Counted from the stretch's first letter, positions 1 through 64,000 are shown. The stretch is DNA of 64,000 nucleotides from an uncultured bacterium (GCA_949297765.1 CASFTV010000008.1:2137-66136); one strand, 5' to 3'. Translations and numbers: made by a program. The notes: generated by a model from the sequence alone, not told the origin.

Positions 1-1996
1 CCGGTTTCCCGTCTTTTTTCCGATAGACATACATCGTAACGCCGCGCGGCGTTTCCATCCGCCGGACCGGGACACTTCCCTCCATGAAGCGGGCGAATGC
101 GTTTCCGGCGATATAGTGTTCCGACGGAATCAACCGCCGCACAACACGGCTGGCCGCATATCCGTATTTCGGATTGCGGTCCTGCCGGAAGAAGAAGCTG
201 TCCGGTAAAAGGGTCTCCTGACGGATTCCCTCGCCGAGATCCAGCAGCATCCGGCGGATGAAATGACAGGCCCGTCCTTTTCCGGCATCCAGCGAATGCG
301 AAGGGTTGTCATACAGATAGTAGAGTTCCGTGTTCCAGAGCGGAAGATTTCCGCGGTATTTTTCCATCGCCGCGCGGATGGAAGCGATCGCGGTCCGCGA
401 CGGACTCGGAGAATCCTCCTCGCGGGAGGAATACGGATGGAAGGAGACAATATCCGTATACTGGAATCCGCCCGCCCTGCCGAAGCGTTCCAGAAAGTCC
501 GCCATAACGCCGCCGTGATCCCCGGTGACATTCGGAGCAACGACTTTGATCGACGGATCAATTTTCCGGCACTCCTCGAATGCGATCTTCAAGTATTTCA
601 CATACTCTTCCGGCGGGGTGGTCAAATTTGCCTCGTTCAGGATCTCCCAGCAGTGGACTCTTCCCTTGAAATGGCGGACTGTTTCCGCCACATAGCGCCG
701 CCAGTCTCCAAGATCGGGAAGAACCGCGACGGCTCCGGCGACTTTCGTTTTTTCCAGACGCTGTCCCCGTTCGATCACCCATCGCGGGAGATTGCGCTCC
801 AGGAAATTGTTTCCGAGAACGCCCAGCACGAAATTTTTCTCTTTCAGCACTTTGTTGACGATCCAGTCCGACATCCGGAAATCAAATTTTCCATCCTCCG
901 GCTGAACGGCATCCCAGCGGAATGCGCGCAGTGTTCCATTTCCGAGGCGATGGAGACGGACTCCGCGATTGCGGACCAGCCGCTCATACTCTGCAAGGTC
1001 CGCCTCTTTCAGATGAAACAGCAGCCGGCCTCCGTTGATGTCGGGACAGTCGAATCCGAATCCTTCCTCACACCCCAGAAGAAAATCCTTTTCGGGATTC
1101 ACACTGCCTCCGACGTATTTCTCGGTCACGGCATAGAGATACGGCCAGATCATCTCTGTTTTCCCGCCGACGCGCGCCTCTCCGCGCAGGGAATAGATTC
1201 CATACTTCTTCTGATCCACCGTCAGCGATTTGCGGACGATCTGTCCGGCGGGGACCGTCAGTTTCAGGCTTTGTTCCCCCAGTTTCTTTCCCCGGTAATC
1301 GTCATACTCGCACAGACGGATTTCCGTCTCAGCGTTCTGTTTTCCGTAATTGACCGCGCTCAGGACACAGGAAAGCGGCCCGTCCCCGTCAATGCGGCAG
1401 TGGTTCGAGGAATCCAGCGTGAATTCCACCGGACATTTCGGTGCGAACGGCGGAACGGCTTTCCCGGGAGAAATCATGAGCGCATCCAGCCAGACTGTCG
1501 CATCGGAATTTCCCCCCCACAGAAGATCCGCCAGATACCAGCGGAACTTCTTTTTCGGCGTGAATGAAATGGAATACCGTTTCCATTCCGGTGTCAGCGT
1601 GAAATACCGGAAATTCCGGTTGTCCCAGAGACTTTTGTAAAAGTTGTCGTCATCCGGAATGACGGAAAAGAGCGTTGCGCGCACTTTGACCGGTTTGCTG
1701 CTTTTCGCATAGAAGGAAAATGTGTACGGTGTCCCATCCTGAAGAAGAAAGTCCGGCGTCCGCAGTCCTGTCGGCACTCCGAACGGATTATCGAAGCGCA
1801 ATGACACCTTCCCGTGGACGGGATGTTCCGGATCCGTGACCGGCGCCTGATACCGATACTGCCGCACATCGGAAATATCCCAAACGAAACGGCGTTTGGA
1901 ATAATCGCTCCCGCCAAGTTCAAAACTGGCATCGGGCAGAAGATTTTCCGCAAACAGAGCTCCACAGAGGAACAGCAGAGGAAGACACGGTCTCAT
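1..1996 (-). CDS. Secreted clan GH-A (TIM-barrel) glycoside hydrolase with N-terminal CBM-like module; 3' end truncated by window edge
   Basis: Absent from the ORF track because the frame stays open to position 1. My translation from ATG (1996-1994) gives MRPCLPLLFLCGALFAENLLPDASFE, a signal peptide followed by an NLLxxxxFE start. The same frame gives VHCWEILNEANL (658-623, WExxNE acid/base-type motif) and LPLWNTELY (346-320, nucleophile-type TE). The start overlaps the stop of the upstream ORF (ATGA at 1993-1996). Confidence 0.7.
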   Translation of the reverse strand, partial: MRPCLPLLFLCGALFAENLLPDASFELGGSDYSKRRFVWDISDVRQYRYQAPVTDPEHPVHGKVSLRFDNPFGVPTGLRTPDFLLQDGTPYTFSFYAKSSKPVKVRATLFSVIPDDDNFYKSLWDNRNFRYFTLTPEWKRYSISFTPKKKFRWYLADLLWGGNSDATVWLDALMISPGKAVPPFAPKCPVEFTLDSSNHCRIDGDGPLSCVLSAVNYGKQNAETEIRLCEYDDYRGKKLGEQSLKLTVPAGQIVRKSLTVDQKKYGIYSLRGEARVGGKTEMIWPYLYAVTEKYVGGSVNPEKDFLLGCEEGFGFDCPDINGGRLLFHLKEADLAEYERLVRNRGVRLHRLGNGTLRAFRWDAVQPEDGKFDFRMSDWIVNKVLKEKNFVLGVLGNNFLERNLPRWVIERGQRLEKTKVAGAVAVLPDLGDWRRYVAETVRHFKGRVHCWEILNEANLTTPPEEYVKYLKIAFEECRKIDPSIKVVAPNVTGDHGGVMADFLERFGRAGGFQYTDIVSFHPYSSREEDSPSPSRTAIASIRAAMEKYRGNLPLWNTELYYLYDNPSHSLDAGKGRACHFIRRMLLDLGEGIRQETLLPDSFFFRQDRNPKYGYAASRVVRRLIPSEHYIAGNAFARFMEGSVPVRRMETPRGVTMYVYRKKDGKP

Positions 1997-2931
1997 TTCT
2001 TATGGGTCCTTTCTTTCATTTTCAACATTGCATCCTTGATCTGCAGCGATGTGTAATCCGCCAGAGGATTCACCTTGATCCGAACCATTCCGCGATACCG
2101 GGAAAGTTCCGGAGTCCTGAACGGGAAGGAATATTCCCTCCATTCGTCCGTCACCCGGAATTTCTGGAGTTTGTACCAGTGTTTCTCTCCGGAGACCCAT
2201 CCGTCGACCGAAACGGAAACCGGCTTTTCCGCATCCGCCTTCATCCAGATGGAACATTCATAGTCCGTATTTTCCAGGACCGGCAGCGGAATGCTCTCCA
2301 GCGTGACACAGCCACCCTTCTGCGGCGCGGAGTTCAATGCGAGTCCGCCTTCGATATGATCCTCGCACGGAACCAGACTCAGGCAGGAGGGCTGATTGCG
2401 GAACTTCCACTGCATTCTCCATTGCAGTGCGAGATTCTCCTCCGTTTTGAGCTTCAGGACGGCAAGATCGTTCTCCGGGAGCGCCGTCAGCCGGAGCTTC
2501 CGCACCTGAATTTCCGCGGGAGACGGGCTTTGTGCATAGACGGAAACTTTTGCCGTCCCGTCCGCCGGCATGACCAGATACCCGGAAAGAGTACGCCAGG
2601 TTCCGGAAAATTCCTTTGTCTCATAGTCTCTCCGGAACTTCTCTGCGGGTTTGTCCACCTGGAGAACGAGGTTCAGCTGAGTGTTCCCGCCCGCGCCTTC
2701 GCTCCGGTACTCCAGAGAACAGGTATAGACGCCTTTCTTCAGAGGGAGTTTCACCGCAAGACTGGTCCATTTTCCCGGTTTGACATCATATACGAAGCAG
2801 CCGTCCCGGAACGCGACATTGGATCGTCCATACGCTCTTCCGTCCTCCGGAAGCAGATTTTTCTCCGCGGCGGAAAGAGTTCCCGCCGCCAGAAGCAGAA
2901 AAACGAAGCCGAATTTCAATGATTGTCTCAT
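1993..2931 (-). CDS. Secreted non-catalytic protein of two CBM4/9/22-like beta-sandwich modules
   Basis: 312 aa. Signal peptide MRQSLKFGFVFLLLAAGTLSAAE. The mature start AEKNLLPEDG resembles the N-termini of the neighbouring hydrolases. The second half has a CBM-like pattern (YECSIWMKAD...WREYSFPF). No catalytic motif seen. SD-like GAGGA lies 6 nt upstream of the ATG. Family call is by pattern only. Confidence 0.55.
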   Translation of the reverse strand: MRQSLKFGFVFLLLAAGTLSAAEKNLLPEDGRAYGRSNVAFRDGCFVYDVKPGKWTSLAVKLPLKKGVYTCSLEYRSEGAGGNTQLNLVLQVDKPAEKFRRDYETKEFSGTWRTLSGYLVMPADGTAKVSVYAQSPSPAEIQVRKLRLTALPENDLAVLKLKTEENLALQWRMQWKFRNQPSCLSLVPCEDHIEGGLALNSAPQKGGCVTLESIPLPVLENTDYECSIWMKADAEKPVSVSVDGWVSGEKHWYKLQKFRVTDEWREYSFPFRTPELSRYRGMVRIKVNPLADYTSLQIKDAMLKMKERTHKK

Positions 2932-2977
2932 CTCATGTCCTCATGTTTTGGAAGTCCGGATACACGTCCGTTTATTT

Positions 2978-3706
2978 TCAGCGGAGCAGGTCCAGATTGA
3001 ACGTTTGAATCGCCCGTCCGTCCACGGAAATCCATTTGAGCGTGAACGGCCCCCGGCGGGAGGAGACGGAACCGGAAACAAAAAGGAACGGAGCCTTCCG
3101 CCCATGGATGAAGAGCTCTTTCAATCCGTCACTTCCCTCGACGAGAGTATTCGTAATCGGATCCGGAGTCAGAACCGAGTTGTTCCAGGAGGAATATTTG
3201 GGCTGCCGGCTGGACATCAGAGCGACTCCCGACGAGAGCTTTGTCATCCGTCCGCCATAATACACCGAGGAATCCGGCGTCCACTCCCATGCATGCCCGT
3301 CGCACCGGGCATTCCAGACCATCGTCACCTGATACGAGGAAAAAAACTTTGTATTCTCATTGGTCGGAGCAATCTCATCATGCGCCGGACAGAACATCAT
3401 TCCCCGCATGCTCTTCTCCGAATCCGGAATCCCCAGATAGCGGGCAAGATAATTCCGAAGCAGCCTTCCGGTATTGTTGCTCACCTCCGGGAGCTGGTCG
3501 TCCGAATCCGAGCAGTACATCGTCGTCGCCGTGCCGAGCTGTTTCAGATTGCTGGTGCACTGTGCCTCCTTCGCCGCATCGCGCGCCTTCTTCAGTGCCG
3601 GAAGAAGCATCCCGGAAAGGATGGCAAGGATGGCAATAACGACCAGGAGTTCTATAAGGGTGAAATTTCTTTTGTTCCGATCCACTTTCTCCTCCCGGTT
3701 TTCCAT
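2978..3706 (-). CDS. Prepilin-type N-terminal domain protein (pseudopilin-like, degenerate H-X9-SG C-terminus), cassette A
   Basis: N-terminus ...[28 protein letters not shown] is a class III signal-like segment with Glu at +5. C-terminal [13 protein letters not shown] is an H-X9-SG variant. An alternative start is the in-frame GTG at 3685, preceded by GGGAGGAG. That would give a 7-aa leader like the paralogs. Confidence 0.85.
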
Positions 3707-3736
3707 TTTCCGTTTTCGATTTCTTATTTCATTATA

Positions 3737-3765
3737 ATTATAGCAAATTCATTCCGGAAAATCAA
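3737..3765 (-). promoter_or_regulatory. Sigma70-type promoter for the pseudopilin-CBM-hydrolase operon
   Basis: The minus strand reads TTGATT-17 nt-TATAAT with TGC immediately upstream of the -10 (extended -10, TGCTATAAT). It lies about 30 nt upstream of ATG 3706. Confidence 0.6.
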
Positions 3766-3805
3766 TCCCCGGCAGAGTTTTTTCATGAAACATTTGCGAT
3801 ACAAT

Positions 3806-3833
3806 TTGAAACAAATGAAACACATGCTATACT
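3806..3833 (+). promoter_or_regulatory. Sigma70-type promoter for the LacI-family gene, overlapped by TGAAACA repeats
   Basis: TTGAAA-16 nt-TATACT with an extended -10 (TGCTATACT). (A/T)TGAAACA occurs three times (3786, 3807, 3816) across the -35 and spacer. Confidence 0.55.
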
Positions 3834-3858
3834 ACCCTCAAAAGGAGAATCCGCCCCC

Positions 3859-4806
3859 ATGAAAGCAACCGTCCGATCCATTGCGAAAGCGGCGCAGGTT
3901 TCCCCTGCGACCGTTTCCCGCGTATTCAGCGGCTCCGCCCGGGTCAATCCGCAGGTGCGGGCACAGGTTCTGAATCTTGCACGGGAACTCGGTTATCACG
4001 GCTCGGAAGGACGCAATATCGCCTTAATCACAAGCGGGAACACGTTTTTCGGCTATGACGGCATGATTCTGGATGCGCTCCAGTCTGAGCTGGCACATCG
4101 GAAATTCCGGGCGATTCTGATTCCGCTGTTCAGTCTGCCCTGTCTGGATGAATGTGCCTTTGCGGGAGCAATTTCCATTGTTTACACCAGCGGACTGGAA
4201 AAGATCTGGAGCCGGAACCGGGCGGCGCCGCTGGTATGCATCAACACCATCGGATATCATCTGGACGGCATCTATCAGGTGAGGTCCGATGAAACCAGGG
4301 GGACGGAACTGGCGCTGAAACACCTGTTCGAGTTCGGACACCGGAAAATCGGGATGGTGACTTTTGCAAGCGATCCGTCCCAGTCCAAAGCCTTCCCTCT
4401 CCGGGTTGAGGCCTTTCAGCGCTTTCTTCGGGAACATGGGGGTACGGGGAAAATTGCCAACGCAATCTCCATCACCCGTGTGCCGGATGCCGTTCGCATG
4501 CTGCTGGATGCGGGAGTCACCGCGATTTTTGCAGTGGGGGAATCCATCGGCCTTCCGGTTACACATGCGCTGAAACTGTTCCACCGCGGAATTCCGGAGG
4601 ATATTTCTCTGATCTCCTATGAAAACAGGGGGATTTCCGAACACATGGATCCCCCGCATACAACGATCGGCCAGCGAATGGACCGTCTGGCCGCCGCGGC
4701 AGTGGATCTGATAGAAAAACAGCTGAACGGGGAACACAACCTTTCCGACATTTCGGTGGACTATTATCTGCGCCGCCGCGACAGTGTCATGCCGCCGAAG
4801 CAGTGA
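3859..4806 (+). CDS. LacI-family transcriptional regulator
   Basis: N-terminal HTH MKATVRSIAKAAQVSPATVSRVFSG...ARELGYH, followed by a periplasmic-binding-protein-like sugar-binding core. AAAGGAG RBS. Divergent from the cassette A operon. Confidence 0.9.
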   Translation: MKATVRSIAKAAQVSPATVSRVFSGSARVNPQVRAQVLNLARELGYHGSEGRNIALITSGNTFFGYDGMILDALQSELAHRKFRAILIPLFSLPCLDECAFAGAISIVYTSGLEKIWSRNRAAPLVCINTIGYHLDGIYQVRSDETRGTELALKHLFEFGHRKIGMVTFASDPSQSKAFPLRVEAFQRFLREHGGTGKIANAISITRVPDAVRMLLDAGVTAIFAVGESIGLPVTHALKLFHRGIPEDISLISYENRGISEHMDPPHTTIGQRMDRLAAAAVDLIEKQLNGEHNLSDISVDYYLRRRDSVMPPKQ

Positions 4807-4833
4807 CTTCCGCCGTCCGGCGGCGCATTCCTA

Positions 4834-7800
4834 TTATTCCCGGGTCAGCAGAGAGGAGAGCGTTCCGCCGGGCAGAAAATCGGTTGCCATGCGGAACCGG
4901 AGTTTTCCGTCGCGGTATTCCGCCGGGATCTCCCGGTCCGCCGGAGTCCCGTCCAGTTCCAGCGGGACAATCCGCATGTTGTGCGGCAGGGAGAGGACCA
5001 TCTCCGCAGAACCGCGTTCCAGCATCTGGGGAAGACCTCCCCAGCTGAGCAGAATCCGCCGGCTTTTGTCCTCGAAGCGCAGTCCGTCGTTGGCAAGATC
5101 GGTCAGCTGGACGAGCAGGATTTTCCGGCTGTCCGTCAGAGATTTCCCGTCCAGCGACATCAGGGCGACGGTCTGAAACCCGCTGAGCTTCGCCGACACG
5201 ATAACCGATCCGCTCTGAGTTCCCGATCCGGTCAGCACTTCGCTCCGTGGAGTCACGATCCGCATGGATTTTTCATTCCGGTTCAGCGTGATCTCTTTTG
5301 TGGAGGAGGTGATTTCGCCGCGTTTGCGCAGGGATCCCAGAGCGGACCGCGCTTCCTGTGAAAGGTTCTTCTCCCAGTTTTTCCGGAGCGGATCGACCTT
5401 TTTCACGCCGGGAATGTTCCTCTGCTCCGTCAGGGAACCGATCCGTCCGAAGAGGCCGAGTCTCTGGAAATCCATCGGATACGTTCCGGCGCGGCTGTTG
5501 CCCTTCAGCGAACGGATCTGTTCCGGTTTGAGTTCAAACGCATACGCGGGATCCGCGGTTTTGACGTCGCCCCGGACAAAGAGCATGTAGAGGATCCGTT
5601 CCGCCATCTGCGCCTGAATATTGTTGACGATGTCAAAATGATTCAGTGCGCGATCGGGATTTCTCATGCCGGTGATTCCGTGAGACCAGGCAAAGCGGTA
5701 GAGACCGTCCCAGTCCTGCAATCCGGCATATCCTCCGAAGAGGGCCGGACACTCCGCGCGCCAGATGTTCGGCACGCAGAAATTGAACTCCGTCACGGTG
5801 AACGGTTTTCCGAACACGCGAGTTGCCATCAGCTCCCGCGGCGCCGCGGCTTCAGCGCCGATCGACGAACGGTTGTGAAACACAAACGGGATCCCCCAGC
5901 GCTTCTGCGGAAACCGCGGATGATCCCAGTACTGATGATTGTCCACATGATCCAGACCGGAACGAAGCCCGGCAATGGGAAACACCATGTAGTTGTTCAG
6001 ATCGGTCACGAGCGCCTTGAGTCCGACCTCCTCCTTCAGGAATCGCATCTGCTCCCGGATGCACTGCTCCTGAAGAGAATTGAGAAATTCGATGAAAAGA
6101 CCGTTCCGTGTGATCCTTTTTTCATCGGCGGAAAGAGAATTTTCACGCAGATACTCCTCAAACTTCCGCAGATAGATTCTGCGGGCGCCGAACGAGGTCC
6201 GGACGCTGTCCCAGACGCCGATCAGCGGATTCTCGTTCACCAGATTCAGGGAGTAGAGAACCGGATCCCCGGCGAGGGAGAGGCCGGTATAGGGATTTTT
6301 CGCGCACAGAACCTTCCGGGCGAACGCCTTCCAGTTCCGCATCGCGGCCGGACTGATCGGGATCAGATTTTTCATGCTGTATTCGCCGGTCCGGTCGAAT
6401 TCCGGGATCCGGTCGCCGTCCTTCAGTTTCCGGCTGGCGTAAAGGTCGATGCAGACATAGAATCCGCGCTCCTTCAGCCGGGCAATCAGGAAATGGAACT
6501 GATCCAGCTTCTTCGGATCAATGGTGAGACTGTCGGCGGCCTTGCGGTCCAACAGTCCCTCCTCGAAATGGTGGAGCCGGACCGTAATGTAGCCGAGCCG
6601 TTCCGCATTCCGGAGGAACTGTTCGACCTCCGCGCGGTTCGGGTAATTGGCACTCCCGACAAGATTCGGCCCCAGCAGACGGATCCGCTTCTCCGGAGCC
6701 TTCTCAAACACGAAATGACCGTTCCGATCGGCAATAATATGACCGTATTTTCCCGCGGGCATCTCGCGGAAGACGGAAAAATCCAGCGGAGAATCCTTCG
6801 CCGTCGTCCCGCCGAACCGGATCGGCAGCCACTCCGGCCCCTTCCGGACGATAAACTCATCCTGCAGCGGAAAACGAGCCCGCCCGTCCGCGAAAGCGGC
6901 TCCGGCGATCATCCAGACCACATCTCCGCCCCCCCTGACAAACTCCAGATGCACCGGCTTCCCCTTCAGCGGAAATGCGGAAAGATACAACCCGATCTCC
7001 GCGGAAGGCACTCTTCCGTTCCATACAAGATGCGCATTCTGTCCGGACAGCGGATTGTACCAGTTTCCGCAGTCGCGCCCGGCGGCAACGGTCAATTTTT
7101 CCGACCGGCCGTCCTCATACCGGATCCGGAGAAAGCCGACCGGCGCTCCTCCCACGGGAGTCCATGCGGAAGCGTGAAGCAGATAGAGATAGCGCATTCC
7201 CTGCGGGAAACGGGAGATCTCCACTGCGGCGGACTCCGGTCCGAGCCCCTGTCCGAGCACCAGACACGATTTTCCTCCGTTCCGATCCGGATTCACCGTG
7301 TCGATCCGGACATTGTAAAAATTGTGCTTCCCGGTTTTCAGGGAACGGAGATCCATTTCCGCCCCCTGCCCGGTCCAGCCGGGGAATTTGCCGTCGTCGC
7401 GGAAGCTCCGGTTGAAAATCCCGGAAAGATCCAGCGGAACGGACTTCACATCAAGCCGGGAGAAATCATACCGGAAATCCAGCGCGAGATTCCAGTTTTT
7501 CACCGTTTCCGGATGCCGTTTTTCGGGCAGAAAGCGCAGCTGATAATACTCCGTTTCGCCGCGGACGAATTTTCCTGTGCAGAACAGATAGAATTTTCCG
7601 GAAACTGCAAAACAGCCGTGGGGATCCCGGACTTCGACCTTCCGCGCCTTTCCGCCGAAGACATTCTTTTTCCGGAAAGCCGGCGGCATGGAAACCGTTT
7701 TCCCATCGACCTTCAGTTCAATTTTCTTATTCAGAGGCAGATCGACCCCCAGAAATACCATTTTACACGGGACAGGTTCCTTCCGGGCGTCCAGACGGAC

Positions 7801-8100
7801 TTCCCAGCGGAAATTGTCCTCCGCCTCCGCCTGAATGGTTTCCGTGATCCGGAAAAGGTCGAATTCCCCTTTCAAGGAAAACTCCTTCTTCGAGTGTTTC
7901 GGATACCCGGCATCCGGTTTCACACGCGACTGGCCGATCGGATTCCACGCAGGAGTATACCGGAGCATGGAAAAGCGGTAGCGTCCGTCCAGAGAGAATC
8001 CCCCGTCGGGGGAAATCTGCACACTTTTCCCGAAATCCGCAGTTGAAGCGAATGGAAGAAATAGAAGGGTGATAAAGATTGTTTTTAAAAACACGGTCAT
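4834..8100 (-). CDS. Secreted multi-domain clan GH-A glycoside hydrolase (GH5-like TIM barrel), cassette B
   Basis: 1088 aa. Signal peptide MTVFLKTIFITLLFLPFASTAD. TIM-barrel-type motifs ITVRLHHFE, LNLVNENPL (NE acid/base) and FTVTEFNF (TE nucleophile). AGGAGA RBS in the 18-bp gap after the pilin-like gene. Confidence 0.75.
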   Translation of the reverse strand: MTVFLKTIFITLLFLPFASTADFGKSVQISPDGGFSLDGRYRFSMLRYTPAWNPIGQSRVKPDAGYPKHSKKEFSLKGEFDLFRITETIQAEAEDNFRWEVRLDARKEPVPCKMVFLGVDLPLNKKIELKVDGKTVSMPPAFRKKNVFGGKARKVEVRDPHGCFAVSGKFYLFCTGKFVRGETEYYQLRFLPEKRHPETVKNWNLALDFRYDFSRLDVKSVPLDLSGIFNRSFRDDGKFPGWTGQGAEMDLRSLKTGKHNFYNVRIDTVNPDRNGGKSCLVLGQGLGPESAAVEISRFPQGMRYLYLLHASAWTPVGGAPVGFLRIRYEDGRSEKLTVAAGRDCGNWYNPLSGQNAHLVWNGRVPSAEIGLYLSAFPLKGKPVHLEFVRGGGDVVWMIAGAAFADGRARFPLQDEFIVRKGPEWLPIRFGGTTAKDSPLDFSVFREMPAGKYGHIIADRNGHFVFEKAPEKRIRLLGPNLVGSANYPNRAEVEQFLRNAERLGYITVRLHHFEEGLLDRKAADSLTIDPKKLDQFHFLIARLKERGFYVCIDLYASRKLKDGDRIPEFDRTGEYSMKNLIPISPAAMRNWKAFARKVLCAKNPYTGLSLAGDPVLYSLNLVNENPLIGVWDSVRTSFGARRIYLRKFEEYLRENSLSADEKRITRNGLFIEFLNSLQEQCIREQMRFLKEEVGLKALVTDLNNYMVFPIAGLRSGLDHVDNHQYWDHPRFPQKRWGIPFVFHNRSSIGAEAAAPRELMATRVFGKPFTVTEFNFCVPNIWRAECPALFGGYAGLQDWDGLYRFAWSHGITGMRNPDRALNHFDIVNNIQAQMAERILYMLFVRGDVKTADPAYAFELKPEQIRSLKGNSRAGTYPMDFQRLGLFGRIGSLTEQRNIPGVKKVDPLRKNWEKNLSQEARSALGSLRKRGEITSSTKEITLNRNEKSMRIVTPRSEVLTGSGTQSGSVIVSAKLSGFQTVALMSLDGKSLTDSRKILLVQLTDLANDGLRFEDKSRRILLSWGGLPQMLERGSAEMVLSLPHNMRIVPLELDGTPADREIPAEYRDGKLRFRMATDFLPGGTLSSLLTRE

Positions 8101-8118
8101 CGTCTCTGATCTCCTGAT

Positions 8119-8847
8119 TCACTTCTGTTTCAAATCCCACTTTTCCTTATAGATGCGACTGGTTGCGGAGTTTGCCCCGTCCCAGAGATCCCGGAAGGAG
8201 AGCGATGCGGCGTGACCGTCATGGAACACACCGCTCAGCCGTCCTGAATGCCGGTATGCCGGCATATTGTTGATGGAGGAGGAATAGATCTCTCCGTAAA
8301 CGTCATAGTAGTTTGCTTTGTTTGCCCGTTCATAGCAGACCATCCAGTCGGTGCCATCCGTGAAGAGCAGCTTGGAGGAGGGGTGGTTCACCTGCGTACT
8401 CCGAATTCCCCGATACATTCCGCTGCTGTGTTCGGAGAAACTGGGCAGGCCCTCACGATTCATTCCATACGAGTTCATCACCTGGAAACAGCCGGGCCAG
8501 GAAGGCGACGTAACAGACCGGGCGAGAGATGCATTCGGGCAAATCAGGCTGCTCGGCCAGTAGTCGCCGACCTCCGGAGTCAGTTTCGCATACGGACGGA
8601 GCTGATAAACCCACCGGAGTGTCGACAAATCTCCCAGCGTATTCACGCCCGGACACCATCCGTCATAATCGTCCTGATAGAAAATCACAAATTTCCCGAA
8701 GGAATTCAGAATATTCATACAGGTGATCGCGCGCGCCTTCTCTCTTGCGGCATTCAGAGCGGGCAGAAGGATCGCCGCAAGAATCGCGATGATTGCAATC
8801 GTAACAAGCAGTTCTATCAGGGTAAAGTTTCTTGTTCTCTTTTTCAT
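8119..8847 (-). CDS. Prepilin-type N-terminal domain / H-X9-DG protein, cassette B
   Basis: Trimmed from track ORF 8119-9006 to ATG 8847, which is preceded by [47 protein letters not shown]-terminal HSGRLSGVFHDGH is H-X9-DG. Confidence 0.88.
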   Translation of the reverse strand: MKKRTRNFTLIELLVTIAIIAILAAILLPALNAAREKARAITCMNILNSFGKFVIFYQDDYDGWCPGVNTLGDLSTLRWVYQLRPYAKLTPEVGDYWPSSLICPNASLARSVTSPSWPGCFQVMNSYGMNREGLPSFSEHSSGMYRGIRSTQVNHPSSKLLFTDGTDWMVCYERANKANYYDVYGEIYSSSINNMPAYRHSGRLSGVFHDGHAASLSFRDLWDGANSATSRIYKEKWDLKQK

Positions 8848-8881
8848 TCCTTTTTCTCCTTTGTTATGAGACAGATTGATT

Positions 8882-10069
8882 TCACAGTTCCAGAAGATAG
8901 ACACCGCGTTTCCCGTCATGGGTCGAATCCACGGTGACGAAGCGGCCGTCCGGACTCCAGCGCGGATGGAGATCGCAGCGGGTTTCCACCGTCGGAACCG
9001 GCTCATGATGAAACGTGCCGAGCAGTTCCCATTCTCCGGTTTGCGCGTCGATCCGGATCAGTTTCTGGCGGGAATCGGTGTCGGGATAGCTGTCGGCGAG
9101 GATCCATTTCCCATCCGGGGAAAAGACCATGTGCGCCATGCCGCCGTGGCTTTCCGAAAGCTCCCGGGCAAGAAACGGACGGCGGCTTTCGTCGAACACC
9201 ACCGCGCCGTGTCCGGAACCGGTCCAGTCCGCATCGACCAGAATCTCGCGCGGAGTCCGTCCCCAGATCTGATGAGAGATGAATTTCTGCCACTGGCATT
9301 CGGAAAGCACGCACTCCGCATCGCCGCCCTCCAGAGAACTGGTGTACAGGAACGTCTTCCAGCGGATCTCCTTCCGTTTGCAGGATTCCGCGCACTGACG
9401 GAACAGCCAGAGCACTCGCGTCGAATCGCAGTTGACAATCGCATGATTCAGCCAGATGTGCTGCCCCGGAAGACCGTATGCGTACGGATGGCGCTCCATC
9501 ATCGTCCGGTAACTCACAATCAGCGTGGTTTCTCCCGTTTCGAGATTCATGCGGAAAATTCCGTCCGCGTCCGGATCCGCGGGATGCAGATCCTCGCTGA
9601 GCACCGCGTCCGCATAGCTGTATCCGCGGCGCGGAATCCGGGAGAAATTCAGCGACACCGCCCACTTCCCGTCCGGCGACATCGCATACACCGGAAGCTC
9701 ATACCGTCCGACCACCCCTCTGCCGATCTGGAAAATCCGCGCGACCATCCGGTTTTCCTTCTCCTCGTAATCGTTGTAGATGAAACAGTCCGGCCGGTGC
9801 TTCAGAAACAGCTCCATGCTCCCCTGCTGATGACACCATGCCCGCGTCTCCGTCAGCGGTTCATAGTTTCCCGCAAGGTCCAGCACTCCGATTTCCGCCG
9901 TCTCCCCGCGTTCCGGCAGACGCTCCATCTGCGGAATCCTCAGAACAAGATGCCGCCGGATCTCCCCATCCCACGGATTGCGGTCGTAATACCCGAAAAA
10001 ATAGTGCCCGTTGTCCGGAGACAGCTTCCTCCAGCGATGCCTCCGATCAATTTCCTCTGCCATTTCCAT
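8882..10069 (-). CDS. Cytoplasmic TolB-like beta-propeller protein, oligogalacturonide-lyase (PL22)-like
   Basis: 395 aa with no signal peptide and a strong AGGAGG RBS. Repeated SPDG(K/R)W/F propeller-type motifs (AMSPDGKWAV, VFSPDGKWILA, HPRWSPDGRFVTV). The C-terminal end resembles the Ogl-type ending as I recall it (not aligned here). Family call is tentative. Confidence 0.5.
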   Translation of the reverse strand: MEMAEEIDRRHRWRKLSPDNGHYFFGYYDRNPWDGEIRRHLVLRIPQMERLPERGETAEIGVLDLAGNYEPLTETRAWCHQQGSMELFLKHRPDCFIYNDYEEKENRMVARIFQIGRGVVGRYELPVYAMSPDGKWAVSLNFSRIPRRGYSYADAVLSEDLHPADPDADGIFRMNLETGETTLIVSYRTMMERHPYAYGLPGQHIWLNHAIVNCDSTRVLWLFRQCAESCKRKEIRWKTFLYTSSLEGGDAECVLSECQWQKFISHQIWGRTPREILVDADWTGSGHGAVVFDESRRPFLARELSESHGGMAHMVFSPDGKWILADSYPDTDSRQKLIRIDAQTGEWELLGTFHHEPVPTVETRCDLHPRWSPDGRFVTVDSTHDGKRGVYLLEL

Positions 10070-10084
10070 GCACCTCCTTTTTAT

Positions 10085-10096
10085 TTATTCGTATAA
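10085..10096. promoter_or_regulatory. 12-mer TTATTCGTATAA, candidate operator half upstream of the beta-propeller gene
   Basis: This is the exact reverse complement of the 12-mer at 11104-11115. It lies between the LacI-family stop (10114) and the propeller start (10069). Confidence 0.4.
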
Positions 10097-10113
10097 GCGT
10101 TTTTCAAAAAAAA

Positions 10114-11085
10114 TCACGTCGACTCCCGGACCACCAGACGGCAGGGGATCGGAACAAACGCATGATGCTCCGGATTCTCCAGGGAGGCGACCAGTTCGGC
10201 GATCAGCGCATTGGTGATTCTTCTGCGGGGCTGATCGACCGTTGTAAGCGAAGGAGTGAGATACGCTCCCGTGGAGATATTGTCGAATCCCGCCAGAGCA
10301 ATATGTTCCGGAATGGAATACCCGGCAAACGCAATCGCGCGCTTGGCGCCGAGAGCCAGTTCATCGTTATGAGCGAAAACCGCATCCGTCTCCGGATGGA
10401 GCCTGAGCCAGTCCTCGGCCGCATGGAATCCGGCCTTCATGGGATCCCCGGGAGAGGAAGTCAACCGAATCGGCAGAAGCGGAAGCCCGGCCGCACGGAG
10501 AGCATCGCCATACGCACGGAAACGCGGCTCCTCCTCCAGAGCGGCCCCCAGAAAAGCGATGCGGCGCCGTCCGCGGGCGATCAGGAATTCCATCAGACGC
10601 AGCGCCGCATGGTAACGGTCCGGAAGAATCTGACTGACCCCAAGATCCAGTTTTCCGTCTCCCCCGTAGAGCACCAGCGCAATCCCGTCGTCTCTGAGCG
10701 GAAGCAGTTCCTGTCCTCCGTTCGCCAGACCGATGACCCCCGCAACCCGCATCTGCCGCAGGATTGCAACCGTTCTTCTCAATTCCTCCCGCGTTTCGGC
10801 GGGCGCAAAATAGAGCAGGTAGCCGCGGGGGCGCAGCTGGTTCTGAATCTCCTGAAACAGCTCCGCATAGAACGGATTGGTCAGCCTCGGAAACACGGCG
10901 CCGATCAGACTGGTCCGTCCTCCGCGGAGCATCTGGCCCGCAAGATTCGGCTGATACCCGGCATCTTCCGCCAGTTTCCGAACGGATTCGCGCAGCGCCG
11001 GAGAGATCCGTTCCGATCCCTTCAGCGCCATCGAAACCGCCGCCTGCGTAATGTTCAGCGTCCGTGCAATCTCTTTCTGCGTCAT
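10114..11085 (-). CDS. LacI-family transcriptional regulator
   Basis: MTQKEIARTLNITQAAVSMALKG...AEDAGYQPN HTH, followed by a sugar-binding core (SLIGAVFPRLTNPFYAELF). Confidence 0.88.
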   Translation of the reverse strand: MTQKEIARTLNITQAAVSMALKGSERISPALRESVRKLAEDAGYQPNLAGQMLRGGRTSLIGAVFPRLTNPFYAELFQEIQNQLRPRGYLLYFAPAETREELRRTVAILRQMRVAGVIGLANGGQELLPLRDDGIALVLYGGDGKLDLGVSQILPDRYHAALRLMEFLIARGRRRIAFLGAALEEEPRFRAYGDALRAAGLPLLPIRLTSSPGDPMKAGFHAAEDWLRLHPETDAVFAHNDELALGAKRAIAFAGYSIPEHIALAGFDNISTGAYLTPSLTTVDQPRRRITNALIAELVASLENPEHHAFVPIPCRLVVREST

Positions 11086-11103
11086 GAAAACCCCGGGGGT
11101 TGT

Positions 11104-11115
11104 TTATACGAATAA
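11104..11115. promoter_or_regulatory. 12-mer TTATACGAATAA within TATAC-N6-GTATA inverted repeat, candidate autoregulatory operator
   Basis: Located 19 nt upstream of the LacI-family ATG (11085). It is the reverse complement of 10085-10096. Local context is TTTATACGAATAAGTATAC. Confidence 0.4.
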
Positions 11116-11200
11116 GTATACTGCAAAACGCAGGATTTGTCAAGAGGGGGAGGCGTGATTTTTCCGAAAAAAGTTTTTCTCCGCCCGGGAGGGGAACCGG

Positions 11201-12286
11201 TCAGACGGCCTCCAGGCGGAAGGGAATGCGGCGGATTTTCCCTGCGATTTCCAGGATTCCGCAGTGGTATCCCGGCTCTTCGATCATCCGGCGGATGACG
11301 GCGGCGGCGGAACGGACAAATTCGCTGTAATCGGAACGGATCATTATGATTCCCGGAATGCAGTCGCTGTCGCCCAGAATCTGAATGTCCCGTCCGGGGG
11401 AGAAGCCGAGTTCCCTTAAAGCGGTCAGGAGGGGTTCCAGATGTCCGAAACCGTCGGCGATCAGAGCTTCGGGACGGAACTCTTCGAGGATTTCCCGGAT
11501 CAGACGTTTCCAGCTCTGCACGATTTCCCTGTCCTCATGCTCATGCGGATAATCGTCGGAAACCAGCACTTCGATGCCATATTTTTCCGCCCGCGTCCGG
11601 ATTCCCTCCAGCAGACGGCGGAGATAGTCGATTCCGGGGCGGCTTCCGAGAACACAGATTTTCCGGCATCCGATTTCCCGGACGGTTTCGATGTAGGCCG
11701 CACCGCGCTCCTCGGTCCGTTCCCGAATCAGATCGTATGGCAGACCGGGAATGTCTCCGTGCACGAAATCGCCCAGGAACAGAACCGGATAGTCGCGCTT
11801 CCGGATCTGCATGATCTCCTCCGCCGGAACCGTGCTGGCATTGATGACCAGACCGTCCGGATGTTCCATGTCAATCTGATGCAGTTCATAGCGGAACGCC
11901 GCGGGAAGAAGCGGACCGTTCGGAATGGAGCGCATCTGCACATGGAATCCCTGCTGGATCATCAGCCCCTCGGACAAACCGAACACCCGGCCCAGATAGT
12001 TCAGGTCATAGGGTCCCTGAGTCTCGTTCAGCAGAATGAGTTTTTTCATTCCCGGCAGGACGCCGTCGGTATTGACAAACACCCCCGTCCGGGAACGGGA
12101 CGCCAGCAGACGTTTCTCCGTCAGGAGTTTGAAGGCCGATTTGATCACCTGCGTGCTCACCTGAAACGCTTTTGCAAGCTCCCGGATGCTGGGCAGGCGG
12201 GAACCGGGAGGGAAAACGCCCGTGCGGATTCCCTTTTCGATTTCCGCGGCGACCTGCCCCGACTGGGTTTCATATCGAATCCTCAT
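11201..12286 (-). CDS. GntR-family (winged HTH) regulator with LacI/PBP-type sugar-binding C-terminal domain
   Basis: RLPSIRELAKAFQVSTQVIKSAFKLLTEKRLLASRSRTGVFV wHTH. The C-terminal roughly 270 aa are periplasmic-binding-protein-like. Confidence 0.8.
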   Translation of the reverse strand: MRIRYETQSGQVAAEIEKGIRTGVFPPGSRLPSIRELAKAFQVSTQVIKSAFKLLTEKRLLASRSRTGVFVNTDGVLPGMKKLILLNETQGPYDLNYLGRVFGLSEGLMIQQGFHVQMRSIPNGPLLPAAFRYELHQIDMEHPDGLVINASTVPAEEIMQIRKRDYPVLFLGDFVHGDIPGLPYDLIRERTEERGAAYIETVREIGCRKICVLGSRPGIDYLRRLLEGIRTRAEKYGIEVLVSDDYPHEHEDREIVQSWKRLIREILEEFRPEALIADGFGHLEPLLTALRELGFSPGRDIQILGDSDCIPGIIMIRSDYSEFVRSAAAVIRRMIEEPGYHCGILEIAGKIRRIPFRLEAV

Positions 12287-12319
12287 CGTTCCATCAGACT
12301 CCTGTCTTCTCTCTGCGGT

Positions 12320-12348
12320 ATTATACTTGCAGAACCGCTGTTTTTCAA
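12320..12348 (-). promoter_or_regulatory. Sigma70 consensus-like promoter for the GntR-family gene
   Basis: The minus strand reads TTGAAA-17 nt-TATAAT. The -35 overlaps the stop codon of the pilin-like gene (12345-12347). Confidence 0.55.
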
Positions 12349-13142
12349 TCTCCCGCTTTCCAGGTCCACATTCCTTCCGGCCAGCTGGGTGCGCCGGCGA
12401 CCTTGCTGATCGTCTCCATCGGCCGGAACGACGTCACATGTCCGTCAACAAACAGATAGTTGAACCGTCCCCGGTGGGAGCGCGGATAAACGCCGGGATC
12501 CATCTGCTGCTCCACGGTGGAAACATTGCTGCAGGAACCGTTTCCGAGATAGTTGACATCGTTCGGGAACTCGGCATACATGAATGTTCCGGACGGCTGC
12601 GTCACCTTGCTCGCCAGCAGAGACCACTCGAAATAGGAGATTCCGCGAACCCGGGCGGGACTCCCCGCGGGCTGATCCCCCGGATTGCCGTAGGTTGCGC
12701 TGACAATGGAGTACGACCGCATTCGTTCACTGATCGACCGGTGCGACGGACAAAGATAGATTTTTGAACGTTTCCCCGCCGGACAGCTTGACGCTTCCGC
12801 ATCCGCCCAGGAAAAATCCCGTCCGTCATATTTTCCCGCTCCGAGGAGATCATCCCACGAAATCTGCACGGACCCCGATCCCTCGGAAGCGCAGGGAAAA
12901 TATCCCTGATGATTGTCAATGTAATTGATCGTTGCAAGCCCGATCTGCTTCATATTGGCCGTACACGAAATCTGACGCGCCTTCTCCCGCGCGCTGTTCA
13001 GCGCAGGAAGAAGAAGCCCCGCAAGGATCGCAATGACCGCAATGACGACGAGGAGCTCTATAAGGGTAAATGCAGACCGCCTCCCGGCTCCGGAAAAGAG
13101 AACCGATCTCTTCTGCCGATGGTCCGTTGTTTTTCTCTTCAT
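12345..13142 (-). CDS. Prepilin-type N-terminal domain / H-X9-DG protein, cassette C
   Basis: ...[31 protein letters not shown] with a 24-aa leader. AAGGAGAG RBS. C-terminal [13 protein letters not shown] is H-X9-DG. Confidence 0.88.
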
Positions 13143-13173
13143 TTTATCTCTCCTTCTGTTTTATTTTAATGGG

Positions 13174-13198
13174 CTCCGGAGGGAAATCCGCTCCGGAG
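13174..13198 (-). other. Stem-loop between hydrolase and pilin-like gene (CTCCGGAG-9 nt-CTCCGGAG)
   Basis: Two copies of the self-complementary octamer CTCCGGAG are separated by 9 nt in the 64-bp gap. No U-tract follows. Confidence 0.45.
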
Positions 13199-13206
13199 AA
13201 ATTCAC

Positions 13207-16200
13207 TCATTCGGACTGTCCGGCCGCCGTCAGCGACCGCCCGAGCGCATCGGGTGCGGACGGGCTTTCCACATAAAAAACGGTTCCGTTGAACTCCGTC
13301 GGGAACGTCAGAGGATTCCCATACAGATCGCTTCCCTTCGCCCCCTTCAGGGAACAGTCGACCGTTGTCTTTTTCGCCGTATAGCGGCCCGAGACCACAG
13401 CGACAGAGCGTTTCCCGTCGGAAAACAGATAGGCCCACAGATCTTTCCGGAGGGCCGTCCTGCGCACGAATTTCATCCCTTCCAGACGGCGCGCCATCGC
13501 AGAGTGCGCGGCAAGCATCGGATGCGGAGAACCGTCCGCGCAGAACAGGACGAGGAAATTCGGAGCGCTGGCAAAATCCATGTAGCAGTGCGCGGAATAC
13601 AGAAAGATTCTCCGCACGCCGCAGCCGAGCATGGAAAGCAGATAACGGACATTCCGGTCCGCGATGGCGGAGAAATCCTCCCGGTTTTCCCACGGAACGG
13701 TGTGTTTGTACATTCCGGCGTACCGGAGGGATTTGTCGCCGCTGACGCTTCCTCCGCTCGCGCCCTGCCCCTCCGACATGTAGACCGGTTTTCCGTTCAG
13801 AGCGTTCCGGCGGACGAGGAGGCCGAGAGCCTCGTCATACGCGATCTCGCACGCATCTCCGGGATATCCGGTGACGCGCGGCGTGTAGAAATGGAAATCG
13901 ACAGTGTCGCAAAAAGCAAGTCCGCCTGCGTCATACACGCCTTTTGTCCACTTCTCCCCCCGGACTCCGGCCGTGGTGTTGAAGCCGGAGATCTTCGCGG
14001 CCGGATTGACTTTTTTCGCCGCGGCACAGGCGCTTTTCATCATTGCGGCGAAATCCGCCTCCGGATGACGGCTGGTGATATAGCCGTTGTTCTCGCGGGA
14101 TTTCCGGTTGAAATCGACCGCCCACCAGGCGACGATCCACGGTTCGTTCCAGACGAACCAGTCGTCGATCACGCCTTTGTAGCGGGCGGCGACCGTCGAG
14201 ACATAGCGTTCAAACTCCTTCATTTCCAGAGGACGGAAATAGCGGTCATGATATGCGATCTCCGTCCGTCCGGTATTGACCCGGGAAAGAAAACTTGCCC
14301 ATTTCGGCGCGGTGCCGAGCTGTCCGAAGAGCCGGAGATGGTGATCGCGATAGCGTCTGATCTCGTCATCCCGGAACACCCACTTTCCTTTTTCGGGTTC
14401 AAGCCAGAACCAGCCGGTGAAATCGCCGCCGGCATCGTGCAGACGCACCCAGTTGACTCCGGCAGCCTTCACCGCCTTCAGCGAATCATCATTTGCCAGA
14501 ACATGGATTCCGAACGGCGAATCGGGCGCATCCTTGCCCCAGTAAAGCGGTTTCTCCAGCCGCGTGACCACGATTTCGTTGACCGGCGAGACCGCTTCTG
14601 TTCCGCGGAACGCCTGCACTTCGACGCGGAACTGACCCAACGGCCTCTCCGGAAAAACCAGATAGTTCAAGCGGCCGCTCCGATTCGTTCCGGAGACCGC
14701 GGAAACCGGAAGATCCCGGCATTCGCCGTACAGATTCGCGACCCGGGCTTTCAGGGTCACGCCGTCCGCTTTTCCCGAAACGTGATAGAGCACAACCGGC
14801 GCCTCCCCGGCGAACTGGATGCGCGAACCCGAAACCGCCGATTCCGGAACGGCAAGGGAAACTTCGCACTCTCCATCGGTTTCATATCCCTTCCGGTTTT
14901 CCGGCGCGGCGCGGAAGGAGTCGACATGGAGAATTCCCGTCCCGACCAGCCGGAACGTGAACGCCCGGGCATCCGCAGGAGGGGTGAACGGAACAACCAC
15001 TCTCTTCCAGCGGTCGGATGGAGTCAGACTGACGGATGCCAGCTTCCGGTTCTCCGTCCAAATTTCCGCAGCATAGCGTCCGCTTCCGCGGCAGTCGAAC
15101 GAAACCGCGTTCTTCACGCCCGGATCCGCCACGTTGAACGGTTCGCTGCAAAGCCCGAGCCGTTTTCCCGGAAGAGATTCGAGCTTCAGCGAAGCACAGC
15201 CGGACGGCCCCTTGACGGAGGGATCCGGCGCAATCCTCCCGGAGTAACAGACGCGGTGACGGGTCCATCCGCTCTGCAGTCCGAGCGGGAAACGCGTATT
15301 GCGGAAAAAGTTCCGGCTGGAAAGCGGCGGCCGACGGATCGGCTGTTTCTGTTCCTCGCACTCCTCCAGCTTCAGGTCGACGATGTCGAAAACACCGTTC
15401 TCCTCAAAATTCATCATCAGGGCGACCGGGAGATCCGGTTTGTTCTCCGGCACTTTCAGTTCGATGCTCTGCCGTGACCATCCCTCTCCGGGGAGCAGGG
15501 CCCCCGATGCCAGAACCGTGTACGGCAAAGGAACTATGCGCAGACTCATTGTCACCGGTCCGCCGGTCAGATTGCGGACATACGCCGTCAGCCGGTAGCT
15601 CTTTCCCGCCTCCACGTTTGAAAGCGGTGCGCGGAACTGCGGAGCCCCCTTCTGAATTTCAAAACGGAGAAAATGTTCAGGCCCCAGATTCACCACCTTC
15701 GAAGAGGCTTCTCCCTTCATGAAATGGACAAAATCCTGATTCCACGGTTCGGGAAGAACACCGCGGAAGGTCCCGGCACCGCGCTTCGAGCCGTCGCGGA
15801 CCTTTTCCGTGAAGTTCATGTCGAGGAGCACCGCATGCCCGCGTTCATCCGGAGCGAGTTCTTCGACGGAGATTTTGCGGAAATCCGTATTCCCTTCGCC
15901 GTCAAGGATCAGGAACAGCCCCAGCGGAACCGGGGATTTTTTCTCCGGAGAGACAATCCATGACATCGTCTTCCACTGCGGCGAAACACCGATCCTCCAC
16001 GAGCACAGCGTTGTATACGGCTGCGGGACCATCCGCAGGAGCAGCCGGACATCGCTCTCCGACGTGTTGCGCACAACGGCGCGGATCCGATACCTTCTGC
16101 CGGGAAGCAGTTCAGGAAGCGGAAGATAAAACTGCGGAGCGCCCGATGCGATCTTCCGCACCTTGAATCTCAGGAAATTCCCGTCCGGATCTTTCACGCT

Positions 16201-16410
16201 CTCCGTTTCCACGGCGGATCGGGTCCAGGAGACAAAATTCTCTCTCCAGTCCGGCGGAAGAGCGCCCAGAAAATATCCGTGCCCCTCTCCGCGCCGATCC
16301 TCCCGGACCGTCCGTCCGCCTCTGCTGAAATCGCTTTCCAGCAATGTCGTTCCTCCGCACACAAGGATCTCTGTCATGCAAAGGAACAGCAGAAAATATT
16401 GCTTCAACAT
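13207..16410 (-). CDS. Secreted multi-CBM clan GH-A glycoside hydrolase, cassette C
   Basis: 1067 aa. Hydrophobic N-terminus MLKQYFLLFLCMTEILVCGG. Central TIM-barrel-type motifs VNWVRLHDAGG, DDWFVWNEPW (NEP acid/base) and KPVYMSEGQG (SE nucleophile). N-terminal repeated beta-sandwich-like segments. Confidence 0.75.
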   Translation of the reverse strand: MLKQYFLLFLCMTEILVCGGTTLLESDFSRGGRTVREDRRGEGHGYFLGALPPDWRENFVSWTRSAVETESVKDPDGNFLRFKVRKIASGAPQFYLPLPELLPGRRYRIRAVVRNTSESDVRLLLRMVPQPYTTLCSWRIGVSPQWKTMSWIVSPEKKSPVPLGLFLILDGEGNTDFRKISVEELAPDERGHAVLLDMNFTEKVRDGSKRGAGTFRGVLPEPWNQDFVHFMKGEASSKVVNLGPEHFLRFEIQKGAPQFRAPLSNVEAGKSYRLTAYVRNLTGGPVTMSLRIVPLPYTVLASGALLPGEGWSRQSIELKVPENKPDLPVALMMNFEENGVFDIVDLKLEECEEQKQPIRRPPLSSRNFFRNTRFPLGLQSGWTRHRVCYSGRIAPDPSVKGPSGCASLKLESLPGKRLGLCSEPFNVADPGVKNAVSFDCRGSGRYAAEIWTENRKLASVSLTPSDRWKRVVVPFTPPADARAFTFRLVGTGILHVDSFRAAPENRKGYETDGECEVSLAVPESAVSGSRIQFAGEAPVVLYHVSGKADGVTLKARVANLYGECRDLPVSAVSGTNRSGRLNYLVFPERPLGQFRVEVQAFRGTEAVSPVNEIVVTRLEKPLYWGKDAPDSPFGIHVLANDDSLKAVKAAGVNWVRLHDAGGDFTGWFWLEPEKGKWVFRDDEIRRYRDHHLRLFGQLGTAPKWASFLSRVNTGRTEIAYHDRYFRPLEMKEFERYVSTVAARYKGVIDDWFVWNEPWIVAWWAVDFNRKSRENNGYITSRHPEADFAAMMKSACAAAKKVNPAAKISGFNTTAGVRGEKWTKGVYDAGGLAFCDTVDFHFYTPRVTGYPGDACEIAYDEALGLLVRRNALNGKPVYMSEGQGASGGSVSGDKSLRYAGMYKHTVPWENREDFSAIADRNVRYLLSMLGCGVRRIFLYSAHCYMDFASAPNFLVLFCADGSPHPMLAAHSAMARRLEGMKFVRRTALRKDLWAYLFSDGKRSVAVVSGRYTAKKTTVDCSLKGAKGSDLYGNPLTFPTEFNGTVFYVESPSAPDALGRSLTAAGQSE

Positions 16411-16470
16411 GAAAAACTCTCCATCATTTTCCGATTTTCTGTTTCATTTCTGCGCGCTTTATTTTAAATT

Positions 16471-16494
16471 ATATCCCAGAATATCCCAGATATC
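16471..16494. repeat. Tandem 10-mer ATATCCCAGA x2.4 in divergent promoter region
   Basis: Sequence is ATATCCCAGAATATCCCAGATATC. It abuts a minus-strand TATAAT (16468-16473) upstream of the hydrolase gene. A C7 run follows at 16496-16502. Confidence 0.6.
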
Positions 16495-16691
16495 ACCCCC
16501 CCTTTTGCGAAAAAAATGAAAACTTTTTTCCGGAGCTTCAGATCCGGAGGAAGGGAGGAGGAAAAAGAACTTGAAAACGGAAAAAATCGAAGTACGGTAC
16601 TTTCTGTTGCAACGGAATTCGCGGCGGATCGGGAAACGCTTCCGCCGGACCGGCAGACGGCATTCAAACGATCAGAAAAAAGGTCTTCTCC

Positions 16692-18293
16692 ATGTCATTT
16701 CTACGAAACCTTCCAGACAGCGGCACTCTGATTACGGAAACAGGGGAGTATCCATTTTCTCCGGCGGAAACGATGAGCTTTCAGGACATTTCCCTGAATC
16801 TCACACCCGGGAGCAGCGGATTGAACATCGAACTTGCCGCAGACCGGACACCGGTCACCTTCCTCTATCTCCGGTGGAACAGGGAGCTCCCGGCGGACGC
16901 ACTTTTTCTCGGCGATTCCTGGGAACGGAGCTACGGGGACTTGCAGTGGCGGTCTCACGATCCCTCCCGGATGATGCCATGGTATTTTCTGATGCAGAAC
17001 GGGGACCGGACCACCGGATTCGGGGTCCGTGTGCGCCCGGGCGCCTTTGCCCTCTGGAACGAAACGCCGTCGGGCGTCGCGCTCTGGCTGGATCTCCGGA
17101 ACGGAACAAAAGGAGTCCTGCTGCGGAACCGGACGCTCCACGCGGCAACCGTTGTCTCGACGGAATATGAGGGGATTTCCGCCTTTGACGCCGCCCGGAA
17201 ATTCTGTGCGGAAATGTGTTCCGATCCGCTCCTTCCGCCCGACCCGGTCTACGGAGGAAACAACTGGTACTACGCCTACGGAAACACCTCCCACCAGGAG
17301 GTTCTCGACGACTGCGACTGCATCGCATCGTTCTGCGAAGGCCTCGAAAACCGTCCGTTCATGGTTCTGGACGACGGCTGGGAACCCCTTCTCCGGAAAC
17401 CGGGCAACTCCGGACCATGGGACCGGGGAAATGAACGTTTCCCGGACATGCCGCGTCTTGCGGCGGAAATGCGGGACCGCGGTGTGCGGCCGGGGCTCTG
17501 GTTCCGTCCGCTCTGGAATCTGGATCCCGCGATTCCGGAAGGATGTCTTCTGGCGGAAAAGAACCAGTCGGGCAAACGGTTTCTGGATCCTTCCGTCCCC
17601 GACGTTCTGGAAATTGTGAAAAACGACATCCGCCGGATCGCCGGCTGGGGATTTGAACTGATCAAGCACGACTTTTCCACGTCTGACATGTTCGGCGGCT
17701 GGGGATTCCAGATGCGGCCGTGGCCCGCGGGCGGCGACTGGTCGTTCGCGGACCGGACCCGCACCTCCGCGGAAATCGTGACCGGTCTCTACCGGGCAAT
17801 TCTCGAAGCCGCGGGAAAGAGCCTGATTCTGGGCTGCAACACGATCGGACACCTCGGCGCAGGACTCATGCACCTTTCCCGAATCGGCGACGACACCAGC
17901 GGAAGGACCTGGGACAGAACCCGGAAAATGGGAATCAACACCCTTGCATTCCGTCTCTGCCAGCACCGGACCTTTTTCGCCGTCGACGCAGACTGTGTCG
18001 GCATCATGGGACGGACCATTCCCTGGGAACTGAACCGTCAGTGGGCGGAACTGCTCGCGGGCAGCGGATCGCCGTTCTTCGCCTCAATCCGTCCGGGCAT
18101 TCTTTCAGAAGCGGAAGCGGCGGCGCTGAAACCGCTGTTTGCCCTGGCCTCGAAAGGATGCTCAAGCGCGACACCGCTGGACTGGCTCCGCAGCACGACC
18201 CCCTCCGACTGGGAAATAGACGGAAAACGCCGTCATTTCGACTGGTTTTCCGACGGCTGCGGAGGCCATCCCGACTTTCTCCCGAAACGATGA
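16692..18293 (+). CDS. Alpha-galactosidase-like glycoside hydrolase (GH36/GH27 clan GH-D), cytoplasmic
   Basis: 533 aa with no signal peptide. Motifs FMVLDDGWE, RPGLWFRP and GFELIKHDF (KxD nucleophile region) are typical of melibiase-type enzymes. Confidence 0.75.
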   Translation: MSFLRNLPDSGTLITETGEYPFSPAETMSFQDISLNLTPGSSGLNIELAADRTPVTFLYLRWNRELPADALFLGDSWERSYGDLQWRSHDPSRMMPWYFLMQNGDRTTGFGVRVRPGAFALWNETPSGVALWLDLRNGTKGVLLRNRTLHAATVVSTEYEGISAFDAARKFCAEMCSDPLLPPDPVYGGNNWYYAYGNTSHQEVLDDCDCIASFCEGLENRPFMVLDDGWEPLLRKPGNSGPWDRGNERFPDMPRLAAEMRDRGVRPGLWFRPLWNLDPAIPEGCLLAEKNQSGKRFLDPSVPDVLEIVKNDIRRIAGWGFELIKHDFSTSDMFGGWGFQMRPWPAGGDWSFADRTRTSAEIVTGLYRAILEAAGKSLILGCNTIGHLGAGLMHLSRIGDDTSGRTWDRTRKMGINTLAFRLCQHRTFFAVDADCVGIMGRTIPWELNRQWAELLAGSGSPFFASIRPGILSEAEAAALKPLFALASKGCSSATPLDWLRSTTPSDWEIDGKRRHFDWFSDGCGGHPDFLPKR

Positions 18294-18316
18294 TTTTCCC
18301 GGACCTTCCGGCTCCT

Positions 18317-18350
18317 CCCGTCCCGCCGCTTCATTCCCGCGGCGGACGGG
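18317..18350. terminator. GC-rich hairpin between convergent genes (no U-tract)
   Basis: CCCGTCCCGCCGC-loop-GCGGCGGACGGG is a 12-bp stem with one bulge. It sits between the alpha-galactosidase stop (18293) and the flavodoxin-like stop (18373). Confidence 0.35.
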
Positions 18351-18372
18351 ATGCAGATGATTCCTCCGCAGA

Positions 18373-18942
18373 TCACTTCTGAACAGCAATCACTTCCCGA
18401 ACCCACTGTTCCAGGGCGGCTCCGGCATTTCGAATCCCGGAACCGGGAAAAGCGCCGCCCTTTCCGAAGGAGGCTTTCGGACACGCTTTCCGCAGATCGG
18501 TTTCGCAGTTTGCCATTCCGCCGCTTCCATGGGTCACAAAGGGGATCACGGTCTTCCCGCTGAAATCGTATGCGGAGAGGAAGGAGCGGACCGGCGGAGC
18601 GATCGTGCTGCACCAGTTCGGAGAGCCGACAAACACAACTTTGTATTTTGCCATATCGGGAACATTCGCCGCAAGGGCCGGCCGGAATCCGGAAGGACAC
18701 TCCTTTCTTGCCTGATCGACGCACGCCCGGTACTCTTTCGGATATGCCTTTGCGGGTTTGATTTCAAACAGTGTTCCCCCGGTGAATTTCTGAATCTGTT
18801 CCGCCGCGAAACGGGTATTGCCGCTCCAGGAGTAGTAGGCGATCAGGATTTCCCCCGGCGCGGCGGACGCCTTCTCCGCTGAAGCCCCGGACAGGGAGAT
18901 CATTGCGGCGGCCATCAGACCAAGCATCATTTTTACGTTCAT
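18373..18942 (-). CDS. Exported flavodoxin-like protein
   Basis: 189 aa. Signal peptide MNVKMMLGLMAAAMISLSGASA. ILIAYYSWSGNT and VVFVGSPNW are flavodoxin-fold FMN-binding-type motifs. Confidence 0.65.
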   Translation of the reverse strand: MNVKMMLGLMAAAMISLSGASAEKASAAPGEILIAYYSWSGNTRFAAEQIQKFTGGTLFEIKPAKAYPKEYRACVDQARKECPSGFRPALAANVPDMAKYKVVFVGSPNWCSTIAPPVRSFLSAYDFSGKTVIPFVTHGSGGMANCETDLRKACPKASFGKGGAFPGSGIRNAGAALEQWVREVIAVQK

Positions 18943-19123
18943 GTTTCATCCCTCCGTTTGAAAAGTTTGCGTTTCGGGTACGAAAAAACCAGCCGGAAAA
19001 CAGATTCAGCAGCATGGCGTTTTCCATTCGGGAGAAATTTAGCACCGCTGCGGAAAAATAGCAAATGCGGTCATCCGGACTGCGGCGATTCCGTCGCACC
19101 GGAGGAAGAGCCCCATCGGAAAA

Positions 19124-19144
19124 AACTGATTAACAACTGATTAA
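19124..19144 (+). promoter_or_regulatory. Tandem AACTGATTAA x2 (third copy at 19191-19200), candidate operator set
   Basis: AACTGATTAAcAACTGATTAA. An identical 10-mer overlaps the -35/spacer of the downstream promoter. An inverted TTAATCA lies at 19175-19181. Confidence 0.5.
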
Positions 19145-19185
19145 TAAAAATTTTTAAAATTGCTTGTTTTTATATTAATCAACCC

Positions 19186-19214
19186 TTGACAACTGATTAA
19201 TCATGTGCTATAAT
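19186..19214 (+). promoter_or_regulatory. Perfect-consensus sigma70 promoter with extended -10
   Basis: TTGACA (19186-19191), a 17-nt spacer, then TATAAT (19209-19214) preceded by TGC (TGCTATAAT). Confidence 0.7.
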
Positions 19215-19237
19215 ATATGCCGACGGGAGGATTCGGA

Positions 19238-20611
19238 ATGTCGAACATCACCAAAATCATGACCTTTACATCCACGGTGGAACAGCTGATCCGGGACAGG
19301 GCGCCCGGCTTTACAGACCGCCTTCCGGGACAGCGGGAGCTGGCCTCCCGTTTCAATCTGTCCCAGAGCCTGGTCCACATCGGGATGACGGAACTGAAAA
19401 AACGGGGCGTGATTGTCATTGAACCGTACAAGGGAGCGTCTGTCGCACAGGCGGAGAAGAAGGCGGAGGAAGCCGAACCGGTCTCACCGCTGACCCTCCT
19501 GATCTGCGAGGACAACCCCCGGCAGAGAGCGTTCTGGCTCCGTGCCGTTGCTCTGTTTGAAGAGCGGTCGCCGGGAATCCGGGTGAGTACACGCTTCCTG
19601 CCGTCAGACCGTCCGCCGGAAGATGTCGTTCCGGGGCGACGGAATACGGTGGTGATCCGTCCGGGGGATTACCGGAAAGGGCCGCACCCCTGCGTTCCTC
19701 TTTCCGAACTTCTTCCCGCGGAAAGACTTGCCGATCTGCAGAACCGTCTTCTTCCGGGGCTTCATGCGGTGGACTGGAGCATTGCTCTTCCCTTCCAGCT
19801 GCAGGTCATGGCACAGATCTACGATGCGCGGGGAACCGACGGCCCTCCGCCGGAGGATTTTCCCGCCTATCTCGACTGGCTCAGTCACTGCTACGGGGCA
19901 CACGCGATTCCGGTTCAGAATCTGGATCTGCTGCGCGACTGCTGCGGGCTTGACCGGGCGGAAATGCTGATTCCGGATGAAAACGGACTCTCCCCGGAAC
20001 TGCGCCTGTTTCTGACATCGCTGGAGACCATCGGGCGTCATCAGCTGATGGAACCCGCATGCGAAAAAAACAGCGATCAGATCCGCTTCCTGCTGGAAAG
20101 AAGAATCCGGACGGCGGAGGTGTTTTCGCACCGCTGGACGGAACGCGGGATCTTCCAGAATGAAACCTACCGGTTCTCCCGTCCGCGGAGTGCGGTGAAA
20201 CGGCGGAGACTGCCCTACTTTCTCTCGGTCGCCGTCCTTGCCGGTTATGAGGAGGTTTCCGAAGCGGAGCGCCGCTGGTTCGAATTTCTCGCCGATCCGG
20301 AGCTTCAGATCCTTCAGATGCAGGAGGGTCTCGGACTTTCCCCGTATGCGGACCTTCTGAAGGAATCCTGCGGTGAACGCCTCCGGGATGTTGCGGAATG
20401 GGCGGCTCAAACGGTATTCGAGGACCGGAGAGAACCCCTGCTGGAGACACTCTGGAGCGAGGTCCTCCACAGACTGCGCGAACCGGTTGTTCTCCCTCTT
20501 CTGTTCGGTCAGATCACCGGAGAACGGGCGTTTTCCCTCATTTCCGAGCGGAATCTTCTGGATCCGGATGCCCTCCGGAACTGCATTGCAGAGCAGCTTT
20601 CTCTGGATTGA
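19238..20611 (+). CDS. GntR-type wHTH regulator with large (about 390 aa) uncharacterised C-terminal domain, cassette D
   Basis: Start moved to ATG 19238 (GGGAGG 7 nt upstream). The track start 19217 lies only 2 nt downstream of the -10 hexamer. LPGQRELASRFNLSQSLVHIGMTELKKRGVIVIEPYKGASV is a GntR wHTH. Confidence 0.7.
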   Translation: MSNITKIMTFTSTVEQLIRDRAPGFTDRLPGQRELASRFNLSQSLVHIGMTELKKRGVIVIEPYKGASVAQAEKKAEEAEPVSPLTLLICEDNPRQRAFWLRAVALFEERSPGIRVSTRFLPSDRPPEDVVPGRRNTVVIRPGDYRKGPHPCVPLSELLPAERLADLQNRLLPGLHAVDWSIALPFQLQVMAQIYDARGTDGPPPEDFPAYLDWLSHCYGAHAIPVQNLDLLRDCCGLDRAEMLIPDENGLSPELRLFLTSLETIGRHQLMEPACEKNSDQIRFLLERRIRTAEVFSHRWTERGIFQNETYRFSRPRSAVKRRRLPYFLSVAVLAGYEEVSEAERRWFEFLADPELQILQMQEGLGLSPYADLLKESCGERLRDVAEWAAQTVFEDRREPLLETLWSEVLHRLREPVVLPLLFGQITGERAFSLISERNLLDPDALRNCIAEQLSLD

Positions 20612-20671
20612 ACGGATAAAAAACTATGCATACAACGAATTTTTTATTGTAATACAGGAAAGGCGGAACGG

Positions 20672-23600
20672 ATGAAGCGACGACAATTTCTGTTTTTTTT
20701 CTCTCTGCAGTTTCTCCTGACGGCGGGAGCGGCGGAGAACGTGAACATCGACGCATTCACAAGCGGACGGTGTTATGTCCATAACGGGGCGAATCTTCGC
20801 CAGGAGCTGCGTTTTTTCCCGCAGGGACCGGACGGGCGGCCCGCAACCCGTCTGACCTGGGATTCCGGGAAAAAGAATTATGCGGAACTCAATCTCCGGA
20901 AGGCGCCGCAGTTTCAGGAGTTCCGGGCACTGGAACTCCGTCTGGAGTACCATTCCGACGGAAGCGGCCAGCTGAAGAGCTTCGGATTCCGGATGTTCGA
21001 TGCCAAAAACGAATGTTTTCAGTGGATCGTCCCCGCGCATGACAAGACCCCCGGCTGGAAAACGGTCCGCGCAACCCTTTCGCCGGACAAATTCACCGAC
21101 AGCTGGGGCAGGGAAAAGACCGGAAAAATCCGCTTTCCAGTCCGTCTGATCGGTTTTGCCGCCGGATTTGAGCAGGGATCTTCCGGACCGGTCTACTTCC
21201 GGGAGATGAGCTGCCGCATTCCGGAGGCCCGGCCGACCATTCCCTCCCTGACCCGCCGCTGGACCTTCGACGATGCGGCGGAACGCTGGAACTCCTGGGG
21301 CGGCGCACGGATGAAAGACCATCGGATTTTCTGTGAAAAAGCGGGCAACGTCTTTCTGAACGAGCGGATGTTCCCGCTGCATCCGGTCGCACAGCCGGAA
21401 AGCATCCGGATCGACTGTACGCTGGAATCCGGTTCCGCGGAACTTTTCCTGACCTTGTTTGACGGAAACCGGAAATCCGTCACACTTCCTGCGCGGCAGG
21501 TCGGCGCGGGGCGCAGCAGCGTCGTCTGGGAGACGGGAAACCTGACTCCGCCGCTTCAGCTTTCCCTCCTGCGCATCCGCACCCGGTCCGACCGGACCGG
21601 CATCCGTCTTCATGCGCTGGAGACCTGGGAACGCAAAACGCCGGAATCCTCGGTTGCCATGCGCGTGGAAACCGGCCATCCGCTGCATCTGATCCTTCCG
21701 GGCGGAGAGCAGAAAGCTGTTCTCCATCTGGAAAACCGGACGCGGGAAAAACTCCGTCTTCAGGCGGAATTTGAGATCTGCGATTTCTTCGGGCCGGTGG
21801 ATTCCTTTTCCCGCCTTCTGGAGTTTTCTCCGCGGCAGACCAGAAGCATTTCCCTCCCGGTGGAGCGGTATCCGCGGGATGGAATCTTCTTCATCCGGAG
21901 CGCATTTCACGAGCCGGGATCCGGAGAGATCTTCCGGGATCAGCGCTGTTTTGCGCGGATGATTCCGGCCGGACCGACGCCGTTTCCGGATTTCCGGAAA
22001 AAAGACGGATTCCTGTTCGGGATCTGCACGCACACGGAACGATGGGGACGCCGCGACCGGGAACTGGAGGTTCTGGCGGCGGCGCTGGCGGGAGCAAAGA
22101 TCATCCGCAACTCCGTCGGATGGGGAGAGATCCAGCCGAAGAAAGATGTCTGGAATTATGCCATGTTCGACGAACTGGTCACCCGTTACCGGAACAGCGG
22201 CATGGAGCTGCAGGGCGGGTTCGGTCTCTGCGCGGGATGGGGCAAGGCGGCCGACGCCCGGCTCCGCAACGGCAAACCCGATCCGCTGAACAACGGACGC
22301 TCCATGCCGGATCTTGATGCGTGGACCTTCTACGTCCGGAAGACCGTCGCGCGCTACAGGGATCAGATCCGCTACTGGGAGGTCTGGAACGAACCGGACC
22401 TGCCCCACTTTGCAAATTTCGGTGTGGAGGACTATCTCCGTCTTCATGCGGCGACCTTCCGGGCCGTCCGGGAAGCGTCTCCCTCGGCCAGGGTCATGAA
22501 CGGCGGATTCGCCGGGCTCGGCAGCGATGCGCAGATCCGCTATCAGCGGACCTTTCTCGAACAGGGACGCAATACTCTTGATCTTCATGCGTTTCATCAG
22601 CACGGCGATTTCCGCTACTACCGGAAAATCATCGACGAAATCTTTCTTCCCCAGCGGCGGGAAACCGGTTGCAGCCGCATTCCCTGGTACGCCAACGAGA
22701 CCGCGATGCACTCGCTCGGCGGACAGGATCATGCACAGGCGGAAACCCTTTTCAAGAAACTGATCTTCTCCTGGGCGCGCGACGCGATCGGATACACCTG
22801 GTACGATCTGCGCAACGACGGCTTCAGCGCCACCGACGCGGAACACAACTACGGCATGATGACCAATGATTTCTATCCGAAAGCCGTCTATCCGGCCTAC
22901 GCCGCCCTCGCCAGGATGTACCGGGAGATGACCTTCCTGAAGGAGCTGCATCCGGCGCAGGGAGAATACCTCTACCTTTTCCGGAACGGGAAAGAGCGCG
23001 AACTTGCCGCGGCGGCATGGCGGGAACCGGTCGAAGCCGCATTTTCCGGAACGCTGTTTGCCGGCGTCACGGACGCCGCGTCGATGGAAATCGCCGACAT
23101 CATGGGCAACCGCCGCCCGCTCGCGCTGCACAACGGACGCTTCCTTCATCAGAGTTCGGCCACTCCGGAAACACTTCTGCTCCACAATGCTTCGACTCTC
23201 AGCTTTGTTCCAGTCCTCCGGGCGGAGACCTCCGATCCGGCGGCGGAAGGACGGACGGTCCGGGTGAGAGTCCGCATGAACAATCCGTTGGACACCCCTC
23301 TGCGCATGAAACTGCGCCTGAACGCTCCAGTGGAATTCAAGCCGCTTTCCGGAACAGAGTGCACCCTGAACGCCGGTCCGAAAGGGGAAAGTTCCGCGCA
23401 GATCGCGTTCCGAGTCGGGAAAACCGGAGAAAACAACTTCCGCCCGTTCCGCCTCGGCATCGCGGCGGAAAGCTCCGACGGTGCCACGGCTGAACTCGGA
23501 CTCCCGGTCTATCCGGCAAAAGCTCTTTCCGGGAAAATGAACCTGAGGAAGCCGGATTTCCTTCTGAAACACCGCCATCAGGTGGTCTCTCTCTACGACA

Positions 23601-24133
23601 AAGTTCCGGGCCGTTCCATCTGGCAGGGGGAACAGGACCTCTCCGCCGCGCTCTCCTTCGGGTTGGACGGGAAATTTCTCCACCTGACCGCGGTTGTACG
23701 GGATGATGTTCATCGTCCGTCGGGCAGCGCTTCGCAGATCTGGAAAGGAGATTCCGTCCAGTTCTTCCTGGAACTTCCGGATCGCGGAACCTGGGTCGCC
23801 GGCGGTGCGCTGACCGCCTCCGGGAAAACGGAAAAATGGATCTGGAACGCCCCCTCCGGCTTCTCCGCAGAACAGGCAGTACGGACTCTGGACATCCGGG
23901 CGGACCGGAAAGGAAATGTCACAACCTATGTTTTCCGCATTCCGAGAAAGGAATTCGGTCTGTCAAAAACGCTGGCGGAGAAGGGATTCCGCTTCAACTT
24001 CCTGGTCAACGACAGCGATACGGAACGCGACGGCCGGGAAGGCTGGATCCGTCTTGCTCCGGGCGCCGGAGATGAAGTCGCACCGCTCAACTATCCGATT
24101 CTTTTCTTCCCTCCGGAATCGCCCGGCGGATAA
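20672..24133 (+). CDS. Secreted clan GH-A glycoside hydrolase (GH39/GH5-like) with C-terminal CBM9-like domain, cassette D
   Basis: 1153 aa. Signal peptide MKRRQFLFFFSLQFLLTAGAAE. Motifs GWGEIQPKKDVWNY, IRYWEVWNEPDL (acid/base) and PWYANETAM (nucleophile-type). The C-terminus GDSVQFFLE...FNFLVNDSD...GWIRLAPG is CBM9-like. Confidence 0.78.
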   Translation: MKRRQFLFFFSLQFLLTAGAAENVNIDAFTSGRCYVHNGANLRQELRFFPQGPDGRPATRLTWDSGKKNYAELNLRKAPQFQEFRALELRLEYHSDGSGQLKSFGFRMFDAKNECFQWIVPAHDKTPGWKTVRATLSPDKFTDSWGREKTGKIRFPVRLIGFAAGFEQGSSGPVYFREMSCRIPEARPTIPSLTRRWTFDDAAERWNSWGGARMKDHRIFCEKAGNVFLNERMFPLHPVAQPESIRIDCTLESGSAELFLTLFDGNRKSVTLPARQVGAGRSSVVWETGNLTPPLQLSLLRIRTRSDRTGIRLHALETWERKTPESSVAMRVETGHPLHLILPGGEQKAVLHLENRTREKLRLQAEFEICDFFGPVDSFSRLLEFSPRQTRSISLPVERYPRDGIFFIRSAFHEPGSGEIFRDQRCFARMIPAGPTPFPDFRKKDGFLFGICTHTERWGRRDRELEVLAAALAGAKIIRNSVGWGEIQPKKDVWNYAMFDELVTRYRNSGMELQGGFGLCAGWGKAADARLRNGKPDPLNNGRSMPDLDAWTFYVRKTVARYRDQIRYWEVWNEPDLPHFANFGVEDYLRLHAATFRAVREASPSARVMNGGFAGLGSDAQIRYQRTFLEQGRNTLDLHAFHQHGDFRYYRKIIDEIFLPQRRETGCSRIPWYANETAMHSLGGQDHAQAETLFKKLIFSWARDAIGYTWYDLRNDGFSATDAEHNYGMMTNDFYPKAVYPAYAALARMYREMTFLKELHPAQGEYLYLFRNGKERELAAAAWREPVEAAFSGTLFAGVTDAASMEIADIMGNRRPLALHNGRFLHQSSATPETLLLHNASTLSFVPVLRAETSDPAAEGRTVRVRVRMNNPLDTPLRMKLRLNAPVEFKPLSGTECTLNAGPKGESSAQIAFRVGKTGENNFRPFRLGIAAESSDGATAELGLPVYPAKALSGKMNLRKPDFLLKHRHQVVSLYDKVPGRSIWQGEQDLSAALSFGLDGKFLHLTAVVRDDVHRPSGSASQIWKGDSVQFFLELPDRGTWVAGGALTASGKTEKWIWNAPSGFSAEQAVRTLDIRADRKGNVTTYVFRIPRKEFGLSKTLAEKGFRFNFLVNDSDTERDGREGWIRLAPGAGDEVAPLNYPILFFPPESPGG

Positions 24134-24264
24134 CATGCTCTCTCCGGGGGGACAGCGGAACATGAAATGAAATCAGATCCGGATGCGCGGTCAACGCTCC
24201 GGAGATTCAAACTCAACAACAGCGGAACCGGGGAACGGTTTCCGTCAAAAAAAAGGATTTGAGA

Positions 24265-24993
24265 ATGAAAACGAAACAGGCCTTCACCCTTATAGAGCTC
24301 CTCGTTGTAATTGCGATCATCGCGATCCTTGCCGGCATGCTTCTTCCGGCGCTGAACAGAGCGCGGACAAAGGCGCGGTCGGTGGCATGCCTCAGCAATC
24401 TCAAACAGATCGGTCTGGCGCTTGCTCAATATGAAAACGGAGAATATTTTCCGCCGCGGAAGCAGGGAAGCGCCACGGAGGGCTGTGTGACATGGGAGGA
24501 GTTTGTCGTTCAGGGAATGGGAGGCAACGGGGCGCATGAGAACCGTTTTCAAACGGCGGTCAAATATCTTTCCTGCCCGATGGATCCGCTTCCCGCGGCG
24601 GGAGGGAAAAAGACCAAGCTGAGCTACGTCTTCAATTCCGGCGACGCCGACACATCCGGCAATGTTCTGACTCTTACCGATACTCCGGTTCCCGGCGACC
24701 ATGCCTTCCGCCTTGACCGGATCGTCGGAACATACGGAAAAAACAAAAACAGAGGCGGTTCCACGGTTCTGATCACAGACCGCATCAATGTCCTCGGCGG
24801 CGTGGAAAACCAGTACAGCCAGGGACCGACGGCAATCTGGTGGGACTTCTCCAAAGATAACGGGCATCCCGCCATGCTCGGCGAACGCAACGCACTCATG
24901 TCCGGCATGCATGTGCGGAACATCCCCGCCGCCCCGTTCATCACCGGAACGGAACTGCTGATCCGCGAAAACTTCAGCTGGAAACTGAAATAA
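24265..24993 (+). CDS. Prepilin-type N-terminal domain protein (degenerate H-X9-DG), cassette D
   Basis: The track start 24259 is TTG. ATG 24265 has AAGGA 7 nt upstream. [31 protein letters not shown]-terminal ...[12 protein letters not shown] is a degenerate version of the GxxNxxFxDGHV region. Confidence 0.85.
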
Positions 24994-24994
24994 T

Positions 24995-25020
24995 CCTCCC
25001 GGAAATCCGGAACCGGGAGG
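24995..25020. terminator. Hairpin between convergent genes (CCTCCCGG-10 nt-CCGGGAGG)
   Basis: 8-bp perfect stem immediately after stop 24993. The T-tract is weak (GATCGTTTC). Confidence 0.45.
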
Positions 25021-25028
25021 AGATCGTT

Positions 25029-25481
25029 TCAGAGTTCCGTTATACCGATCACTCCATAGCCGGAACGGAACTTGTTCAATCCGATTTTCAGAGTCTGTCC
25101 GTTGCCGGTGCGTCCGGTGACAAAGAAAAGATTCCTGGAATCCGTTACGGAAAAGCAGCGGATGTCGTTAAGTGAAAGATTCCTTCCGTGTCGCCGGAGA
25201 GCAGCCAGCGAGTGTTCCACAGGATCAATCCCGGTCTCGGCCATCTGCAGTTTCCGCTCGGTCTCGGAAAAGGGGAAAAGACGGACAAGGGCATCCGCTC
25301 CGTTCTTATTGTACAGAGCAAGCAGGGTGTCCAGCAGCGACCGCAGCTCCTTTTCCTGCGCCGGGGGAGCGGGAATCTCCCGCTGAATCCGCTCCGGGTG
25401 GACGTCCGATCCGCCGTTCACCCAGAAAACTCCGCCAATTCCAAGAATCAAACACAGAATCATCCATCCTTTTTTCTTCAT
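25029..25481 (-). CDS. Small membrane-anchored hypothetical protein co-transcribed with pilin-like gene E
   Basis: 150 aa with an N-terminal TM segment (MKKKGWMILCLILGIGGVFWV). It starts 14 bp after the upstream gene. No recognisable motif. Confidence 0.55.
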   Translation of the reverse strand: MKKKGWMILCLILGIGGVFWVNGGSDVHPERIQREIPAPPAQEKELRSLLDTLLALYNKNGADALVRLFPFSETERKLQMAETGIDPVEHSLAALRRHGRNLSLNDIRCFSVTDSRNLFFVTGRTGNGQTLKIGLNKFRSGYGVIGITEL

Positions 25482-25495
25482 TGCAGTTCTCCCTG

Positions 25496-26314
25496 TTATT
25501 CCCGGACCCCGTAAAGATCGAGTCCGGAATCTCCGTCATGATCGGCGCTGGAATTCAGACATCCGATTCCATGATCCACGGAAAAATTGGCCGTCCCCAT
25601 CGTATTGGAACTGGCGTGATAGTATCCCGTCTGTGCCGACGCATGGCCGTCAACCCAGAGAATGTTCGCCCGCTTCTGATGGCGGAAGTGCGTCTTGTTG
25701 CAGCTGATGAGGTTGTTGACCGCCAGACCGGCGGAAGCTGAGAAGGTTGCGGAATCCCCGACACTGGCAACGCTCGACGGACGTTTGATCTTTCCCGGCC
25801 GCGCCGGGGCATACTCTCCGGAGGAAAGCATTGTCCCGAACATCATGGGAGTCCGGTGAACCACCGAATTGATTCCATAGCCGCCTCCGTTCGCGTGATC
25901 CACCGTCTGTGTTCCCAGCATGCCTTCAACCGAGGCGTCCGGACAGATGAAAACATTGGTCGACCGCTCCTGCATCACCGTCGCATCCACTCCGGCTTTC
26001 TTCAGGTAATTGGCAAGATATCCGTCCTGTGTAAAGTCGATCACATCTTTCCCGTCTTCCTTGTCAAGCCCCATGCCGCACCAGTACTTCCCGGCTCCGC
26101 CCATCAGATATTCCCGGGCGGGGCAGACATACTCAAAATCGGCGGCATACATCGCAAGCGCCGTCCCGATCTGCTTCAGACGCGACATACAGGAAACCGC
26201 GACTCCTTTGTTCCGCGCCGAACCCAGCGCGGGAAGAAGCATCCCCGCAAGAATCGCAATGATCGCAATTACAACCAGAAGCTCTATCAAAGTAAAGCTC
26301 TTTCTCCTGAACAT
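25496..26314 (-). CDS. Prepilin-type N-terminal domain / H-X9-DG protein, cassette E
   Basis: [31 protein letters not shown]-terminal [13 protein letters not shown] is H-X9-DG. Confidence 0.88.
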
Positions 26315-26353
26315 GTTTTTCTTCTCCTCAATTGACCCGTATCCGGGCTGTTT

Positions 26354-26370
26354 AATTAGTCTAAGCTAAT
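26354..26370. promoter_or_regulatory. 17-mer AATTAGTCTAAGCTAAT (ATTAG-N6-CTAAT palindrome), copy 1
   Basis: Lies in the predicted 5' leader, 40 nt upstream of ATG 26314. It differs by one base from copy 2 at 26494-26510. Confidence 0.5.
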
Positions 26371-26383
26371 TTTCAATTCCGGC

Positions 26384-26407
26384 ACCACCCCGCGCGTTCA
26401 GGGTGGT
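26384..26407 (-). other. Leader stem-loop ACCACCC-10 nt-GGGTGGT
   Basis: 7-bp perfect stem inside the predicted roughly 140-nt 5' leader of pilin-like gene E. No U-tract. Confidence 0.35.
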
Positions 26408-26458
26408 CAAGGGAAGCCGTGTTGAAAATCAGCAGGGACTTGTTTTGTTTCTGGAGGT

Positions 26459-26486
26459 AATATAGCGCGTCGAAACGATTTGTCAA
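26459..26486 (-). promoter_or_regulatory. Sigma70-type promoter for pilin-like gene E
   Basis: The minus strand reads TTGACA-16 nt-TATATT. This implies a long leader that contains the hairpin and copy 1 of the 17-mer. Confidence 0.55.
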
Positions 26487-26493
26487 GAGAAGA

Positions 26494-26510
26494 AATTAGT
26501 TTAAGCTAAT
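26494..26510. promoter_or_regulatory. 17-mer AATTAGTTTAAGCTAAT, copy 2
   Basis: Lies about 8 nt upstream of the -35 hexamer on the minus strand. Same ATTAG-N6-CTAAT architecture as copy 1. Confidence 0.5.
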
Positions 26511-26556
26511 ATTTTTTTCAAAGATCTTGTTTTTCCCTTTTTCGGGAGGGAGAGGA

Positions 26557-29500
26557 TCAGTTCAGGAGGAATTCGAGATCCTCCATGGAGATGGAGCGCA
26601 TCGCTTCGGTCGGGGACTCGACAAGGTTCTCGAAGAGATCGTTTTTGATCTTCTGGAGTTCCAGGACTTTTTCCTCGATGGAATTTTCGACGATCAGTTT
26701 GATGCAGGTCACGGCGCGGGTCTGCCCGATTCTGTGGGAACGGTCCTCCGCCTGCGCCTCGGCGGCGGGGTTCCACCAGGGATCGTAAATGATGACGGTG
26801 TCGGCGGATGTCAGGTTCAATCCGACCCCTCCGGCTTTCAGGCTCAGCAGGAACACCGGAATATCCGGCGACTCGTTGAAACGGTCCACATGCGCCATGC
26901 GGTCTCCGGTGGAGCCGTCCAGGTACTCGTATTTCAGCGACTGGCGGTCCATCCAGTCGCGGATCAGCTTCAGCAGCGAGGTGAACTGACTGAACAGCAG
27001 CACCTTGTGTCCGCTGTCCACCGATTCCAGCAGCAGTTCCTTGAGCAGCTCCATCTTTGCCGACTCTTTCACATCGGGATTCAGCTCCGGGGGCAGAAGC
27101 GCCGGATCGCAGCAGATCTGCCGCAGACGCAGCAGGGCGCTGAGCATCTCGAAGCGGGAATCTTTTGAAGCACCCGTGCGGAGTTTTTCCATCACTTCCC
27201 GTCCGCGCAGACGGAATTTCTCATAGAATGCACGCTGCGCGGCGCCCATTTCGCAGTAGAGGATCTGTTCCTGCTTCGGCGGCAGCTCCCTGTTGACATC
27301 CGACTTTTTGCGGCGGAGCATGAACGGAGCAATCCGTTCCGCCAGCTCGTTCAGGATCTCCGGCGACGGATTCACCACATAGCGGCTGCGGAAGGAGGTC
27401 TGCGATCCGAGAAGCCCGTGATGCAGGAAATCGAAGATCGACCACAGATCCTCGGGCGAATTCTCCAGCGGCGTTCCGGTCAGCACCAGACGGTGAACCG
27501 ATTCCACCATTTTACAGGCCTGCGCATTTGCCGTTGCCGGATTTTTGATATGCTGCGCCTCGTCCAGAATCACATAGCGGAAACGGATGCCGCGGAAGAG
27601 CTCCATGTCGCGCCGGATCAGACTGTAGGAAGTAATGCAGAGATCGTGCGCAGCGGCTTTTTCCCAGAGATTCCTCCGGTCGTTTCCGGAAATTTCGAGG
27701 ACTTTCAGCTCCGGCGTGAAGCGGGCGCTTTCGCGCGCCCAGTTTTCGATCAGACTGGTCGGACAGATGATCAGCGCGGGAAGATTCTCCACCACATCCG
27801 ACGCCAGCAGAGCAAGAGTCTGAATGGTTTTTCCAAGTCCCATCTCGTCGGCGAGCACCAGATTGCATCCCTGTTTTCCCATGGCGGAAAGCCAGCGGAC
27901 CCCCTGCATCTGATAGTTGCGCAGTTCGCCCCGGAAGAGTCCGGCGGGGATCAGAGATTCGCCGGAGGCGCTCTCCGTCAATGCGGTGTCGTAATCAAGT
28001 TTGAGGCGCAGGAATGCCGTCGGCACCGCTCCCGGAATTCCATCCGCCATTTTCGCCCAGTGGTATGCGGCGGGACGGATCAGGCGAAGCACCTCCGCGA
28101 GATCCTCCCGGCGCGCCTCCTGTCCCGGCACCGGATGAGCGATATCGGCCACCGCGGCGGCGAGGCGGCGCATCTGCGGCGGAATCTTGATCAGAAGCGC
28201 GCCGCCGGACGACAGAAACAGCTCGTTGCGCACCGACGCCTTCACCAGATCTCTCCAGCGGACCGGCACTCCGGCGGCGGAAAGCGTGACCTTCAGATCG
28301 AATCCTTCCTCGCGCTCCGCGACAATCTCCGTCGAAATGCGGAGCGCGGAAGCATCCCCGCAAAGCATTGCAAGCGGAGAGGAGAGCGCGAACCGGCGCC
28401 GGCTTCCCATCCAGAGCGGAATCAGATCGTCCACGAACTGTCCGATTGCCTCGCGGTCGCGGAGAAGCAGACGGGTTTCCGAATCGCCGCTTTCGCCCCC
28501 TTTCACCAGTTCAAAACCGAAATTGACCAGTTCGTCAACGACAGCTTTTTCGCCTTCGGAATCGCGGCGCCAGTAGACGCCGTCCTTTTCCGCGAGACGC
28601 TGCTGATCGCCCTTGCAGAGCTGTCCTCCGTAATCGAACAGGACCTCGATCTCCAGGCATCCGTCGACGCGCATGCCTCCGTCGAAAAACGGCTTGAAGC
28701 GGCGCTGGTTCACCTGGACATTCCCCGTTTCGATCACCTTGACGGGGAGCCAGTCGGACTTTGCAAGAATCGCCGCCGATTTCCGGTCGCACGGCTGGAC
28801 AGTTGTCCGGAGGAAGTTCCGGATCCAGAGCACATCGGCCTGTGCGCAGATCCACCAGTACTCTCCGAGCATCCCGATCCAGCACCCGGCGCGGCCCGCC
28901 ACCACCTTGACATCCTTCAGCGGCAGAGGAACCCCTTTGACGATAATCGCCGACCGCAGAATACATCCGCCCTCCGCATCCTCGATCAGCAGTGCCGGCT
29001 CCGCATGATCCTTGTGGATCACCACCTTTTCCTTCATCCGGAAAAACCGCTGGAAATCAATCAGGCAGTGGAAGAATTCCGCCGTCTGCTCCGCGTCGAG
29101 GGAAAGTTTGGTTCCGTCCTGCTGCGCGTTGATCGCCAGATAGCGGATCACCTGGCGGTCCTGCTGGGGAAACAGACTGAGCTGAAGGGAGACCGCCAGA
29201 TTCTTGCCGAAATGCAGCTGCCGCAGATTGTTCAGATTCCCCGCATAGTCCCGGTTGTTCCAGTGGAGCGTGACGGTAAACAGCGTCCGCTCCCATTTGC
29301 TCGGCATGTGGGGAAAATCGGATTCCGCGTTGATGATCACCAGCGCCTCCGGGGGCGCGAGAACCTGTTTCAGAAGTTCGGGAAGACCGGAAAATTTGAG
29401 TCCGGCATAGCGGGCGGGATGATCCGCCTCGCTCCGCTCCTGCGGCTTGATCGTATATTTCGCATGGTGCAGACAGGCGGCGATCGCATGGCAGCAGAAC

Positions 29501-29730
29501 GCGCCCGGATTCCGTTCACAGGAACAGACCGCGGAAAAGGGACCGTCCGGAAAACCGTGGACCTCCACACGGGAGACGATCCCCTTGTGATCGCGAAACA
29601 CCGCCCGCAGAACGCCCGGAAGGCTCTCGTGGCAGCAGAGAAGTTCTCCGTTTTTCAGGATGCTCTTCGCCCGCTTGAACGCCTCCTTCGATCCTCTCTG
29701 AATCAGATTTGACTCAAAACTCTGCGCCAT
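26557..29730 (-). CDS. SWIM zinc-finger + SNF2-family (RapA/HepA-like) helicase/translocase
   Basis: 1057 aa. N-terminal AVCSCERNPGAFCCHAIAACLHH matches the SWIM CxC...CxH pattern. LRNYQMQGVRWL, LADEMGLGKT (motif I), ILDEAQHIKN (DEAQ box), and C-terminal GGVGLNLTSADTVIIYDPWWNPAAEAQAEDRSHRIGQ (helicase C). Confidence 0.9.
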   Translation of the reverse strand: MAQSFESNLIQRGSKEAFKRAKSILKNGELLCCHESLPGVLRAVFRDHKGIVSRVEVHGFPDGPFSAVCSCERNPGAFCCHAIAACLHHAKYTIKPQERSEADHPARYAGLKFSGLPELLKQVLAPPEALVIINAESDFPHMPSKWERTLFTVTLHWNNRDYAGNLNNLRQLHFGKNLAVSLQLSLFPQQDRQVIRYLAINAQQDGTKLSLDAEQTAEFFHCLIDFQRFFRMKEKVVIHKDHAEPALLIEDAEGGCILRSAIIVKGVPLPLKDVKVVAGRAGCWIGMLGEYWWICAQADVLWIRNFLRTTVQPCDRKSAAILAKSDWLPVKVIETGNVQVNQRRFKPFFDGGMRVDGCLEIEVLFDYGGQLCKGDQQRLAEKDGVYWRRDSEGEKAVVDELVNFGFELVKGGESGDSETRLLLRDREAIGQFVDDLIPLWMGSRRRFALSSPLAMLCGDASALRISTEIVAEREEGFDLKVTLSAAGVPVRWRDLVKASVRNELFLSSGGALLIKIPPQMRRLAAAVADIAHPVPGQEARREDLAEVLRLIRPAAYHWAKMADGIPGAVPTAFLRLKLDYDTALTESASGESLIPAGLFRGELRNYQMQGVRWLSAMGKQGCNLVLADEMGLGKTIQTLALLASDVVENLPALIICPTSLIENWARESARFTPELKVLEISGNDRRNLWEKAAAHDLCITSYSLIRRDMELFRGIRFRYVILDEAQHIKNPATANAQACKMVESVHRLVLTGTPLENSPEDLWSIFDFLHHGLLGSQTSFRSRYVVNPSPEILNELAERIAPFMLRRKKSDVNRELPPKQEQILYCEMGAAQRAFYEKFRLRGREVMEKLRTGASKDSRFEMLSALLRLRQICCDPALLPPELNPDVKESAKMELLKELLLESVDSGHKVLLFSQFTSLLKLIRDWMDRQSLKYEYLDGSTGDRMAHVDRFNESPDIPVFLLSLKAGGVGLNLTSADTVIIYDPWWNPAAEAQAEDRSHRIGQTRAVTCIKLIVENSIEEKVLELQKIKNDLFENLVESPTEAMRSISMEDLEFLLN

Positions 29731-29867
29731 CTTCCCTTCCTCAAATGAAATAGAACGAATCTACAAATGGGTAATGTAGCGCAGGATCTGCAAGAAGTAA
29801 ACTCAAAAATCAAAAAAAAAGCGATTTTTCTCCCTTTGTGCCGGGAGGAGGATCGGAAAGGGGGTGT

Positions 29868-29889
29868 TCCGGGAGGGTGCATCCTCCCG
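29868..29889 (-). terminator. Hairpin after the sugar-binding protein gene (CCGGGAGG-6 nt-CCTCCCGG)
   Basis: 8-bp stem located 26 nt downstream of stop 29915 on the minus strand. The T-tract is poor. Confidence 0.4.
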
Positions 29890-29914
29890 GAAACAGCCGG
29901 AAACCGGCAGAGGA

Positions 29915-30883
29915 TCAGTAGGCGGAATCGGGAAAATAATACTTCGCGGCGTTGGACTTGTCCACGATTTCCGAAGGAATGACAACCCGCTTTTCCGTTG
30001 TCAGAGGCTGCCGGCGGGCCCCGGCGACCGCATGGTCGACTCCCACCGCGATCATCCGCGGAGGATAGGTCACGGTCAGCGGGACGACCGGATCACCGTC
30101 GAGAATCCTTTTCACGATCTGTTTTCCGCCACCGCCGCCGACGATCAGTTTGATGTCTTTGCGGTTGGCCTCCTGCCAGGCTTTCAGGGCACCGACCAGC
30201 ACGTCGTCGTCACCGACCCACACCGCGTCGATCTTCGGATATTTCTGGAGATAGTTCTCCATGAGCTTGAGTCCTTTTTCCGTATCCCAGTAGGCGGACT
30301 GCGACTCCAGGATCTTCATGCCGGGATGCTTTGCGATCTCCGCGCGGAATGCGTTGACCCGGTCGGAATTGACCGGACAGGGAATGCCCTCCATAACCAG
30401 GATGCCGCCCTTTCCGTTCAGATGTTTGACGATCGCATCCGCGGCGGCTTTTCCGAATCCGGCGTTATCCCCGGCGACCGTCACGTTCTGAACGTCTTTG
30501 GTGAGTCCGCGGTCAACGACCACCAGATATTTTCCCTGTTTTGCGGCGCTGGAGCAGATTCCCGTCAGCGGCCCCGGCTCATGGGGAAGCACGACCAGAG
30601 CATCCACGTTCTGAACCAGCAGATTTTCGATCTTGTCAACCTGTTCCGCGGCATCCTTCGCGGTCGAAATCAGCACCCGGACGTTCGGGTCCTTTGCCTC
30701 CCACTCTTTTTTCGCCTGCTCGGCCCACCAGACGATTCCGCCGGTCCATCCGTGGTCCGCGGCGGGAATCGAAACCCCGATCCGGACCGTGTTTTTCCCG
30801 GCATCCGACTCGCCGCAGGAACTGCCGAGAAGCATTGCCGCGGCACAGAGGAGAATCCCCGGTGCAAGTTTCCATCGTTTCAT
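29915..30883 (-). CDS. ABC sugar transporter substrate-binding lipoprotein (ribose/RbsB-like PBP type I)
   Basis: MKRWKLAPGILLCAAAMLLGSSCGE is a lipobox LGSSC. It has a PBP type-I pattern (VRIGVSIPAADHGW..., VVVDRGL, GDDDVLVGALKA). Confidence 0.85.
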   Translation of the reverse strand: MKRWKLAPGILLCAAAMLLGSSCGESDAGKNTVRIGVSIPAADHGWTGGIVWWAEQAKKEWEAKDPNVRVLISTAKDAAEQVDKIENLLVQNVDALVVLPHEPGPLTGICSSAAKQGKYLVVVDRGLTKDVQNVTVAGDNAGFGKAAADAIVKHLNGKGGILVMEGIPCPVNSDRVNAFRAEIAKHPGMKILESQSAYWDTEKGLKLMENYLQKYPKIDAVWVGDDDVLVGALKAWQEANRKDIKLIVGGGGGKQIVKRILDGDPVVPLTVTYPPRMIAVGVDHAVAGARRQPLTTEKRVVIPSEIVDKSNAAKYYFPDSAY

Positions 30884-30915
30884 AGTCTGTTTCCTTTCCT
30901 GTCAGTGAAAAATTG

Positions 30916-31929
30916 TTATGCCGCCGTTTTGCGTTGAATCATCACGGCGATGATGATAACCAGTCCCTTGACCGTTCCCTGAAGGGTCACGGAGATTCCC
31001 CACATGTCGAGCACGTTGGAGACGATTCCGAGAATCAGAGCCCCCGCGAGAGTCCCCCAGACCGACGCCTTTCCGCCGTTCATCGAACTGCCTCCGATAA
31101 TCACGGCGGCAATCGCGTCCAGCTCGTAGGAGAGACCGGCGCTGGTCGAGCTGACCGCGTTCAGACGGCTTCCGAACAGAAGCGCGCTGATCCCCGCCGT
31201 CGTTCCCGCGATCAGGTACGTCGCATACTTCACCGCTCCGGTACGGATTCCGGAATAGCGCGCCACGCGCTCATTCGATCCGACCGCGCAGATGTGACGG
31301 CCGAGCCGCATTCTCTTCAGAAAAATGGAGAGCAGGACCGTCAGGATCAGCATGATCCAGACCGGAAGCGGAATCCGGGCGAACGCGGCTCCTCCGAATG
31401 AGCGGAACGCCTCGTTCTCCGTCGACACGAGTCCGGAATCGGCGAAATAGAGCGTCAGCGAACGGAAAATCACCATCGTGCCGAGCGTTGCGATGAACGG
31501 AGGGATTTTCCCGAGCGAGACAAGCAGTCCGTTCGCGGTTCCTCCGAGCGCTCCGACCGCCACAGCGACAAGAGCCGCCAGAGCCACCGCCGCCGTCTCC
31601 GAACCGGGAAACGCATTCATGCTCATGATGGAAAGCGCGCCGGACAGCGCCAGAAGGGAACCGACCGAAAGGTCAATCCCCGCGCCCGCGATCACAAACG
31701 TCATGCCCAGCGCGATGATGCCGCTGTAGGAGACCTGCCGCGTGATGTTGATCAGATTCTGGACATTGCGGAAATGCTCGTTGGAAAGGCAGCAGAGCAG
31801 CAGCAGAACCGCCAGAGCGGCGTACGGCCCTCCCGTGCTTTTCAACAGACGAACCACCGTGCTTGAAAATTTACTGGACTCCGGTTGCAAGATACATGAT
31901 CTCCTCTTCTGTAACGTGTTCGCGCTCAA
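30916..31929 (-). CDS. ABC sugar transporter permease (RbsC-like)
   Basis: Multi-TM protein with GIDLSVGSLLALSG, typical of the branched/ribose permease family. Start is uncertain. The track start 31929 is TTG, and an SD-like AGGAGA precedes an in-frame TTG at 31890. The ATPase stop is at 31871. Confidence 0.8.
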   Translation of the reverse strand: MSANTLQKRRSCILQPESSKFSSTVVRLLKSTGGPYAALAVLLLLCCLSNEHFRNVQNLINITRQVSYSGIIALGMTFVIAGAGIDLSVGSLLALSGALSIMSMNAFPGSETAAVALAALVAVAVGALGGTANGLLVSLGKIPPFIATLGTMVIFRSLTLYFADSGLVSTENEAFRSFGGAAFARIPLPVWIMLILTVLLSIFLKRMRLGRHICAVGSNERVARYSGIRTGAVKYATYLIAGTTAGISALLFGSRLNAVSSTSAGLSYELDAIAAVIIGGSSMNGGKASVWGTLAGALILGIVSNVLDMWGISVTLQGTVKGLVIIIAVMIQRKTAA

Positions 31930-33337
31930 GGCATCCGGCGAGCCGGCCGGCGCGCATGACGAAAACCTTTTCGCACATGCCGATCACCTCCTCCAGATCG
32001 GAGGAGATCAGCAGACAGGCCACGCCGTTCTGCGCAAGTTCACGGATGAATGTGTAAATATCACTGCGGGCGCCGATATCAACGCCGCGGGTCGGTTCAT
32101 CAAAAATAAACACCTTCGGACGGGTGTCAAGGCACTTTGCAAGAGCCACCTTCTGCTGATTTCCCCCGCTCAGAAACTTGAGCTGCGCCGTCGGCGAGGG
32201 CGTCCGGATGCGGAATTTTTCAATATAGGATTCCGTTGTCCGGAGGACCTCCTCCCCGCGGATGAATCCGGCCCGGCAGTAGCGCGCCAGACTGGAGAGG
32301 GTCGTATTGGCATCCACCGGGAATTCGGTCAGAATTCCGCTTCCCTGCCGGTCCTCGGAAAGATAGACGATTCCCCGGACAATCGCCTCGGAAGGATTCT
32401 TCAGGCGGAGAGGAACCCCGTTCAGACGGATCGTGCCGCGGGAACGGCGGATCGCACAGACGGCTTCCGCCAGCTCCGTGCGTCCGGCGCCGGCCAGACC
32501 GGCCAGACCGGTGATCCCTTTCCCGAGCGTGAAGGAGACATCCCGCACCTCCCGTCCGGACGAGAGATGCTCCACGGAAAGAACGGCTTCGGAATCCGGC
32601 ATCTCCTTCGGGGGAAACATTCTTGTCAGTTCGCGTCCGACCATGCGGCGGGCGATTTCGTGGGCGCTCAGTTCCGCGGCGGGATCGCAGCTGACCAGCA
32701 CGCCGTCCCGCAGCACCGCGACCCGGTCGCAGACCGCCCGGATCTCCTCCAGACGGTGAGAAATGAAAATCACCGACGTCCCTGCCGCGCGCAGCTCCCG
32801 CATGATCCGGAACAGGATCGCCGCCTCGTTCTGATTCAGCACAGTCGTCGGCTCGTCCATAATCAGCAGACGGCATTTGACCGAGAGAGCCTTTGCGATT
32901 TCCACCATCTGCTTCTCGGCAACCCCGAGCGAAGCGATCCTCCGAGCGGGATCCAGCTCCACACCCAGACGGGCGAGCTGGACGCGCGCCCCCTCGTTCA
33001 TCGCCTTTCGGTCGAGCAGACCGAAACGGACCGGCTCGCGTCCGAGAAAGATATTCTCCGCCACGGTCAGATCATTGACAAGATTGAACTCCTGCGGAAT
33101 GCCGGCGATCTCCTTTTCCCCGGGACGCAGCGTCTGTCCGAGAAAACGGATCGTTCCCGAATCGGGACGGTGGATTCCGAGCAGGCATTTGACCAGAGTC
33201 GATTTTCCCGCCCCGTTCTCCCCCACCAGACCGAGGATCTCGCCGGACCCGACCGTCAGCGAAACACCGGAAAGGACAGCGGTCCCTCCGAACGATTTGA
33301 CGATCGAATCCAGTTCAAGCAGCGGTTCCGTCGGCAT
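31871..33337 (-). CDS. ABC sugar transporter ATP-binding protein, duplicated ATPase (RbsA-like)
   Basis: 488 aa. Walker A GENGAGKST, a signature LSGGNQQK, and two nucleotide-binding halves. Confidence 0.9.
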   Translation of the reverse strand: MPTEPLLELDSIVKSFGGTAVLSGVSLTVGSGEILGLVGENGAGKSTLVKCLLGIHRPDSGTIRFLGQTLRPGEKEIAGIPQEFNLVNDLTVAENIFLGREPVRFGLLDRKAMNEGARVQLARLGVELDPARRIASLGVAEKQMVEIAKALSVKCRLLIMDEPTTVLNQNEAAILFRIMRELRAAGTSVIFISHRLEEIRAVCDRVAVLRDGVLVSCDPAAELSAHEIARRMVGRELTRMFPPKEMPDSEAVLSVEHLSSGREVRDVSFTLGKGITGLAGLAGAGRTELAEAVCAIRRSRGTIRLNGVPLRLKNPSEAIVRGIVYLSEDRQGSGILTEFPVDANTTLSSLARYCRAGFIRGEEVLRTTESYIEKFRIRTPSPTAQLKFLSGGNQQKVALAKCLDTRPKVFIFDEPTRGVDIGARSDIYTFIRELAQNGVACLLISSDLEEVIGMCEKVFVMRAGRLAGCLEREHVTEEEIMYLATGVQ

Positions 33338-33352
33338 CGGCGCCCTCTCTTC

Positions 33353-34186
33353 TCAGCCTTCGGAAAGAATCAGCGAGACGGCCTTGTCCATCTCTCCGGC
33401 GATTGCGGGGGAGGAGGAAAGCGCTCCGGCCACATCGCCGCTGTCGCACTGCTTCAGGAACGCCGGATCCAGCGGAAGCTGGGCAAGCAGCGGCGCATCT
33501 GCAAGTTCGGCGAGTTTCTTTCCGCCGCCGCTGGAGAAGATCTCGTGACGGCTGCCGCAGTCGGGACAGACAAATCCGCTCATATTTTCGATCACTCCGG
33601 CAACCGGAACCTCCACTTGTTTGCAGAAGTCAACGCATTTGCGGCAGTCGGCAAGCGACACTTCCTGCGGAGTGGTCACAATCACCGCGCGCTTGTTTCC
33701 GGTAATCATCTGGCAGGCGGAGAGCGCCTCGTCGCCCGTTCCCGGCGGGAAGTCGAGCACCAGATAGTCAAGCGGCCCCCACTGGACATCCTCCAGAAGC
33801 TGCTTGAGCACGCCGATCTTCGCGGGACCGCGCCAGATGATGGCGCGGTCGGCATCCTCCATGACCAGTCCGATGGAGAAGATTTTGATTCCGTCGGCCT
33901 CGACGGGGAACATTCCGTTCTCGTTTCCTTCGACCGTCGCGGTCTGGAGGCTGAACAGCGTCGGCTGCGAAGGTCCGTGAAAATCGACGTCGAGCAGTGC
34001 GACCTTTGCGCCTTTGCGGGCGAGCGTCAGCGCCAGCGCCGCGGCCACGGTGCTTTTCCCGACGCCGCCCTTCCCCGACAGCACAAGAAGTTTGTTTTTG
34101 ATCACCGAAAGACGGTTCTGAAGTTTCTCTTCCGAATTGCAGGTGGAGGAACAGCTGGAGCAGTTCCCGGAACAGGTGGAACTCAT
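33353..34186 (-). CDS. mrp: Mrp/NBP35/ApbC-family Fe-S cluster carrier ATPase
   Basis: Deviant Walker A SGKGGVGKST, CPDCG (CxxC), and a Cys-rich N-terminus CSGNCSSCSSTC. Confidence 0.88.
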   Translation of the reverse strand: MSSTCSGNCSSCSSTCNSEEKLQNRLSVIKNKLLVLSGKGGVGKSTVAAALALTLARKGAKVALLDVDFHGPSQPTLFSLQTATVEGNENGMFPVEADGIKIFSIGLVMEDADRAIIWRGPAKIGVLKQLLEDVQWGPLDYLVLDFPPGTGDEALSACQMITGNKRAVIVTTPQEVSLADCRKCVDFCKQVEVPVAGVIENMSGFVCPDCGSRHEIFSSGGGKKLAELADAPLLAQLPLDPAFLKQCDSGDVAGALSSSPAIAGEMDKAVSLILSEG

Positions 34187-34201
34187 GGATTTTCCCTTTC
34201 G

Positions 34202-34693
34202 TTAGGATTTCCGGCTTTTTTCAATCAGGCCGGTGGTGGAGTAGCCGGGAACAAACGGGATGAAACGGATTTCCGCGCCGCATGCGAACAGGGCGGCGCG
34301 TTCGCCGGGATCGAGTTTTTCCACGGTATAGTCGCCGCCCTTCACATAGACATCGGGAGCGACGGCTGCAATTTCGCGGTCGCAGCGTTCGGAATCGAAC
34401 ACCACGACGGCGTCGACAAAAGCAAGACAGGCGAGCAGGAACGCGCGGTCGGCCTCTCCGCAGACGGGGCGTCCCGGCCCTTTCAGGCGGCGGATCGACG
34501 CATCCGAATTCAGCAGCACGATCAGGGCGTCCGCCGACTCCCGCGCGGCGATCAGATACTCCGCATGGCCCCGGTGGAGAAGATCGAAACAGCCGTTGGT
34601 GAGCGCAAGTTTCCGTCCGTTGTTCCGGAGCCCCGCGCGCCATTCCGCGGCCTCGGAGAGGGTCATGATTTTCTTCCGGATCTGTTCGTTCAT
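34202..34693 (-). CDS. hldC: D-glycero-beta-D-manno-heptose-1-phosphate adenylyltransferase (RfaE domain II type)
   Basis: 163 aa. The cytidylyltransferase motif NGCFDLLHRGH matches the stand-alone RfaE-II size and pattern. Its ATG shares one base with the stop of the upstream gene (TGATG). Confidence 0.75.
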   Translation of the reverse strand: MNEQIRKKIMTLSEAAEWRAGLRNNGRKLALTNGCFDLLHRGHAEYLIAARESADALIVLLNSDASIRRLKGPGRPVCGEADRAFLLACLAFVDAVVVFDSERCDREIAAVAPDVYVKGGDYTVEKLDPGERAALFACGAEIRFIPFVPGYSTTGLIEKSRKS

Positions 34694-35250
34694 CAGTCCA
34701 CCTTCGCCGGGATGAAGACCGTATCCTTCAGCACGAACTTTCCACCGCCGACGATCCGGCGGAGCAGGCTCTGCAGTTCCGGGAGTCCGCGTTTGGAAAG
34801 CGGATCCGTCTCCGTATGCGTATATCCGTTCAGGTTGGCGGCGGAGAGGAACGTGGTCTCCCCCGCGCGTCCGTCGGCGTATCCGGCGGATGCAAGATCC
34901 GCGAGGGTCATGCGGAAGACTCCCGCATCCTCCACGAGATCTTCTCCCGTATCAAAATTCCGGGCGAAGTTTTCGGAGCTCATCCCCGAGACAGGTTCAT
35001 CATCCGCCGTGAAGGGAATTTCATCGGCTCCGTAGTCCCATTCGAGGATCTGCTCCGGAGAGGCTCCGCCGATGGAGCTTCCGAGCGCCGAGGCCACATC
35101 CGCCTCGCTCCGGGCATCGACCAGGCAGGTCACGTTTTCCATGGAAAGAACCGAGATCGCCAGAACCCCGAGGAACACGAAGAGAATCGCGATCAGACTG
35201 ATCACGAACTCGGCAACGGCCTGCCCGCTTTCTCCGCGGCGATGTTTCAT
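34693..35250 (-). CDS. TadE-like N-terminal domain membrane protein (hypothetical)
   Basis: MKHRRGESGQAVAEFVISLIAILFVFLGVLAI resembles the TadE/TadG-type N-terminal segment. The rest is acidic and uncharacterised. Confidence 0.5.
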   Translation of the reverse strand: MKHRRGESGQAVAEFVISLIAILFVFLGVLAISVLSMENVTCLVDARSEADVASALGSSIGGASPEQILEWDYGADEIPFTADDEPVSGMSSENFARNFDTGEDLVEDAGVFRMTLADLASAGYADGRAGETTFLSAANLNGYTHTETDPLSKRGLPELQSLLRRIVGGGKFVLKDTVFIPAKVD

Positions 35251-35401
35251 GGCGCACTCCTTTCCCCGGACTTTCCGGAATCTCCGGTACTGTACCTCCG
35301 TTTTGATGAAATCTCAAACGCTTTCTCTGTTTTTCTGATTGATTTTTCCGATTTCTGTGCCATATTGACACAAAATCATGCAACGGGAAAGGTGGGACAG
35401 G

Positions 35402-36580
35402 ATGACAGACAACGGAATCGCGTCCGGCGAACTGGACTATACAGACCTTCACGAACTCGTCCGGAGCATCGGGGAACTGGCGGAGGAGAAAGGATTTCTG
35501 GAAAGCATTTTCAACTCCATCAGCGAAGGTGTGATGGTGCTGGACAGGAATCTCAGGATCAAATACCGGAATCCTGCGGCGACGCGTCTTCTGGGAATTC
35601 CGGACGACACCTCGCGTCTCTCCGCCGCCACCTTTCTGAAAGGGGTGGACTGGGACGCGCTGACCACCGAAACCGGCCGGTCGGAACATCGCGAACTGGA
35701 GGTGCTCTATCCGGAGCGGCGGATCATCCGTTTCTATCTGGTTCCGCACGCACAGGCCGGACTGGTCACAATGCTTCTCTCGGACATCACCGAGGATTAT
35801 GAAAAAAATGCGTCGAAGGTGGAAAGCGAACGCAGCCGGATCATTTCGATGCTGGCGGCGGGAGTCGCCCACGAGATCGGCAATCCGCTGAACAGCCTTT
35901 ATCTCAATCTTCAGCTTCTCCAGCGGATGTTCCGCAAGGGAAATGTGGATCTCAAGGAGGCCGCGGAAAGCATTGATGCGTCGAAAAAGGAAGTGGAACG
36001 GCTGGATGCGATTCTCAATCAGTTTCTCAAGGCGCTGCGTCCGGCGAAGCTCCACTTCCGTCCGACGGACCTGCGGACGGTGCTCGGCGAGGCGCTCAAC
36101 TTCATGCGGCACGAGATTGAAAACCGCAACGTGGAAGTCCAGTGCCGATGGGCGGATTCGCTTCCGCAGATCCCGGCGGACGAAGGACAGCTCAAGCAGG
36201 CGTTTTTCAACATCATCAAGAATGCGCTGCAGTCCATGCCGCAGGGAGGAACTCTTTCCATCGTCTGCGAACAGAACGACGAACAGGAGATCGAAGTCCG
36301 CGTGATCGACACCGGCAAGGGAATTCCGCCGGAAAACATGTCGAAACTCTTTCACGCATTCTATACAACCAAGGCGTCCGGAAACGGACTCGGCCTGATG
36401 ATCGTTGAACGGATCATCCGGCAGCACGGCGCCCGGCTTTCCGTGGAGAGCGCGGAAGGCAGGGGAACCTGCTTCACCGTGATCTTTCCCCCCTCCGGGA
36501 ACCGGGTCCGCGTTCTTCCGCCCGCCAATCCGTATGCGGGGATTCTTCCCGCCGCACGGGAAGGAGAACAGCCATCATGA
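35402..36580 (+). CDS. PAS-domain sensor histidine kinase (NtrB/AtoS-like)
   Basis: H-box AAGVAHEIGNPLNSL, N/G boxes (IIKNALQSM, DTGKGIP, GNGLGLMIVERI) and a PAS-like N-terminus. Start chosen at ATG 35402 (purine-rich GGAAAGGTGGG upstream). Track start 35378 has no RBS. Confidence 0.85.
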   Translation: MTDNGIASGELDYTDLHELVRSIGELAEEKGFLESIFNSISEGVMVLDRNLRIKYRNPAATRLLGIPDDTSRLSAATFLKGVDWDALTTETGRSEHRELEVLYPERRIIRFYLVPHAQAGLVTMLLSDITEDYEKNASKVESERSRIISMLAAGVAHEIGNPLNSLYLNLQLLQRMFRKGNVDLKEAAESIDASKKEVERLDAILNQFLKALRPAKLHFRPTDLRTVLGEALNFMRHEIENRNVEVQCRWADSLPQIPADEGQLKQAFFNIIKNALQSMPQGGTLSIVCEQNDEQEIEVRVIDTGKGIPPENMSKLFHAFYTTKASGNGLGLMIVERIIRQHGARLSVESAEGRGTCFTVIFPPSGNRVRVLPPANPYAGILPAAREGEQPS

Positions 36581-37932
36581 ACCGCCGCTATTCCATTTTA
36601 ATCATCGACGATGAACGGGGAACCCGCGAAGCCATGGGAAAATTTCTCCGACCGGACTACGATGTCACGCTTGCCGAGGACGGGGAGATCGGAATCAATC
36701 TGATCCGGAAAAACCATTACGACCTGATTCTCAGCGACATCTGCATGGAGCCGGGCCCCAGCGGACTCGACGTGCTGGCTGAATCGCTGAAACGGACCCC
36801 GCCTCCGCCCTGCATTCTCTTCACCGCCTACGGTTCGATCGAAACCGCGGTCGACGCGGTCAAACGGGGGGCGTTTGATTTTGTGACAAAACCGGTCAAT
36901 TTCGACCGGCTGGAGATCATTCTCCGCCGCGCGCTGGAATCGCTCCAGCTGAAGGAGGAGAACACCGAACTCAAACGGCGGCTCGGATCGACATTCGGAA
37001 TCAAAGGAATGATCGGCAACTCCCCGAAGATGAAGAACATCATCGAAACGGTCGAGCAGGTTGCGCCGACCCGGACCACCGTGCTGATCACGGGAGAGAG
37101 CGGAACCGGAAAGGAGCTGGTGGCCCAGGCGATCCATCAGTGCAGCGGACGCTCCGGACGGTTTGTTCCGGTCCACTGCGCCGCGCTGCCGGAAAATCTG
37201 CTGGAAAGCGAACTCTTCGGCCACGAACGCGGCGCGTTCACCGGCGCGGTCGAAATGCGCAAAGGGCGCTTCGAACTCGCGGAAGGGGGAACGATCTTTC
37301 TGGATGAGATCGGCGAAATTCCTCTGCACATCCAGGTCAAACTGCTGCGGGTGCTGGAGAACCGCTCCTTTGAGCGGCTCGGCGGGACGGAGACCATCAC
37401 CACGGACGCCCGCGTGGTCGCCGCGACCAACCGCGATCTGAAGGCGATGGTCGTCCGCGGGGAGTTCCGGGAGGATCTGTTCTACCGACTGGACGTGGTC
37501 TCTCTGGAAATTCCTCCGCTCCGCGAACGCAGGGAAGACATTCCTCTGCTCGTAAAGCACTATCTTGATCTTTTCGCGAAGGAGAACGGCAAGGATATCG
37601 GCATCACGGAGACGGCTATGGCCTCGCTCTGCGCCTACACCTGGCCCGGCAACATCCGGGAGCTGCGCAACTGCGTCGAGCGGATGGTGGTCCTCTGCCG
37701 GGGGAAAATGATTGATCTGGACAATGTTCCGGTCGATATCCGGGAAGGCGTCACGCCCGGCATCGCCAAAGCGGTGCTGACACACCCGAGCTGCGATCTC
37801 GAATGCAATGAAAAAATGCTCATCGAGCGCGCACTCAACGAATGCGGGGGCAACCGGACAAAGGCCGCCGAAAAGCTCGGCATCAGCCGGCGGACGCTTC
37901 ACCGGAAGCTGCACACCTATCATCTGGAATGA
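36577..37932 (+). CDS. Sigma54-dependent response regulator (NtrC family; REC + AAA+ + Fis-type HTH)
   Basis: REC domain (ILIIDDE...DLILSDICMEP). AAA+ domain with GESGTGKE and the sigma54-contact motif GAFTGA. C-terminal NRTKAAEKLGISRRTLHRKL. ATGA overlap with the kinase stop. Confidence 0.92.
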   Translation: MNRRYSILIIDDERGTREAMGKFLRPDYDVTLAEDGEIGINLIRKNHYDLILSDICMEPGPSGLDVLAESLKRTPPPPCILFTAYGSIETAVDAVKRGAFDFVTKPVNFDRLEIILRRALESLQLKEENTELKRRLGSTFGIKGMIGNSPKMKNIIETVEQVAPTRTTVLITGESGTGKELVAQAIHQCSGRSGRFVPVHCAALPENLLESELFGHERGAFTGAVEMRKGRFELAEGGTIFLDEIGEIPLHIQVKLLRVLENRSFERLGGTETITTDARVVAATNRDLKAMVVRGEFREDLFYRLDVVSLEIPPLRERREDIPLLVKHYLDLFAKENGKDIGITETAMASLCAYTWPGNIRELRNCVERMVVLCRGKMIDLDNVPVDIREGVTPGIAKAVLTHPSCDLECNEKMLIERALNECGGNRTKAAEKLGISRRTLHRKLHTYHLE

Positions 37933-39740
37933 GCATGCTCCGTCTGAACGATCCGTTTCTCTGCGCCGCGCTCCCGGAGCTGTTTTCCGCGACAGAGGGA
38001 TTCCCCGTCCGCAGCGAACTCTCGACGGACAACGCCGTTCTGCGGACGGAACGCGGAATCCGGATATGCTGCACCTCGCGCGCAATGCTTCACCGGATGC
38101 TGGGATCGGTGCTCGCGGGAGAGGTGTTCCATCCCGCCCGCCTCCCCGCGTTTCAGATCCGCGGGCTTATGATCGACTGTTCACGCGGAGGGATTCCGTC
38201 CGTTCCGTTTCTGAAGCGGACCGCGGCGCATCTCTCCCTGCTCGGCCTGACCCACCTCGGGCTTTACATGGAGGATACCTACCCCGTGCCGGATCAGCCC
38301 TTTTTCGGGTTCGGGCGGGGAGCGTTCACCCCGGAGGAGATCCGCGAACTGGATGATTTCTGCGCAGAGATGGGAATCGAACTGTTTCCCTGCATCCAGA
38401 CACTGGGACACCTGGAACATGTCTTCAAAAATCCGCGTTTCCGGCCGTTTTCCGACGGTCCGCGGATTCTGAATGTGATCTCGCCGGATGCGCGGGAGTT
38501 CCTGGAGCATCTGATCCGTTCCGCCTCGGCGCCGTTCCGCTCGAAACGGATTCATCTCGGAGCGGACGAGCCGTGGGGTCTCGGACACGGGACCTCTCTG
38601 GACTTCCGGGCACCCGTTCCGCCGAAGCGGCTTTATCTGCGGCATCTGAACCATCTTGCGGAGATCTGCACCCGGAACGGTTTGAACGGAATGATCTGGA
38701 GCGACTATCTTCTCGGCCATTCGCAGAACGATCCGCCGGATGCGGAGGAACTCCGGGAAGTTCCCCGGAGTCTGACGCTGGACTACTGGAACTACACCTC
38801 GCATTCGGAAGAGGAACATGCGGAGAACATCCGCCGTCTGCGGACAACCGGCTGCGAACTCTGGATCTCACCCGGACTGCACAGCTGGAACCGTTTTTTC
38901 GGCGACCTTTCCGCCGCGACGGAAACGGGAACGGTCTTTTACCGGGCCGCCGCAAAGAACGGCGTGCGCGCGGCCATGACAACGCTCTGGGGCGACGACG
39001 GAGCGGAATCCCTTTTCCATACAAATTCTGCCGCCGTCGTCCGTCATCTGCTCTGCATGGACGATCCGGAAACGAGCCGGGAACGGATGAACCGATGGAC
39101 GGAGACCGTCGGAAGACTCTCTCCGGTCCGCTGTGAGTGCCTCGGCACACTGGATCGCGTCCTCGGAGGTTCCCTTTCCGTTCCGCCGAACTGGAGTTTT
39201 TCGAAACAGCTTTTCTATGACGATCCGCTGTTCGGATTTCTGCTCCGGCTGACGGATCCGGAAACGGTCACCGCCCGCCTGGAAGAGACGGAAACGAAAC
39301 TGCGGAACGCGAACCCTCTCTCCCGCGGCGATCGGGAACTGCGGAAGCTCGGACGGCTCTTTGTAAAAGCGCTCCGTCTGAAAACAGAGGCATCCGCAAG
39401 GGCGATCGCGGGATGGAGAGAGAAGAATCTTCCGGAGCTTCGCCGCGCAGGCCGGCTCGCTTCCGACGCCGCGGCGGCGGTCCGCGCGTTCGGGAGATGC
39501 TATGAAATGCTCTGGAGACAGGAACGCAAACCGTTCGGGCTGGAAATCCCGCAGGTCCGGATTGCCGGAGTCGCCGCGCGCCTGGAGGAACTGCAGAGAA
39601 GAATTTCCGCATTTCTGAAAAGCGGAGAGCCGATCCCTGAACTCGGGCTTCCGCTTCCGGAAGGATTCACTCCGCGCGATGCGGGAACCGCCTACGCCTC
39701 CGCCGCTTCCAAAAACCACAACAGCATCTGGATGATGTAA
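37929..39740 (+). CDS. GH20-like beta-N-acetylhexosaminidase-family protein, cytoplasmic
   Basis: Trimmed to ATG 37929, which forms an ATGA overlap with the regulator stop. IRGLMIDCSRG and RIHLGADEPWG (the HxGxDE catalytic region of GH20). No signal peptide. Confidence 0.7.
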   Translation: MSMLRLNDPFLCAALPELFSATEGFPVRSELSTDNAVLRTERGIRICCTSRAMLHRMLGSVLAGEVFHPARLPAFQIRGLMIDCSRGGIPSVPFLKRTAAHLSLLGLTHLGLYMEDTYPVPDQPFFGFGRGAFTPEEIRELDDFCAEMGIELFPCIQTLGHLEHVFKNPRFRPFSDGPRILNVISPDAREFLEHLIRSASAPFRSKRIHLGADEPWGLGHGTSLDFRAPVPPKRLYLRHLNHLAEICTRNGLNGMIWSDYLLGHSQNDPPDAEELREVPRSLTLDYWNYTSHSEEEHAENIRRLRTTGCELWISPGLHSWNRFFGDLSAATETGTVFYRAAAKNGVRAAMTTLWGDDGAESLFHTNSAAVVRHLLCMDDPETSRERMNRWTETVGRLSPVRCECLGTLDRVLGGSLSVPPNWSFSKQLFYDDPLFGFLLRLTDPETVTARLEETETKLRNANPLSRGDRELRKLGRLFVKALRLKTEASARAIAGWREKNLPELRRAGRLASDAAAAVRAFGRCYEMLWRQERKPFGLEIPQVRIAGVAARLEELQRRISAFLKSGEPIPELGLPLPEGFTPRDAGTAYASAASKNHNSIWMM

Positions 39741-39844
39741 TCCGGCGGAAGGCATCTCTTGAAATCAGGGAGATCCGGGTGTAAATTACGGCTTTGACAG
39801 GGGGATCCGGAAAACAACGACTCTCAACAGCGGACGAGGCATTT

Positions 39845-41329
39845 ATGAAGTATACAAGCACCAGAAGTTTTCAGGACATCGAATCGGCCCAGGCCATCAC
39901 GCAGGGGATCGCCGGAGACGGAGGACTGTTTGTTCCCCGGGAGTTTCCCCGCCTCTCCGGCGGAAGGCTGGAACAGATGCAGGCGATGAACTACAAGGAC
40001 CGCGCCGTGGAAGTGCTTTCGATGTATCTGACTGATTTTTCGGAAGCGGAACTGCGTCGCTGCGTGGAAGGGGCGTACACGGGAACGTTTGACGGAGAAA
40101 ATCCGGCACCGCTGAAGGAGGTGGCTCCCGGAATGCATTTTCTGGAGCTGTGGCACGGGCCGACCTGCGCATTCAAGGATATGGCGCTCCAGCTTCTGCC
40201 CCGGCTGCTGACGGTCTCCGCATCGAAGACGGCGCCGGGACGGACGATGGTGATTCTGGTTGCCACGTCGGGCGATACGGGCAAGGCGGCGCTTGACGGA
40301 TTCGCGGGAGTGGAAGGAACACGGATCATCGTTTTTTATCCGCGGAACGGAGTCAGTCCGATGCAGGAACTCCAGATGACCACGCAGAAAGGGGACAACG
40401 TGGCGGTCTGCGCAATCCGCGGGAATTTCGACGACGCCCAGAATGGAGTGAAGGAGATTTTTGCGGACGATTCCATGAAAGCGTGGCTGGACTCCGCGGG
40501 CATGGAGTTCTCTTCGGCGAATTCGATCAACTTCGGCCGTCTGGTTCCGCAGATAGTGTATTATGTCTCCGCCTTCTGCGACCTGCGGAAGAGCGGAAAA
40601 CTTGCGGAGGGCGGATGTTTCAACGTTGTGGTCCCGACCGGAAACTTCGGCAACATTCTTGCGGCGGAATACGCCCGGCGGATGGGGATTCCGATCGGCC
40701 GTCTGATCTGCGCCTCCAACCGCAACAACGTGCTGACGGACTTCATCCGGACCGGAGTGTATGACCGGAACCGGCCGTTCCATACGACGAGCAGTCCGTC
40801 GATGGACATTCTGATTTCGTCGAATCTGGAGCGGATGCTGTACCATGTGTACGGGAACGATCCGGAGGCGGTCCGGGGCCTGATGAAGGAGCTGAAGGAG
40901 AAGGGACGGTATGAAATTTCCCCGGAGGCGCGGCACCGTCTCCAGTCGGAGTTTTTCGGCGGATTCTGCGATGACCGGGCGACGGAGGAAACCATCGGAG
41001 CGCTCTTCCGGGAGCACCATTATCTGTGCGACACCCACACGGCGGTGGCGGTCAATGTATACCGCCAGTACACGGAGCAGACCGGCGACCGGACGCCATG
41101 CGTGATTGCCTCGACGGCGTCGCCGTACAAGTTTGCGGCATCGGTCCTTCCGGCGGTCTGCGGCGGACCGCTGCCGGAGGACGGATTCGCGATGCTGGAG
41201 AAGCTGTCGGAGGTGACCGGGACAGCGGTTCCGGCGCCGCTGGCGAATCTGAAGAACTGCCGCGTGCTGCATAACGCCTGCGTCTCCCGGGAGGAGATGG
41301 GAGACTTCATCCGCGGATTCCTCGGATAA
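39845..41329 (+). CDS. thrC: Threonine synthase (long form)
   Basis: MKYTSTRS..., GLFVP, and the PLP-lysine motif TCAFKDMALQLL. About 494 aa. Trimmed from track start 39794. Confidence 0.9.
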   Translation: MKYTSTRSFQDIESAQAITQGIAGDGGLFVPREFPRLSGGRLEQMQAMNYKDRAVEVLSMYLTDFSEAELRRCVEGAYTGTFDGENPAPLKEVAPGMHFLELWHGPTCAFKDMALQLLPRLLTVSASKTAPGRTMVILVATSGDTGKAALDGFAGVEGTRIIVFYPRNGVSPMQELQMTTQKGDNVAVCAIRGNFDDAQNGVKEIFADDSMKAWLDSAGMEFSSANSINFGRLVPQIVYYVSAFCDLRKSGKLAEGGCFNVVVPTGNFGNILAAEYARRMGIPIGRLICASNRNNVLTDFIRTGVYDRNRPFHTTSSPSMDILISSNLERMLYHVYGNDPEAVRGLMKELKEKGRYEISPEARHRLQSEFFGGFCDDRATEETIGALFREHHYLCDTHTAVAVNVYRQYTEQTGDRTPCVIASTASPYKFAASVLPAVCGGPLPEDGFAMLEKLSEVTGTAVPAPLANLKNCRVLHNACVSREEMGDFIRGFLG

Positions 41330-41560
41330 GCCCGTCCGGCGGAGGAAAATCTGACAAAGCCGGTTGTATTTTCCGGGTTTCGGGTGTATATTTCCGAAAG
41401 AACAGGGGCATTGATCTGAACCCGAAAGGATCTTGTCGTTTGCGGGGCCTGCCGCCGTCAGAACGTTTTCCGGGATTTCCGGAGCGCGGGCCTGTGCGGA
41501 AGTTTCAGGATTTCACCATGCTTCAGAGATGCCGTCCCAACCATAAAAAGGAGTGTGAAA

Positions 41561-42268
41561 ATGCAATTTACTCATGAAGTCGAGCAGATGTGCTGCGTCG
41601 CCAAGGGTCCGAAGAACCCGCCGGCACCGATTCCGCAGGAAGGCGGATGGACTTACGCCAAGGAGATCAACCAGATTTCCGGACTCACCCACGGTGTGGG
41701 CTGGTGCGCGCCCCAGCAGGGAGCCTGCAAACTGACCCTCAACGTCAAGGACGGGATCATTCAGGAGGCCCTTGTGGAAACCATCGGCTGCTCCGGAATG
41801 ACACACTCCGCCGCGATGGCCGCGGAAATTCTTCCCGGGAAGACCATTCTTGAAGCGCTGAATACCGACCTTGTCTGCGATGCGATCAACACGGCGATGC
41901 GCGAACTGTTCCTTCAGATTGTCTACGGACGGACGCAGACCGCGTTCTCCGAGGGCGGACTCCCGATCGGAGCCGGCCTGGAAGACCTCAAGCAGCTCCG
42001 TTCCATCACCGGAACGATGTACGGAACCAGCGCGAAAGGCGTTCGCTATCTGGAGATGGCGGAAGGGTATGTCACGGGGCTCGGACTCGACGAGGAGAAC
42101 AAGGTCATCGGCTATGAGTTCGTCAATCTCGGCAAGATGATGGAAGCCGTCAACTCCGGCAAGGAAGAGATTCTGAACATGCCGGTCAAGGACTTCATCA
42201 AGAAATTCCAGAAGACCTACGGCCGCTTCGGTGATGCTGTCAAAGTCATCAACCCGCGCAAAGCATAA
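41561..42268 (+). CDS. IscU/NifU-N-like Fe-S scaffold domain protein with C-terminal extension
   Basis: ATG 41561 lies 7 nt after AGGAG. The track start 41555 is GTG. GACKLTLNVKDGIIQEALVETIGCSGMTHSAAMAAEILPGKTILEA and LVCDAI match the positions of the three IscU Cys residues. Confidence 0.7.
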   Translation: MQFTHEVEQMCCVAKGPKNPPAPIPQEGGWTYAKEINQISGLTHGVGWCAPQQGACKLTLNVKDGIIQEALVETIGCSGMTHSAAMAAEILPGKTILEALNTDLVCDAINTAMRELFLQIVYGRTQTAFSEGGLPIGAGLEDLKQLRSITGTMYGTSAKGVRYLEMAEGYVTGLGLDEENKVIGYEFVNLGKMMEAVNSGKEEILNMPVKDFIKKFQKTYGRFGDAVKVINPRKA

Positions 42269-42280
42269 GGAGTCGTTACC

Positions 42281-43285
42281 ATGCCACTGTTTGAAAGCTA
42301 TGAACGCCGTATCAATCAGATCAATAAGTTTCTGAACGACAACGGAATTGCTTCCATCGAGGAAGCGGAGAAAATCTGCAAGGACAAGGGCCTTGACATC
42401 TATCAGCGGGTGAAGGACATTCAGCCGATCTGTTTTGAAAACGCCTGCTGGGCATATCTGGTCGGCGCGGCGGTCGCGATCAAGCGCGGCCAGACGGTTG
42501 CCTCCGAAATTGCCAAGACGCTCGGAGAGGGCCTGCAGTCCTTCTGCATTCCGGGATCGGTCGCGGATGACCGCAAGGTCGGCATCGGACACGGCAATCT
42601 TGCCTCCATGCTGCTTGAAGACCGGACCAAATGCTTCGCCTTCTGCGCCGGACATGAGTCCTTCGCGGCGGCGGAAGGGGCGATCGGTCTTGCGAAATCC
42701 GCCAACAAGGCCCGGAAAGAGCCTCTGCGCGTGATCCTCAACGGACTCGGCAAGGATGCCGCGGAGATCATCTCCCGCATCAACGGATTCACCCACGTCG
42801 AGACCAAATTCGACTACAAGACCGGCAAACTCACCGTGACCAAGGAAAGAGCCTACTCCAAAGGCGACCGCGCCGCGGTCCGCTGCTACGGAGCGGACGA
42901 CGTCCGTGAAGGCGTCGCCATCATGTGGAAAGAGGATGTGGACATCGCGATCACCGGAAACTCCACGAATCCGACCCGTTTCCAGCATCCGGTCATGGGC
43001 ACCTACAAGAAGGAGCGCATTGAAGCCGGCAAGCCGTTCTTCTCCGTTGCCTCCGGCGGCGGAACAGGCAGAACGCTCCATCCGGACAACATGGCCGCGG
43101 GTCCCGCCTCCTATGGAATGACCGACACCATGGGCCGAATGCACTCCGATGCCCAGTTCGCCGGTTCCTCCTCCGTTCCCGCCCATGTGGAAATGATGGG
43201 CCTGATCGGAATGGGAAACAACCCGATGGTCGGCGCATCCGTCGATGTGGCGGTTGCCGTCGAACAGGCGATGAAAAAGGCGTAA
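42281..43285 (+). CDS. GGGtGRT-family protein (conserved, function unknown)
   Basis: 334 aa. Contains the eponymous VASGGGTGRTLHPDN motif. AAGGAG RBS. 12-bp gap after the IscU-like gene. Confidence 0.75.
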   Translation: MPLFESYERRINQINKFLNDNGIASIEEAEKICKDKGLDIYQRVKDIQPICFENACWAYLVGAAVAIKRGQTVASEIAKTLGEGLQSFCIPGSVADDRKVGIGHGNLASMLLEDRTKCFAFCAGHESFAAAEGAIGLAKSANKARKEPLRVILNGLGKDAAEIISRINGFTHVETKFDYKTGKLTVTKERAYSKGDRAAVRCYGADDVREGVAIMWKEDVDIAITGNSTNPTRFQHPVMGTYKKERIEAGKPFFSVASGGGTGRTLHPDNMAAGPASYGMTDTMGRMHSDAQFAGSSSVPAHVEMMGLIGMGNNPMVGASVDVAVAVEQAMKKA

Positions 43286-43305
43286 CAGCCGTTTTTCCAT
43301 CTTTC

Positions 43306-43348
43306 AAAGCCGTTCCTGCGGAATGCGGGAACGGCTTTTTTGTTTTTT
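43306..43348 (+). terminator. Rho-independent terminator of the IscU-like/GGGtGRT operon
   Basis: AAAGCCGTTCC-11 nt-GGAACGGCTTT followed by TTTGTTTTTTG. Confidence 0.8.
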
Positions 43349-43354
43349 GTCTTC

Positions 43355-43396
43355 CGAAAAAGAAACGCTCCGCAGGAACTCTTTCCCTGCGGAGCG
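43355..43396 (-). terminator. Rho-independent terminator of the esterase gene
   Basis: CGCTCCGCAGG-9 nt-CCTGCGGAGCG (11-bp stem), followed on the minus strand by TTTCTTTTT. Confidence 0.75.
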
Positions 43397-43430
43397 CAGA
43401 TGAACAGAAAACGGGGAAATGGCTCCCTCC

Positions 43431-45362
43431 TCAGCCTTCGAACGGGGATGCGGGAAGATCCGCGCCGTTGAAAAGATTTCCGTCCGGATTGTCGGCCCAC
43501 GCATAGCGGACGTGCACCGGATGGGCCAGTTTTCCGGATCGAACCACCACGGAGGGGCCGTCGATTTCGACGGAATCCGCCGGAAGGAAGGAGGCGGTGG
43601 TGCTTTCCGCAAGATAGAATCCGCGCGGGCTGCCTTTGAAGTGGAGACCCTGTGCGTACTCGAAACGGATGCGGATGGCGCCCTTTTCCATTGAGATTTC
43701 CCGTGGAAGAGGGCCGGAGGGGAGAACGTCTTCACAGCCGTAATCATTATGGAGGGAAGCGGCGGCAAGGCGGAATCCGACGGAGCGTTTATCTTTCGGA
43801 TGGATGTCGTCGGCTTCCCCGCAGTCGATGGCCACAGCCATATCGACATTCGGCAGATTCCGGCAGGCGAGGCGCTGGGACTCCCGCAGAACCGCCCAGG
43901 TGCTCTTTTCGTCATAGGAGGTTTCCGTCCGGTAGTTTGCGAGCTGGACCAAATGGAAGGGGAAGCAGCCCTGGCCCCAGAAGAAGCGCCAGTCGCGGAT
44001 CAGGTCTTCCATCTGTTTCCGGTAGCGGGCGGAGCCTTCGATGGAGTGGGCATTGCTCTCGCCCTGATACCAGATCGCGCCGCGGATGGCATACGGAATC
44101 AGCGGACGGATCATGCCGTCGAAGAGGATCGACCAGGTGTTCGGGACGTTCGGTCCGCCTTTGGTCCGGATATCAGGGGGACGGACTTTTCCGAAATCGA
44201 CCTCCACACAGAACTTCCAGATCGCGGCGAGCGGAAGCGCATGGGACGGATCTCCGCCGGCCGGATAGAGGCGGTAGAGTTCCGGTTTTCCGTTGAAGGA
44301 GCCGTCGAACAGGAAGGAGAACGCCCGGATCGCAATCAGGTTTTTCCCGGGGCGGACCAGGTTTCCCGGAACGGAATAGCGGCGAACGGCGCACCAGAAC
44401 CCTTCCTCGAACCCTTTTCCGGAGGCGCCGACCTGCACGCCGTTGAAATAGGTGACATCGTGTTTGTCGATTCCGCCGAGTTCGAGAACCAGTTCTTTTC
44501 CCGCCCATTCCGGAGGCAGGTCGAATTCACGGCGGATCCAGACGGCGCCATTCCCGGCAAGTCCCTCGTCGGTCCAGGAACCGGGGACGCGGAAATCCGT
44601 CCAGGCGGAGTCATCGAAGCCGGGTTCCGCCCATCCGAGCGCGACCCCCTTGTTGCCCGGATCGCCTTTGACAGAGGAGCCGAAACGGGAAGAGGAAGCG
44701 CCGAGATCGGGATCCCTCCAGACCGGGTCCTCCGCCAGACGCTGTTCGTATTCCCGAAGGAACGATGCCTGTTCCGGATCGGCGGCAAGCGTATTCCGGC
44801 TTGTCCATGCCTCGATGACCGTCCCGCCCCAGGAACTCACGACAAGACCGACCGGAACGCCGAGTCTCTCCCGGAGCCGGTATCCGAACCAGAGCGCGAC
44901 AGCGGAAAATGCGGCGACATTCTGATCGTTCGAATAACACCACTGCCCCTCGAAATCGCTCTGCAGCGCGGTGGAGGCGGATTTTTCCACCGTAATCATA
45001 CGGAGAGTGGAGGGATCCTGATTGATCCGGCGGAACTCCTCCAGCTGCACCGGAGAGCTTCCCATGCAGAATTCCATATTGGACTGACCGGAAGCCAGCC
45101 AGACCTCGCCGATCAGGATATCCCGAACCTCAATCCGATCCCCGGTCCGGGTGTTTTCGACGGCAAGAACATGAGGACCGCCAGCCAGGTCAATCGGAGG
45201 AAGACGCAGCAGAAAATCCCCCGCGGCAGAACTCATCCCGTATGCGCGGGCACCGGCAAGAGTCGCCTGCACAACGCAGTTCGGATCGGTTTTTCCCCAG
45301 ACCGGAACAGGATGACGGCGCTGAATCACCGCACCATCCGAAAACAGTTTTCCCAGTTTCAT
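43431..45362 (-). CDS. Sialate O-acetylesterase-like carbohydrate esterase (SASA/SGNH) with inserted galactose-binding-like domain
   Basis: GEVWLASGQSNME (GQSN catalytic-Ser block). The middle region AWTDFRVPGSWTDEGL...GAVWIRREFDLP resembles a GH2-type sugar-binding domain. The track start 45368 is TTG. ATG 45362 follows AAGGAAGGA. Confidence 0.75.
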   Translation of the reverse strand: MKLGKLFSDGAVIQRRHPVPVWGKTDPNCVVQATLAGARAYGMSSAAGDFLLRLPPIDLAGGPHVLAVENTRTGDRIEVRDILIGEVWLASGQSNMEFCMGSSPVQLEEFRRINQDPSTLRMITVEKSASTALQSDFEGQWCYSNDQNVAAFSAVALWFGYRLRERLGVPVGLVVSSWGGTVIEAWTSRNTLAADPEQASFLREYEQRLAEDPVWRDPDLGASSSRFGSSVKGDPGNKGVALGWAEPGFDDSAWTDFRVPGSWTDEGLAGNGAVWIRREFDLPPEWAGKELVLELGGIDKHDVTYFNGVQVGASGKGFEEGFWCAVRRYSVPGNLVRPGKNLIAIRAFSFLFDGSFNGKPELYRLYPAGGDPSHALPLAAIWKFCVEVDFGKVRPPDIRTKGGPNVPNTWSILFDGMIRPLIPYAIRGAIWYQGESNAHSIEGSARYRKQMEDLIRDWRFFWGQGCFPFHLVQLANYRTETSYDEKSTWAVLRESQRLACRNLPNVDMAVAIDCGEADDIHPKDKRSVGFRLAAASLHNDYGCEDVLPSGPLPREISMEKGAIRIRFEYAQGLHFKGSPRGFYLAESTTASFLPADSVEIDGPSVVVRSGKLAHPVHVRYAWADNPDGNLFNGADLPASPFEG

Positions 45363-45527
45363 ATTCAATCCTTCCTTTTTTATTGATCGGGAAACAACAG
45401 GAATTTAATATACGCGCTCCCGGAGAAAAAAACAATTCCCGGAGGAGAAATAAGAAACTTTTTCCGTTCCGGCTCTGGATTTCAGGGGGAAAAGACTGTA
45501 TACTATGCCATCAACGCCGGAGGACGC

Positions 45528-46781
45528 ATGGAAACGAACAATACGGACTGGAGATCCATCATCTGCCGCGGGATCGAATCCGATGAACTTGACTACAAGG
45601 CCGCGCAGAACTGGAAAACGCTTTCGCGGGCGGGAAAGGCAAAGTTCGTCCGGCACTGCATTGCAATGGCCAACACGAAAGGCGGCTATGTGGTCGTCGG
45701 CGTGGGGGAGGACGCTTCCGGCCAGCCCGCGCTCTTCACCGGACTCACGGAAGAGGAGGCGCACTCGTTCGATCCGACCGATGTCGGAAACTTCATCAAC
45801 CGCTTTGCCGACCCGGCGGTCGATTTCACGCTGGAACGGCCCGTGGTGGACGGGAAACGGTATGTGGTGTTTGTGATCCGGCGTTTCCGGAATCTTCCGC
45901 ACGTCTGCACCTCTTCCTGCGAAAACGAGCTTTCGCTCGGGACGTTTTACATCCGCACGCCGGACGCCTCCAGCCGTCCGGCCTACCGGTCGAGCGAGAT
46001 CCACGCGCTGATCCAGCGGACCCTCCGCACGCAGAGGGAGATGCTCGGCCGGATGATCCGCGGAATCCTCTATGAGGATCACTCCTTCCAGGGCGAACAG
46101 CAGCAGTCGCGCTTTCAGGAGGAGATCGGGCATTCCCGGGAGTTTTTCCGCAAACGCAGAGTTTATCCGCCCGGACGGAGTTTTCATCTTGCCTTCACGG
46201 TCTCCCCGGAGCAGTACATTGCGGAAAAGTTCAGTCTGTCGGAACTGCGGACCCATCTTCAGGAGGCGTTCATCCTCTTCCCCGACGCGGTGTTCATGCA
46301 GCCGGAAGAGATCCGGAACGCCTATTTCACGAATGTCTCCCTGCGCTATTTTTCCGCCGACCGGAGCCGGCTCTGGCAGCTCTACCAGTCCGGGCTCTTC
46401 TATTATTCCGGCCTGTTCGCCTTCGGGAATGGAATCTCCTATCCGTTCCTGATGAAATTCTTTTCGGAAGCGGTCAAATTCACTGCGCAGCTGTACGACT
46501 TCATGGGGTATTCGACGGAACTGATGACCCTGCGCCTGTCGATCCGGGGTGTGGAAAACGTCTCTCTGACCGGCATTCCCTGCGGAAGCGACGACTTTGA
46601 ATTCATCTGCCGGATTCCCGAAATCAGTCTTGCGCTGGAGCGCTCCGCCGCGGATCTTTCCAGTGCGCCGGCGGAACACACGGTCACGCTCCTGAAGAAG
46701 GTCTGCGAACGCTTCAATCTTCCGGAAGGGCGCCACCACAATCTGCAGAAGCAGGTCATCGCGATCCTGACACGGAAATAA
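45528..46781 (+). CDS. AlbA_2 (Schlafen-like, putative nucleic-acid-binding) domain protein with uncharacterised C-terminal half
   Basis: N-terminal RGIESDELDYKAAQNW...FVRHCIAMANTKGGYVVVGV...GKRYVVFVIRRF fits the AlbA_2 pattern (ES..L(E/D)(F/Y)K, ANT.GG). I recognise no motif in residues from about 190 to 417. Confidence 0.6.
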   Translation: METNNTDWRSIICRGIESDELDYKAAQNWKTLSRAGKAKFVRHCIAMANTKGGYVVVGVGEDASGQPALFTGLTEEEAHSFDPTDVGNFINRFADPAVDFTLERPVVDGKRYVVFVIRRFRNLPHVCTSSCENELSLGTFYIRTPDASSRPAYRSSEIHALIQRTLRTQREMLGRMIRGILYEDHSFQGEQQQSRFQEEIGHSREFFRKRRVYPPGRSFHLAFTVSPEQYIAEKFSLSELRTHLQEAFILFPDAVFMQPEEIRNAYFTNVSLRYFSADRSRLWQLYQSGLFYYSGLFAFGNGISYPFLMKFFSEAVKFTAQLYDFMGYSTELMTLRLSIRGVENVSLTGIPCGSDDFEFICRIPEISLALERSAADLSSAPAEHTVTLLKKVCERFNLPEGRHHNLQKQVIAILTRK

Positions 46782-46806
46782 TCCCCCCTTTCCCCGGGGA
46801 AGCCCC

Positions 46807-48420
46807 TTATGCGGCGGCCGAGGTCCGTTTGAAACGGATCGTGAACGTGGTTCCGCCGCCCTCCGTATCGGAAACCTCGATCGACGCGCCGTGGGCAAGG
46901 AGAATGGCGTGAACCATGGAAAGACCGAGGCCGTTGCCCGGACGGGTGCGGCTCTCATCCGCACGGAAAAAGCGCTCGAAGATGTGTTTCTTGTCGGCAT
47001 CGGAAATTCCGACTCCGGTATCCGAAACGCGCATGACAACCGCATCGGGTTCCTCCTCCAGCGAAAGAACAACCCGTCCTTTTTCCGGCGTGAATTTCAT
47101 CGCGTTGTCCAGCAGATTGGAAATCACTCGCTGCAGTTTGAGCTTGTCCGCGGAAAGCATCACATCATGATCCGGAATGGAAAGATCGAAATCCAGATTT
47201 TTCTCCTCGGCCTGCATGGAAAAGATCTCATACGCCTGCCGGAGCTGCGCGCTGAGAGAGAAGGACTCCGTTTTCAGCGCTTCAAAATTGTTTTCGATCC
47301 GCGTGATCTCCAGCATGGAATTGATCATGGCGATCATGCCGGAGCTGTCCTCCGCGATGTCGATGATCGCCTCCCGGTAGGCGGCGAGTTCCTGCGGACC
47401 GCTGATGGTGATTTCCGCAATCGTGCGGATGCGGGTCAGCGGAGTGCGGAGATCGTGGGCAACATTGTCGGTCACATCGCGCAGTTCGGTGAGGAGATGT
47501 TCGGTGTTTGCGGTCATTGCATTGAAGACGGAAACCAGACCGTCGATTTCAGCGCCGTCGTTTTTCAGGGCGACACGCTGGGAGAAATCCCCTTCCGCGA
47601 TGCGCGCCGCAGCATCGCTGACTCTCCGGATTCCGGAAACGAACCCGCGCGCAATCAGCCAGCCGCAGATCATGCCGGGCAGCAGAATGATCGCCGTAAC
47701 CACCCAGAACAGCAGGGCGAACTCCTCCAGATTCTCGCGGTTCTGGCGGAGCGTGCAGCCGATCCGGACCAGGGTTCCGTCGTACAGCACTTCGGAGATC
47801 ACCCGGAAGGATCCGGCGGCGGTGTTCAAGTTCGAATACCGCTGTTCGCCGCGCATCCGCCCGAGAGCGGGACGGAAAAGCTCGATGTTCGATGATTCCG
47901 CGATCGACTCCCCGTCCGCCGCGGTGACGGAATAAAACACGTTCTGGCTTCCGCTGTTGAGCACCCTCTCGACAATGGTTTTCTTCAGGACGGCGATATT
48001 GCTCTCCCTGCTGATCTGCTGGGAATAGAGATTTTCTCCGTCGTAACGCAGCAGGAAAAGATCTCCCCCGGAGGCGCCGATCAGATTGTAATGCACCTGT
48101 CCGAGCGAGGGATTTTCAAAGGCGACAAGCGGACGCAGACTCGGGAACTTTTCGTAGTAGGCGTCAAGATGGGAGACGGGAAGACGCATCAGCGGGATCT
48201 CCCTTCCGAGACGCTTTGCGCGGCTCCCGGCGAGATACTCCATGCGCACCGTGTCGGCCCAGCTGCCGAGGATGCGGTCCATACGGCCGTCCAGACTGCG
48301 CTTCTGGTACGCGAACGTCAGCAGAAAACAGACCAGCGACGACAGAATAAACAGAACCGCATACCACAGGGCAACACGGAATTTGACCGTTCCGAAAAAG
48401 CCGTTTTTATTCCATGACAT
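46807..48420 (-). CDS. Sensor histidine kinase (two TM + HAMP + HisKA + HATPase_c)
   Basis: H-box NVAHDLRTPLTRIR and G-boxes DTGVGIS and GNGLGLSMV. Overlaps the response-regulator stop by 14 nt. Confidence 0.9.
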   Translation of the reverse strand: MSWNKNGFFGTVKFRVALWYAVLFILSSLVCFLLTFAYQKRSLDGRMDRILGSWADTVRMEYLAGSRAKRLGREIPLMRLPVSHLDAYYEKFPSLRPLVAFENPSLGQVHYNLIGASGGDLFLLRYDGENLYSQQISRESNIAVLKKTIVERVLNSGSQNVFYSVTAADGESIAESSNIELFRPALGRMRGEQRYSNLNTAAGSFRVISEVLYDGTLVRIGCTLRQNRENLEEFALLFWVVTAIILLPGMICGWLIARGFVSGIRRVSDAAARIAEGDFSQRVALKNDGAEIDGLVSVFNAMTANTEHLLTELRDVTDNVAHDLRTPLTRIRTIAEITISGPQELAAYREAIIDIAEDSSGMIAMINSMLEITRIENNFEALKTESFSLSAQLRQAYEIFSMQAEEKNLDFDLSIPDHDVMLSADKLKLQRVISNLLDNAMKFTPEKGRVVLSLEEEPDAVVMRVSDTGVGISDADKKHIFERFFRADESRTRPGNGLGLSMVHAILLAHGASIEVSDTEGGGTTFTIRFKRTSAAA

Positions 48421-49075
48421 AGCCGAATCCGCGTACAGTGTGAATCAGTTTCCGCTCAAACGGCTTGTCGATTTTCTCGCGCAGACGGCACATCCTGGTC
48501 TCCACGATGTTGGTCTGCGGATCGAAATTGTATTCCCAGACATGTTCGATAATCATGGTTTTGGAAACGATCCGCCCCGCATTGCGCATCAGGTATTCCA
48601 GCAGCATGTACTCCTGCGGCTGGATATCGATTTTCTGTCCGGCCCGGTGGACCTTGTGGCTGAGCAGATCAATGGTCAGATCCGCAACGGTCAATGTCGT
48701 GGGTTCGACCTGACTGGAGGCCCGGCGCAGCAGAGCCTGAATCCGGGCGAGCAGCTCCGTGAACGAGAAGGGTTTTGCCAGATAATCGTCACCGCCCGCC
48801 TGAAGGCCGCGCACCTTGTCCTCCACGGAGTTCCTGGCGCTGAGCACGATCACCGGAGTGGAGATTTTCGCGTCGCGCAGTTTCTGAATCACAGTGAAGC
48901 CGTCCATTCCGGGCAGCATGATGTCGATGATGGCAACGTCGAACTCTCCGGTCTGCATTTTAAACAGACCGTCTTTTCCGTCCGGAGCCACGACGGTGTT
49001 GAAGCCGGCCTGCTGAAGTCCTTTGGAGACAAAAGAGGCCGTTTTGGCGTCGTCTTCAATAATGATGATGTTCAT
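48407..49075 (-). CDS. OmpR-family response regulator
   Basis: Trimmed to ATG 49075 (MNIIIIEDD...). DIMLPGMDG phospho-acceptor region. C-terminal winged-helix LIHTVRGFGYVME. Confidence 0.92.
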   Translation of the reverse strand: MNIIIIEDDAKTASFVSKGLQQAGFNTVVAPDGKDGLFKMQTGEFDVAIIDIMLPGMDGFTVIQKLRDAKISTPVIVLSARNSVEDKVRGLQAGGDDYLAKPFSFTELLARIQALLRRASSQVEPTTLTVADLTIDLLSHKVHRAGQKIDIQPQEYMLLEYLMRNAGRIVSKTMIIEHVWEYNFDPQTNIVETRMCRLREKIDKPFERKLIHTVRGFGYVME

Positions 49076-49172
49076 CGGCGGAGATCCTTCCCTGGTTGAA
49101 CTTCTCTCTTCTTTCATCAATATATCATTGAAACGCGAAAATGCAACATTCCGCAATACCGCGGAGTTCCGC

Positions 49173-50135
49173 TCACGGACGGGAGCGGCGCGCCGGGACG
49201 CCGGAGTTCCCGGGATCGGAATTCCGTTCCCAGAAGACGCCGTCGGCATACCCCTGAATCCGGGGAGATTCCTTTGCGCTCTCCAGGCGTTTCAGCGCCC
49301 AGCAGCAGTATTCGGCATTGAGTTCGATCCCGCAGTAGCGGCGGCCGAGTTTTGCGGCGACCACCGCACTGGTCCCCGATCCGAGAAACGGATCCAGCAC
49401 AAGACCGTTTTCCGGACAGGAAGCAAGAATCAGCTTTGCGATCAGCTTTTCCGGTTTCTGAGTCGGATGGGCCGTATTTTCCGGCATTGACCAGAAGGGG
49501 ATCGTAATATCGTCCCAGAAGTTCGAAGCGCAGGTCATCCGGAAATTTCCTTTGCCGGTTTCCTCCCAGTCCTTCGGCTTTCCCTCCAGTTTGTAGGGAG
49601 CGATCACTTTCCGGCGGATCTTCACGGCGTCCGGATTGAAATAATAGTCGTTCCCGAGGGTGGCGAACCAGATATCCTCCGTGCAGTTTTTCCAGTTTTT
49701 CCGCGCGCCGCGTCCTTTTTCCCGCTGCCAGGAGATGCGGTTCCGGACCTTCAAATATTTTCCGGCGGCGGAATAGAGTGCGGCGGAACAGCGCCAGTCC
49801 CCGCAGAGATAGACCGACGCCTCCGGTTTCAGCACCCGCAGAAGAAGCCGGAGACAGCGGTCGATGTACTCCCGGTATTCCTCATCGGCGACCCGGGAAA
49901 ACTTCCATCCGTTGAAGTCCTTGGCCAGATTGTATGGAGGATCCAGAATCAGCAGGTCCGCCGAACGCTCCGGAAGAAATCCGGCAACCGTGAACATATC
50001 CCCGCAGAACACGCGGTCGGAAACCTCCTCTTCGGCGAGCGGACGGTCCGGAGTTCTCAACAGACTCCGCAGCCGTTGCTTCTCCCCGCCGGACAGGGAA
50101 AGGGTCCGGTTGCGTTCGGATTTTTGAGCGGGCAT
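49173..50135 (-). CDS. Orphan beta-class N6-adenine/N4-cytosine DNA methyltransferase (PF01555-type)
   Basis: Motif IV LILDPPYN lies upstream of motif I DPFLGSGTSAVVAAKLGRRYCGIELN, which is the beta-class order. Start is uncertain (50135, 50141 or 50156). I chose ATG 50135 because GGAGAG lies 7 nt upstream. Track start 50225 lies upstream of the predicted promoter. Confidence 0.8.
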   Translation of the reverse strand: MPAQKSERNRTLSLSGGEKQRLRSLLRTPDRPLAEEEVSDRVFCGDMFTVAGFLPERSADLLILDPPYNLAKDFNGWKFSRVADEEYREYIDRCLRLLLRVLKPEASVYLCGDWRCSAALYSAAGKYLKVRNRISWQREKGRGARKNWKNCTEDIWFATLGNDYYFNPDAVKIRRKVIAPYKLEGKPKDWEETGKGNFRMTCASNFWDDITIPFWSMPENTAHPTQKPEKLIAKLILASCPENGLVLDPFLGSGTSAVVAAKLGRRYCGIELNAEYCCWALKRLESAKESPRIQGYADGVFWERNSDPGNSGVPARRSRP

Positions 50136-50180
50136 CGGCATTCTCTCCAGCGGCATGGTTCTGCAAATTATCTTTCCGGC

Positions 50181-50208
50181 AATGTAGCATGTTTTTTCTT
50201 TTTTGCAA
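50181..50208 (-). promoter_or_regulatory. Sigma70-type promoter for the methyltransferase gene
   Basis: The minus strand reads TTGCAA-16 nt-TACATT with an extended -10 TGC. Confidence 0.45.
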
Positions 50209-50310
50209 AATTTCCGTTCCTCCATTTGTAAAAATCGGAACCCGGAGCTAGACTATTCCCGTTTGTTTGACACCGCAGCATCCGTACAACACAACCAGAA
50301 AGGGGAGAAT

Positions 50311-51699
50311 ATGCGTTTTCAAACAGTCTTCACGCTGACGCTTTCCGCTCTTCTGCTCACCGGGACAGGGATGATTCCATCTCTTTCCGCGCAGGCGGCC
50401 AAAACAGCGGAAACCAACCGGGGAAAGACGGAAAATTACACCTTTTCCGTAAAAACCGACAAGCCCGACGCCATCTACAAACGAGGCGAAAAGATCACGT
50501 TCACCGTCCAGCTTCTGAAGGATGGGAAACCGGTTCCGGGAATCCGGGTCCAGTACCGCCTCTCCCAGAACGGCGACTGGGGCAAAACACAGATCGCGGA
50601 TTCAGGAACCCCCATCATCGCCGAAACAAAGCTGGACAAACCCGGCTGGGTCAGCATTGAGGCGTACATGCTCGGGAAAGACGGAAAACGGGTAAAGCAT
50701 CCCACGAAACCGAATCAGTTTCTCCGCGGCGAAATCGGCGCGATGGTCGATCCGCTGGCGATCCGGGAATCCGCTCCGGAACCGGCCGATTTCGATGCGT
50801 TCTGGCAACGTCAGCGGGAGGCGCTCAACCGCGTTCCCGTCGAAGCGGAGCGCAAGGAAATTCCCGTTCCCGAAAAATTCAAGGGGAAGGTTGTCTGCTA
50901 TGACGTGAAGGTCAAATGCGCAGGTTCGAAGCCGGTTTCCGGATATCTCTGCATGCCGCCCAATGCCAGAAAAGGTTCGCTTCCGGCGGAAGTCTCCTTC
51001 CACGGAGCGGGAGTGCGCAGCGCAAATGCCCGCTTCTGGAACGGAACCCGGGCGATCAGTCTTGACGTCAACGCCCACGGCATTGAAAACGGACAGCCGA
51101 AAGAGTTCTATCTCAAATTGAACAACGGAGAACTGAAGAATTATCGTCACCAGAACAAAGACGATCGCGACTCATTCTATTTCAAGGAGATGTATCTCCG
51201 CGTAATGCGCGCACTGGATTATGTGAAGAGCCTTCCGGAATGGGATGGGAAAACACTGATCGTCCGGGGCGGCAGCCAGGGCGGCGGACAATCCATTGTC
51301 GCGGCCGCGCTGGATCCGCAGGTGACCCTCTGCGCCGCGGGAGTCCCCGCGCTCGGCGACCATGCCGGACGTCTCGCCGGCCGCCGGCCCGGATGGCCCC
51401 AGCTGGTAAACCGGACCACCCCCGCCGGACAGGATTTCAAAGTCATTGAGACCGGAAAGTACTTCGACAACGTCTACTTTGCAAAACGCATTCGCTGTGA
51501 AACATATCTCAGCACCGGATTTGTGGATTTTGTCTGCCCGCCGACTTCCGTCTACGCGGTCTACAACAACCTGCCGAAGACTATCCGGAAGCAGATTCAG
51601 ACCACCCCCGGCGCCGGACACGGCGCTCCCGGCACTCAGATGAACAAACGCTGCGGAGAAGTCCTCCGCGATGCGGCGCCGAAACCGGCGAAGAAGTAA
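50311..51699 (+). CDS. Secreted acetyl-xylan-esterase/cephalosporin-C-deacetylase-like (CE7/AXE1-like) esterase
   Basis: Trimmed to ATG 50311 (AAAGGGGAG RBS). Signal peptide MRFQTVFTLTLSALLLTGTGMIPSLSAQA. Nucleophile elbow RGGSQGGG. Alpha/beta-hydrolase C-terminal half. Confidence 0.75.
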   Translation: MRFQTVFTLTLSALLLTGTGMIPSLSAQAAKTAETNRGKTENYTFSVKTDKPDAIYKRGEKITFTVQLLKDGKPVPGIRVQYRLSQNGDWGKTQIADSGTPIIAETKLDKPGWVSIEAYMLGKDGKRVKHPTKPNQFLRGEIGAMVDPLAIRESAPEPADFDAFWQRQREALNRVPVEAERKEIPVPEKFKGKVVCYDVKVKCAGSKPVSGYLCMPPNARKGSLPAEVSFHGAGVRSANARFWNGTRAISLDVNAHGIENGQPKEFYLKLNNGELKNYRHQNKDDRDSFYFKEMYLRVMRALDYVKSLPEWDGKTLIVRGGSQGGGQSIVAAALDPQVTLCAAGVPALGDHAGRLAGRRPGWPQLVNRTTPAGQDFKVIETGKYFDNVYFAKRIRCETYLSTGFVDFVCPPTSVYAVYNNLPKTIRKQIQTTPGAGHGAPGTQMNKRCGEVLRDAAPKPAKK

Positions 51700-51727
51700 A
51701 TTCCCATTCCGGGAAGGAAAACGCCGG

Positions 51728-51767
51728 ACAACCGCCGCAACCCGTCAGGGTGCGGCGGTTGTTTTTT
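51728..51767. terminator. Bidirectional rho-independent terminator shared by convergent genes
   Basis: ACAACCGCCGCA-11 nt-TGCGGCGGTTGT followed by TTTTTC on the plus strand. The last codons and stop (51745-51747) of the minus-strand gene lie inside the hairpin. Confidence 0.75.
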
Positions 51768-52629
51768 CTCCGTACATTCCGCGGAGCGGGAGTTCCGGAG
51801 CCCGGGAGGAATCAAAGAATTCCGCGCCGCGGAACACTCCGAGATACTCCGCATTCCGGAAAATCTCATGCGAGGGAATCTCCTTTCCGCCGACGGCAAC
51901 GGTTTTTTCTCCGCGCTCCACCTGCAGAAAACGCATCGCGACAGGATCCGCCAGAAAAGCGGATTCTCCATCCGCAAACAGGAAGAGCGGCTGATCCGGC
52001 AAACCCGATCCCCGGATGGCATAGAGATTGACCACTTTCCGTCCATCCATGCGGCGGGGAGGAAAAGGAAGAGACCGAACCGTTCCGTCGGCTCCTGCGA
52101 CCCGGAGCGATCCCTCATAGCGTTCGAAGACCGGATTTACAAGCCGCTGACAGACCGTCACGCGCCGCACCCCGGAAAATGACGGAGAAATTTCCACAGA
52201 CCATGTTTCCCGGATCTTTTTCATCTCCACACATTTCTCTCCGAACCAGACCGTTATGCCGATCAGGCAGAGCAGAAGATAATACAGCGTTGCCCGGGCG
52301 GAAGGCGGCGTTCCTTCCAGTCCGTTTTTCCGGGAAACCTTCACCGCAAGATACGCGGAAAACGCCGCCGCAATCAGCGGCAGCGTGAAAAATGCAATGG
52401 CAAACACCGGAAGAAGAGAAAGCGGCAGATGGAAGACCAGCGCCGCCAGCACGCCGGCAAACAGCAGCAACAGCAGGGAGAGACATCCCGCCCCGGATGA
52501 CTTCAGCGCAATCAGATTCCGATTCCTGGATTTCCGGAACACCGGAACAAACCAGAGCACAGCCATCGCGCATACCAGAAAAATAATGAAAAACAGCATA
52601 ACGTTGCCTCCGTATTTTTTCCGTATCAT
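51745..52629 (-). CDS. Hypothetical polytopic membrane protein with C-terminal soluble domain
   Basis: 294 aa. Four hydrophobic segments fall in the first roughly 130 aa. No recognisable motif. Confidence 0.55.
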   Translation of the reverse strand: MIRKKYGGNVMLFFIIFLVCAMAVLWFVPVFRKSRNRNLIALKSSGAGCLSLLLLLFAGVLAALVFHLPLSLLPVFAIAFFTLPLIAAAFSAYLAVKVSRKNGLEGTPPSARATLYYLLLCLIGITVWFGEKCVEMKKIRETWSVEISPSFSGVRRVTVCQRLVNPVFERYEGSLRVAGADGTVRSLPFPPRRMDGRKVVNLYAIRGSGLPDQPLFLFADGESAFLADPVAMRFLQVERGEKTVAVGGKEIPSHEIFRNAEYLGVFRGAEFFDSSRAPELPLRGMYGEKTTAAP

Positions 52630-52866
52630 ATCCCGGAAATCGGGAAAATCAACATTTCCGGGAAAAATTCATGGAAAATCCGGAAAATAAAGAAAGAAGC
52701 CCCCATTGAAAAACAGAGGGGAAAAAATATTTTTTCAACGTCCGGGAAATCCCTATCTTCTTCATTCCAAATATTTTTTGAAAGAAACGATTGAAAAATT
52801 TCTTTCCGGGTGTATTTTATCAGAATCATCAGAGAGAGTGATTTTTTATATTTGTCGGAATGGTTT

Positions 52867-52895
52867 TGCGGATTTCTGCAGGGAATGAATCCGCA
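52867..52895 (+). other. Leader stem-loop TGCGGATT-13 nt-AATCCGCA upstream of the NYN-CSD gene
   Basis: 8-bp perfect inverted repeat ending 44 nt before ATG 52939. Two further 8-bp inverted repeats lie upstream (TTGAAAAA/TTTTTCAA and GAAAGAAA/TTTCTTTC). Confidence 0.4.
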
Positions 52896-52938
52896 CAGGT
52901 TGAATTTTATTTTTATCTTGGAAAAAAGGAGACACCCT

Positions 52939-53982
52939 ATGTATGACTCACACCTGTTACGAATCGGAATTTTTTATGACGGCAACTACTTCTATCATGT
53001 GAGCAATTATTACTGCTACGCCCATGAACGCCGGTCCCGGCTCAGCATATCCGGGCTCCACGACTTCATCCGGCGCCTTGCGGGACGGTTTGAGGGGGTG
53101 GAATCGAAATTCTGCCAGATTGTCGACTGCCACTACTTCCGCGGACGCCTTCCGGCAATGGAGGCGAACGCCCGCCAGATTCTCCTCAACGAACGCATGT
53201 TCGACGATATTCTGATGCGCGAAGGCGTAGTGACCCATTATCTTCCGGTGACACGGGGCGGAGAGAAAGGCGTCGACGTCTGCCTCGCCCTGGAAGCCCT
53301 GGAGCTCAACATTTTCAAGAAGTTCGACGTTGTTGCCCTGATTGCCAGCGACGGCGACTATGTTCCGCTGGTCCGCAAGCTGAATGCGCTTGGAACACGG
53401 GTCATGGTCCTCGGATGGGATTTTGAATACATCGACGACAACGGAAATGAACGCTACACCGCCACCTCCGGGAAAATGATGAATGAAGTAACCTACCCGG
53501 TCTGGATGCACAAGGTCATCGACGGACAGGACACCCGGTTCGATGCCAGCGAAATCAATGCTCTGTTTGTCCCCTCGGGTTCGCGGGAGACACCGGCATC
53601 CTACGCCAGAGAAGAATCCCGGAATGCAAAAGACGACACATACGCCCACGCGGTCCCGAATTATGACGAAGTCCAGCCGGATTCTCCGCGCGGCGCCCAC
53701 TACGACGGCAGCGATCCCGACCGGCCGATGCAGACCGTTGTTCCGCCGACGCCGCGGGGTGTCCGCAAATGCAGCCGGATTCTCCAGCTGAAAAACGGAT
53801 ACGGCTTCCTTTCCAATGAACCTTCGCCGAAGAACCTGTTTTTCTTCTGGGAGGATCTGGAAGGGATTGATTTCAATGAACTCAATGTCGGCGATATGCT
53901 GGAATACGAGGTCGGGGAGAACGAACGGGGCGAGTGCGCACGCCACATCACGCGGGTCTCTTCCCAGACGGATGCGCCCTGA
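52939..53982 (+). CDS. NYN (LabA-like) ribonuclease-fold domain fused to C-terminal cold-shock (OB/CSD-like) domain
   Basis: Trimmed to ATG 52939 (AAGGAG RBS). IGIFYDGNYF, GEKGVDVCLALEA and LIASDGDYVPLVRKL are NYN/PF01936-type. The C-terminal RILQLKNGYGFLS...FFFWEDL...VGDMLEYEVGENERGECARHI is CSD-like. A roughly 100-aa low-complexity linker joins them. Confidence 0.7.
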   Translation: MYDSHLLRIGIFYDGNYFYHVSNYYCYAHERRSRLSISGLHDFIRRLAGRFEGVESKFCQIVDCHYFRGRLPAMEANARQILLNERMFDDILMREGVVTHYLPVTRGGEKGVDVCLALEALELNIFKKFDVVALIASDGDYVPLVRKLNALGTRVMVLGWDFEYIDDNGNERYTATSGKMMNEVTYPVWMHKVIDGQDTRFDASEINALFVPSGSRETPASYAREESRNAKDDTYAHAVPNYDEVQPDSPRGAHYDGSDPDRPMQTVVPPTPRGVRKCSRILQLKNGYGFLSNEPSPKNLFFFWEDLEGIDFNELNVGDMLEYEVGENERGECARHITRVSSQTDAP

Positions 53983-53996
53983 AACGGAGACAGCCG

Positions 53997-54818
53997 ATGA
54001 AGGGCGCCGGATATCAACTGCTGGTCCAGGTCGGCGACGCGACCCTTGACGTGGTACGGGACGCCCTTCATCTGATTTTGTTCACCGGAGAGACGATTTC
54101 GGAATTTGTCTCCGCCCTCCGGCATCCGTCCCGGATCCGGCGGAAGGAAACGCTGTACTATATGAATCTCTGCGGAGCGGACGCGTTTCCGATCAGTTCG
54201 CTGATCTGCCTTCTGATGGGATTGATTCTGGGGTACCAGTCGGCGGTGCAGATGCACAAATACGGAGCGGATGCCTTTCTTCCGGCGCTGGTCGGCTGTT
54301 CGATTGTCCGGGAGCTGGGACCGCTGATGGTGGCGGTCATTGCGACCGGCCGGGCGGGTTCCGCCTTCGCCGCGGAGATCGCCACCATGAAGGGAACGGA
54401 GGAGATCAATGCGCTGCTGACCATGGGATTTTCCCCCTGGAGATTTCTGGTCATTCCGAAACTTCTGGCGATGATCTGCATGATGCCGCTGCTGACCTTT
54501 TTCGGAGATCTTTTCGGGATCGCTGGAGGAATGGTGGTCGGGACACTCGAACTGGACATCCCTGCGGCGACCTACTATCAGCAGACTCTTTACTGGGTCC
54601 TGCCGCGCTTCTTCATTGAAAGTTTTGTCAAGAGTGCGGTTTTCGCCGTCATCATCACAGGGATCTGCTGCATGCGCGGATTCGACGCGAAGGAGGATTC
54701 GCTCGGCGTCGGACGCGCCACGACCTCCGCAGTGGTCACGAGCATCATCTGGATCATTCTGGCGGACTGCATGATGGCGCGCATGTTCAATCTGATCTTT
54801 TACGGATCGGCGGTGTAG
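53997..54818 (+). CDS. mlaE: MlaE-family ABC permease
   Basis: Trimmed to ATG 53997 (GGAGA upstream). IVRELGPLMVAVIATGRAGSAFAAEIATMKGTEEINAL is typical of MlaE/Ttg2B. Confidence 0.85.
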   Translation: MKGAGYQLLVQVGDATLDVVRDALHLILFTGETISEFVSALRHPSRIRRKETLYYMNLCGADAFPISSLICLLMGLILGYQSAVQMHKYGADAFLPALVGCSIVRELGPLMVAVIATGRAGSAFAAEIATMKGTEEINALLTMGFSPWRFLVIPKLLAMICMMPLLTFFGDLFGIAGGMVVGTLELDIPAATYYQQTLYWVLPRFFIESFVKSAVFAVIITGICCMRGFDAKEDSLGVGRATTSAVVTSIIWIILADCMMARMFNLIFYGSAV

Positions 54819-54820
54819 AA

Positions 54821-55576
54821 ATGACGCAGCGGACTTCAGTCAAAGTGGACGGAGTGACCGTCGGATACGGAAACCGGACTGTTCTGGAAAATGTCTCGTT
54901 CGAGATCCGGAAGGGAGAAATTGTCGCGCTGCTCGGGGGATCCGGCTGCGGAAAGAGCACGCTGCTCAAGGCGATCATCGGCCTTCTTCCGGTCCGGAAG
55001 GGAGATATTCTCATAGAAAATGAAAGCATTGTCCGGGCCGCCGGCGAAAAGAAACGCTCCATCATGCGCCGGTTCGGAGTGGCGTTTCAGGGCGGAGCGC
55101 TCTTCCGTTCCTACACCATCCGGGAGAACATCGCCCTTCCGCTGGAGGAGTACACCGACTACACCCGGGAGGAGATCGACCGCATCGTCAGAGAAAAACT
55201 GAAACTGGTGGATCTGGAAGGAACGGAAGAGATGATGCCGGCGGATCTTTCCGGAGGAATGGTGAAGCGGGCGGCGGTGGCCCGGGCGCTTGCCCTCAAC
55301 CCGGAAATCATCTTTCTTGACGAACCGTCCGCGGGACTGGATCCGCTGAACTCGGCAAAGCTCGATGAACTGATTCTGGCGATCCGGAAACACTGCAATG
55401 CGGCGATCGGAATCGTCACCCACGAACTGGACAGTCTTTTCACGGTGGCCGACCGGGCGGTTTTTCTCGACCGGGAGACAAAAACCGTGATCGCCGAAGG
55501 TCCTCCCGCGGAACTCCGGGACCACTGCCCCGTTGAAAAAGTACGCATCTTCCTCAACCGCGGAAGTCTAACATAA
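54821..55576 (+). CDS. mlaF: MlaF-family ABC ATP-binding protein
   Basis: Walker A GGSGCGKST, signature LSGGMVKR, Walker B IIFLDEP. Confidence 0.88.
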   Translation: MTQRTSVKVDGVTVGYGNRTVLENVSFEIRKGEIVALLGGSGCGKSTLLKAIIGLLPVRKGDILIENESIVRAAGEKKRSIMRRFGVAFQGGALFRSYTIRENIALPLEEYTDYTREEIDRIVREKLKLVDLEGTEEMMPADLSGGMVKRAAVARALALNPEIIFLDEPSAGLDPLNSAKLDELILAIRKHCNAAIGIVTHELDSLFTVADRAVFLDRETKTVIAEGPPAELRDHCPVEKVRIFLNRGSLT

Positions 55577-55590
55577 GGAGACTGCTGGCC

Positions 55591-56586
55591 ATGAACATGA
55601 ATCTGGAAACCGATAAATTCAAACTGGGACTGTTTGTCACGGTCTCATTTTTCCTCCTCTGTCTTTTATTCATCGTCTTCGGCCTGTTCGACTTTGTGGA
55701 CACAAAAGTTCCGGTGTTCACGCTGTTTCAGGAGAGTGTGCAGGGACTCGAATCGGGAGCTCTGGTCAAATACCGCGGCGTCCCGATCGGGAAAGTCACA
55801 GACATTACGCTGTCCACGTCCAACAATCTGATCCGGGTGGACATGGAGGTCAATTTGAGCAAACTGCGTTCCGATCCGGCCCGGGACCGCAAGGCGGAAC
55901 CGATCAATGAACCGGAATTCTACATGTATATGGAACGCGAAATCCGGAACGGCCTCCGCTCCCGCCTGGAACTGAATGGAATCAGCGGATTCAAATACAT
56001 CGAACTCGACTATCATGACACCGAACTGCCCGCCGACCCCAAGGGAAATGCGGGAGTGGAATCCGGACTCAGAAAAGGAGGTGTCTTCTACATTCCCTCC
56101 GAACCCTCGATGCTCAGCGGGCTCCGTTCGGGAATCACCGAAACCATTGCAAAAATCGCCTCCATCGACTACAAACAGCTCAGCGAACGGCTGGAAAACG
56201 TCCTGAACACCGCGAATTCGCTGCTTTCGGACCCGAATCTGAAGGTCATGCTTGCGAATTCGGAGAAGCTGACCGGCGATCTTTCCCGAACCGTCCAGTC
56301 GCTGAACGCAGTGTTCACGCCCCAGCGCTTTGAAGAGCTTTCCGGGAAAACAGCCGCCGCGCTCGAACAGGTCCGCGAACTCTCGCAGAAACTGGACCGG
56401 GTGATCGAGGAGGCGAAGATTCCGGATACATCGGAATCGTTCCGCAACGCCGCTCGCTCCCTGCGCGACTCCGAACAGGCCTTCAACAACTCGATGGCCA
56501 AATTCAACGACACGCTGGACGCCCTCTCCGAACTGATCCGGACTCTGGACGACAATCCCTCCTCCGTCCTCAGCGGGAAGAAATAG
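55591..56586 (+). CDS. mlaD: MlaD/MCE-domain protein
   Basis: N-terminal TM segment, then the MCE core FQESVQGLESGALVKYRGVPIGKVTDI, followed by a long helical C-terminus. Confidence 0.8.
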   Translation: MNMNLETDKFKLGLFVTVSFFLLCLLFIVFGLFDFVDTKVPVFTLFQESVQGLESGALVKYRGVPIGKVTDITLSTSNNLIRVDMEVNLSKLRSDPARDRKAEPINEPEFYMYMEREIRNGLRSRLELNGISGFKYIELDYHDTELPADPKGNAGVESGLRKGGVFYIPSEPSMLSGLRSGITETIAKIASIDYKQLSERLENVLNTANSLLSDPNLKVMLANSEKLTGDLSRTVQSLNAVFTPQRFEELSGKTAAALEQVRELSQKLDRVIEEAKIPDTSESFRNAARSLRDSEQAFNNSMAKFNDTLDALSELIRTLDDNPSSVLSGKK

Positions 56587-56649
56587 GCCGCGGGAAACCG
56601 CCCCTGCGTTCCGCCCCCTCCGGGGAACGGAATCGGGAAGGCCGGGACA

Positions 56650-58503
56650 TCAGAGCGTCATCTGCTCGGCTTTCGGCGTCCAGAGGATCATATCCGCAAA
56701 CCCGAGCGGGAACTGGCGGAAGTTGTGATACCGCCGGTTCAGAGCGCTCAGGGAAAACGGAGCAAACAGAAAGATGTACGGCTGCTCCTCATGGACAAGC
56801 CGGTGGAAGCGGTGATAGAGCTTCTGGCGCTCAGCAGGATCGAATGTGACGCGGATCTGTTCAATCAGCCGGTCCGCCTCGGCATTTTTGAACCGGATAT
56901 GGTTGCTGGACCCCTCCAGATCCGCCTGGCTGGAATGCCAGAGCTGGAACGGATCGGGATTGAGTCCGCCGCTCCAGGCGAGCGCACACATGTCGAAACT
57001 TTTCTTTTCCAGCCGCTGAACGCAGACGGACCATTCCAGTCCGAGCAGATCCATCTGCACGCCGGCTTTTGCCATCTCCTCCTTGATGATCGGGAGCATC
57101 CGCTTGTAGGTTTCGTTCGCATTGGGATAGATGAGGGTGAAGCGGAATTTCCGTCCATCGCGTTCGAGGATTCCGTCGTTGTCCGAGTCGCGCCATCCGG
57201 CCTCGGCGAGCAGCTCGCGGGCGCGGGAGGGAGAGAACGGATACGGCTGAATGCTTTTGTCGCAGGCGGGCCCTTCCGGGAAGAAGGGACCGGAAACCGG
57301 ACGGGCCAGACCGTAATAGATATCCTTGACTATCCGGTCGCGGTCGATCAGATGACTCAGCGCAACACGGGTCTTCGCATCGCGGAACAGCGGATTGGAA
57401 AGATTGAAGCCGAGATAGTTGTAGACAAGCTGAAGATTCTGAATCTTGCGCAGAAATCCCTTTTCTCCGAATTCCGGTGAATTCGTGCGGTGAATCCATT
57501 GATCGGGAGTCAGCGGGGAGGTGTCGAGATCCCGGGAGAGCAGAGCCTGCAGCCGCGTATTCGGATGCTGGATCACGTCGAATGCCAGATCGCGGATCGG
57601 CGGCATGACGCCGTAGCGGCGCCCGTAGTATTTTTCCCAGCGCGTCATCAGGATGCGGTGTCCCTTGTCCCATTTGACAAAGCGGTACGGCCCGCAGCCG
57701 ACAAGAATGCGGTTGCGTTCATGATCCTCGTTGAAGCGGACCGGATCGAACGGGCCTTCGTAGGCGTGGTAGAGATGGCGCGGAAGCGGCGAGAGGGAAA
57801 GGGTCATGTCCAGCGAAAGAAAATACCGTTTTTTCCAGATCACCTCGAACTCGCGGTCATTGATGATGCGGATGGAATCCAGATCGCTCAGATAGGTGCG
57901 GATCGGAGCGGCGTCGACCTTCGGATTCTTGACTACGTCAATATAGAATTTGAAATCCCCGGAAGTGACGGGAACATCCCGCCACTCTTTTTTGGAAACC
58001 GGATCGGTGAAATCGTGCCAGAGAATGCCCTCGCGGAGTTTGACGCGGATGCGGAGGCCATCTTCGGAGACCGACCAGGATTCCGCCATCTGCGGCTCAA
58101 ACTTGTTGAGATCGGCATAGTTGCGCACGGCGAGAGAATCCATGACGCGCGGCATCAGATCCTGTCCGAGCGTGGCGTCGTTGTTGATGAGATAGTTCAT
58201 GTTTTTCGTATCCGCCGCAATGGAGGTGATATAGCGGTCGCCGGGAAGTGCGTCCGGATCGAAAAACTCCGCGTTCGCCATCGGAACGGAAACCGCGGCG
58301 GAGCGCGACTCCTGTTTCTCCGGAACGGATGCCGTCCGGAGCGGTTCGGAGGAGATCTTTTCCTTCAGCGCGCGCACGGTCGCATGGAGGTTCTCCAGTT
58401 CGAAGCGAGTCCGGTCAAGCGCGGCGATCAGAGCGTATCCGATCACGAGCAGCGCGATCAGACAGAGCGTCAAAAGAATATCGGCATATCGTCTGTTGTT
58501 CAT
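56650..58503 (-). CDS. Membrane-anchored family-5 (peptide/nickel/oligosaccharide, OppA/DppA-like) solute-binding protein
   Basis: 617 aa with an N-terminal TM anchor (ILLTLCLIALLVIGYALIAAL). SBP_bac_5-like body (e.g. GCGPYRFVKWDKG, YNYLGFNL). No ABC permease or ATPase is adjacent. Confidence 0.75.
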   Translation of the reverse strand: MNNRRYADILLTLCLIALLVIGYALIAALDRTRFELENLHATVRALKEKISSEPLRTASVPEKQESRSAAVSVPMANAEFFDPDALPGDRYITSIAADTKNMNYLINNDATLGQDLMPRVMDSLAVRNYADLNKFEPQMAESWSVSEDGLRIRVKLREGILWHDFTDPVSKKEWRDVPVTSGDFKFYIDVVKNPKVDAAPIRTYLSDLDSIRIINDREFEVIWKKRYFLSLDMTLSLSPLPRHLYHAYEGPFDPVRFNEDHERNRILVGCGPYRFVKWDKGHRILMTRWEKYYGRRYGVMPPIRDLAFDVIQHPNTRLQALLSRDLDTSPLTPDQWIHRTNSPEFGEKGFLRKIQNLQLVYNYLGFNLSNPLFRDAKTRVALSHLIDRDRIVKDIYYGLARPVSGPFFPEGPACDKSIQPYPFSPSRARELLAEAGWRDSDNDGILERDGRKFRFTLIYPNANETYKRMLPIIKEEMAKAGVQMDLLGLEWSVCVQRLEKKSFDMCALAWSGGLNPDPFQLWHSSQADLEGSSNHIRFKNAEADRLIEQIRVTFDPAERQKLYHRFHRLVHEEQPYIFLFAPFSLSALNRRYHNFRQFPLGFADMILWTPKAEQMTL

Positions 58504-58515
58504 GGTTTTCTTCCT

Positions 58516-59478
58516 TTACTCCTCCCGGATGCGCAGGCGCACGGTGTAGGATTTGTTCTTTCTTCCCTCGGGCGGCGCAATGCGCATGGTCTGCAGTTTT
58601 TTCAGCAGCTGCGCGACCGAAGCGTCGATGGCGGGATCCCCGGACCGCTCCGCGGAACGGACAGCGATTCCGCCGCGGCCGTCGATGTCGAAGACAATCA
58701 GCACCGCTTCCGGCGACGCACCGGAGGAAATCTGCGGATCCACCCAGTAACGGTCGATCAGGCGAAGCAGTTCGGAGAGGGTCGGATCGTAAATTCCGCC
58801 CGTTCCTGCGCCGGAGGCCCGTCCGCGCCCCTCGCCGCTTCCGGAGGAGCCGCGTCCGGTCGCGCTGCGCATCTGCGCCGCCAGCTCCCGCAGCATCCTC
58901 TGCCGCTGGGCCGCTGTATCCGTAGACCGCGTCTGCGGGGAAGATGTTCCCTTGCGGGAGGAATTCTGCAGTTTCCGGTTCCGGTCGCGCTGCCGGCGGA
59001 TCTGTTCCACCATGTCCACGGTTTTCGGCTGTTTTGCCGGAACGGGCTTTGTCTGCGGCGGCGCCGGAGTCTTCACCGGGGTCTTCCGGACGACCGGTCG
59101 CTCCCGGGGCACCGGAACGGGCTTCGGGTAGCGGATCTGCGGAACATCGGGAATATCGGGAACGTCGGGAATGGAACTGTCCAGCGGTTTCACATCCGGC
59201 AGCGGAGGTGGAGTTGCGGCATTTTCAGTCCGTTCTCCCGCGTTCGGCTGCCCGCCGCCCGGCGTGGAATCCGCGGAAGGGAAATCCACCAGGGAAACGG
59301 AGATCACCTTCTCCTCCGGGCGAAGCCACTGACGGAAAAAATACCACACCGCCGGAAGCAGGAAAATCCCGACATGCAGAAGCACAATCAGCGCAAACAG
59401 AAACCGTTTCAGCCGGCGGCTGATGAAATCCCGCTGGAGCGCGGGATAGAGCTGCATCGGTTTGACAAGGCCCTCCAT
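58516..59478 (-). CDS. TonB/TolA-like energy-transducer protein (TM anchor, Pro-rich spacer, TonB_C-like domain)
   Basis: N-terminal anchor FLFALIVLLHVGIFLL. Pro-rich PPPLPDVKPLDSSIPDVPDIPDVPQIRYPKPVPVP. C-terminal VLIVFDIDGRGGIAVRSAERSGDPAIDASV is TonB C-terminal-like. Confidence 0.7.
   Translation of the reverse strand: MEGLVKPMQLYPALQRDFISRRLKRFLFALIVLLHVGIFLLPAVWYFFRQWLRPEEKVISVSLVDFPSADSTPGGGQPNAGERTENAATPPPLPDVKPLDSSIPDVPDIPDVPQIRYPKPVPVPRERPVVRKTPVKTPAPPQTKPVPAKQPKTVDMVEQIRRQRDRNRKLQNSSRKGTSSPQTRSTDTAAQRQRMLRELAAQMRSATGRGSSGSGEGRGRASGAGTGGIYDPTLSELLRLIDRYWVDPQISSGASPEAVLIVFDIDGRGGIAVRSAERSGDPAIDASVAQLLKKLQTMRIAPPEGRKNKSYTVRLRIREE
59141..59174. repeat. Coding 9-bp tandem repeat (GGAAYRTCG x3.5) encoding the (I/D)PDVP repeats of the TonB-like spacer
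   Basis: GGAACATCG GGAATATCG GGAACGTCG GGAATGG. Lies within CDS 58516-59478. Confidence 0.7.
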
Positions 59479-59485
59479 GACGCAC

Positions 59486-59890
59486 TCACTCCTCGGCGGA
59501 GGTAATCAGGGAAAGATCGTTGAATCCGGCATTTTTCACACTGCGGAGAACGTCGATCACGGCACCGTAGCGAAGATCGGCGTCGGCGCGGAGATAGAAG
59601 CTGTACTTTCTTCCGCTGTCCCGGAGCGCCGTGAGGCGCTGCACCAGTTCCGGCATCGAAACCACCTGGTTCTCAAATACGATATCTCCATTTTTCCGGA
59701 TGTTCACCACTTTGGAATTGTCATCCGGCCTGATATCCGCCGCGTTGTAGGAGGGCGGCGTGACATCCATGCTGTACTCCAGCAGCGGCGCCGTAATCAT
59801 AAAGATAATCAGCAGAAAGAACAGCGTGTCGATCAGCGGCGTGACGTTGATCTGATCGAACGGCGGATTGCTGAACCGGTGACGCGCCAT
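59486..59890 (-). CDS. ExbD/TolR-family protein
   Basis: 134 aa. QINVTPLIDTLFFLLIIFMITAPL is the canonical ExbD/TolR TM segment. Confidence 0.88.
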   Translation of the reverse strand: MARHRFSNPPFDQINVTPLIDTLFFLLIIFMITAPLLEYSMDVTPPSYNAADIRPDDNSKVVNIRKNGDIVFENQVVSMPELVQRLTALRDSGRKYSFYLRADADLRYGAVIDVLRSVKNAGFNDLSLITSAEE

Positions 59891-59892
59891 GC

Positions 59893-60915
59893 TTATTCCT
59901 CCTCATCTCCGTAGCCGGCGGTCGGCGGCCGCTGCGGAATCGGAGCCGAGTAGCCGGAGGAAGGATATGCTCCCCGCCCCTGCGCGGAATACGGATTCGG
60001 CGGCTGGGCCGGAGTCTGCTGCGGAAGCGGACGGGACATCGGCGGCTCCGGGGAAATCTGCTGGACGGGAACGGAACGGGACTGCATCGGCGTCTGTCCG
60101 CGGTCCGGGAGCGGATACGCCGGCTGCGGCTGTTCCCGGAGCGCATCCGGATATGCGCGAACCGCGGCGGCTTCCGCTTTTTCACGGTGCTCTTCCTCCG
60201 CGGCGGCGAGTTTCAGCTTGTTGGCGAACTCCTCCACCTGATTGTCCATATAGACCGTGAGCTGTTTGATGTAGAACGCGATCGCATTGTAGCCGATCAG
60301 CGAAGGAATGGCGACCAGCAGACCGAGCACGGTGGTCAGCAGGGCTCCGGAAACCCCCGGAGCAAGAGTCTGAATATCGGGTTTTCCGGCCATGGCCATC
60401 TCGGTGAACGCGAGCATGATGCCCCAGACGGTTCCGAACAGTCCGAGAAACGGACTGATGCTGACAGCGGTCATCAGAACAATGATCTTGTCCTCCAGTT
60501 TGACAATCTGGTCGGCGACGGTTTCCTCCATTGTCGAGCGGACCACTTCGATTTCAAGTTCGGAAAGCGGACGGGAACGGGTAATGGTCCCTCCGGTTTC
60601 GTCTCCATTGATTTGCGCGAGGCGGGCGAACCCGCTCTCATAGACGCGGGCGACAGGCGAAGGATCGTTTCCGGCGCGGTTGCGGAGCGACATCACATTC
60701 CGTTTCCGGCGGAACTCCTCCAGGAATCGGCGCGACCCCTTGTATGCGCGGCTCAGTCCGATCCCTTTTTCCAGCATCAGCGTCCATGTGGCGATGGACA
60801 TCAGCGTCAGCAGGATCACGATTCCCTGTCCCATCATATCCGAGTGGTCGAACGCATAGTAAAGCGACCCGCTGGCAAGCGGCGGGAGCGAAAATGTGGA
60901 AAAAATCAGACTCAT
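59893..60915 (-). CDS. MotA/TolQ/ExbB-family proton channel with roughly 110-aa Pro/Gln-rich C-terminal extension
   Basis: The core SPFLGLFGTVWGIMLAF...GALLTTVLGLLVAIP is typical of ExbB/TolQ. The tail runs AAAEEEHREKAEAAA...QPQPAYPLPDRGQTP...PPNPYSAQGRGAYPSSGYSAPIPQRPPTAGYGDEEE. Confidence 0.85.
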   Translation of the reverse strand: MSLIFSTFSLPPLASGSLYYAFDHSDMMGQGIVILLTLMSIATWTLMLEKGIGLSRAYKGSRRFLEEFRRKRNVMSLRNRAGNDPSPVARVYESGFARLAQINGDETGGTITRSRPLSELEIEVVRSTMEETVADQIVKLEDKIIVLMTAVSISPFLGLFGTVWGIMLAFTEMAMAGKPDIQTLAPGVSGALLTTVLGLLVAIPSLIGYNAIAFYIKQLTVYMDNQVEEFANKLKLAAAEEEHREKAEAAAVRAYPDALREQPQPAYPLPDRGQTPMQSRSVPVQQISPEPPMSRPLPQQTPAQPPNPYSAQGRGAYPSSGYSAPIPQRPPTAGYGDEEE

Positions 60916-60968
60916 TCGCGTAAAAAACTCCGTTTTGCTGTTTAAAAAGTGAAATCCTGTGCTAATTT

Positions 60969-60991
60969 AATGCATTTTGCATTGAATGCAA
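60969..60991. promoter_or_regulatory. Adjacent palindromes AATGCATT + TTGCATTGAATGCAA in divergent promoter region
   Basis: An 8-bp perfect palindrome is immediately followed by a 15-bp perfect palindrome. They lie between the exbB-like start (60915) and the ROK kinase start (61059). Confidence 0.5.
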
Positions 60992-61058
60992 CTTGAAGAA
61001 TCAAAAAATCCGGCATATAGTTATAAAAAATATGAAACTGCAGGAAGGAGCAGAAAAG

Positions 61059-62057
61059 ATGAACAAACCGTTTCCGGTTCTCGGATTCGATATCGGCGGA
61101 ACCAAAATCGCAATTTGCCTTGCAATGAGCGACGGGACCGTGGTCGCGTCGGGACGTGTCGACAACAAAATGAAGAAACCGGATGAGGTTCTTCCGCAGG
61201 TCGTCGCCGAGGGAGAACGCATTCTCGCCTCCGCGGGCGTGTCGAAACAGGAGCTCCGGGCAATCGGCATCAGCTCTCCTTCGCCGATGGACTTTGAAAA
61301 AGGACTCATCTGCAACCCCTGCAACCTCAACGGCTGGATCGACGTTCCGATCCGCGACTACCTCGGCAAAGCCTTTGAAACGGAAGCCTTCTTCGACAAC
61401 GATGCAAACGGCGCCGGACTGGCCGAATGGTTTTTCGGTGCGGGCAAAGGCACACAGGACATGATCTACCTGACCATGAGCACCGGCATCGGCGGCGGCA
61501 TCATCGCGGGCGGGAAACTGCTCCGCGGCAAACACAATCTCGCCGGAGAAGTCGGCCACATGAGCCTCGACGGAAACGGTCTCAAATGCAACTGCGGACT
61601 GGTCGGCTGCTACGAAGCCTACTGCGGCGGCGTGGCAATGGCCAACAACCTGCGCAGAGAACTCGCCGGAAAACCGGACAGCATGATTGTCCGGCTGGCG
61701 GGAGGAGATTACAGCAAAATCGACGCGATCTGCCTGGAAAAGGCGATCCGCGCCGGGGATGCCTATGCGCTGGAGTTCTGGGACAAGGTCATGGAACGCA
61801 ACGCCCAGGCAATGGGGGCGCTGATCAATATCTTCAATCCGGAAATGATCGTCCTTGGAACGATTGTCAAGAGCATGGGGCCGCTGTTCATGGATCCGCT
61901 GATGGAAAAACTGCCGAAATACACCTGGCCGCAGAACATCCGCGCATGCAAGTTCGCCGTGACCGGTCTTTCCGGCCGGAGCGGCGGAGAGCTTGCAGGC
62001 GCAGCGATCGCGCTGAACTTCCTCTACGAGCGCGGCGACTGGCAGCTGCCGTGGTGA
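61059..62057 (+). CDS. ROK-family sugar kinase (no N-terminal HTH)
   Basis: Trimmed to ATG 61059 (GGAAGGAG upstream). LGFDIGGTK ATP-binding start, the ROK zinc motif CNCGLVGCYEAYC, and GEVGHM. Confidence 0.85.
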   Translation: MNKPFPVLGFDIGGTKIAICLAMSDGTVVASGRVDNKMKKPDEVLPQVVAEGERILASAGVSKQELRAIGISSPSPMDFEKGLICNPCNLNGWIDVPIRDYLGKAFETEAFFDNDANGAGLAEWFFGAGKGTQDMIYLTMSTGIGGGIIAGGKLLRGKHNLAGEVGHMSLDGNGLKCNCGLVGCYEAYCGGVAMANNLRRELAGKPDSMIVRLAGGDYSKIDAICLEKAIRAGDAYALEFWDKVMERNAQAMGALINIFNPEMIVLGTIVKSMGPLFMDPLMEKLPKYTWPQNIRACKFAVTGLSGRSGGELAGAAIALNFLYERGDWQLPW

Positions 62058-62079
62058 CCCGAAGGACCGCGGAGATCCC

Positions 62080-62574
62080 ATGCGAGCCGATCTGAAAAGC
62101 AAATACTCCTGCAGACGGAAACGGGACTATGTGACCCTGTCCGCCGTGCTGATGTTCGCCCTGATCGTTCTGTTTGAGCTTTATCTGATTTTCTGGCTTC
62201 CGATCCAGCTTCGGCAGGAGAATGCGATGATTCTGCATGTTTCCCGTCAGCGCGTCACGGAGTATGCGGATACCCTGCGCAACATCTGCAAAGACCTCAA
62301 GCGGAAGGATTCCGAGGAGAAGGGGGAAATTGCCCTGATCCAGTCTACGCTGGACGTTCTGGCGATCTACATCCGGGAAAATCAGGAGCATCTGAACATG
62401 GGCCAGCTGCGGGAGCTGGAACAGACCATGAACCGGATCGCCGCTCTTGTGCAGGGATGGCAGGAAAACCGCTTTGTCATCCGGCGGGAGACGTTCGACA
62501 CAACCTCGCTCCGGAAAGCGCTTGAGGAAAAACTGCGCCGTTTCGACAAGCAGCTCCCGCAAAAATTGAAATAA
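62080..62574 (+). CDS. Hypothetical membrane-anchored coiled-coil protein
   Basis: 164 aa. One TM segment (VTLSAVLMFALIVLFELYLIFWL). GGAGA RBS. No motif. Confidence 0.5.
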   Translation: MRADLKSKYSCRRKRDYVTLSAVLMFALIVLFELYLIFWLPIQLRQENAMILHVSRQRVTEYADTLRNICKDLKRKDSEEKGEIALIQSTLDVLAIYIRENQEHLNMGQLRELEQTMNRIAALVQGWQENRFVIRRETFDTTSLRKALEEKLRRFDKQLPQKLK

Positions 62575-62591
62575 GGGGAAAAAACGAAATC

Positions 62592-63617
62592 ATGCAGATT
62601 ACCTGTCAGCGCCTGAAGGAGATTCTCGACCGGGCGAAAAAACTGAGGATCGCCGTGCTTGGAGATCTGATGGTGGACGTATACCTGATCGGTTCCGCCG
62701 ACCGCATGTCCCAGGAAGCACCGGTTCCGGTCCTCCGGGTCCGGAAAACCGAACAGCGTCCGGGCGGCGCGGCCAATGTGATGCGGAACATCACATCGTT
62801 TGGAGCAAAGGCGGTTGCCTTCGGAGTGATCGGAGAGGATGCCGCGGGGGAAGAACTCCGGAAACTCCTCGCCGGAAGCGGGATCGACGCCACACGGCTC
62901 ACCGTCGACAAAAACCGGAAAACCACCGAGAAAATGCGCGTCATGACCGCCAATCAGCAGATTGTGCGGGTGGATTTTGAAGATGTGTTTCCCGTTTCAA
63001 AAACGGTTGCCGCGAAAATAGAACGGCAGCTTTCCGCCCTGATCCGCGGAAAGAAAATCGACGCGCTGATCTTCGAGGATTACAACAAGGGCCTGCTCGA
63101 CCGGGACACCATTCAGCGGCTTGCCGATCTTGCCCGGGCACATGGAATCATCACCGCACTGGATCCGCATCCGGGGCATCCGATGGAGATTCAGAATCTT
63201 TCTGTGATGACACCGAACCGCTCCGAAGCATTCGGACTGGCCGGCCGCTACTGCTATGATGCGGTCACACCGGTCGAACAGGACGAAAATCTGAAAACCG
63301 TGGCGACGCGCATTCTCAAAACCTGGAATGTGGAATCGCTTCTGATCACGCTCGGTCCGCAGGGCATGGCGCTGTTCCGGAAACGGAAACCGCTCCATGC
63401 GATTCCGACGAAAGCCAAAGAGGTGTTCGACGTTTCCGGGGCCGGAGATACGGTCATTGCGCTCTATACCCTCTGCCGCGCGGCGGGTGCCGACGAACAC
63501 GAAGCGGCGGAAATCGCCAATCATGCGGCGGGAATCGTCGTCGGGAAAATCGGGACCGCGGTCACCTCGCCGGAAGAACTTCTGCGCGTGTTCCAACGGG
63601 ATGGAAACGGGGAATGA
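62592..63617 (+). CDS. hldA: D-glycero-beta-D-manno-heptose-7-phosphate kinase (RfaE domain I type, PfkB family)
   Basis: LGDLMVDVY...QEAPVPVL...RPGGAANV N-terminal pattern of RfaE-I. PfkB motif DVSGAGDT. Confidence 0.75.
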   Translation: MQITCQRLKEILDRAKKLRIAVLGDLMVDVYLIGSADRMSQEAPVPVLRVRKTEQRPGGAANVMRNITSFGAKAVAFGVIGEDAAGEELRKLLAGSGIDATRLTVDKNRKTTEKMRVMTANQQIVRVDFEDVFPVSKTVAAKIERQLSALIRGKKIDALIFEDYNKGLLDRDTIQRLADLARAHGIITALDPHPGHPMEIQNLSVMTPNRSEAFGLAGRYCYDAVTPVEQDENLKTVATRILKTWNVESLLITLGPQGMALFRKRKPLHAIPTKAKEVFDVSGAGDTVIALYTLCRAAGADEHEAAEIANHAAGIVVGKIGTAVTSPEELLRVFQRDGNGE

Positions 63618-64000
63618 CAAAGCGGGAAACGATCCATCGGATTCATGATCTTCTCATGGCGGAATACGGCCCGCAGAAATGCGCGCTGGATCATGCGAAT
63701 GCGCTCCAGCTTCTGATTGCGACCATCCTTTCCGCCCAGTGCACGGACAAGATGGTCAATCTTGTGACGGTTGACCTGTTTGCGAAATACCGCACGGCGC
63801 AGGACTTTGCGAACGCCGATCCCGCCGAGCTGGAACAAATCATCCGCCGCTGCGGATATTACCGGGCAAAAGGAGCCAACATCATCGGCGCATGCAGGAA
63901 AATCGTCGCGGACTTCGGCGGAAAGGTCCCGGATACGATGGAGGAACTCACCACCCTGCCCGGAGTCGGACGGAAAACCGCAAACGTGGTGCTCGGCGAT
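63614..64000 (+). CDS. nth: Endonuclease III (partial, runs off window end)
   Basis: My translation from ATG 63614 (ATGA overlap with the hldA stop) gives MTKRETIHRIHDLLMAEYGPQKCALDHANALQLLIATILSAQCTD...LTTLPGVGRKTANVVLGD, which includes the HhH-GPD motif. Confidence 0.85.
   Translation, partial: MTKRETIHRIHDLLMAEYGPQKCALDHANALQLLIATILSAQCTDKMVNLVTVDLFAKYRTAQDFANADPAELEQIIRRCGYYRAKGANIIGACRKIVADFGGKVPDTMEELTTLPGVGRKTANVVLGD

Follow-up and report, generated by a model that had tools for sequence, protein, structure and literature searches.

Lentisphaerota genomes commonly contain, as a building block, a module made up of a regulator, a pilin-like gene, and an exported CAZyme; its members are inherited together, and they are also duplicated and rearranged together. 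In the window (i.e. the whole 64-kb stretch of DNA analysed), which derives from a gut Victivallales bacterium, positions 1-26314 hold five prepilin-type DUF1559 genes, all of which are real ORFs, and four of the five lie in operon-like units that also comprise a multidomain glycanase with a signal peptide and a regulator of the LacI/GntR type (Table 1). As read from sequence, each unit would be a sugar-responsive operon-like set in which a LacI/GntR-type regulator with a periplasmic-binding-protein sensor domain accompanies the pairing of an exported glycanase with a DUF1559 pilin-like gene. Our best guess overall is that the pilin-like protein is a fibre subunit whose role is either deployment of the co-induced enzyme or capture of the glycan on which that enzyme acts. 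DUF1559/H-X9-DG proteins are the largest paralogue group of P. limnophila, with 68 genes of unknown function (PMC10632474), and R. baltica has 74 genes of the DUF1559 family (PMC2754498). We found no published description of a pairing of pilin-like proteins with secreted glycanases, and this pairing is, as far as we found, the first genomic handle on the role of the family.

All five genes that the original prediction had called prepilin-type match PF07963 N_methyl (28-33 bits; cutoff 21.2) as well as TIGR02532 (21.9-29.7 bits; cutoff 16.3), and pilins A, C, D, and E exceed the gathering score of PF07596/DUF1559 while pilin B falls below it (18.2 vs 23.3). The distances given for units A to D (46, 18, 64, and 131 bp), the 4-nt overlap at 1993-1996, and the permuted gene order, with the pilin upstream of the hydrolase in A and B and downstream in C and D, are exact. 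Overall identity among the five pilins is 27-32%; as predicted, invariant positions are almost all in the N-terminal 50 residues and the heads are divergent, but the H-X9-DG motif is general only in part, since the TIGR04294 cutoff is passed by pilin C alone, which is also the best DUF1559/H-X9-DG match in the window, while the motif is visible by eye in A, B, and E and degenerate in D. A regulator for every unit was confirmed for A and B (LacI with Peripla_BP) and for C (GntR with Peripla_BP_3), but in D there is only a weak GntR HTH. Promoter-like sites are more frequent than in shuffled sequence (11 vs 6.3±2.5, and 5 vs 2.0±1.3), in line with the proposed near-consensus sigma-70 promoters; the site at 19186-19214 matches the consensus at 12/12 positions, and 11/12 matches lie upstream of three other units.

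The hydrolases had been described as giant members of clan GH-A; at 1067-1153 aa they are large rather than giant, and the evidence supports a GH-A-type fold in A, B, and D but gives it no statistical support in C. Specifically, hydrolase A, which has a hydrophobic N-terminus, matches Pfam GH10 (29 bits; cutoff 22.1), CBM_4_9 (28.8 bits), and GH10 xylanases in the PDB (E~5e-7), and hydrolase D matches PDB 5jvk (E=1e-19) plus GH39 xylosidases. For hydrolase B, the AF2 model (pLDDT 91) matches GH5 mannanases in Foldseek (E=3e-10), the profile comparison with the PDB gives E=2e-5, N622-E623 and T770-E771 are invariant, and in V. vadensis the homologue bears the name of a GH5 protein. Hydrolase C has no PDB match and shows local similarity of 21-22% to hydrolases A and D. 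Between LacI B and pilin B lies a PD40-like gene that had been overlooked and that is kept beside orthologues of LacI B or hydrolase B in loci L001, L085, and L090. The GH20, SASA, and AXE1 genes in the window have neither a pilin neighbour nor an evident signal peptide.

Table 1 Features of the four units and of the pilin E locus
Unit	Feature	Position	Strand	Basis and remarks
A	Hydrolase A	1..1996	-	Signal peptide, CBM4_9, GH10-like catalytic region; 3' part off window, 665 aa seen
A	CBM4_9-only exported protein	1993..2931	-	CBM_4_9 E=3.6e-9 (Pfam); signal-peptide-like N-terminus; 4-nt overlap with hydrolase A
A	Pilin-like gene A (DUF1559)	2978..3706	-	N_methyl 32.2 bits, SBP_bac_10 28.8 bits, TIGR02532; first gene of unit
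A	Promoter-like site upstream of pilin A	3737..3765	-	10/12, TG extension; consensus match only
A	Promoter-like site, divergent LacI A	3806..3833	+	10/12 match
A	LacI-family regulator A	3859..4806	+	LacI HTH, Peripla_BP_3; divergent from unit
B	Hydrolase B	4834..8100	-	Signal peptide, two N-terminal beta-sandwich regions, GH5-like TIM barrel, C-terminal beta-sandwich
B	Pilin-like gene B	8119..8847	-	N_methyl 29.8 bits; DUF1559 18.2 bits (below cutoff); 18 bp upstream of hydrolase B
B	PD40/beta-propeller-like protein	8882..10069	-	Weak PD40 match; no signal peptide
B	LacI-family regulator B	10114..11085	-	LacI, Peripla_BP_1/3; first gene of unit
B	Promoter-like site upstream of LacI B	11115..11143	-	11/12 match
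C	Regulator C	11201..12286	-	GntR-HTH, Peripla_BP_3 (Pfam)
C	Promoter-like site upstream of GntR C	12320..12348	-	11/12 match
C	Pilin-like gene C	12345..13142	-	SBP_bac_10 48.2 bits; TIGR04294 20.4 bits (cutoff 19); downstream of hydrolase C
C	Hydrolase C	13207..16410	-	Signal peptide; weak CBM4_9, below cutoff
C	Promoter-like site upstream of hydrolase C	16468..16496	-	10/12 match
D	Perfect sigma-70 consensus match upstream of unit	19186..19214	+	12/12, TG extension
D	Regulator D	19217..20611	+	GntR-type HTH E=3.5e-4, below cutoff; long C-terminal domain
D	Hydrolase D	20672..24133	+	Signal peptide, GH39/GH10-like catalytic region; GH39 29.4 bits (cutoff 26)
D	Pilin-like gene D	24265..24993	+	N_methyl 33.3 bits, SBP_bac_10 31.6 bits; 131 bp downstream of hydrolase D
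	150-aa exported or membrane ORF	25029..25481	-	Hydrophobic N-terminus; same orientation, after pilin E
	Pilin-like gene E	25496..26314	-	N_methyl 32.1 bits, SBP_bac_10 23.5 bits; not enzyme-linked
	Promoter-like site for pilin E	26459-26486		Promoter-like site

With the cross-genome data, the case for these units is much stronger than from the window alone. Among Lentisphaerota, a same-strand gene of at least 500 aa follows, within 300 bp, 32 of the 51 pilin-like genes (p=1e-7 in 30 independent loci; baseline, 27% of all called genes), compared to 10 of 62 in other PVC phyla (p=5e-7 for the contrast) or, counting one gene per locus, 18/30 vs 8/45 (p=4e-4); independent gene calls added 12 loci that share this architecture. 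CAZyme, CBM, and lectin domains abound in the partners of the Lentisphaerota pilin-like genes (downstream: GH5, GH20, GH39, GH42, GH67, GH71, GH123, PL8, heparinase, CBM9, CBM4_9, and Laminin_G_3), same-strand upstream partners (n=34) carry Peripla_BP_3 in 16 cases, together with GntR (12) or LacI (5), and a signal-peptide-like N-terminus is present in 28/34 pilin-linked large genes vs 14/47 unlinked ones (p=4e-6). An adjacent same-strand pilin is found in 7/7 B-family and 4/4 D-family Lentisphaerota loci, independent replacements included; no pilin lies near a B-family enzyme encoded in a MAG from outside Lentisphaerota. DUF1559/H-X9-DG paralogues in Planctomycetota and Verrucomicrobiota belong to the same Pfam and NCBIfam families but, unlike the cassette genes, have miscellaneous neighbours with no CAZyme or regulator pattern. 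The DUF1559 copy number is high (the 64 kb has 5, and Lentisphaerota flanks add roughly one for every ~24 kb), and adjacency could in principle follow from abundance; the two enrichment values effectively refute such chance adjacency, the 7/7 B-family and 4/4 D-family counts likewise speak against it, and we regard it as extremely improbable.

The comparisons also bear on the proposal that the cassettes are real units under selection for linkage and not a single duplicated block, which is borne out by order flips, co-inheritance, and duplication of whole units. In the D family, a single pilin lineage lies upstream of the enzyme in L093 (head 43% identical to pilin D, E=4e-54) and downstream in the window and in L092 (78%), where a regulator D orthologue (69% identical) also keeps its position; the pilin B orthologue in L001 has the same position as in the window and a 63% identical head. 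Pilin and enzyme were copied together in a tandem duplicate (L067) and in a dispersed duplicate in V. vadensis (L020/L044). In L089, the order hydrolase C orthologue, pilin, GntR is kept; in L090, pilin C and its immediately following GntR regulator are retained and the hydrolase is absent. Unrelated pilins fill the same slot beside enzymes of normalised similarity 0.57-0.69 (L085, L086, L088, and L011/L031), and pilin and enzyme similarity give a Spearman correlation of 0.02, with a Pearson value of 0.51 (p=0.0005) that is driven by close pairs. The unrelated pilins together with the nil rank correlation argue against specific pilin-enzyme recognition. The description of the pilins as private or cognate is partly contradicted by the unrelated pilins (L085, L086, L088) and by L090. 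Replacement by non-orthologous pilins in a fixed slot, footprints of the stub-plus-insert kind at the conserved 5' end, which suggest easy swapping, and the lack of a CAZyme link in other PVC phyla would all fit generic fibre subunits without a substrate-specific role, the linkage then reflecting supply or co-regulation with secretion load and the heads surface variation under phage or host pressure. We consider this improbable: head and enzyme identities in orthologous pairs are similar (78% vs 68%, 63% vs 69%, and 43% vs 49%), i.e. heads and enzymes change at roughly equal rates, with no sign of accelerated diversification, and the D pair is held together through rearrangement.

Similar to T2SS pseudopilins (GspG-K) and type IV pilins, the pilin-like proteins have a class-III-type N-terminus with invariant F+1 and E+5, and AF2 models pilin C (pLDDT 91) with a long helix (27-77) and a beta-sheet after it, as is typical of pilins. 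This N-terminal segment is conserved as protein while synonymous sites vary, and gene conversion is ruled out as its origin because third-position identity is 0.42-0.70. Unlike these proteins, the window pilins are encoded by solo genes away from gsp/pil operons and belong to a very large paralogous family; they carry a DUF1559/H-X9-DG head, for which Foldseek gave no significant PDB match in the pilin C model, and matches to GspG, PilA, and ComGC are confined to the N-terminal ~60 residues, with GspG scores of 24-35 vs a cutoff of 88.85. The PVC-specific prepilin-type Verru_Chthon cassette (TIGR02596) is matched weakly at the N-terminus, but at 17-23 bits vs a cutoff of 70 and with no other cassette members seen, the window genes are not members. 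Canonical prepilin peptidases (PilD/GspO) require Gly-1. At position -1, the five window pilins have N, N, A, A, and S, and only 6/57 Lentisphaerota genes have G or A, vs 66/68 in other PVC phyla; because Gly-1 is mostly absent in Lentisphaerota, cleavage is uncertain. This almost unconstrained residue, the very short leaders (e.g. MKK-FTLIELL), and the absence of assembly genes nearby could indicate uncleaved inner-membrane anchors that face the periplasm as escorts or chaperones for the enzymes or as product binders, consistent with the solute-binding label carried by the Pfam identifier (SBP_bac_10) and used for PF07596 in R. baltica (PMC2754498). Yet F+1 and E+5, residues of pilin processing and assembly, are invariant under protein-level selection, the model shows a pilin-type helix and sheet rather than a two-lobed periplasmic-binding-protein fold and has no binding-protein match in Foldseek, and the class of residue -1 is uncorrelated with enzyme linkage, making such anchors doubtful.

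We tentatively favour, with a probability of roughly 0.4, that the pilin-like protein is a subunit of a T2SS/T4P-class filament that deploys the co-induced enzyme outside the cell. It would enter the inner membrane via its invariant N-terminal helix and then be assembled into a type-IV-filament machine (a T2SS pseudopilus or a T4P-like fibre) encoded elsewhere, possibly acting as a GspG-type pseudopilin with a variable head supplied alongside its substrate; the enzyme would be deployed extracellularly by outer-membrane passage, fibre retention, or both. The machine is an assumption, because there is no GspE/PilB Walker-A motif in 1.48 Mb of related loci and, as originally noted, the ORFs scanned in the 64-kb window include no assembly gene, be it for an ATPase, a platform protein, a secretin, or a prepilin peptidase. 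Alternatively, the heads may be substrate-binding adhesins of a glycan-capture fibre, co-induced with the enzyme and SusD-like. The divergence of the cassette heads, as expected with different ligands, the placement of each pilin under its own sugar-type regulator, and the persistence of pilin and regulator without the enzyme in L090 agree with capture, and there are precedents in dextran-binding Planctomycetes fibres (PMC5394234, PMC12673574) and the xylan-regulated pilus of Caldicellulosiruptor bescii (bioRxiv 10.1101/614800). These systems tie a pilus-type fibre to polysaccharide capture, with glycan-responsive expression, but involve one pilus locus per genome or unidentified fibre genes, whereas the present case has single pilin genes by the dozen, every one of them in its own enzyme operon. 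Capture is possible but rather unlikely in our judgement, given that neither a CBM fold nor a lectin fold is recognisable in the pilin C model, that close enzyme homologues, presumably acting on the same glycan, carry unrelated pilins, that the cassettes have no linked importer, and that the uncertainty about cleavage and assembly after loss of Gly-1 applies here too.

With regard to polysaccharide utilization loci, the units resemble the SusC/SusD PULs of Bacteroidota in being substrate-specific, separately regulated modules of exported CAZymes and a non-catalytic exported partner that are iterated many times in a genome and shuffled between lineages. They differ in that the cassettes have no TonB-dependent transporter, SusD, or any importer, in that the partner is a pilin-like protein, and in that the regulators are cytoplasmic LacI/GntR proteins with a binding-protein domain versus hybrid two-component or ECF/anti-sigma systems. 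The predicted absence of SusC/D holds for all scanned ORFs of the 64 kb, and no transporter genes lie near the cassettes; the term PUL-like is apt for the regulator, enzyme, and exported partner, but not for import.

Pilin E is not part of such a unit: its partner is a 150-aa exported ORF with no Pfam match, and the pair is conserved in L014 (ORF, 28% identity, E=8e-17; pilin, 38%).

The first 26 kb of the window hold modules in which a pilin-like protein and an exported glycanase are encoded together under sugar-responsive regulators, and such modules are conserved, and mobile as units, across Lentisphaerota. ORF listing together with Pfam and NCBIfam scans bore out the gene map of positions 1-26314 in the original prediction, and all intergenic gaps it gave agree exactly with the ORF coordinates; the PD40-like gene of unit B had been overlooked. 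Of the five prepilin-type genes (pilins A-E, 242-272 aa), pilins A-D each share a co-oriented unit with large ORFs bearing hydrophobic, signal-peptide-like N-termini. Unit A runs from pilin A through a CBM4_9 protein to the GH10-like hydrolase A, unit B from a LacI regulator through the PD40-like gene and pilin B to hydrolase B, unit C from hydrolase C through pilin C to a GntR regulator, and unit D from a GntR-like regulator through hydrolase D to pilin D. Promoter-like sites, among them a 12/12 match to the consensus, occur at the expected unit starts and are commoner than in shuffled sequence.

Features of the window, with gene start and residue -1 of the prepilin motif for the pilin-like genes
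Feature	Coordinates	Strand	Evidence or remark	Gene start	Residue -1
Pilin A	2978-3706	minus	prepilin N-terminal methylation motif and DUF1559 match	3706	N
Pilin B	8119-8847	minus	prepilin N-terminal methylation motif; DUF1559 match below gathering score	8847	N
Pilin C	12345-13142	minus	prepilin N-terminal methylation motif and DUF1559 match	13142	A
Pilin D	24265-24993	plus	prepilin N-terminal methylation motif and DUF1559 match	24265	A
Pilin E	25496-26314	minus	prepilin N-terminal methylation motif and DUF1559 match	26314	S
PD40-like gene	8882-10069	minus	unit B
Promoter consensus match	19186-19214		12/12
Small ORF	25029-25481	minus	150 aa
SNF2-family helicase	26557-29730	minus	1057 aa
GH20	37842-39740
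SASA-esterase/GH2_N	43431-45368
N6/N4 DNA methylase	49173-50225	minus
AXE1	50203-51699
Large ORF	31742-35035	plus	no Pfam match
Large ORF	41513-43300	minus	no Pfam match
Large ORF	45405-47072	minus	no Pfam match
Large ORF	57490-59505	plus	no Pfam match
Alternative ORFs	around 35378-37932

The 26-64 kb part of the window carries genes for an SNF2 helicase, which lies directly beyond the cassette region, a sugar-binding lipoprotein, a GH20 enzyme, a SASA esterase, AXE1, Mla proteins and others, and Pfam scans of its ORFs found no pilin-like, SusC/D or pilus/T2SS assembly genes. A prepilin peptidase gene was likewise not found within the 64 kb, the Walker-A motif of GspE/PilB-type ATPases was absent from the window plus 94 loci (1.48 Mb), a result that says nothing about whole genomes, and the window had no Rfam or tRNA match. 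We note that some of the four large ORFs without a Pfam match (555-1097 aa) may be opposite-strand artefacts of GC-rich sequence.

For the linkage statistics, the pilin alignment was used to scan one genome per GTDB species, and 80 loci were kept, 30 from Lentisphaerota and the rest mostly from Verrucomicrobiota and Planctomycetota; pilin genes were called by motif and ORFs greedily. The next gene downstream of a pilin, on the same strand and no more than 300 bp away, was at least 500 aa long in 32/51 cases in Lentisphaerota and 10/62 in other phyla, where such genes make up 27% and 21% of all called genes, respectively (binomial p = 1e-7 and 0.87). With one pilin per locus, the counts were 18/30 and 8/45, and the two groups differed by Fisher's test both for all genes (p = 5e-7) and for one gene per locus (p = 4e-4). 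Based on this enrichment, we reject chance adjacency, by which pilin-like genes would lie beside these enzymes for no functional reason, and give it next to no weight. Downstream partners in Lentisphaerota matched CBM9, Laminin_G_3, DUF4838, GH42, GH5, PL8, heparinase II/III, GH20, GH123, GH71, GH67, GH39 and pectate-lyase-like families, while those in other phyla were a miscellany. A signal-peptide-like N-terminus was present in 28/34 pilin-linked large genes and in 14/47 unlinked ones (p = 4e-6). Among the same-strand upstream partners in Lentisphaerota, 16 of 34 carried Peripla_BP_3, with a GntR (12) or LacI (5) HTH, and the three-gene pattern of regulator, pilin and enzyme was also present in 12 further loci with independent gene calls and precomputed Pfam matches. 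For the GH20, SASA-esterase/GH2_N and AXE1 proteins, whose genes lie where the window has no pilins, a crude hydrophobicity check, with start codons uncertain, found no signal-peptide-like N-terminus, which fits a pilin linkage confined to exported enzymes.

Comparison with loci of other genomes (L001-L093) shows that the pairing survives rearrangement. Among homologues of hydrolase D, the order is regulator, enzyme, pilin in the window and in L092, whose enzyme is 68% identical, and GntR, pilin, enzyme in L093 (enzyme 49%); because the head of the L093 pilin, i.e. the part after the conserved N-terminal segment, is clearly orthologous (43% identity, E = 4e-54), the D pair stayed together while its order flipped. 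In the hydrolase C family, the order hydrolase, pilin, GntR is kept in L089. Two duplications, one in tandem (L067) and one dispersed (Victivallis vadensis, L020/L044), each copied pilin and enzyme together. In the hydrolase B family, the pilin lies directly upstream of the enzyme at every locus but L087, which has it immediately after the enzyme. Although the enzymes of L085, L086 and L088 have normalised similarities of 0.29-0.57, their pilins resemble the window's pilin B no better than random pairs do. A B-family enzyme in a non-Lentisphaerota MAG had no pilin motif within 15 kb. In orthologous pairs, heads diverge about as fast as enzymes. Across 47 pairs, the correlation of pilin and enzyme similarity was 0.51 by Pearson (permutation p = 0.0005) and 0.02 by Spearman, so that co-inheritance holds at short range, with partner swaps beyond. 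Moreover, the close relative L090 (8001-12286) has kept pilin C, GntR, LacI and PD40 and lacks hydrolase C, pilin B and hydrolase B, so that the enzyme and the block of pilin plus enzyme behave as separate insertion/deletion units. Together, co-inheritance and replacement point to selection that keeps some pilin-like gene in each unit and, in many cases, one particular pair; the private cognate pilin proposed originally therefore holds insofar as particular pairs are often co-inherited, but, given the swaps, not as strict one-to-one specificity. A fibre subunit that is generic or variable and has no substrate specificity would be at ease with such swaps and less so with the recurrent co-inheritance of particular pairs, and we regard it as unlikely.

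In V. vadensis, a ~400-nt repeated element separates a truncated 5' stub of a pilin gene (FTLIELLV) from a complete pilin gene after it (L003/L004, 8829-9977; L020, 13000-14157). Two loci share the element at 86.5% identity, it contains an internal inverted repeat, and a stub plus full pilin motif also occurs in two other Lentisphaerota loci (L082, 2524-3513; L038, 3945-4844). Stub and element may be traces of an insertion or a recombination event at the conserved pilin 5' end and, as such, a route to pilin replacement.

The enzymes themselves are diverse. Hydrolases A and D have matches above cutoff to GH10 and GH39, respectively. Hydrolase B has no Pfam match; N622-E623 and T770-E771 are invariant in a 35-sequence alignment, its family profile matches GH5 mannanases (E = 2e-5), and its AF2 model (pLDDT 91), in which a TIM barrel follows beta-sandwich regions and precedes another beta-sandwich, matches structures of GH5 mannanases (E = 3e-10) and GH5/GH164 enzymes (E~1e-10). 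Membership of clan GH-A, whose hallmarks are a (beta/alpha)8 barrel, an Asn-Glu acid/base and a Glu nucleophile, is accordingly supported for hydrolases A, B and D. Hydrolase C gave no Pfam catalytic match, no phmmer match in the PDB and no significant hhalign match to the B-family profile, although HxY and xSE motifs line up; it has 21-22% local similarity to A and D. Because the four are not close or recent paralogues (21-24% local similarity among A, C and D; none between B and those three), a single duplicated block was rejected as the origin of the cassettes. Homologues come from gut and rumen MAGs of Victivallales/Lentisphaeria and from V. vadensis.

All five pilin-like proteins match PF07963 (28-33 bits; cutoff 21.2) and TIGR02532 (21.9-29.7 bits; cutoff 16.3). 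DUF1559 (PF07596, SBP_bac_10) scores were 28.8, 48.2, 31.6 and 23.5 bits for A, C, D and E and 18.2 for B, below the gathering score of 23.3, and most of these matches span only the first part of the model. For TIGR04294 (cutoff 19 bits), C scored 20.4, E fell below at 16.3, and A, B and D had no match; by eye, the H-X9-DG motif reads H-X9-SG in A, H-X9-DG in B and E, and is degenerate in D. The five share 27-32% overall identity, with invariant positions comprising [18 protein letters not shown] and one or two cysteines. Phe +1, Glu +5 and the ~20-residue hydrophobic helix, FTLIELLV(V/T)IAI(I/L/V)AIL, are invariant or nearly so. Because synonymous sites vary, this conservation is at the protein level, and gene conversion is ruled out as its source. 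Matches to solved pilins and GspG span the N-terminal ~60 residues only; the T2SS major pseudopilin GspG model (TIGR01710) was matched at positions 1-65 with 24.5-35.2 bits against an equivalog cutoff of 88.85, and this assignment was rejected. The AF2 model of pilin C (73 sequences, pLDDT 91) starts with a helix of 50 residues that packs against a beta-sheet, i.e. pilin architecture, and its head had no significant structural match in a Foldseek search of the PDB. The Pfam identifier SBP_bac_10 implies, and older literature states (PMC2754498), that PF07596 is solute-binding, a reading rejected here because the model has this helix and sheet and no two-lobed fold, and Foldseek found no binding protein in the PDB. 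The pilin-like component belongs to the prepilin/DUF1559 families rather than to GspG, and lacks the canonical cleavage residue.

Canonical prepilin peptidases (PilD/GspO) require Gly at -1 and tolerate Ala. Unlike F+1 and E+5, this position is not conserved: G or A was present in 6/57 Lentisphaerota pilin-like genes and 66/68 in other PVC phyla (loci L005-L084), and did not separate enzyme-linked from unlinked pilins (4/6 vs 33/51). Loss of the -1 residue with F+1 and E+5 invariant implies either a peptidase of relaxed specificity or no cleavage, and raises the separate question of how, or whether, these proteins are processed. Without cleavage, the protein could be a membrane-anchored periplasmic escort or binding protein, an idea that sits well with the lost Gly and poorly with the intact remainder of the motif, and that we consider improbable.

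Our preferred reading, to which we assign a probability of roughly 0.4, is that the pilin-like protein would join a T2SS/T4P-class filament built elsewhere and would serve extracellular deployment of the neighbouring enzyme. Alternatively, it could be a subunit of a glycan-capturing fibre, for which dextran-binding fibres of planctomycetes (PMC5394234, PMC12673574) and a xylan-regulated Caldicellulosiruptor pilus (bioRxiv 10.1101/614800) are precedents; we see this as somewhat doubtful. The cassettes resemble Bacteroidota-type PULs in having a dedicated regulator and exported CAZymes in one co-oriented cluster and differ in that the scanned ORFs of the 64 kb include no SusC-like TonB-dependent transporter and no SusD-like gene. 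The originally proposed PUL-like system without SusC/D is thus apt as to logic, but the ORF scans found no transporter of any kind in the cassettes. More speculatively, DUF1559/H-X9-DG proteins might be exchangeable, substrate-dedicated subunits of a PVC-specific fibre for polysaccharide capture or enzyme deployment, a functional counterpart of SusC/D where this pair is missing, each wired by Lentisphaerota into its own sugar-inducible enzyme operon with a relaxed cleavage site. If true, one of the largest families of orphan paralogues in the PVC superphylum would gain a function, and missing players behind fibre-mediated polysaccharide uptake would be named.

DUF1559 is the largest paralogue family in model Planctomycetes and of unknown function (PMC10632474, PMC2754498); P. 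limnophila has 68 members, of which two are essential (PMC10632474), and R. baltica has 74 (PMC2754498). According to a 2025 review, neither how PVC bacteria capture polysaccharides nor which players take part is known (PMC12673574). Literature found on DUF1559, H-X9-DG, prepilins of Victivallis/Lentisphaerae/Kiritimatiellota and Victivallales CAZymes treats DUF1559 as an orphan paralogue family only and contained no description of a pilin-glycanase linkage. Because the Lentisphaerota genes lie inside sugar-regulated operons by exported glycanases, and the pairing survives rearrangement, a vague family now yields a hypothesis that can be tested in V. vadensis, a gut organism available in culture. 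As an annotation rule, a regulator followed by a pilin-like gene and then a large exported ORF flags as candidate new glycanases many Pfam-less enzymes, hydrolases B and C among them.

Pilin E is followed by the small ORF, which has a hydrophobic N-terminus and no family match, and by no enzyme. This pair is kept in L014 (small ORF 28% identity, E = 8e-17; pilin head 38%), and many non-Lentisphaerota DUF1559 genes also precede ORFs of ~110-150 aa. The PD40/beta-propeller-like protein of unit B has no signal peptide, and PDB searches with it and with a 533-aa ORF gave no informative match. Its gene travels with orthologues of the unit B LacI regulator or hydrolase B (L001, L085), and in L090 the genes after it encode GFO_IDH, mannitol-dehydrogenase and GD_AH dehydratase proteins, neighbours that hint at uronate-type sugar catabolism.

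Follow-up and report, generated by a model that had tools for sequence, protein, structure and literature searches.

Prepilin peptidases are GxGD intramembrane aspartyl proteases. In the bacteria that have been studied, assembly fails when pseudopilins or pilins are uncleavable, and the glycine at position −1 of the cleavage site is "absolutely critical" (PMC4471445); elsewhere, "glycine or alanine" is accepted at this position (PMC3244431). The archaeal peptidase PibD shows that an A24 peptidase can be far more permissive (PMC4187195). The family most like the proteins described here is that of the N_methyl plus DUF1559/H-X9-DG proteins of Planctomycetota and Verrucomicrobiota. Its mature N-terminus is essentially identical to theirs, and it shares their domains, size, C-terminal H-X9-DG motif, and occurrence as many scattered paralogs beside exported proteins (PMC8567305).

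Five pilin-like genes and their neighborhood

In this study, we analyzed a 64-kb stretch of DNA (the window), whose homologs point to an uncultured gut Victivallales bacterium of the phylum Lentisphaerota as the source organism. A degenerate search of the window DNA for FTLIEL found exactly five sites, with 0 expected from 100 shuffles, and a relaxed six-frame motif scan found no further sites in the 64 kb. The Phe+1 codons start at 3664 (minus), 8826 (minus), 13070 (minus), 24283 (plus), and 26296 (minus) in the genes designated A, B, C, D, and E, respectively.

2978..3685, minus strand: A, pilin-like, N_methyl and DUF1559, H-X9-SG (Asn−1 codon 3665-3667; Phe+1 codon 3662-3664)
8119..8847, minus strand: B, pilin-like, N_methyl, DUF1559 below cut-off, H-X9-DG (Asn−1 codon 8827-8829)
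12345..13142, minus strand: C, pilin-like, N_methyl and DUF1559, TIGR04294 H-X9-DG (Ala−1 codon 13071-13073)
24265..24993, plus strand: D, pilin-like, N_methyl and DUF1559, degenerate H-X11-SG (Ala−1 codon 24280-24282)
25496..26314, minus strand: E, pilin-like, N_methyl and DUF1559, H-X9-DG (Ser−1 codon 26297-26299)

The translations bear out the original prediction that glycine is absent from −1 in all five proteins (KRN-F, TRN-F, RSA-F, KQA-F, and RKS-F in A to E) and that Glu+5 is retained in each. The PROSITE-type G-F motif is missing in all five, and each contains FTLIELLV(V/T)IA(I/V/L)(I/L)AIL, a hydrophobic stretch of approximately 21 residues from Phe+1. The leaders are rich in Lys and Arg and have Shine-Dalgarno-supported starts; as predicted, starts read on the DNA give short leaders in A (7 aa if GTG 3685 is used), B (7 aa), D (6 aa), and E (6 aa), and a leader of 24 aa in C. 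In gene A, GGGAGGAG precedes GTG 3685 (leader V/M-DRNKRN), and no such Shine-Dalgarno site lies upstream of the alternative ATG 3706. Gene B has AAGGAG before ATG 8847 (leader MKKRTRN), and a longer ORF back to 9006 is unnecessary. Gene C has AAGGAGAG before ATG 13142, gene D starts at ATG 24265 (leader MKTKQA), and gene E has GAGGAG before ATG 26314 (leader MFRRKS). The alanine in C and D had been counted as aberrant, but it is ordinary in DUF1559 proteins of Verrucomicrobiota and Planctomycetota and is accepted elsewhere (PMC3244431). Only the Asn, Asn, and Ser of A, B, and E fall outside the known −1 range, and Ala in C and D is a normal variant.

All five proteins match Pfam N_methyl (PF07963; 28.2-33.3 bits, cut-off 21.2) and TIGR02532 (21.9-29.7 bits, cut-off 16.3), with the HMM alignment starting only at Phe+1 in A, B, and E. 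The DUF1559/SBP_bac_10 profile (PF07596, cut-off 23.3 bits) is matched by A (28.8), C (48.2), D (31.6), and E (23.5), while B (19.0) falls below; the matches mostly span the first 35-100 profile positions. The C-terminal motif agrees with the earlier description in B, C, and E (H-X9-DG) and in A (H-X9-SG), but D is more degenerate than claimed, with SG present and the His 11 residues upstream (H-X11-SG). TIGR04294 (cut-off 19 bits) scores C above (20.4) and E below (16.3). The GspG equivalog TIGR01710 (cut-off 88.85 bits) gives A–E only 24-35 bits, via the N-terminal helix; they are not GspG. The AF2 model of protein E (pLDDT 91.1) has a 52-residue N-terminal helix (residues 9-60) followed by a β-rich globular domain. 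In a structure search of the PDB, only the helix aligns with pilins (1ay2, probability 0.97; 5vxx and 6xxd, 0.47-0.80); no match was found at E<=0.001, and the globular domain has no PDB counterpart. As modeled, protein E fits the type IV pilin architecture of a long α1 helix and a β globular domain.

Genes for exported proteins and regulators adjoin the five genes.

1993-2931, minus strand: Sec-exported CBM4_9 protein, 312 aa, downstream of A (Pfam/ORF scan)
starts 1996 and runs off the window, minus strand: Sec-exported GH10-like/CBM4_9 protein, downstream of A (Pfam/ORF scan)
3859..4806, plus strand: LacI-family regulator, divergent from A (Pfam scan)
4834..8100, minus strand: Sec-exported protein, 1088 aa, no Pfam match, directly downstream of B with an 18-bp gap
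10114-11085, minus strand: 323-aa ORF downstream of C, candidate regulator with an apparent N-terminal HTH by eye only
11201-12286, minus strand: GntR and Peripla_BP_3 regulator, downstream of C
13207..16410, minus strand: Sec-exported protein, 1067 aa, directly upstream of C
19217-20611, plus strand: GntR-like regulator, upstream of D
20672-24133, plus strand: Sec-exported GH39/GH10-like protein, 1153 aa, immediately upstream of D
25029..25481, minus strand: 150-aa protein with a hydrophobic N-terminal signal, directly downstream of E

The 150-aa gene lies beside E in all six contigs carrying E. Gene order suggests that each DUF1559 paralog may work with the adjoining large exported glycoside-hydrolase-like protein and LacI/GntR regulator. 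The pilin-like complement of Victivallales from gut and rumen is large and adjoins glycan-degrading enzymes.

Variable −1 residues in DUF1559 proteins and genuine T2SS pseudopilins of Lentisphaerota

We compared position −1 across phyla using 58 Lentisphaerota DUF1559 proteins from about 30 genomes (loci from species-level genomes). Fifty of the 58 carry neither G nor A, with R, S, N, C, T, G, A, P, H, and others at −1. By contrast, the Planctomycetota/Verrucomicrobiota family always has G or A (67 of 67; 46 from Verrucomicrobiota and 21 from Planctomycetota), which holds neither for Lentisphaerota nor for three of the five window genes. Sister-phylum flanking paralogs outside the search pattern likewise have only G or A. 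The phylum contrast gives a Fisher p of 8e-27, with taxon labels taken from MAG record titles and with related sequences counted, so that independence is overstated. In Lentisphaerota, the entropy at −1 is 3.50 bits, like that at −2 to −8 (3.07-3.79 bits), while +1 to +7 are essentially invariant (0-0.13 bits); the step in conservation coincides exactly with the canonical cleavage bond. The −1 entropies of the sister phyla are 1.0 and 0.7 bits.

Among the best 120 homologs of E, the −1 residues include S (33), N (23), K (20), R (12), A (6), H (6), and G (3). These 120 homologs include RefSeq proteins of Victivallis vadensis. In close E orthologs (65-86% identical) the leader evolves fast, and the residues found at −1 are S, K, K, R, and E. 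MKKx leaders occur among E homologs and Lentisphaerota DUF1559 proteins.

The same pattern is present in genuine T2SS pseudopilins. A DNA-pattern scan of metagenome loci recovered GspG-like genes with a non-Gly −1 residue adjoining GspE ATPases, and homologs of these genes are annotated as GspG of Lentisphaeria, Victivallales, or Victivallaceae. The Lentisphaerota GspG proteins pass the TIGR01710 equivalog (128 and 147 bits vs 88.85) and, in five NCBI MAGs, are encoded within gspD-E-F-G-H-I-J-K operons. Their −1 residues (n=118) are S21, R18, G17, A17, P13, N11, F8, C5, H3, and D2, among others, 71% being neither G nor A, and GspH/I/J-like genes of these operons have R, R, F or P, R, and R. 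Control GspG proteins of other bacteria (n=119), collected with the same search tool and a query beginning at Phe+1, have G in 118 cases and A in one. This control set originated from a chimeric query (PVC-type N-terminus plus GspG consensus) aimed at Lentisphaerota GspG, which returned generic GspG of other phyla instead. The difference between Lentisphaerota and other GspG at −1 gives a Fisher p of 1e-36, again with related sequences counted and independence overstated. In the same metagenome scan, non-Lentisphaerota GspG-like groups had almost only Ser, against P, N, R, S, H, F, C, and M in the Lentisphaerota type. An escape from cleavage specific to DUF1559 proteins is rejected, as GspG-J share their −1 pattern.

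Candidate explanations

The comparisons suggest that the loss of the need for G or A at −1 affects every class III signal peptide of Lentisphaerota, not just those of A–E. The prepilin peptidase of this lineage has probably lost its −1 (P1) requirement, with −1 drifting neutrally and cleavage still taking place before Phe+1. One peptidase change in trans would most economically explain why GspG, H, I, and J are also affected while +1 to +7 are invariant. A–E belong to the greatly expanded PVC family of pilin-like proteins, built from a class III signal peptide, an extended α1 helix, and a globular DUF1559/H-X9-DG domain. The Lentisphaerota leader peptidase would no longer read P1, recognizing instead the basic leader and the invariant start of the FTLIELL helix, so that −1 would have drifted to background leader composition. 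The proteins would be inserted N-in, cleaved immediately before Phe+1, and then handled as pseudopilins by the type II secretion or type IV filament machinery. What the sequences establish is the −1 pattern, its distribution across phyla, and its occurrence in genuine T2SS pseudopilins; actual cleavage and a change located in the peptidase are what we infer from them. The original prediction had offered a peptidase of altered specificity or uncleaved anchors; the comparative evidence favors the former. Its suggestion of a biology different from that of true pilins is weakened, as genuine T2SS pseudopilins show the same −1 pattern.

Some observations stand against a peptidase with a relaxed P1. 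Pro, Asp, Phe, and Arg are unusual at P1 for a protease, absence of cleavage being simpler, and no A24 gene was found in the loci searched. A Pfam scan of all long ORFs found no A24 peptidase in the window; none turned up in the 10 kb on either side of it or, in Pfam tables, within ±10 kb of five Lentisphaerota T2SS operons, where the genes upstream of gspD without annotation are bitopic and GspL/M/C-like, not polytopic. A phmmer search with PilD and a GxGDxK motif scan found nothing in approximately 1.2 Mb of genome loci and 0.76 Mb of metagenome loci; the PilD probe is confirmed by Pfam (PF06750, 113 bits; PF01478, 97.5 bits). These loci, about 2 Mb in total, represent each individual genome only to a small extent, and the absence is weak evidence because prepilin peptidase genes often lie apart from their systems (PMC6668835).

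It is unlikely that nothing is cleaved, with Lentisphaerota having lost or no longer needing prepilin processing and the DUF1559 and T2SS leaders serving as N-in signal anchors. The absence of detectable constraint at −1 (3.5 bits, with Pro, Asp, Phe, and Arg occurring) accords with this, but Phe+1 and Glu+5 are as invariant as in the phyla that keep G or A; on this reading, the invariant FTLIELL would owe its retention to a role in targeting or in contacts with the assembly platform. Planctomycetes N_methyl plus SBP_bac_10 proteins do fractionate with membranes (PMC8567305), and no A24 peptidase lies in the fetched loci or beside the T2SS operons. However, many Lentisphaerota genomes retain a full T2SS gene set with GspG-K, uncleaved pseudopilins are non-functional in studied systems (PMC4471445), and a leader with 3-7 Lys/Arg could not quit the cytoplasmic face during filament assembly.

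It is quite improbable that the leaders are removed by another enzyme or at a differently defined site, with the canonical PilD/GspO replaced rather than modified; candidates would be a protease outside A24, an acquired peptidase of the archaeal PibD/EppA type, or trimming in two steps. Such a replacement would account for the same −1 evidence (DUF1559 entropy, GspG, and GspH/I/J) and for the null result with the PilD probe and GxGDxK motif, and the flexible PibD takes 3-4 aa leaders akin to the MKKx leaders here (PMC4187195); no positive sign of any alternative enzyme was seen in the loci, which are a small part of any genome. While gene callers do add spurious long N-terminal extensions to many homologs, the chance that mis-called starts, sequencing errors, or pseudogenes mimic a missing Gly is negligible, since −1 was read from DNA beside an invariant motif, whichever start is chosen. 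Moreover, as many as 10 independent contigs encode identical proteins, the ORFs of all five genes are intact with Shine-Dalgarno-supported starts, and hundreds of proteins show the pattern, RefSeq entries of Victivallis vadensis among them.

We consider it doubtful that the T2SS pseudopilins and hundreds of pilin-like proteins of Lentisphaerota work uncleaved, or that their leaders are removed by a peptidase with no relation to PilD/GspO or one that has diverged radically from it. Either would be unprecedented and, if true, would contradict the rule that A24 peptidases must cleave the subunits of type IV filaments after a small residue.

Significance and comparison with known systems

In the literature on DUF1559, H-X9-DG, Lentisphaerae/Victivallis pilins, and non-canonical prepilin sites, we found no prior report of this pattern. 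A phylum whose −1 residue varies freely, in GspG as well, offers a natural experiment on prepilin peptidase recognition, and comparison of the Lentisphaerota enzyme with PilD should point to P1-pocket residues. Gut and rumen Victivallales probably encode more pilin-like proteins than their annotation lists, because PROSITE PS00409 and PilFind-type [GA] rules are expected to miss such proteins, N_methyl models under-score Lentisphaerota proteins without G or A at −1, and most Lentisphaerota GspG proteins have no precomputed PF07963 match.

The T2SS pseudopilins GspG-K, substrates of PilD/GspO, share with the window proteins the short basic leader, Phe+1, Glu+5, and a hydrophobic helix of approximately 21 aa, and the predicted N-terminal helix of protein E matches those of the type IV pilins 1ay2, 5vxx, and 6xxd. 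They differ in that canonical T2SS substrates have Gly−1 in 118 of 119 cases and in that the globular domain of the window proteins is not T2SSG. In Sulfolobus, PibD, an A24 peptidase with relaxed demands on cleavage site and leader length, serves the bindosome, processing many non-filament binding proteins for sugar uptake that carry class III signal peptides (PMC4187195). The pilin-like paralogs of the window are similarly encoded beside glycan-degrading enzymes, and this gene neighborhood is consistent with a possible sugar-related role of DUF1559. The bindosome is archaeal, however; the domains of its substrates are unrelated, and Glu+5 is not conserved in them. Gram-positive Com pilins and others are cleaved after Ala, a natural deviation from Gly−1. 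While Com-type pilins still need a small residue, Lentisphaerota carry R, K, P, N, F, H, and D at this position.

Five pilin-like genes in the window

A degenerate DNA search found exactly five FTLIEL sites in the window, against none in 100 shuffles, and a looser six-frame motif scan of the window gave no further sites. The genes concerned (A to E) encode pilin-like proteins in which the residue at −1 (P1), directly before Phe+1, is not Gly (the slash marks the canonical prepilin peptidase cut site):

A, translated 2978-3706, minus strand: KRN/FTLIELL; start GTG 3685, leader 7 aa
B, translated 8119-9006, minus strand: TRN/F; start ATG 8847, leader 7 aa
C, 12345-13142, minus strand: RSA/F; start ATG 13142, leader 24 aa
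D, translated 24259-24993, plus strand: KQA/F; start ATG 24265, leader 6 aa
E, 25496-26314, minus strand: RKS/F; start ATG 26314, leader 6 aa

All five genes have a Shine-Dalgarno-like site upstream of the nearby start. Each of the proteins scores above the Pfam N_methyl and TIGR02532 cut-offs; the DUF1559/SBP_bac_10 threshold is reached by four, and that of the H-X9-DG model of the C-terminal motif by C. Since the motif search, translations, starts and domain scores agree, the original prediction described these genes accurately, with two refinements. The degenerate SG reported at the C-terminus of D is present, with the spacing H-X11-SG and not H-X9-SG, and Ala at −1 in C and D, which had been counted as aberrant, is not abnormal for the DUF1559 family. 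AF2 models E with confidence (pLDDT 91) and gives it an N-terminal helix of 52 residues that matches solved type IV pilins; for the β-rich domain that follows it, the structure search returned no PDB match. A C-terminal hairpin is formed by the nearly invariant R-H...N....DGH residues.

Gene neighbourhood and cassettes

A protein identical to E occurs on up to 10 metagenomic contigs. Those of its relatives that have names belong to Victivallis vadensis, Victivallales and Lentisphaeria, which places the window in an uncultured bacterium of Victivallales, phylum Lentisphaerota. Directly downstream of E lies a gene (25029-25481, minus strand) whose 150-aa product has a hydrophobic signal at its N-terminus and gives no Pfam match; the two genes lie together on each of the six contigs having E.

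Each pilin-like gene adjoins one for a large product that carries a Sec signal peptide (1088, 1067 and 1153 aa, and also a CBM4_9 and a GH10-like protein; the GH10/GH39/CBM matches are weak), and has a LacI- or GntR-type regulator close by. A sixth such cassette, whose pilin-like protein has Ser at −1, is located just left of the window. Within about 40 kb (window 1-26314 and 1949-14762 of the fetched locus L216) there are six or more copies of this arrangement, in which a DUF1559 gene is accompanied by a LacI/GntR-type regulator and by genes for one or two Sec-exported proteins of very large size (1018-1776 aa; weak GH10/GH39/CBM4_9/CBM9 matches or none). It is reminiscent of a small polysaccharide-utilisation locus with a pilin-like protein at its centre. 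Because this gene order recurs, it suggests a substrate-specific partnership of regulator, pilin-like protein and exported glycoside-hydrolase-like protein; judging from the same gene order, the role is perhaps glycan or enzyme binding or presentation at the secretion machinery. In Lentisphaerae ADurb.Bin242-type genomes (L207:13606-14520, minus strand), a DUF1559 paralog beginning MQREK/FTLIELL (Lys at −1) lies directly downstream of gspK at the end of their type II secretion system (T2SS) operon, a physical link between this paralog family and a secretion system.

Elsewhere in the window, large ORFs (533-1097 aa) with no Pfam match at E≤0.001 are interspersed with glycoside hydrolase genes:

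16692-18293, plus strand: large ORF, no Pfam match
31742-35035, plus strand: large ORF, no Pfam match
37842-39740: GH20-like gene
41513-43300, minus strand: large ORF, no Pfam match
43431-45368: SASA/GH2_N esterase
45405-47072, minus strand: large ORF, no Pfam match
50203-51699: AXE1
57490-59505, plus strand: large ORF, no Pfam match

ORFs of almost equal length oppose 4834-8100 (5638-8046, plus), 13207-16410 (13033-15477, plus), 20672-24133 (20624-23713, minus) and 26557-29730 (27418-29712, plus). The real long genes have a GC3 of 0.70-0.74, and the opposite-strand ORFs do not look like genes; they resemble shadow ORFs, as a GC3-rich genome would give.

The −1 residue in DUF1559 proteins and T2SS pseudopilins

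Among the best 120 homologs of E, the −1 residue is S33, N23, K20, R12, A6, H6, G3 and others, and orthologs at 65-86% identity already vary (S, K, K, R, E). Phyla were compared by a six-frame scan of 80 named loci, with one genome per species.

Residue at −1 in DUF1559 proteins by phylum
Lentisphaerota: 58 proteins (including the window's five); R, S, N, C, T, G, A, P, H, I, D, Q, Y, E, V, L; entropy 3.50 bits
Verrucomicrobiota: 46 proteins; only G or A; entropy 1.0 bits
Planctomycetota: 21 proteins; only G or A; entropy 0.7 bits

The −1 entropy in Lentisphaerota is indistinguishable from that of positions −2 to −8 (3.07-3.79 bits), and Gly occurs there in 4/58, about the background frequency, whereas +1 to +7 show practically no variation in any of the three phyla. 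The G/A rule of the sister phyla also holds for flanking paralogs outside the search-pattern selection. An independent search with the globular domain of E alone against 1.8 billion representatives gave the same split: relatives with an LLPAL-type helix vary at −1, and in the sequences inspected (not tallied) those with an ILFPVF-type helix have G or A.

In control sequences of the major pseudopilin GspG from many phyla, retrieved with a query starting at Phe+1, the −1 residue is Gly in 118 of 119 and Ala in one. Metagenome contigs were scanned for FTLIE after a codon not starting with G, with DPWG 83-93 codons later, which gave at least 92 GspG-sized ORFs, many adjoining GspE-type ATPases. 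The largest group listed (FTLIEVVVVIxILVTLAS...) has P, N, R, S, H, F, C or M at −1; other, unrelated groups among the matches listed have almost only Ser. GspG-like genes beside GspE in other uncultured lineages (L088, L091, L094, L105, L125, L128, L162 and others) are of two N-terminal types, one being FTLIE(L/I)MLVVIIIG.... Among the matches listed, 23 of the 28 non-G/A cases that the scan permits in those lineages have Ser, so in such groups Ser may be a natural and regular occupant of −1.

The mature part of one scanned GspG-like protein retrieved 120 relatives, and all the named ones are GspG of Lentisphaeria, Victivallales, Victivallaceae or Lentisphaerae. At −1 they carry S21, R18, G17, A17, P13, N11, F8, C5, H3 and D2, with L, Q and T. 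The TIGR01710 equivalog cut-off of 88.85 bits is exceeded by members that have N or R at −1, which score 128 and 147. The genes lie within T2SS operons in five NCBI MAGs and one JGI contig, with GspL/M-like, secretin, T2SSE, T2SSF, T2SSG, GspH/I/J (T2SSJ) and GspK genes; the minor pseudopilins have R, R, F or P, R and R at −1. Most of these GspG proteins (P0379-P0498) have no precomputed PF07963 match, even though their helix begins with FTLIE exactly. It appears that the absent Gly counts against them in models and motif rules, and the pilin-like genes of Lentisphaerota are therefore probably under-annotated.

A relaxed leader peptidase as the favoured explanation

The accepted −1 range is Gly or Ala (PMC3244431). 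In Lentisphaerota, this constraint is gone from every class III signal peptide at once, the mature N-terminus is frozen and the secretion system is still complete. Because these features coincide, we favour a single trans-acting change, in which the leader peptidase would have stopped reading P1. Such a relaxed enzyme would explain the pattern most simply and, on the comparison of sequences, is rather probable. Some GspG sub-lineages still have G/A, which looks like the ancestral state in decay. Total P1 freedom, with even Pro and Asp allowed, would find its easiest explanation if Lentisphaerota did not cleave these leaders at all, a reading that we consider unlikely. Replacement of the peptidase, or an unrelated one, is less likely still.

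The window holds neither an A24 (PilD/GspO family) peptidase nor secretion-machinery genes; a Pfam-validated PilD probe and the GxGDxK motif had no match in about 2 Mb of fetched loci, and no peptidase lies within 10 kb of the window or of the Lentisphaerota T2SS operons described above. Little weight attaches to this absence, because prepilin peptidases are frequently encoded at a distance from the systems they serve (PMC6668835).

An expansion of N_methyl + SBP_bac_10 proteins has already been described in Planctomycetes (PMC8567305). Our full-text literature search found nothing on Lentisphaerota pilins and no bacterial lineage without Gly/Ala at −1. The relaxed −1 position is directly testable with V. 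vadensis. A precedent for the proposed relaxed Lentisphaerota peptidase is archaeal PibD: this A24 enzyme is permissive, and its substrates also include many sugar-binding proteins that bear class III signal peptides (PMC4187195).
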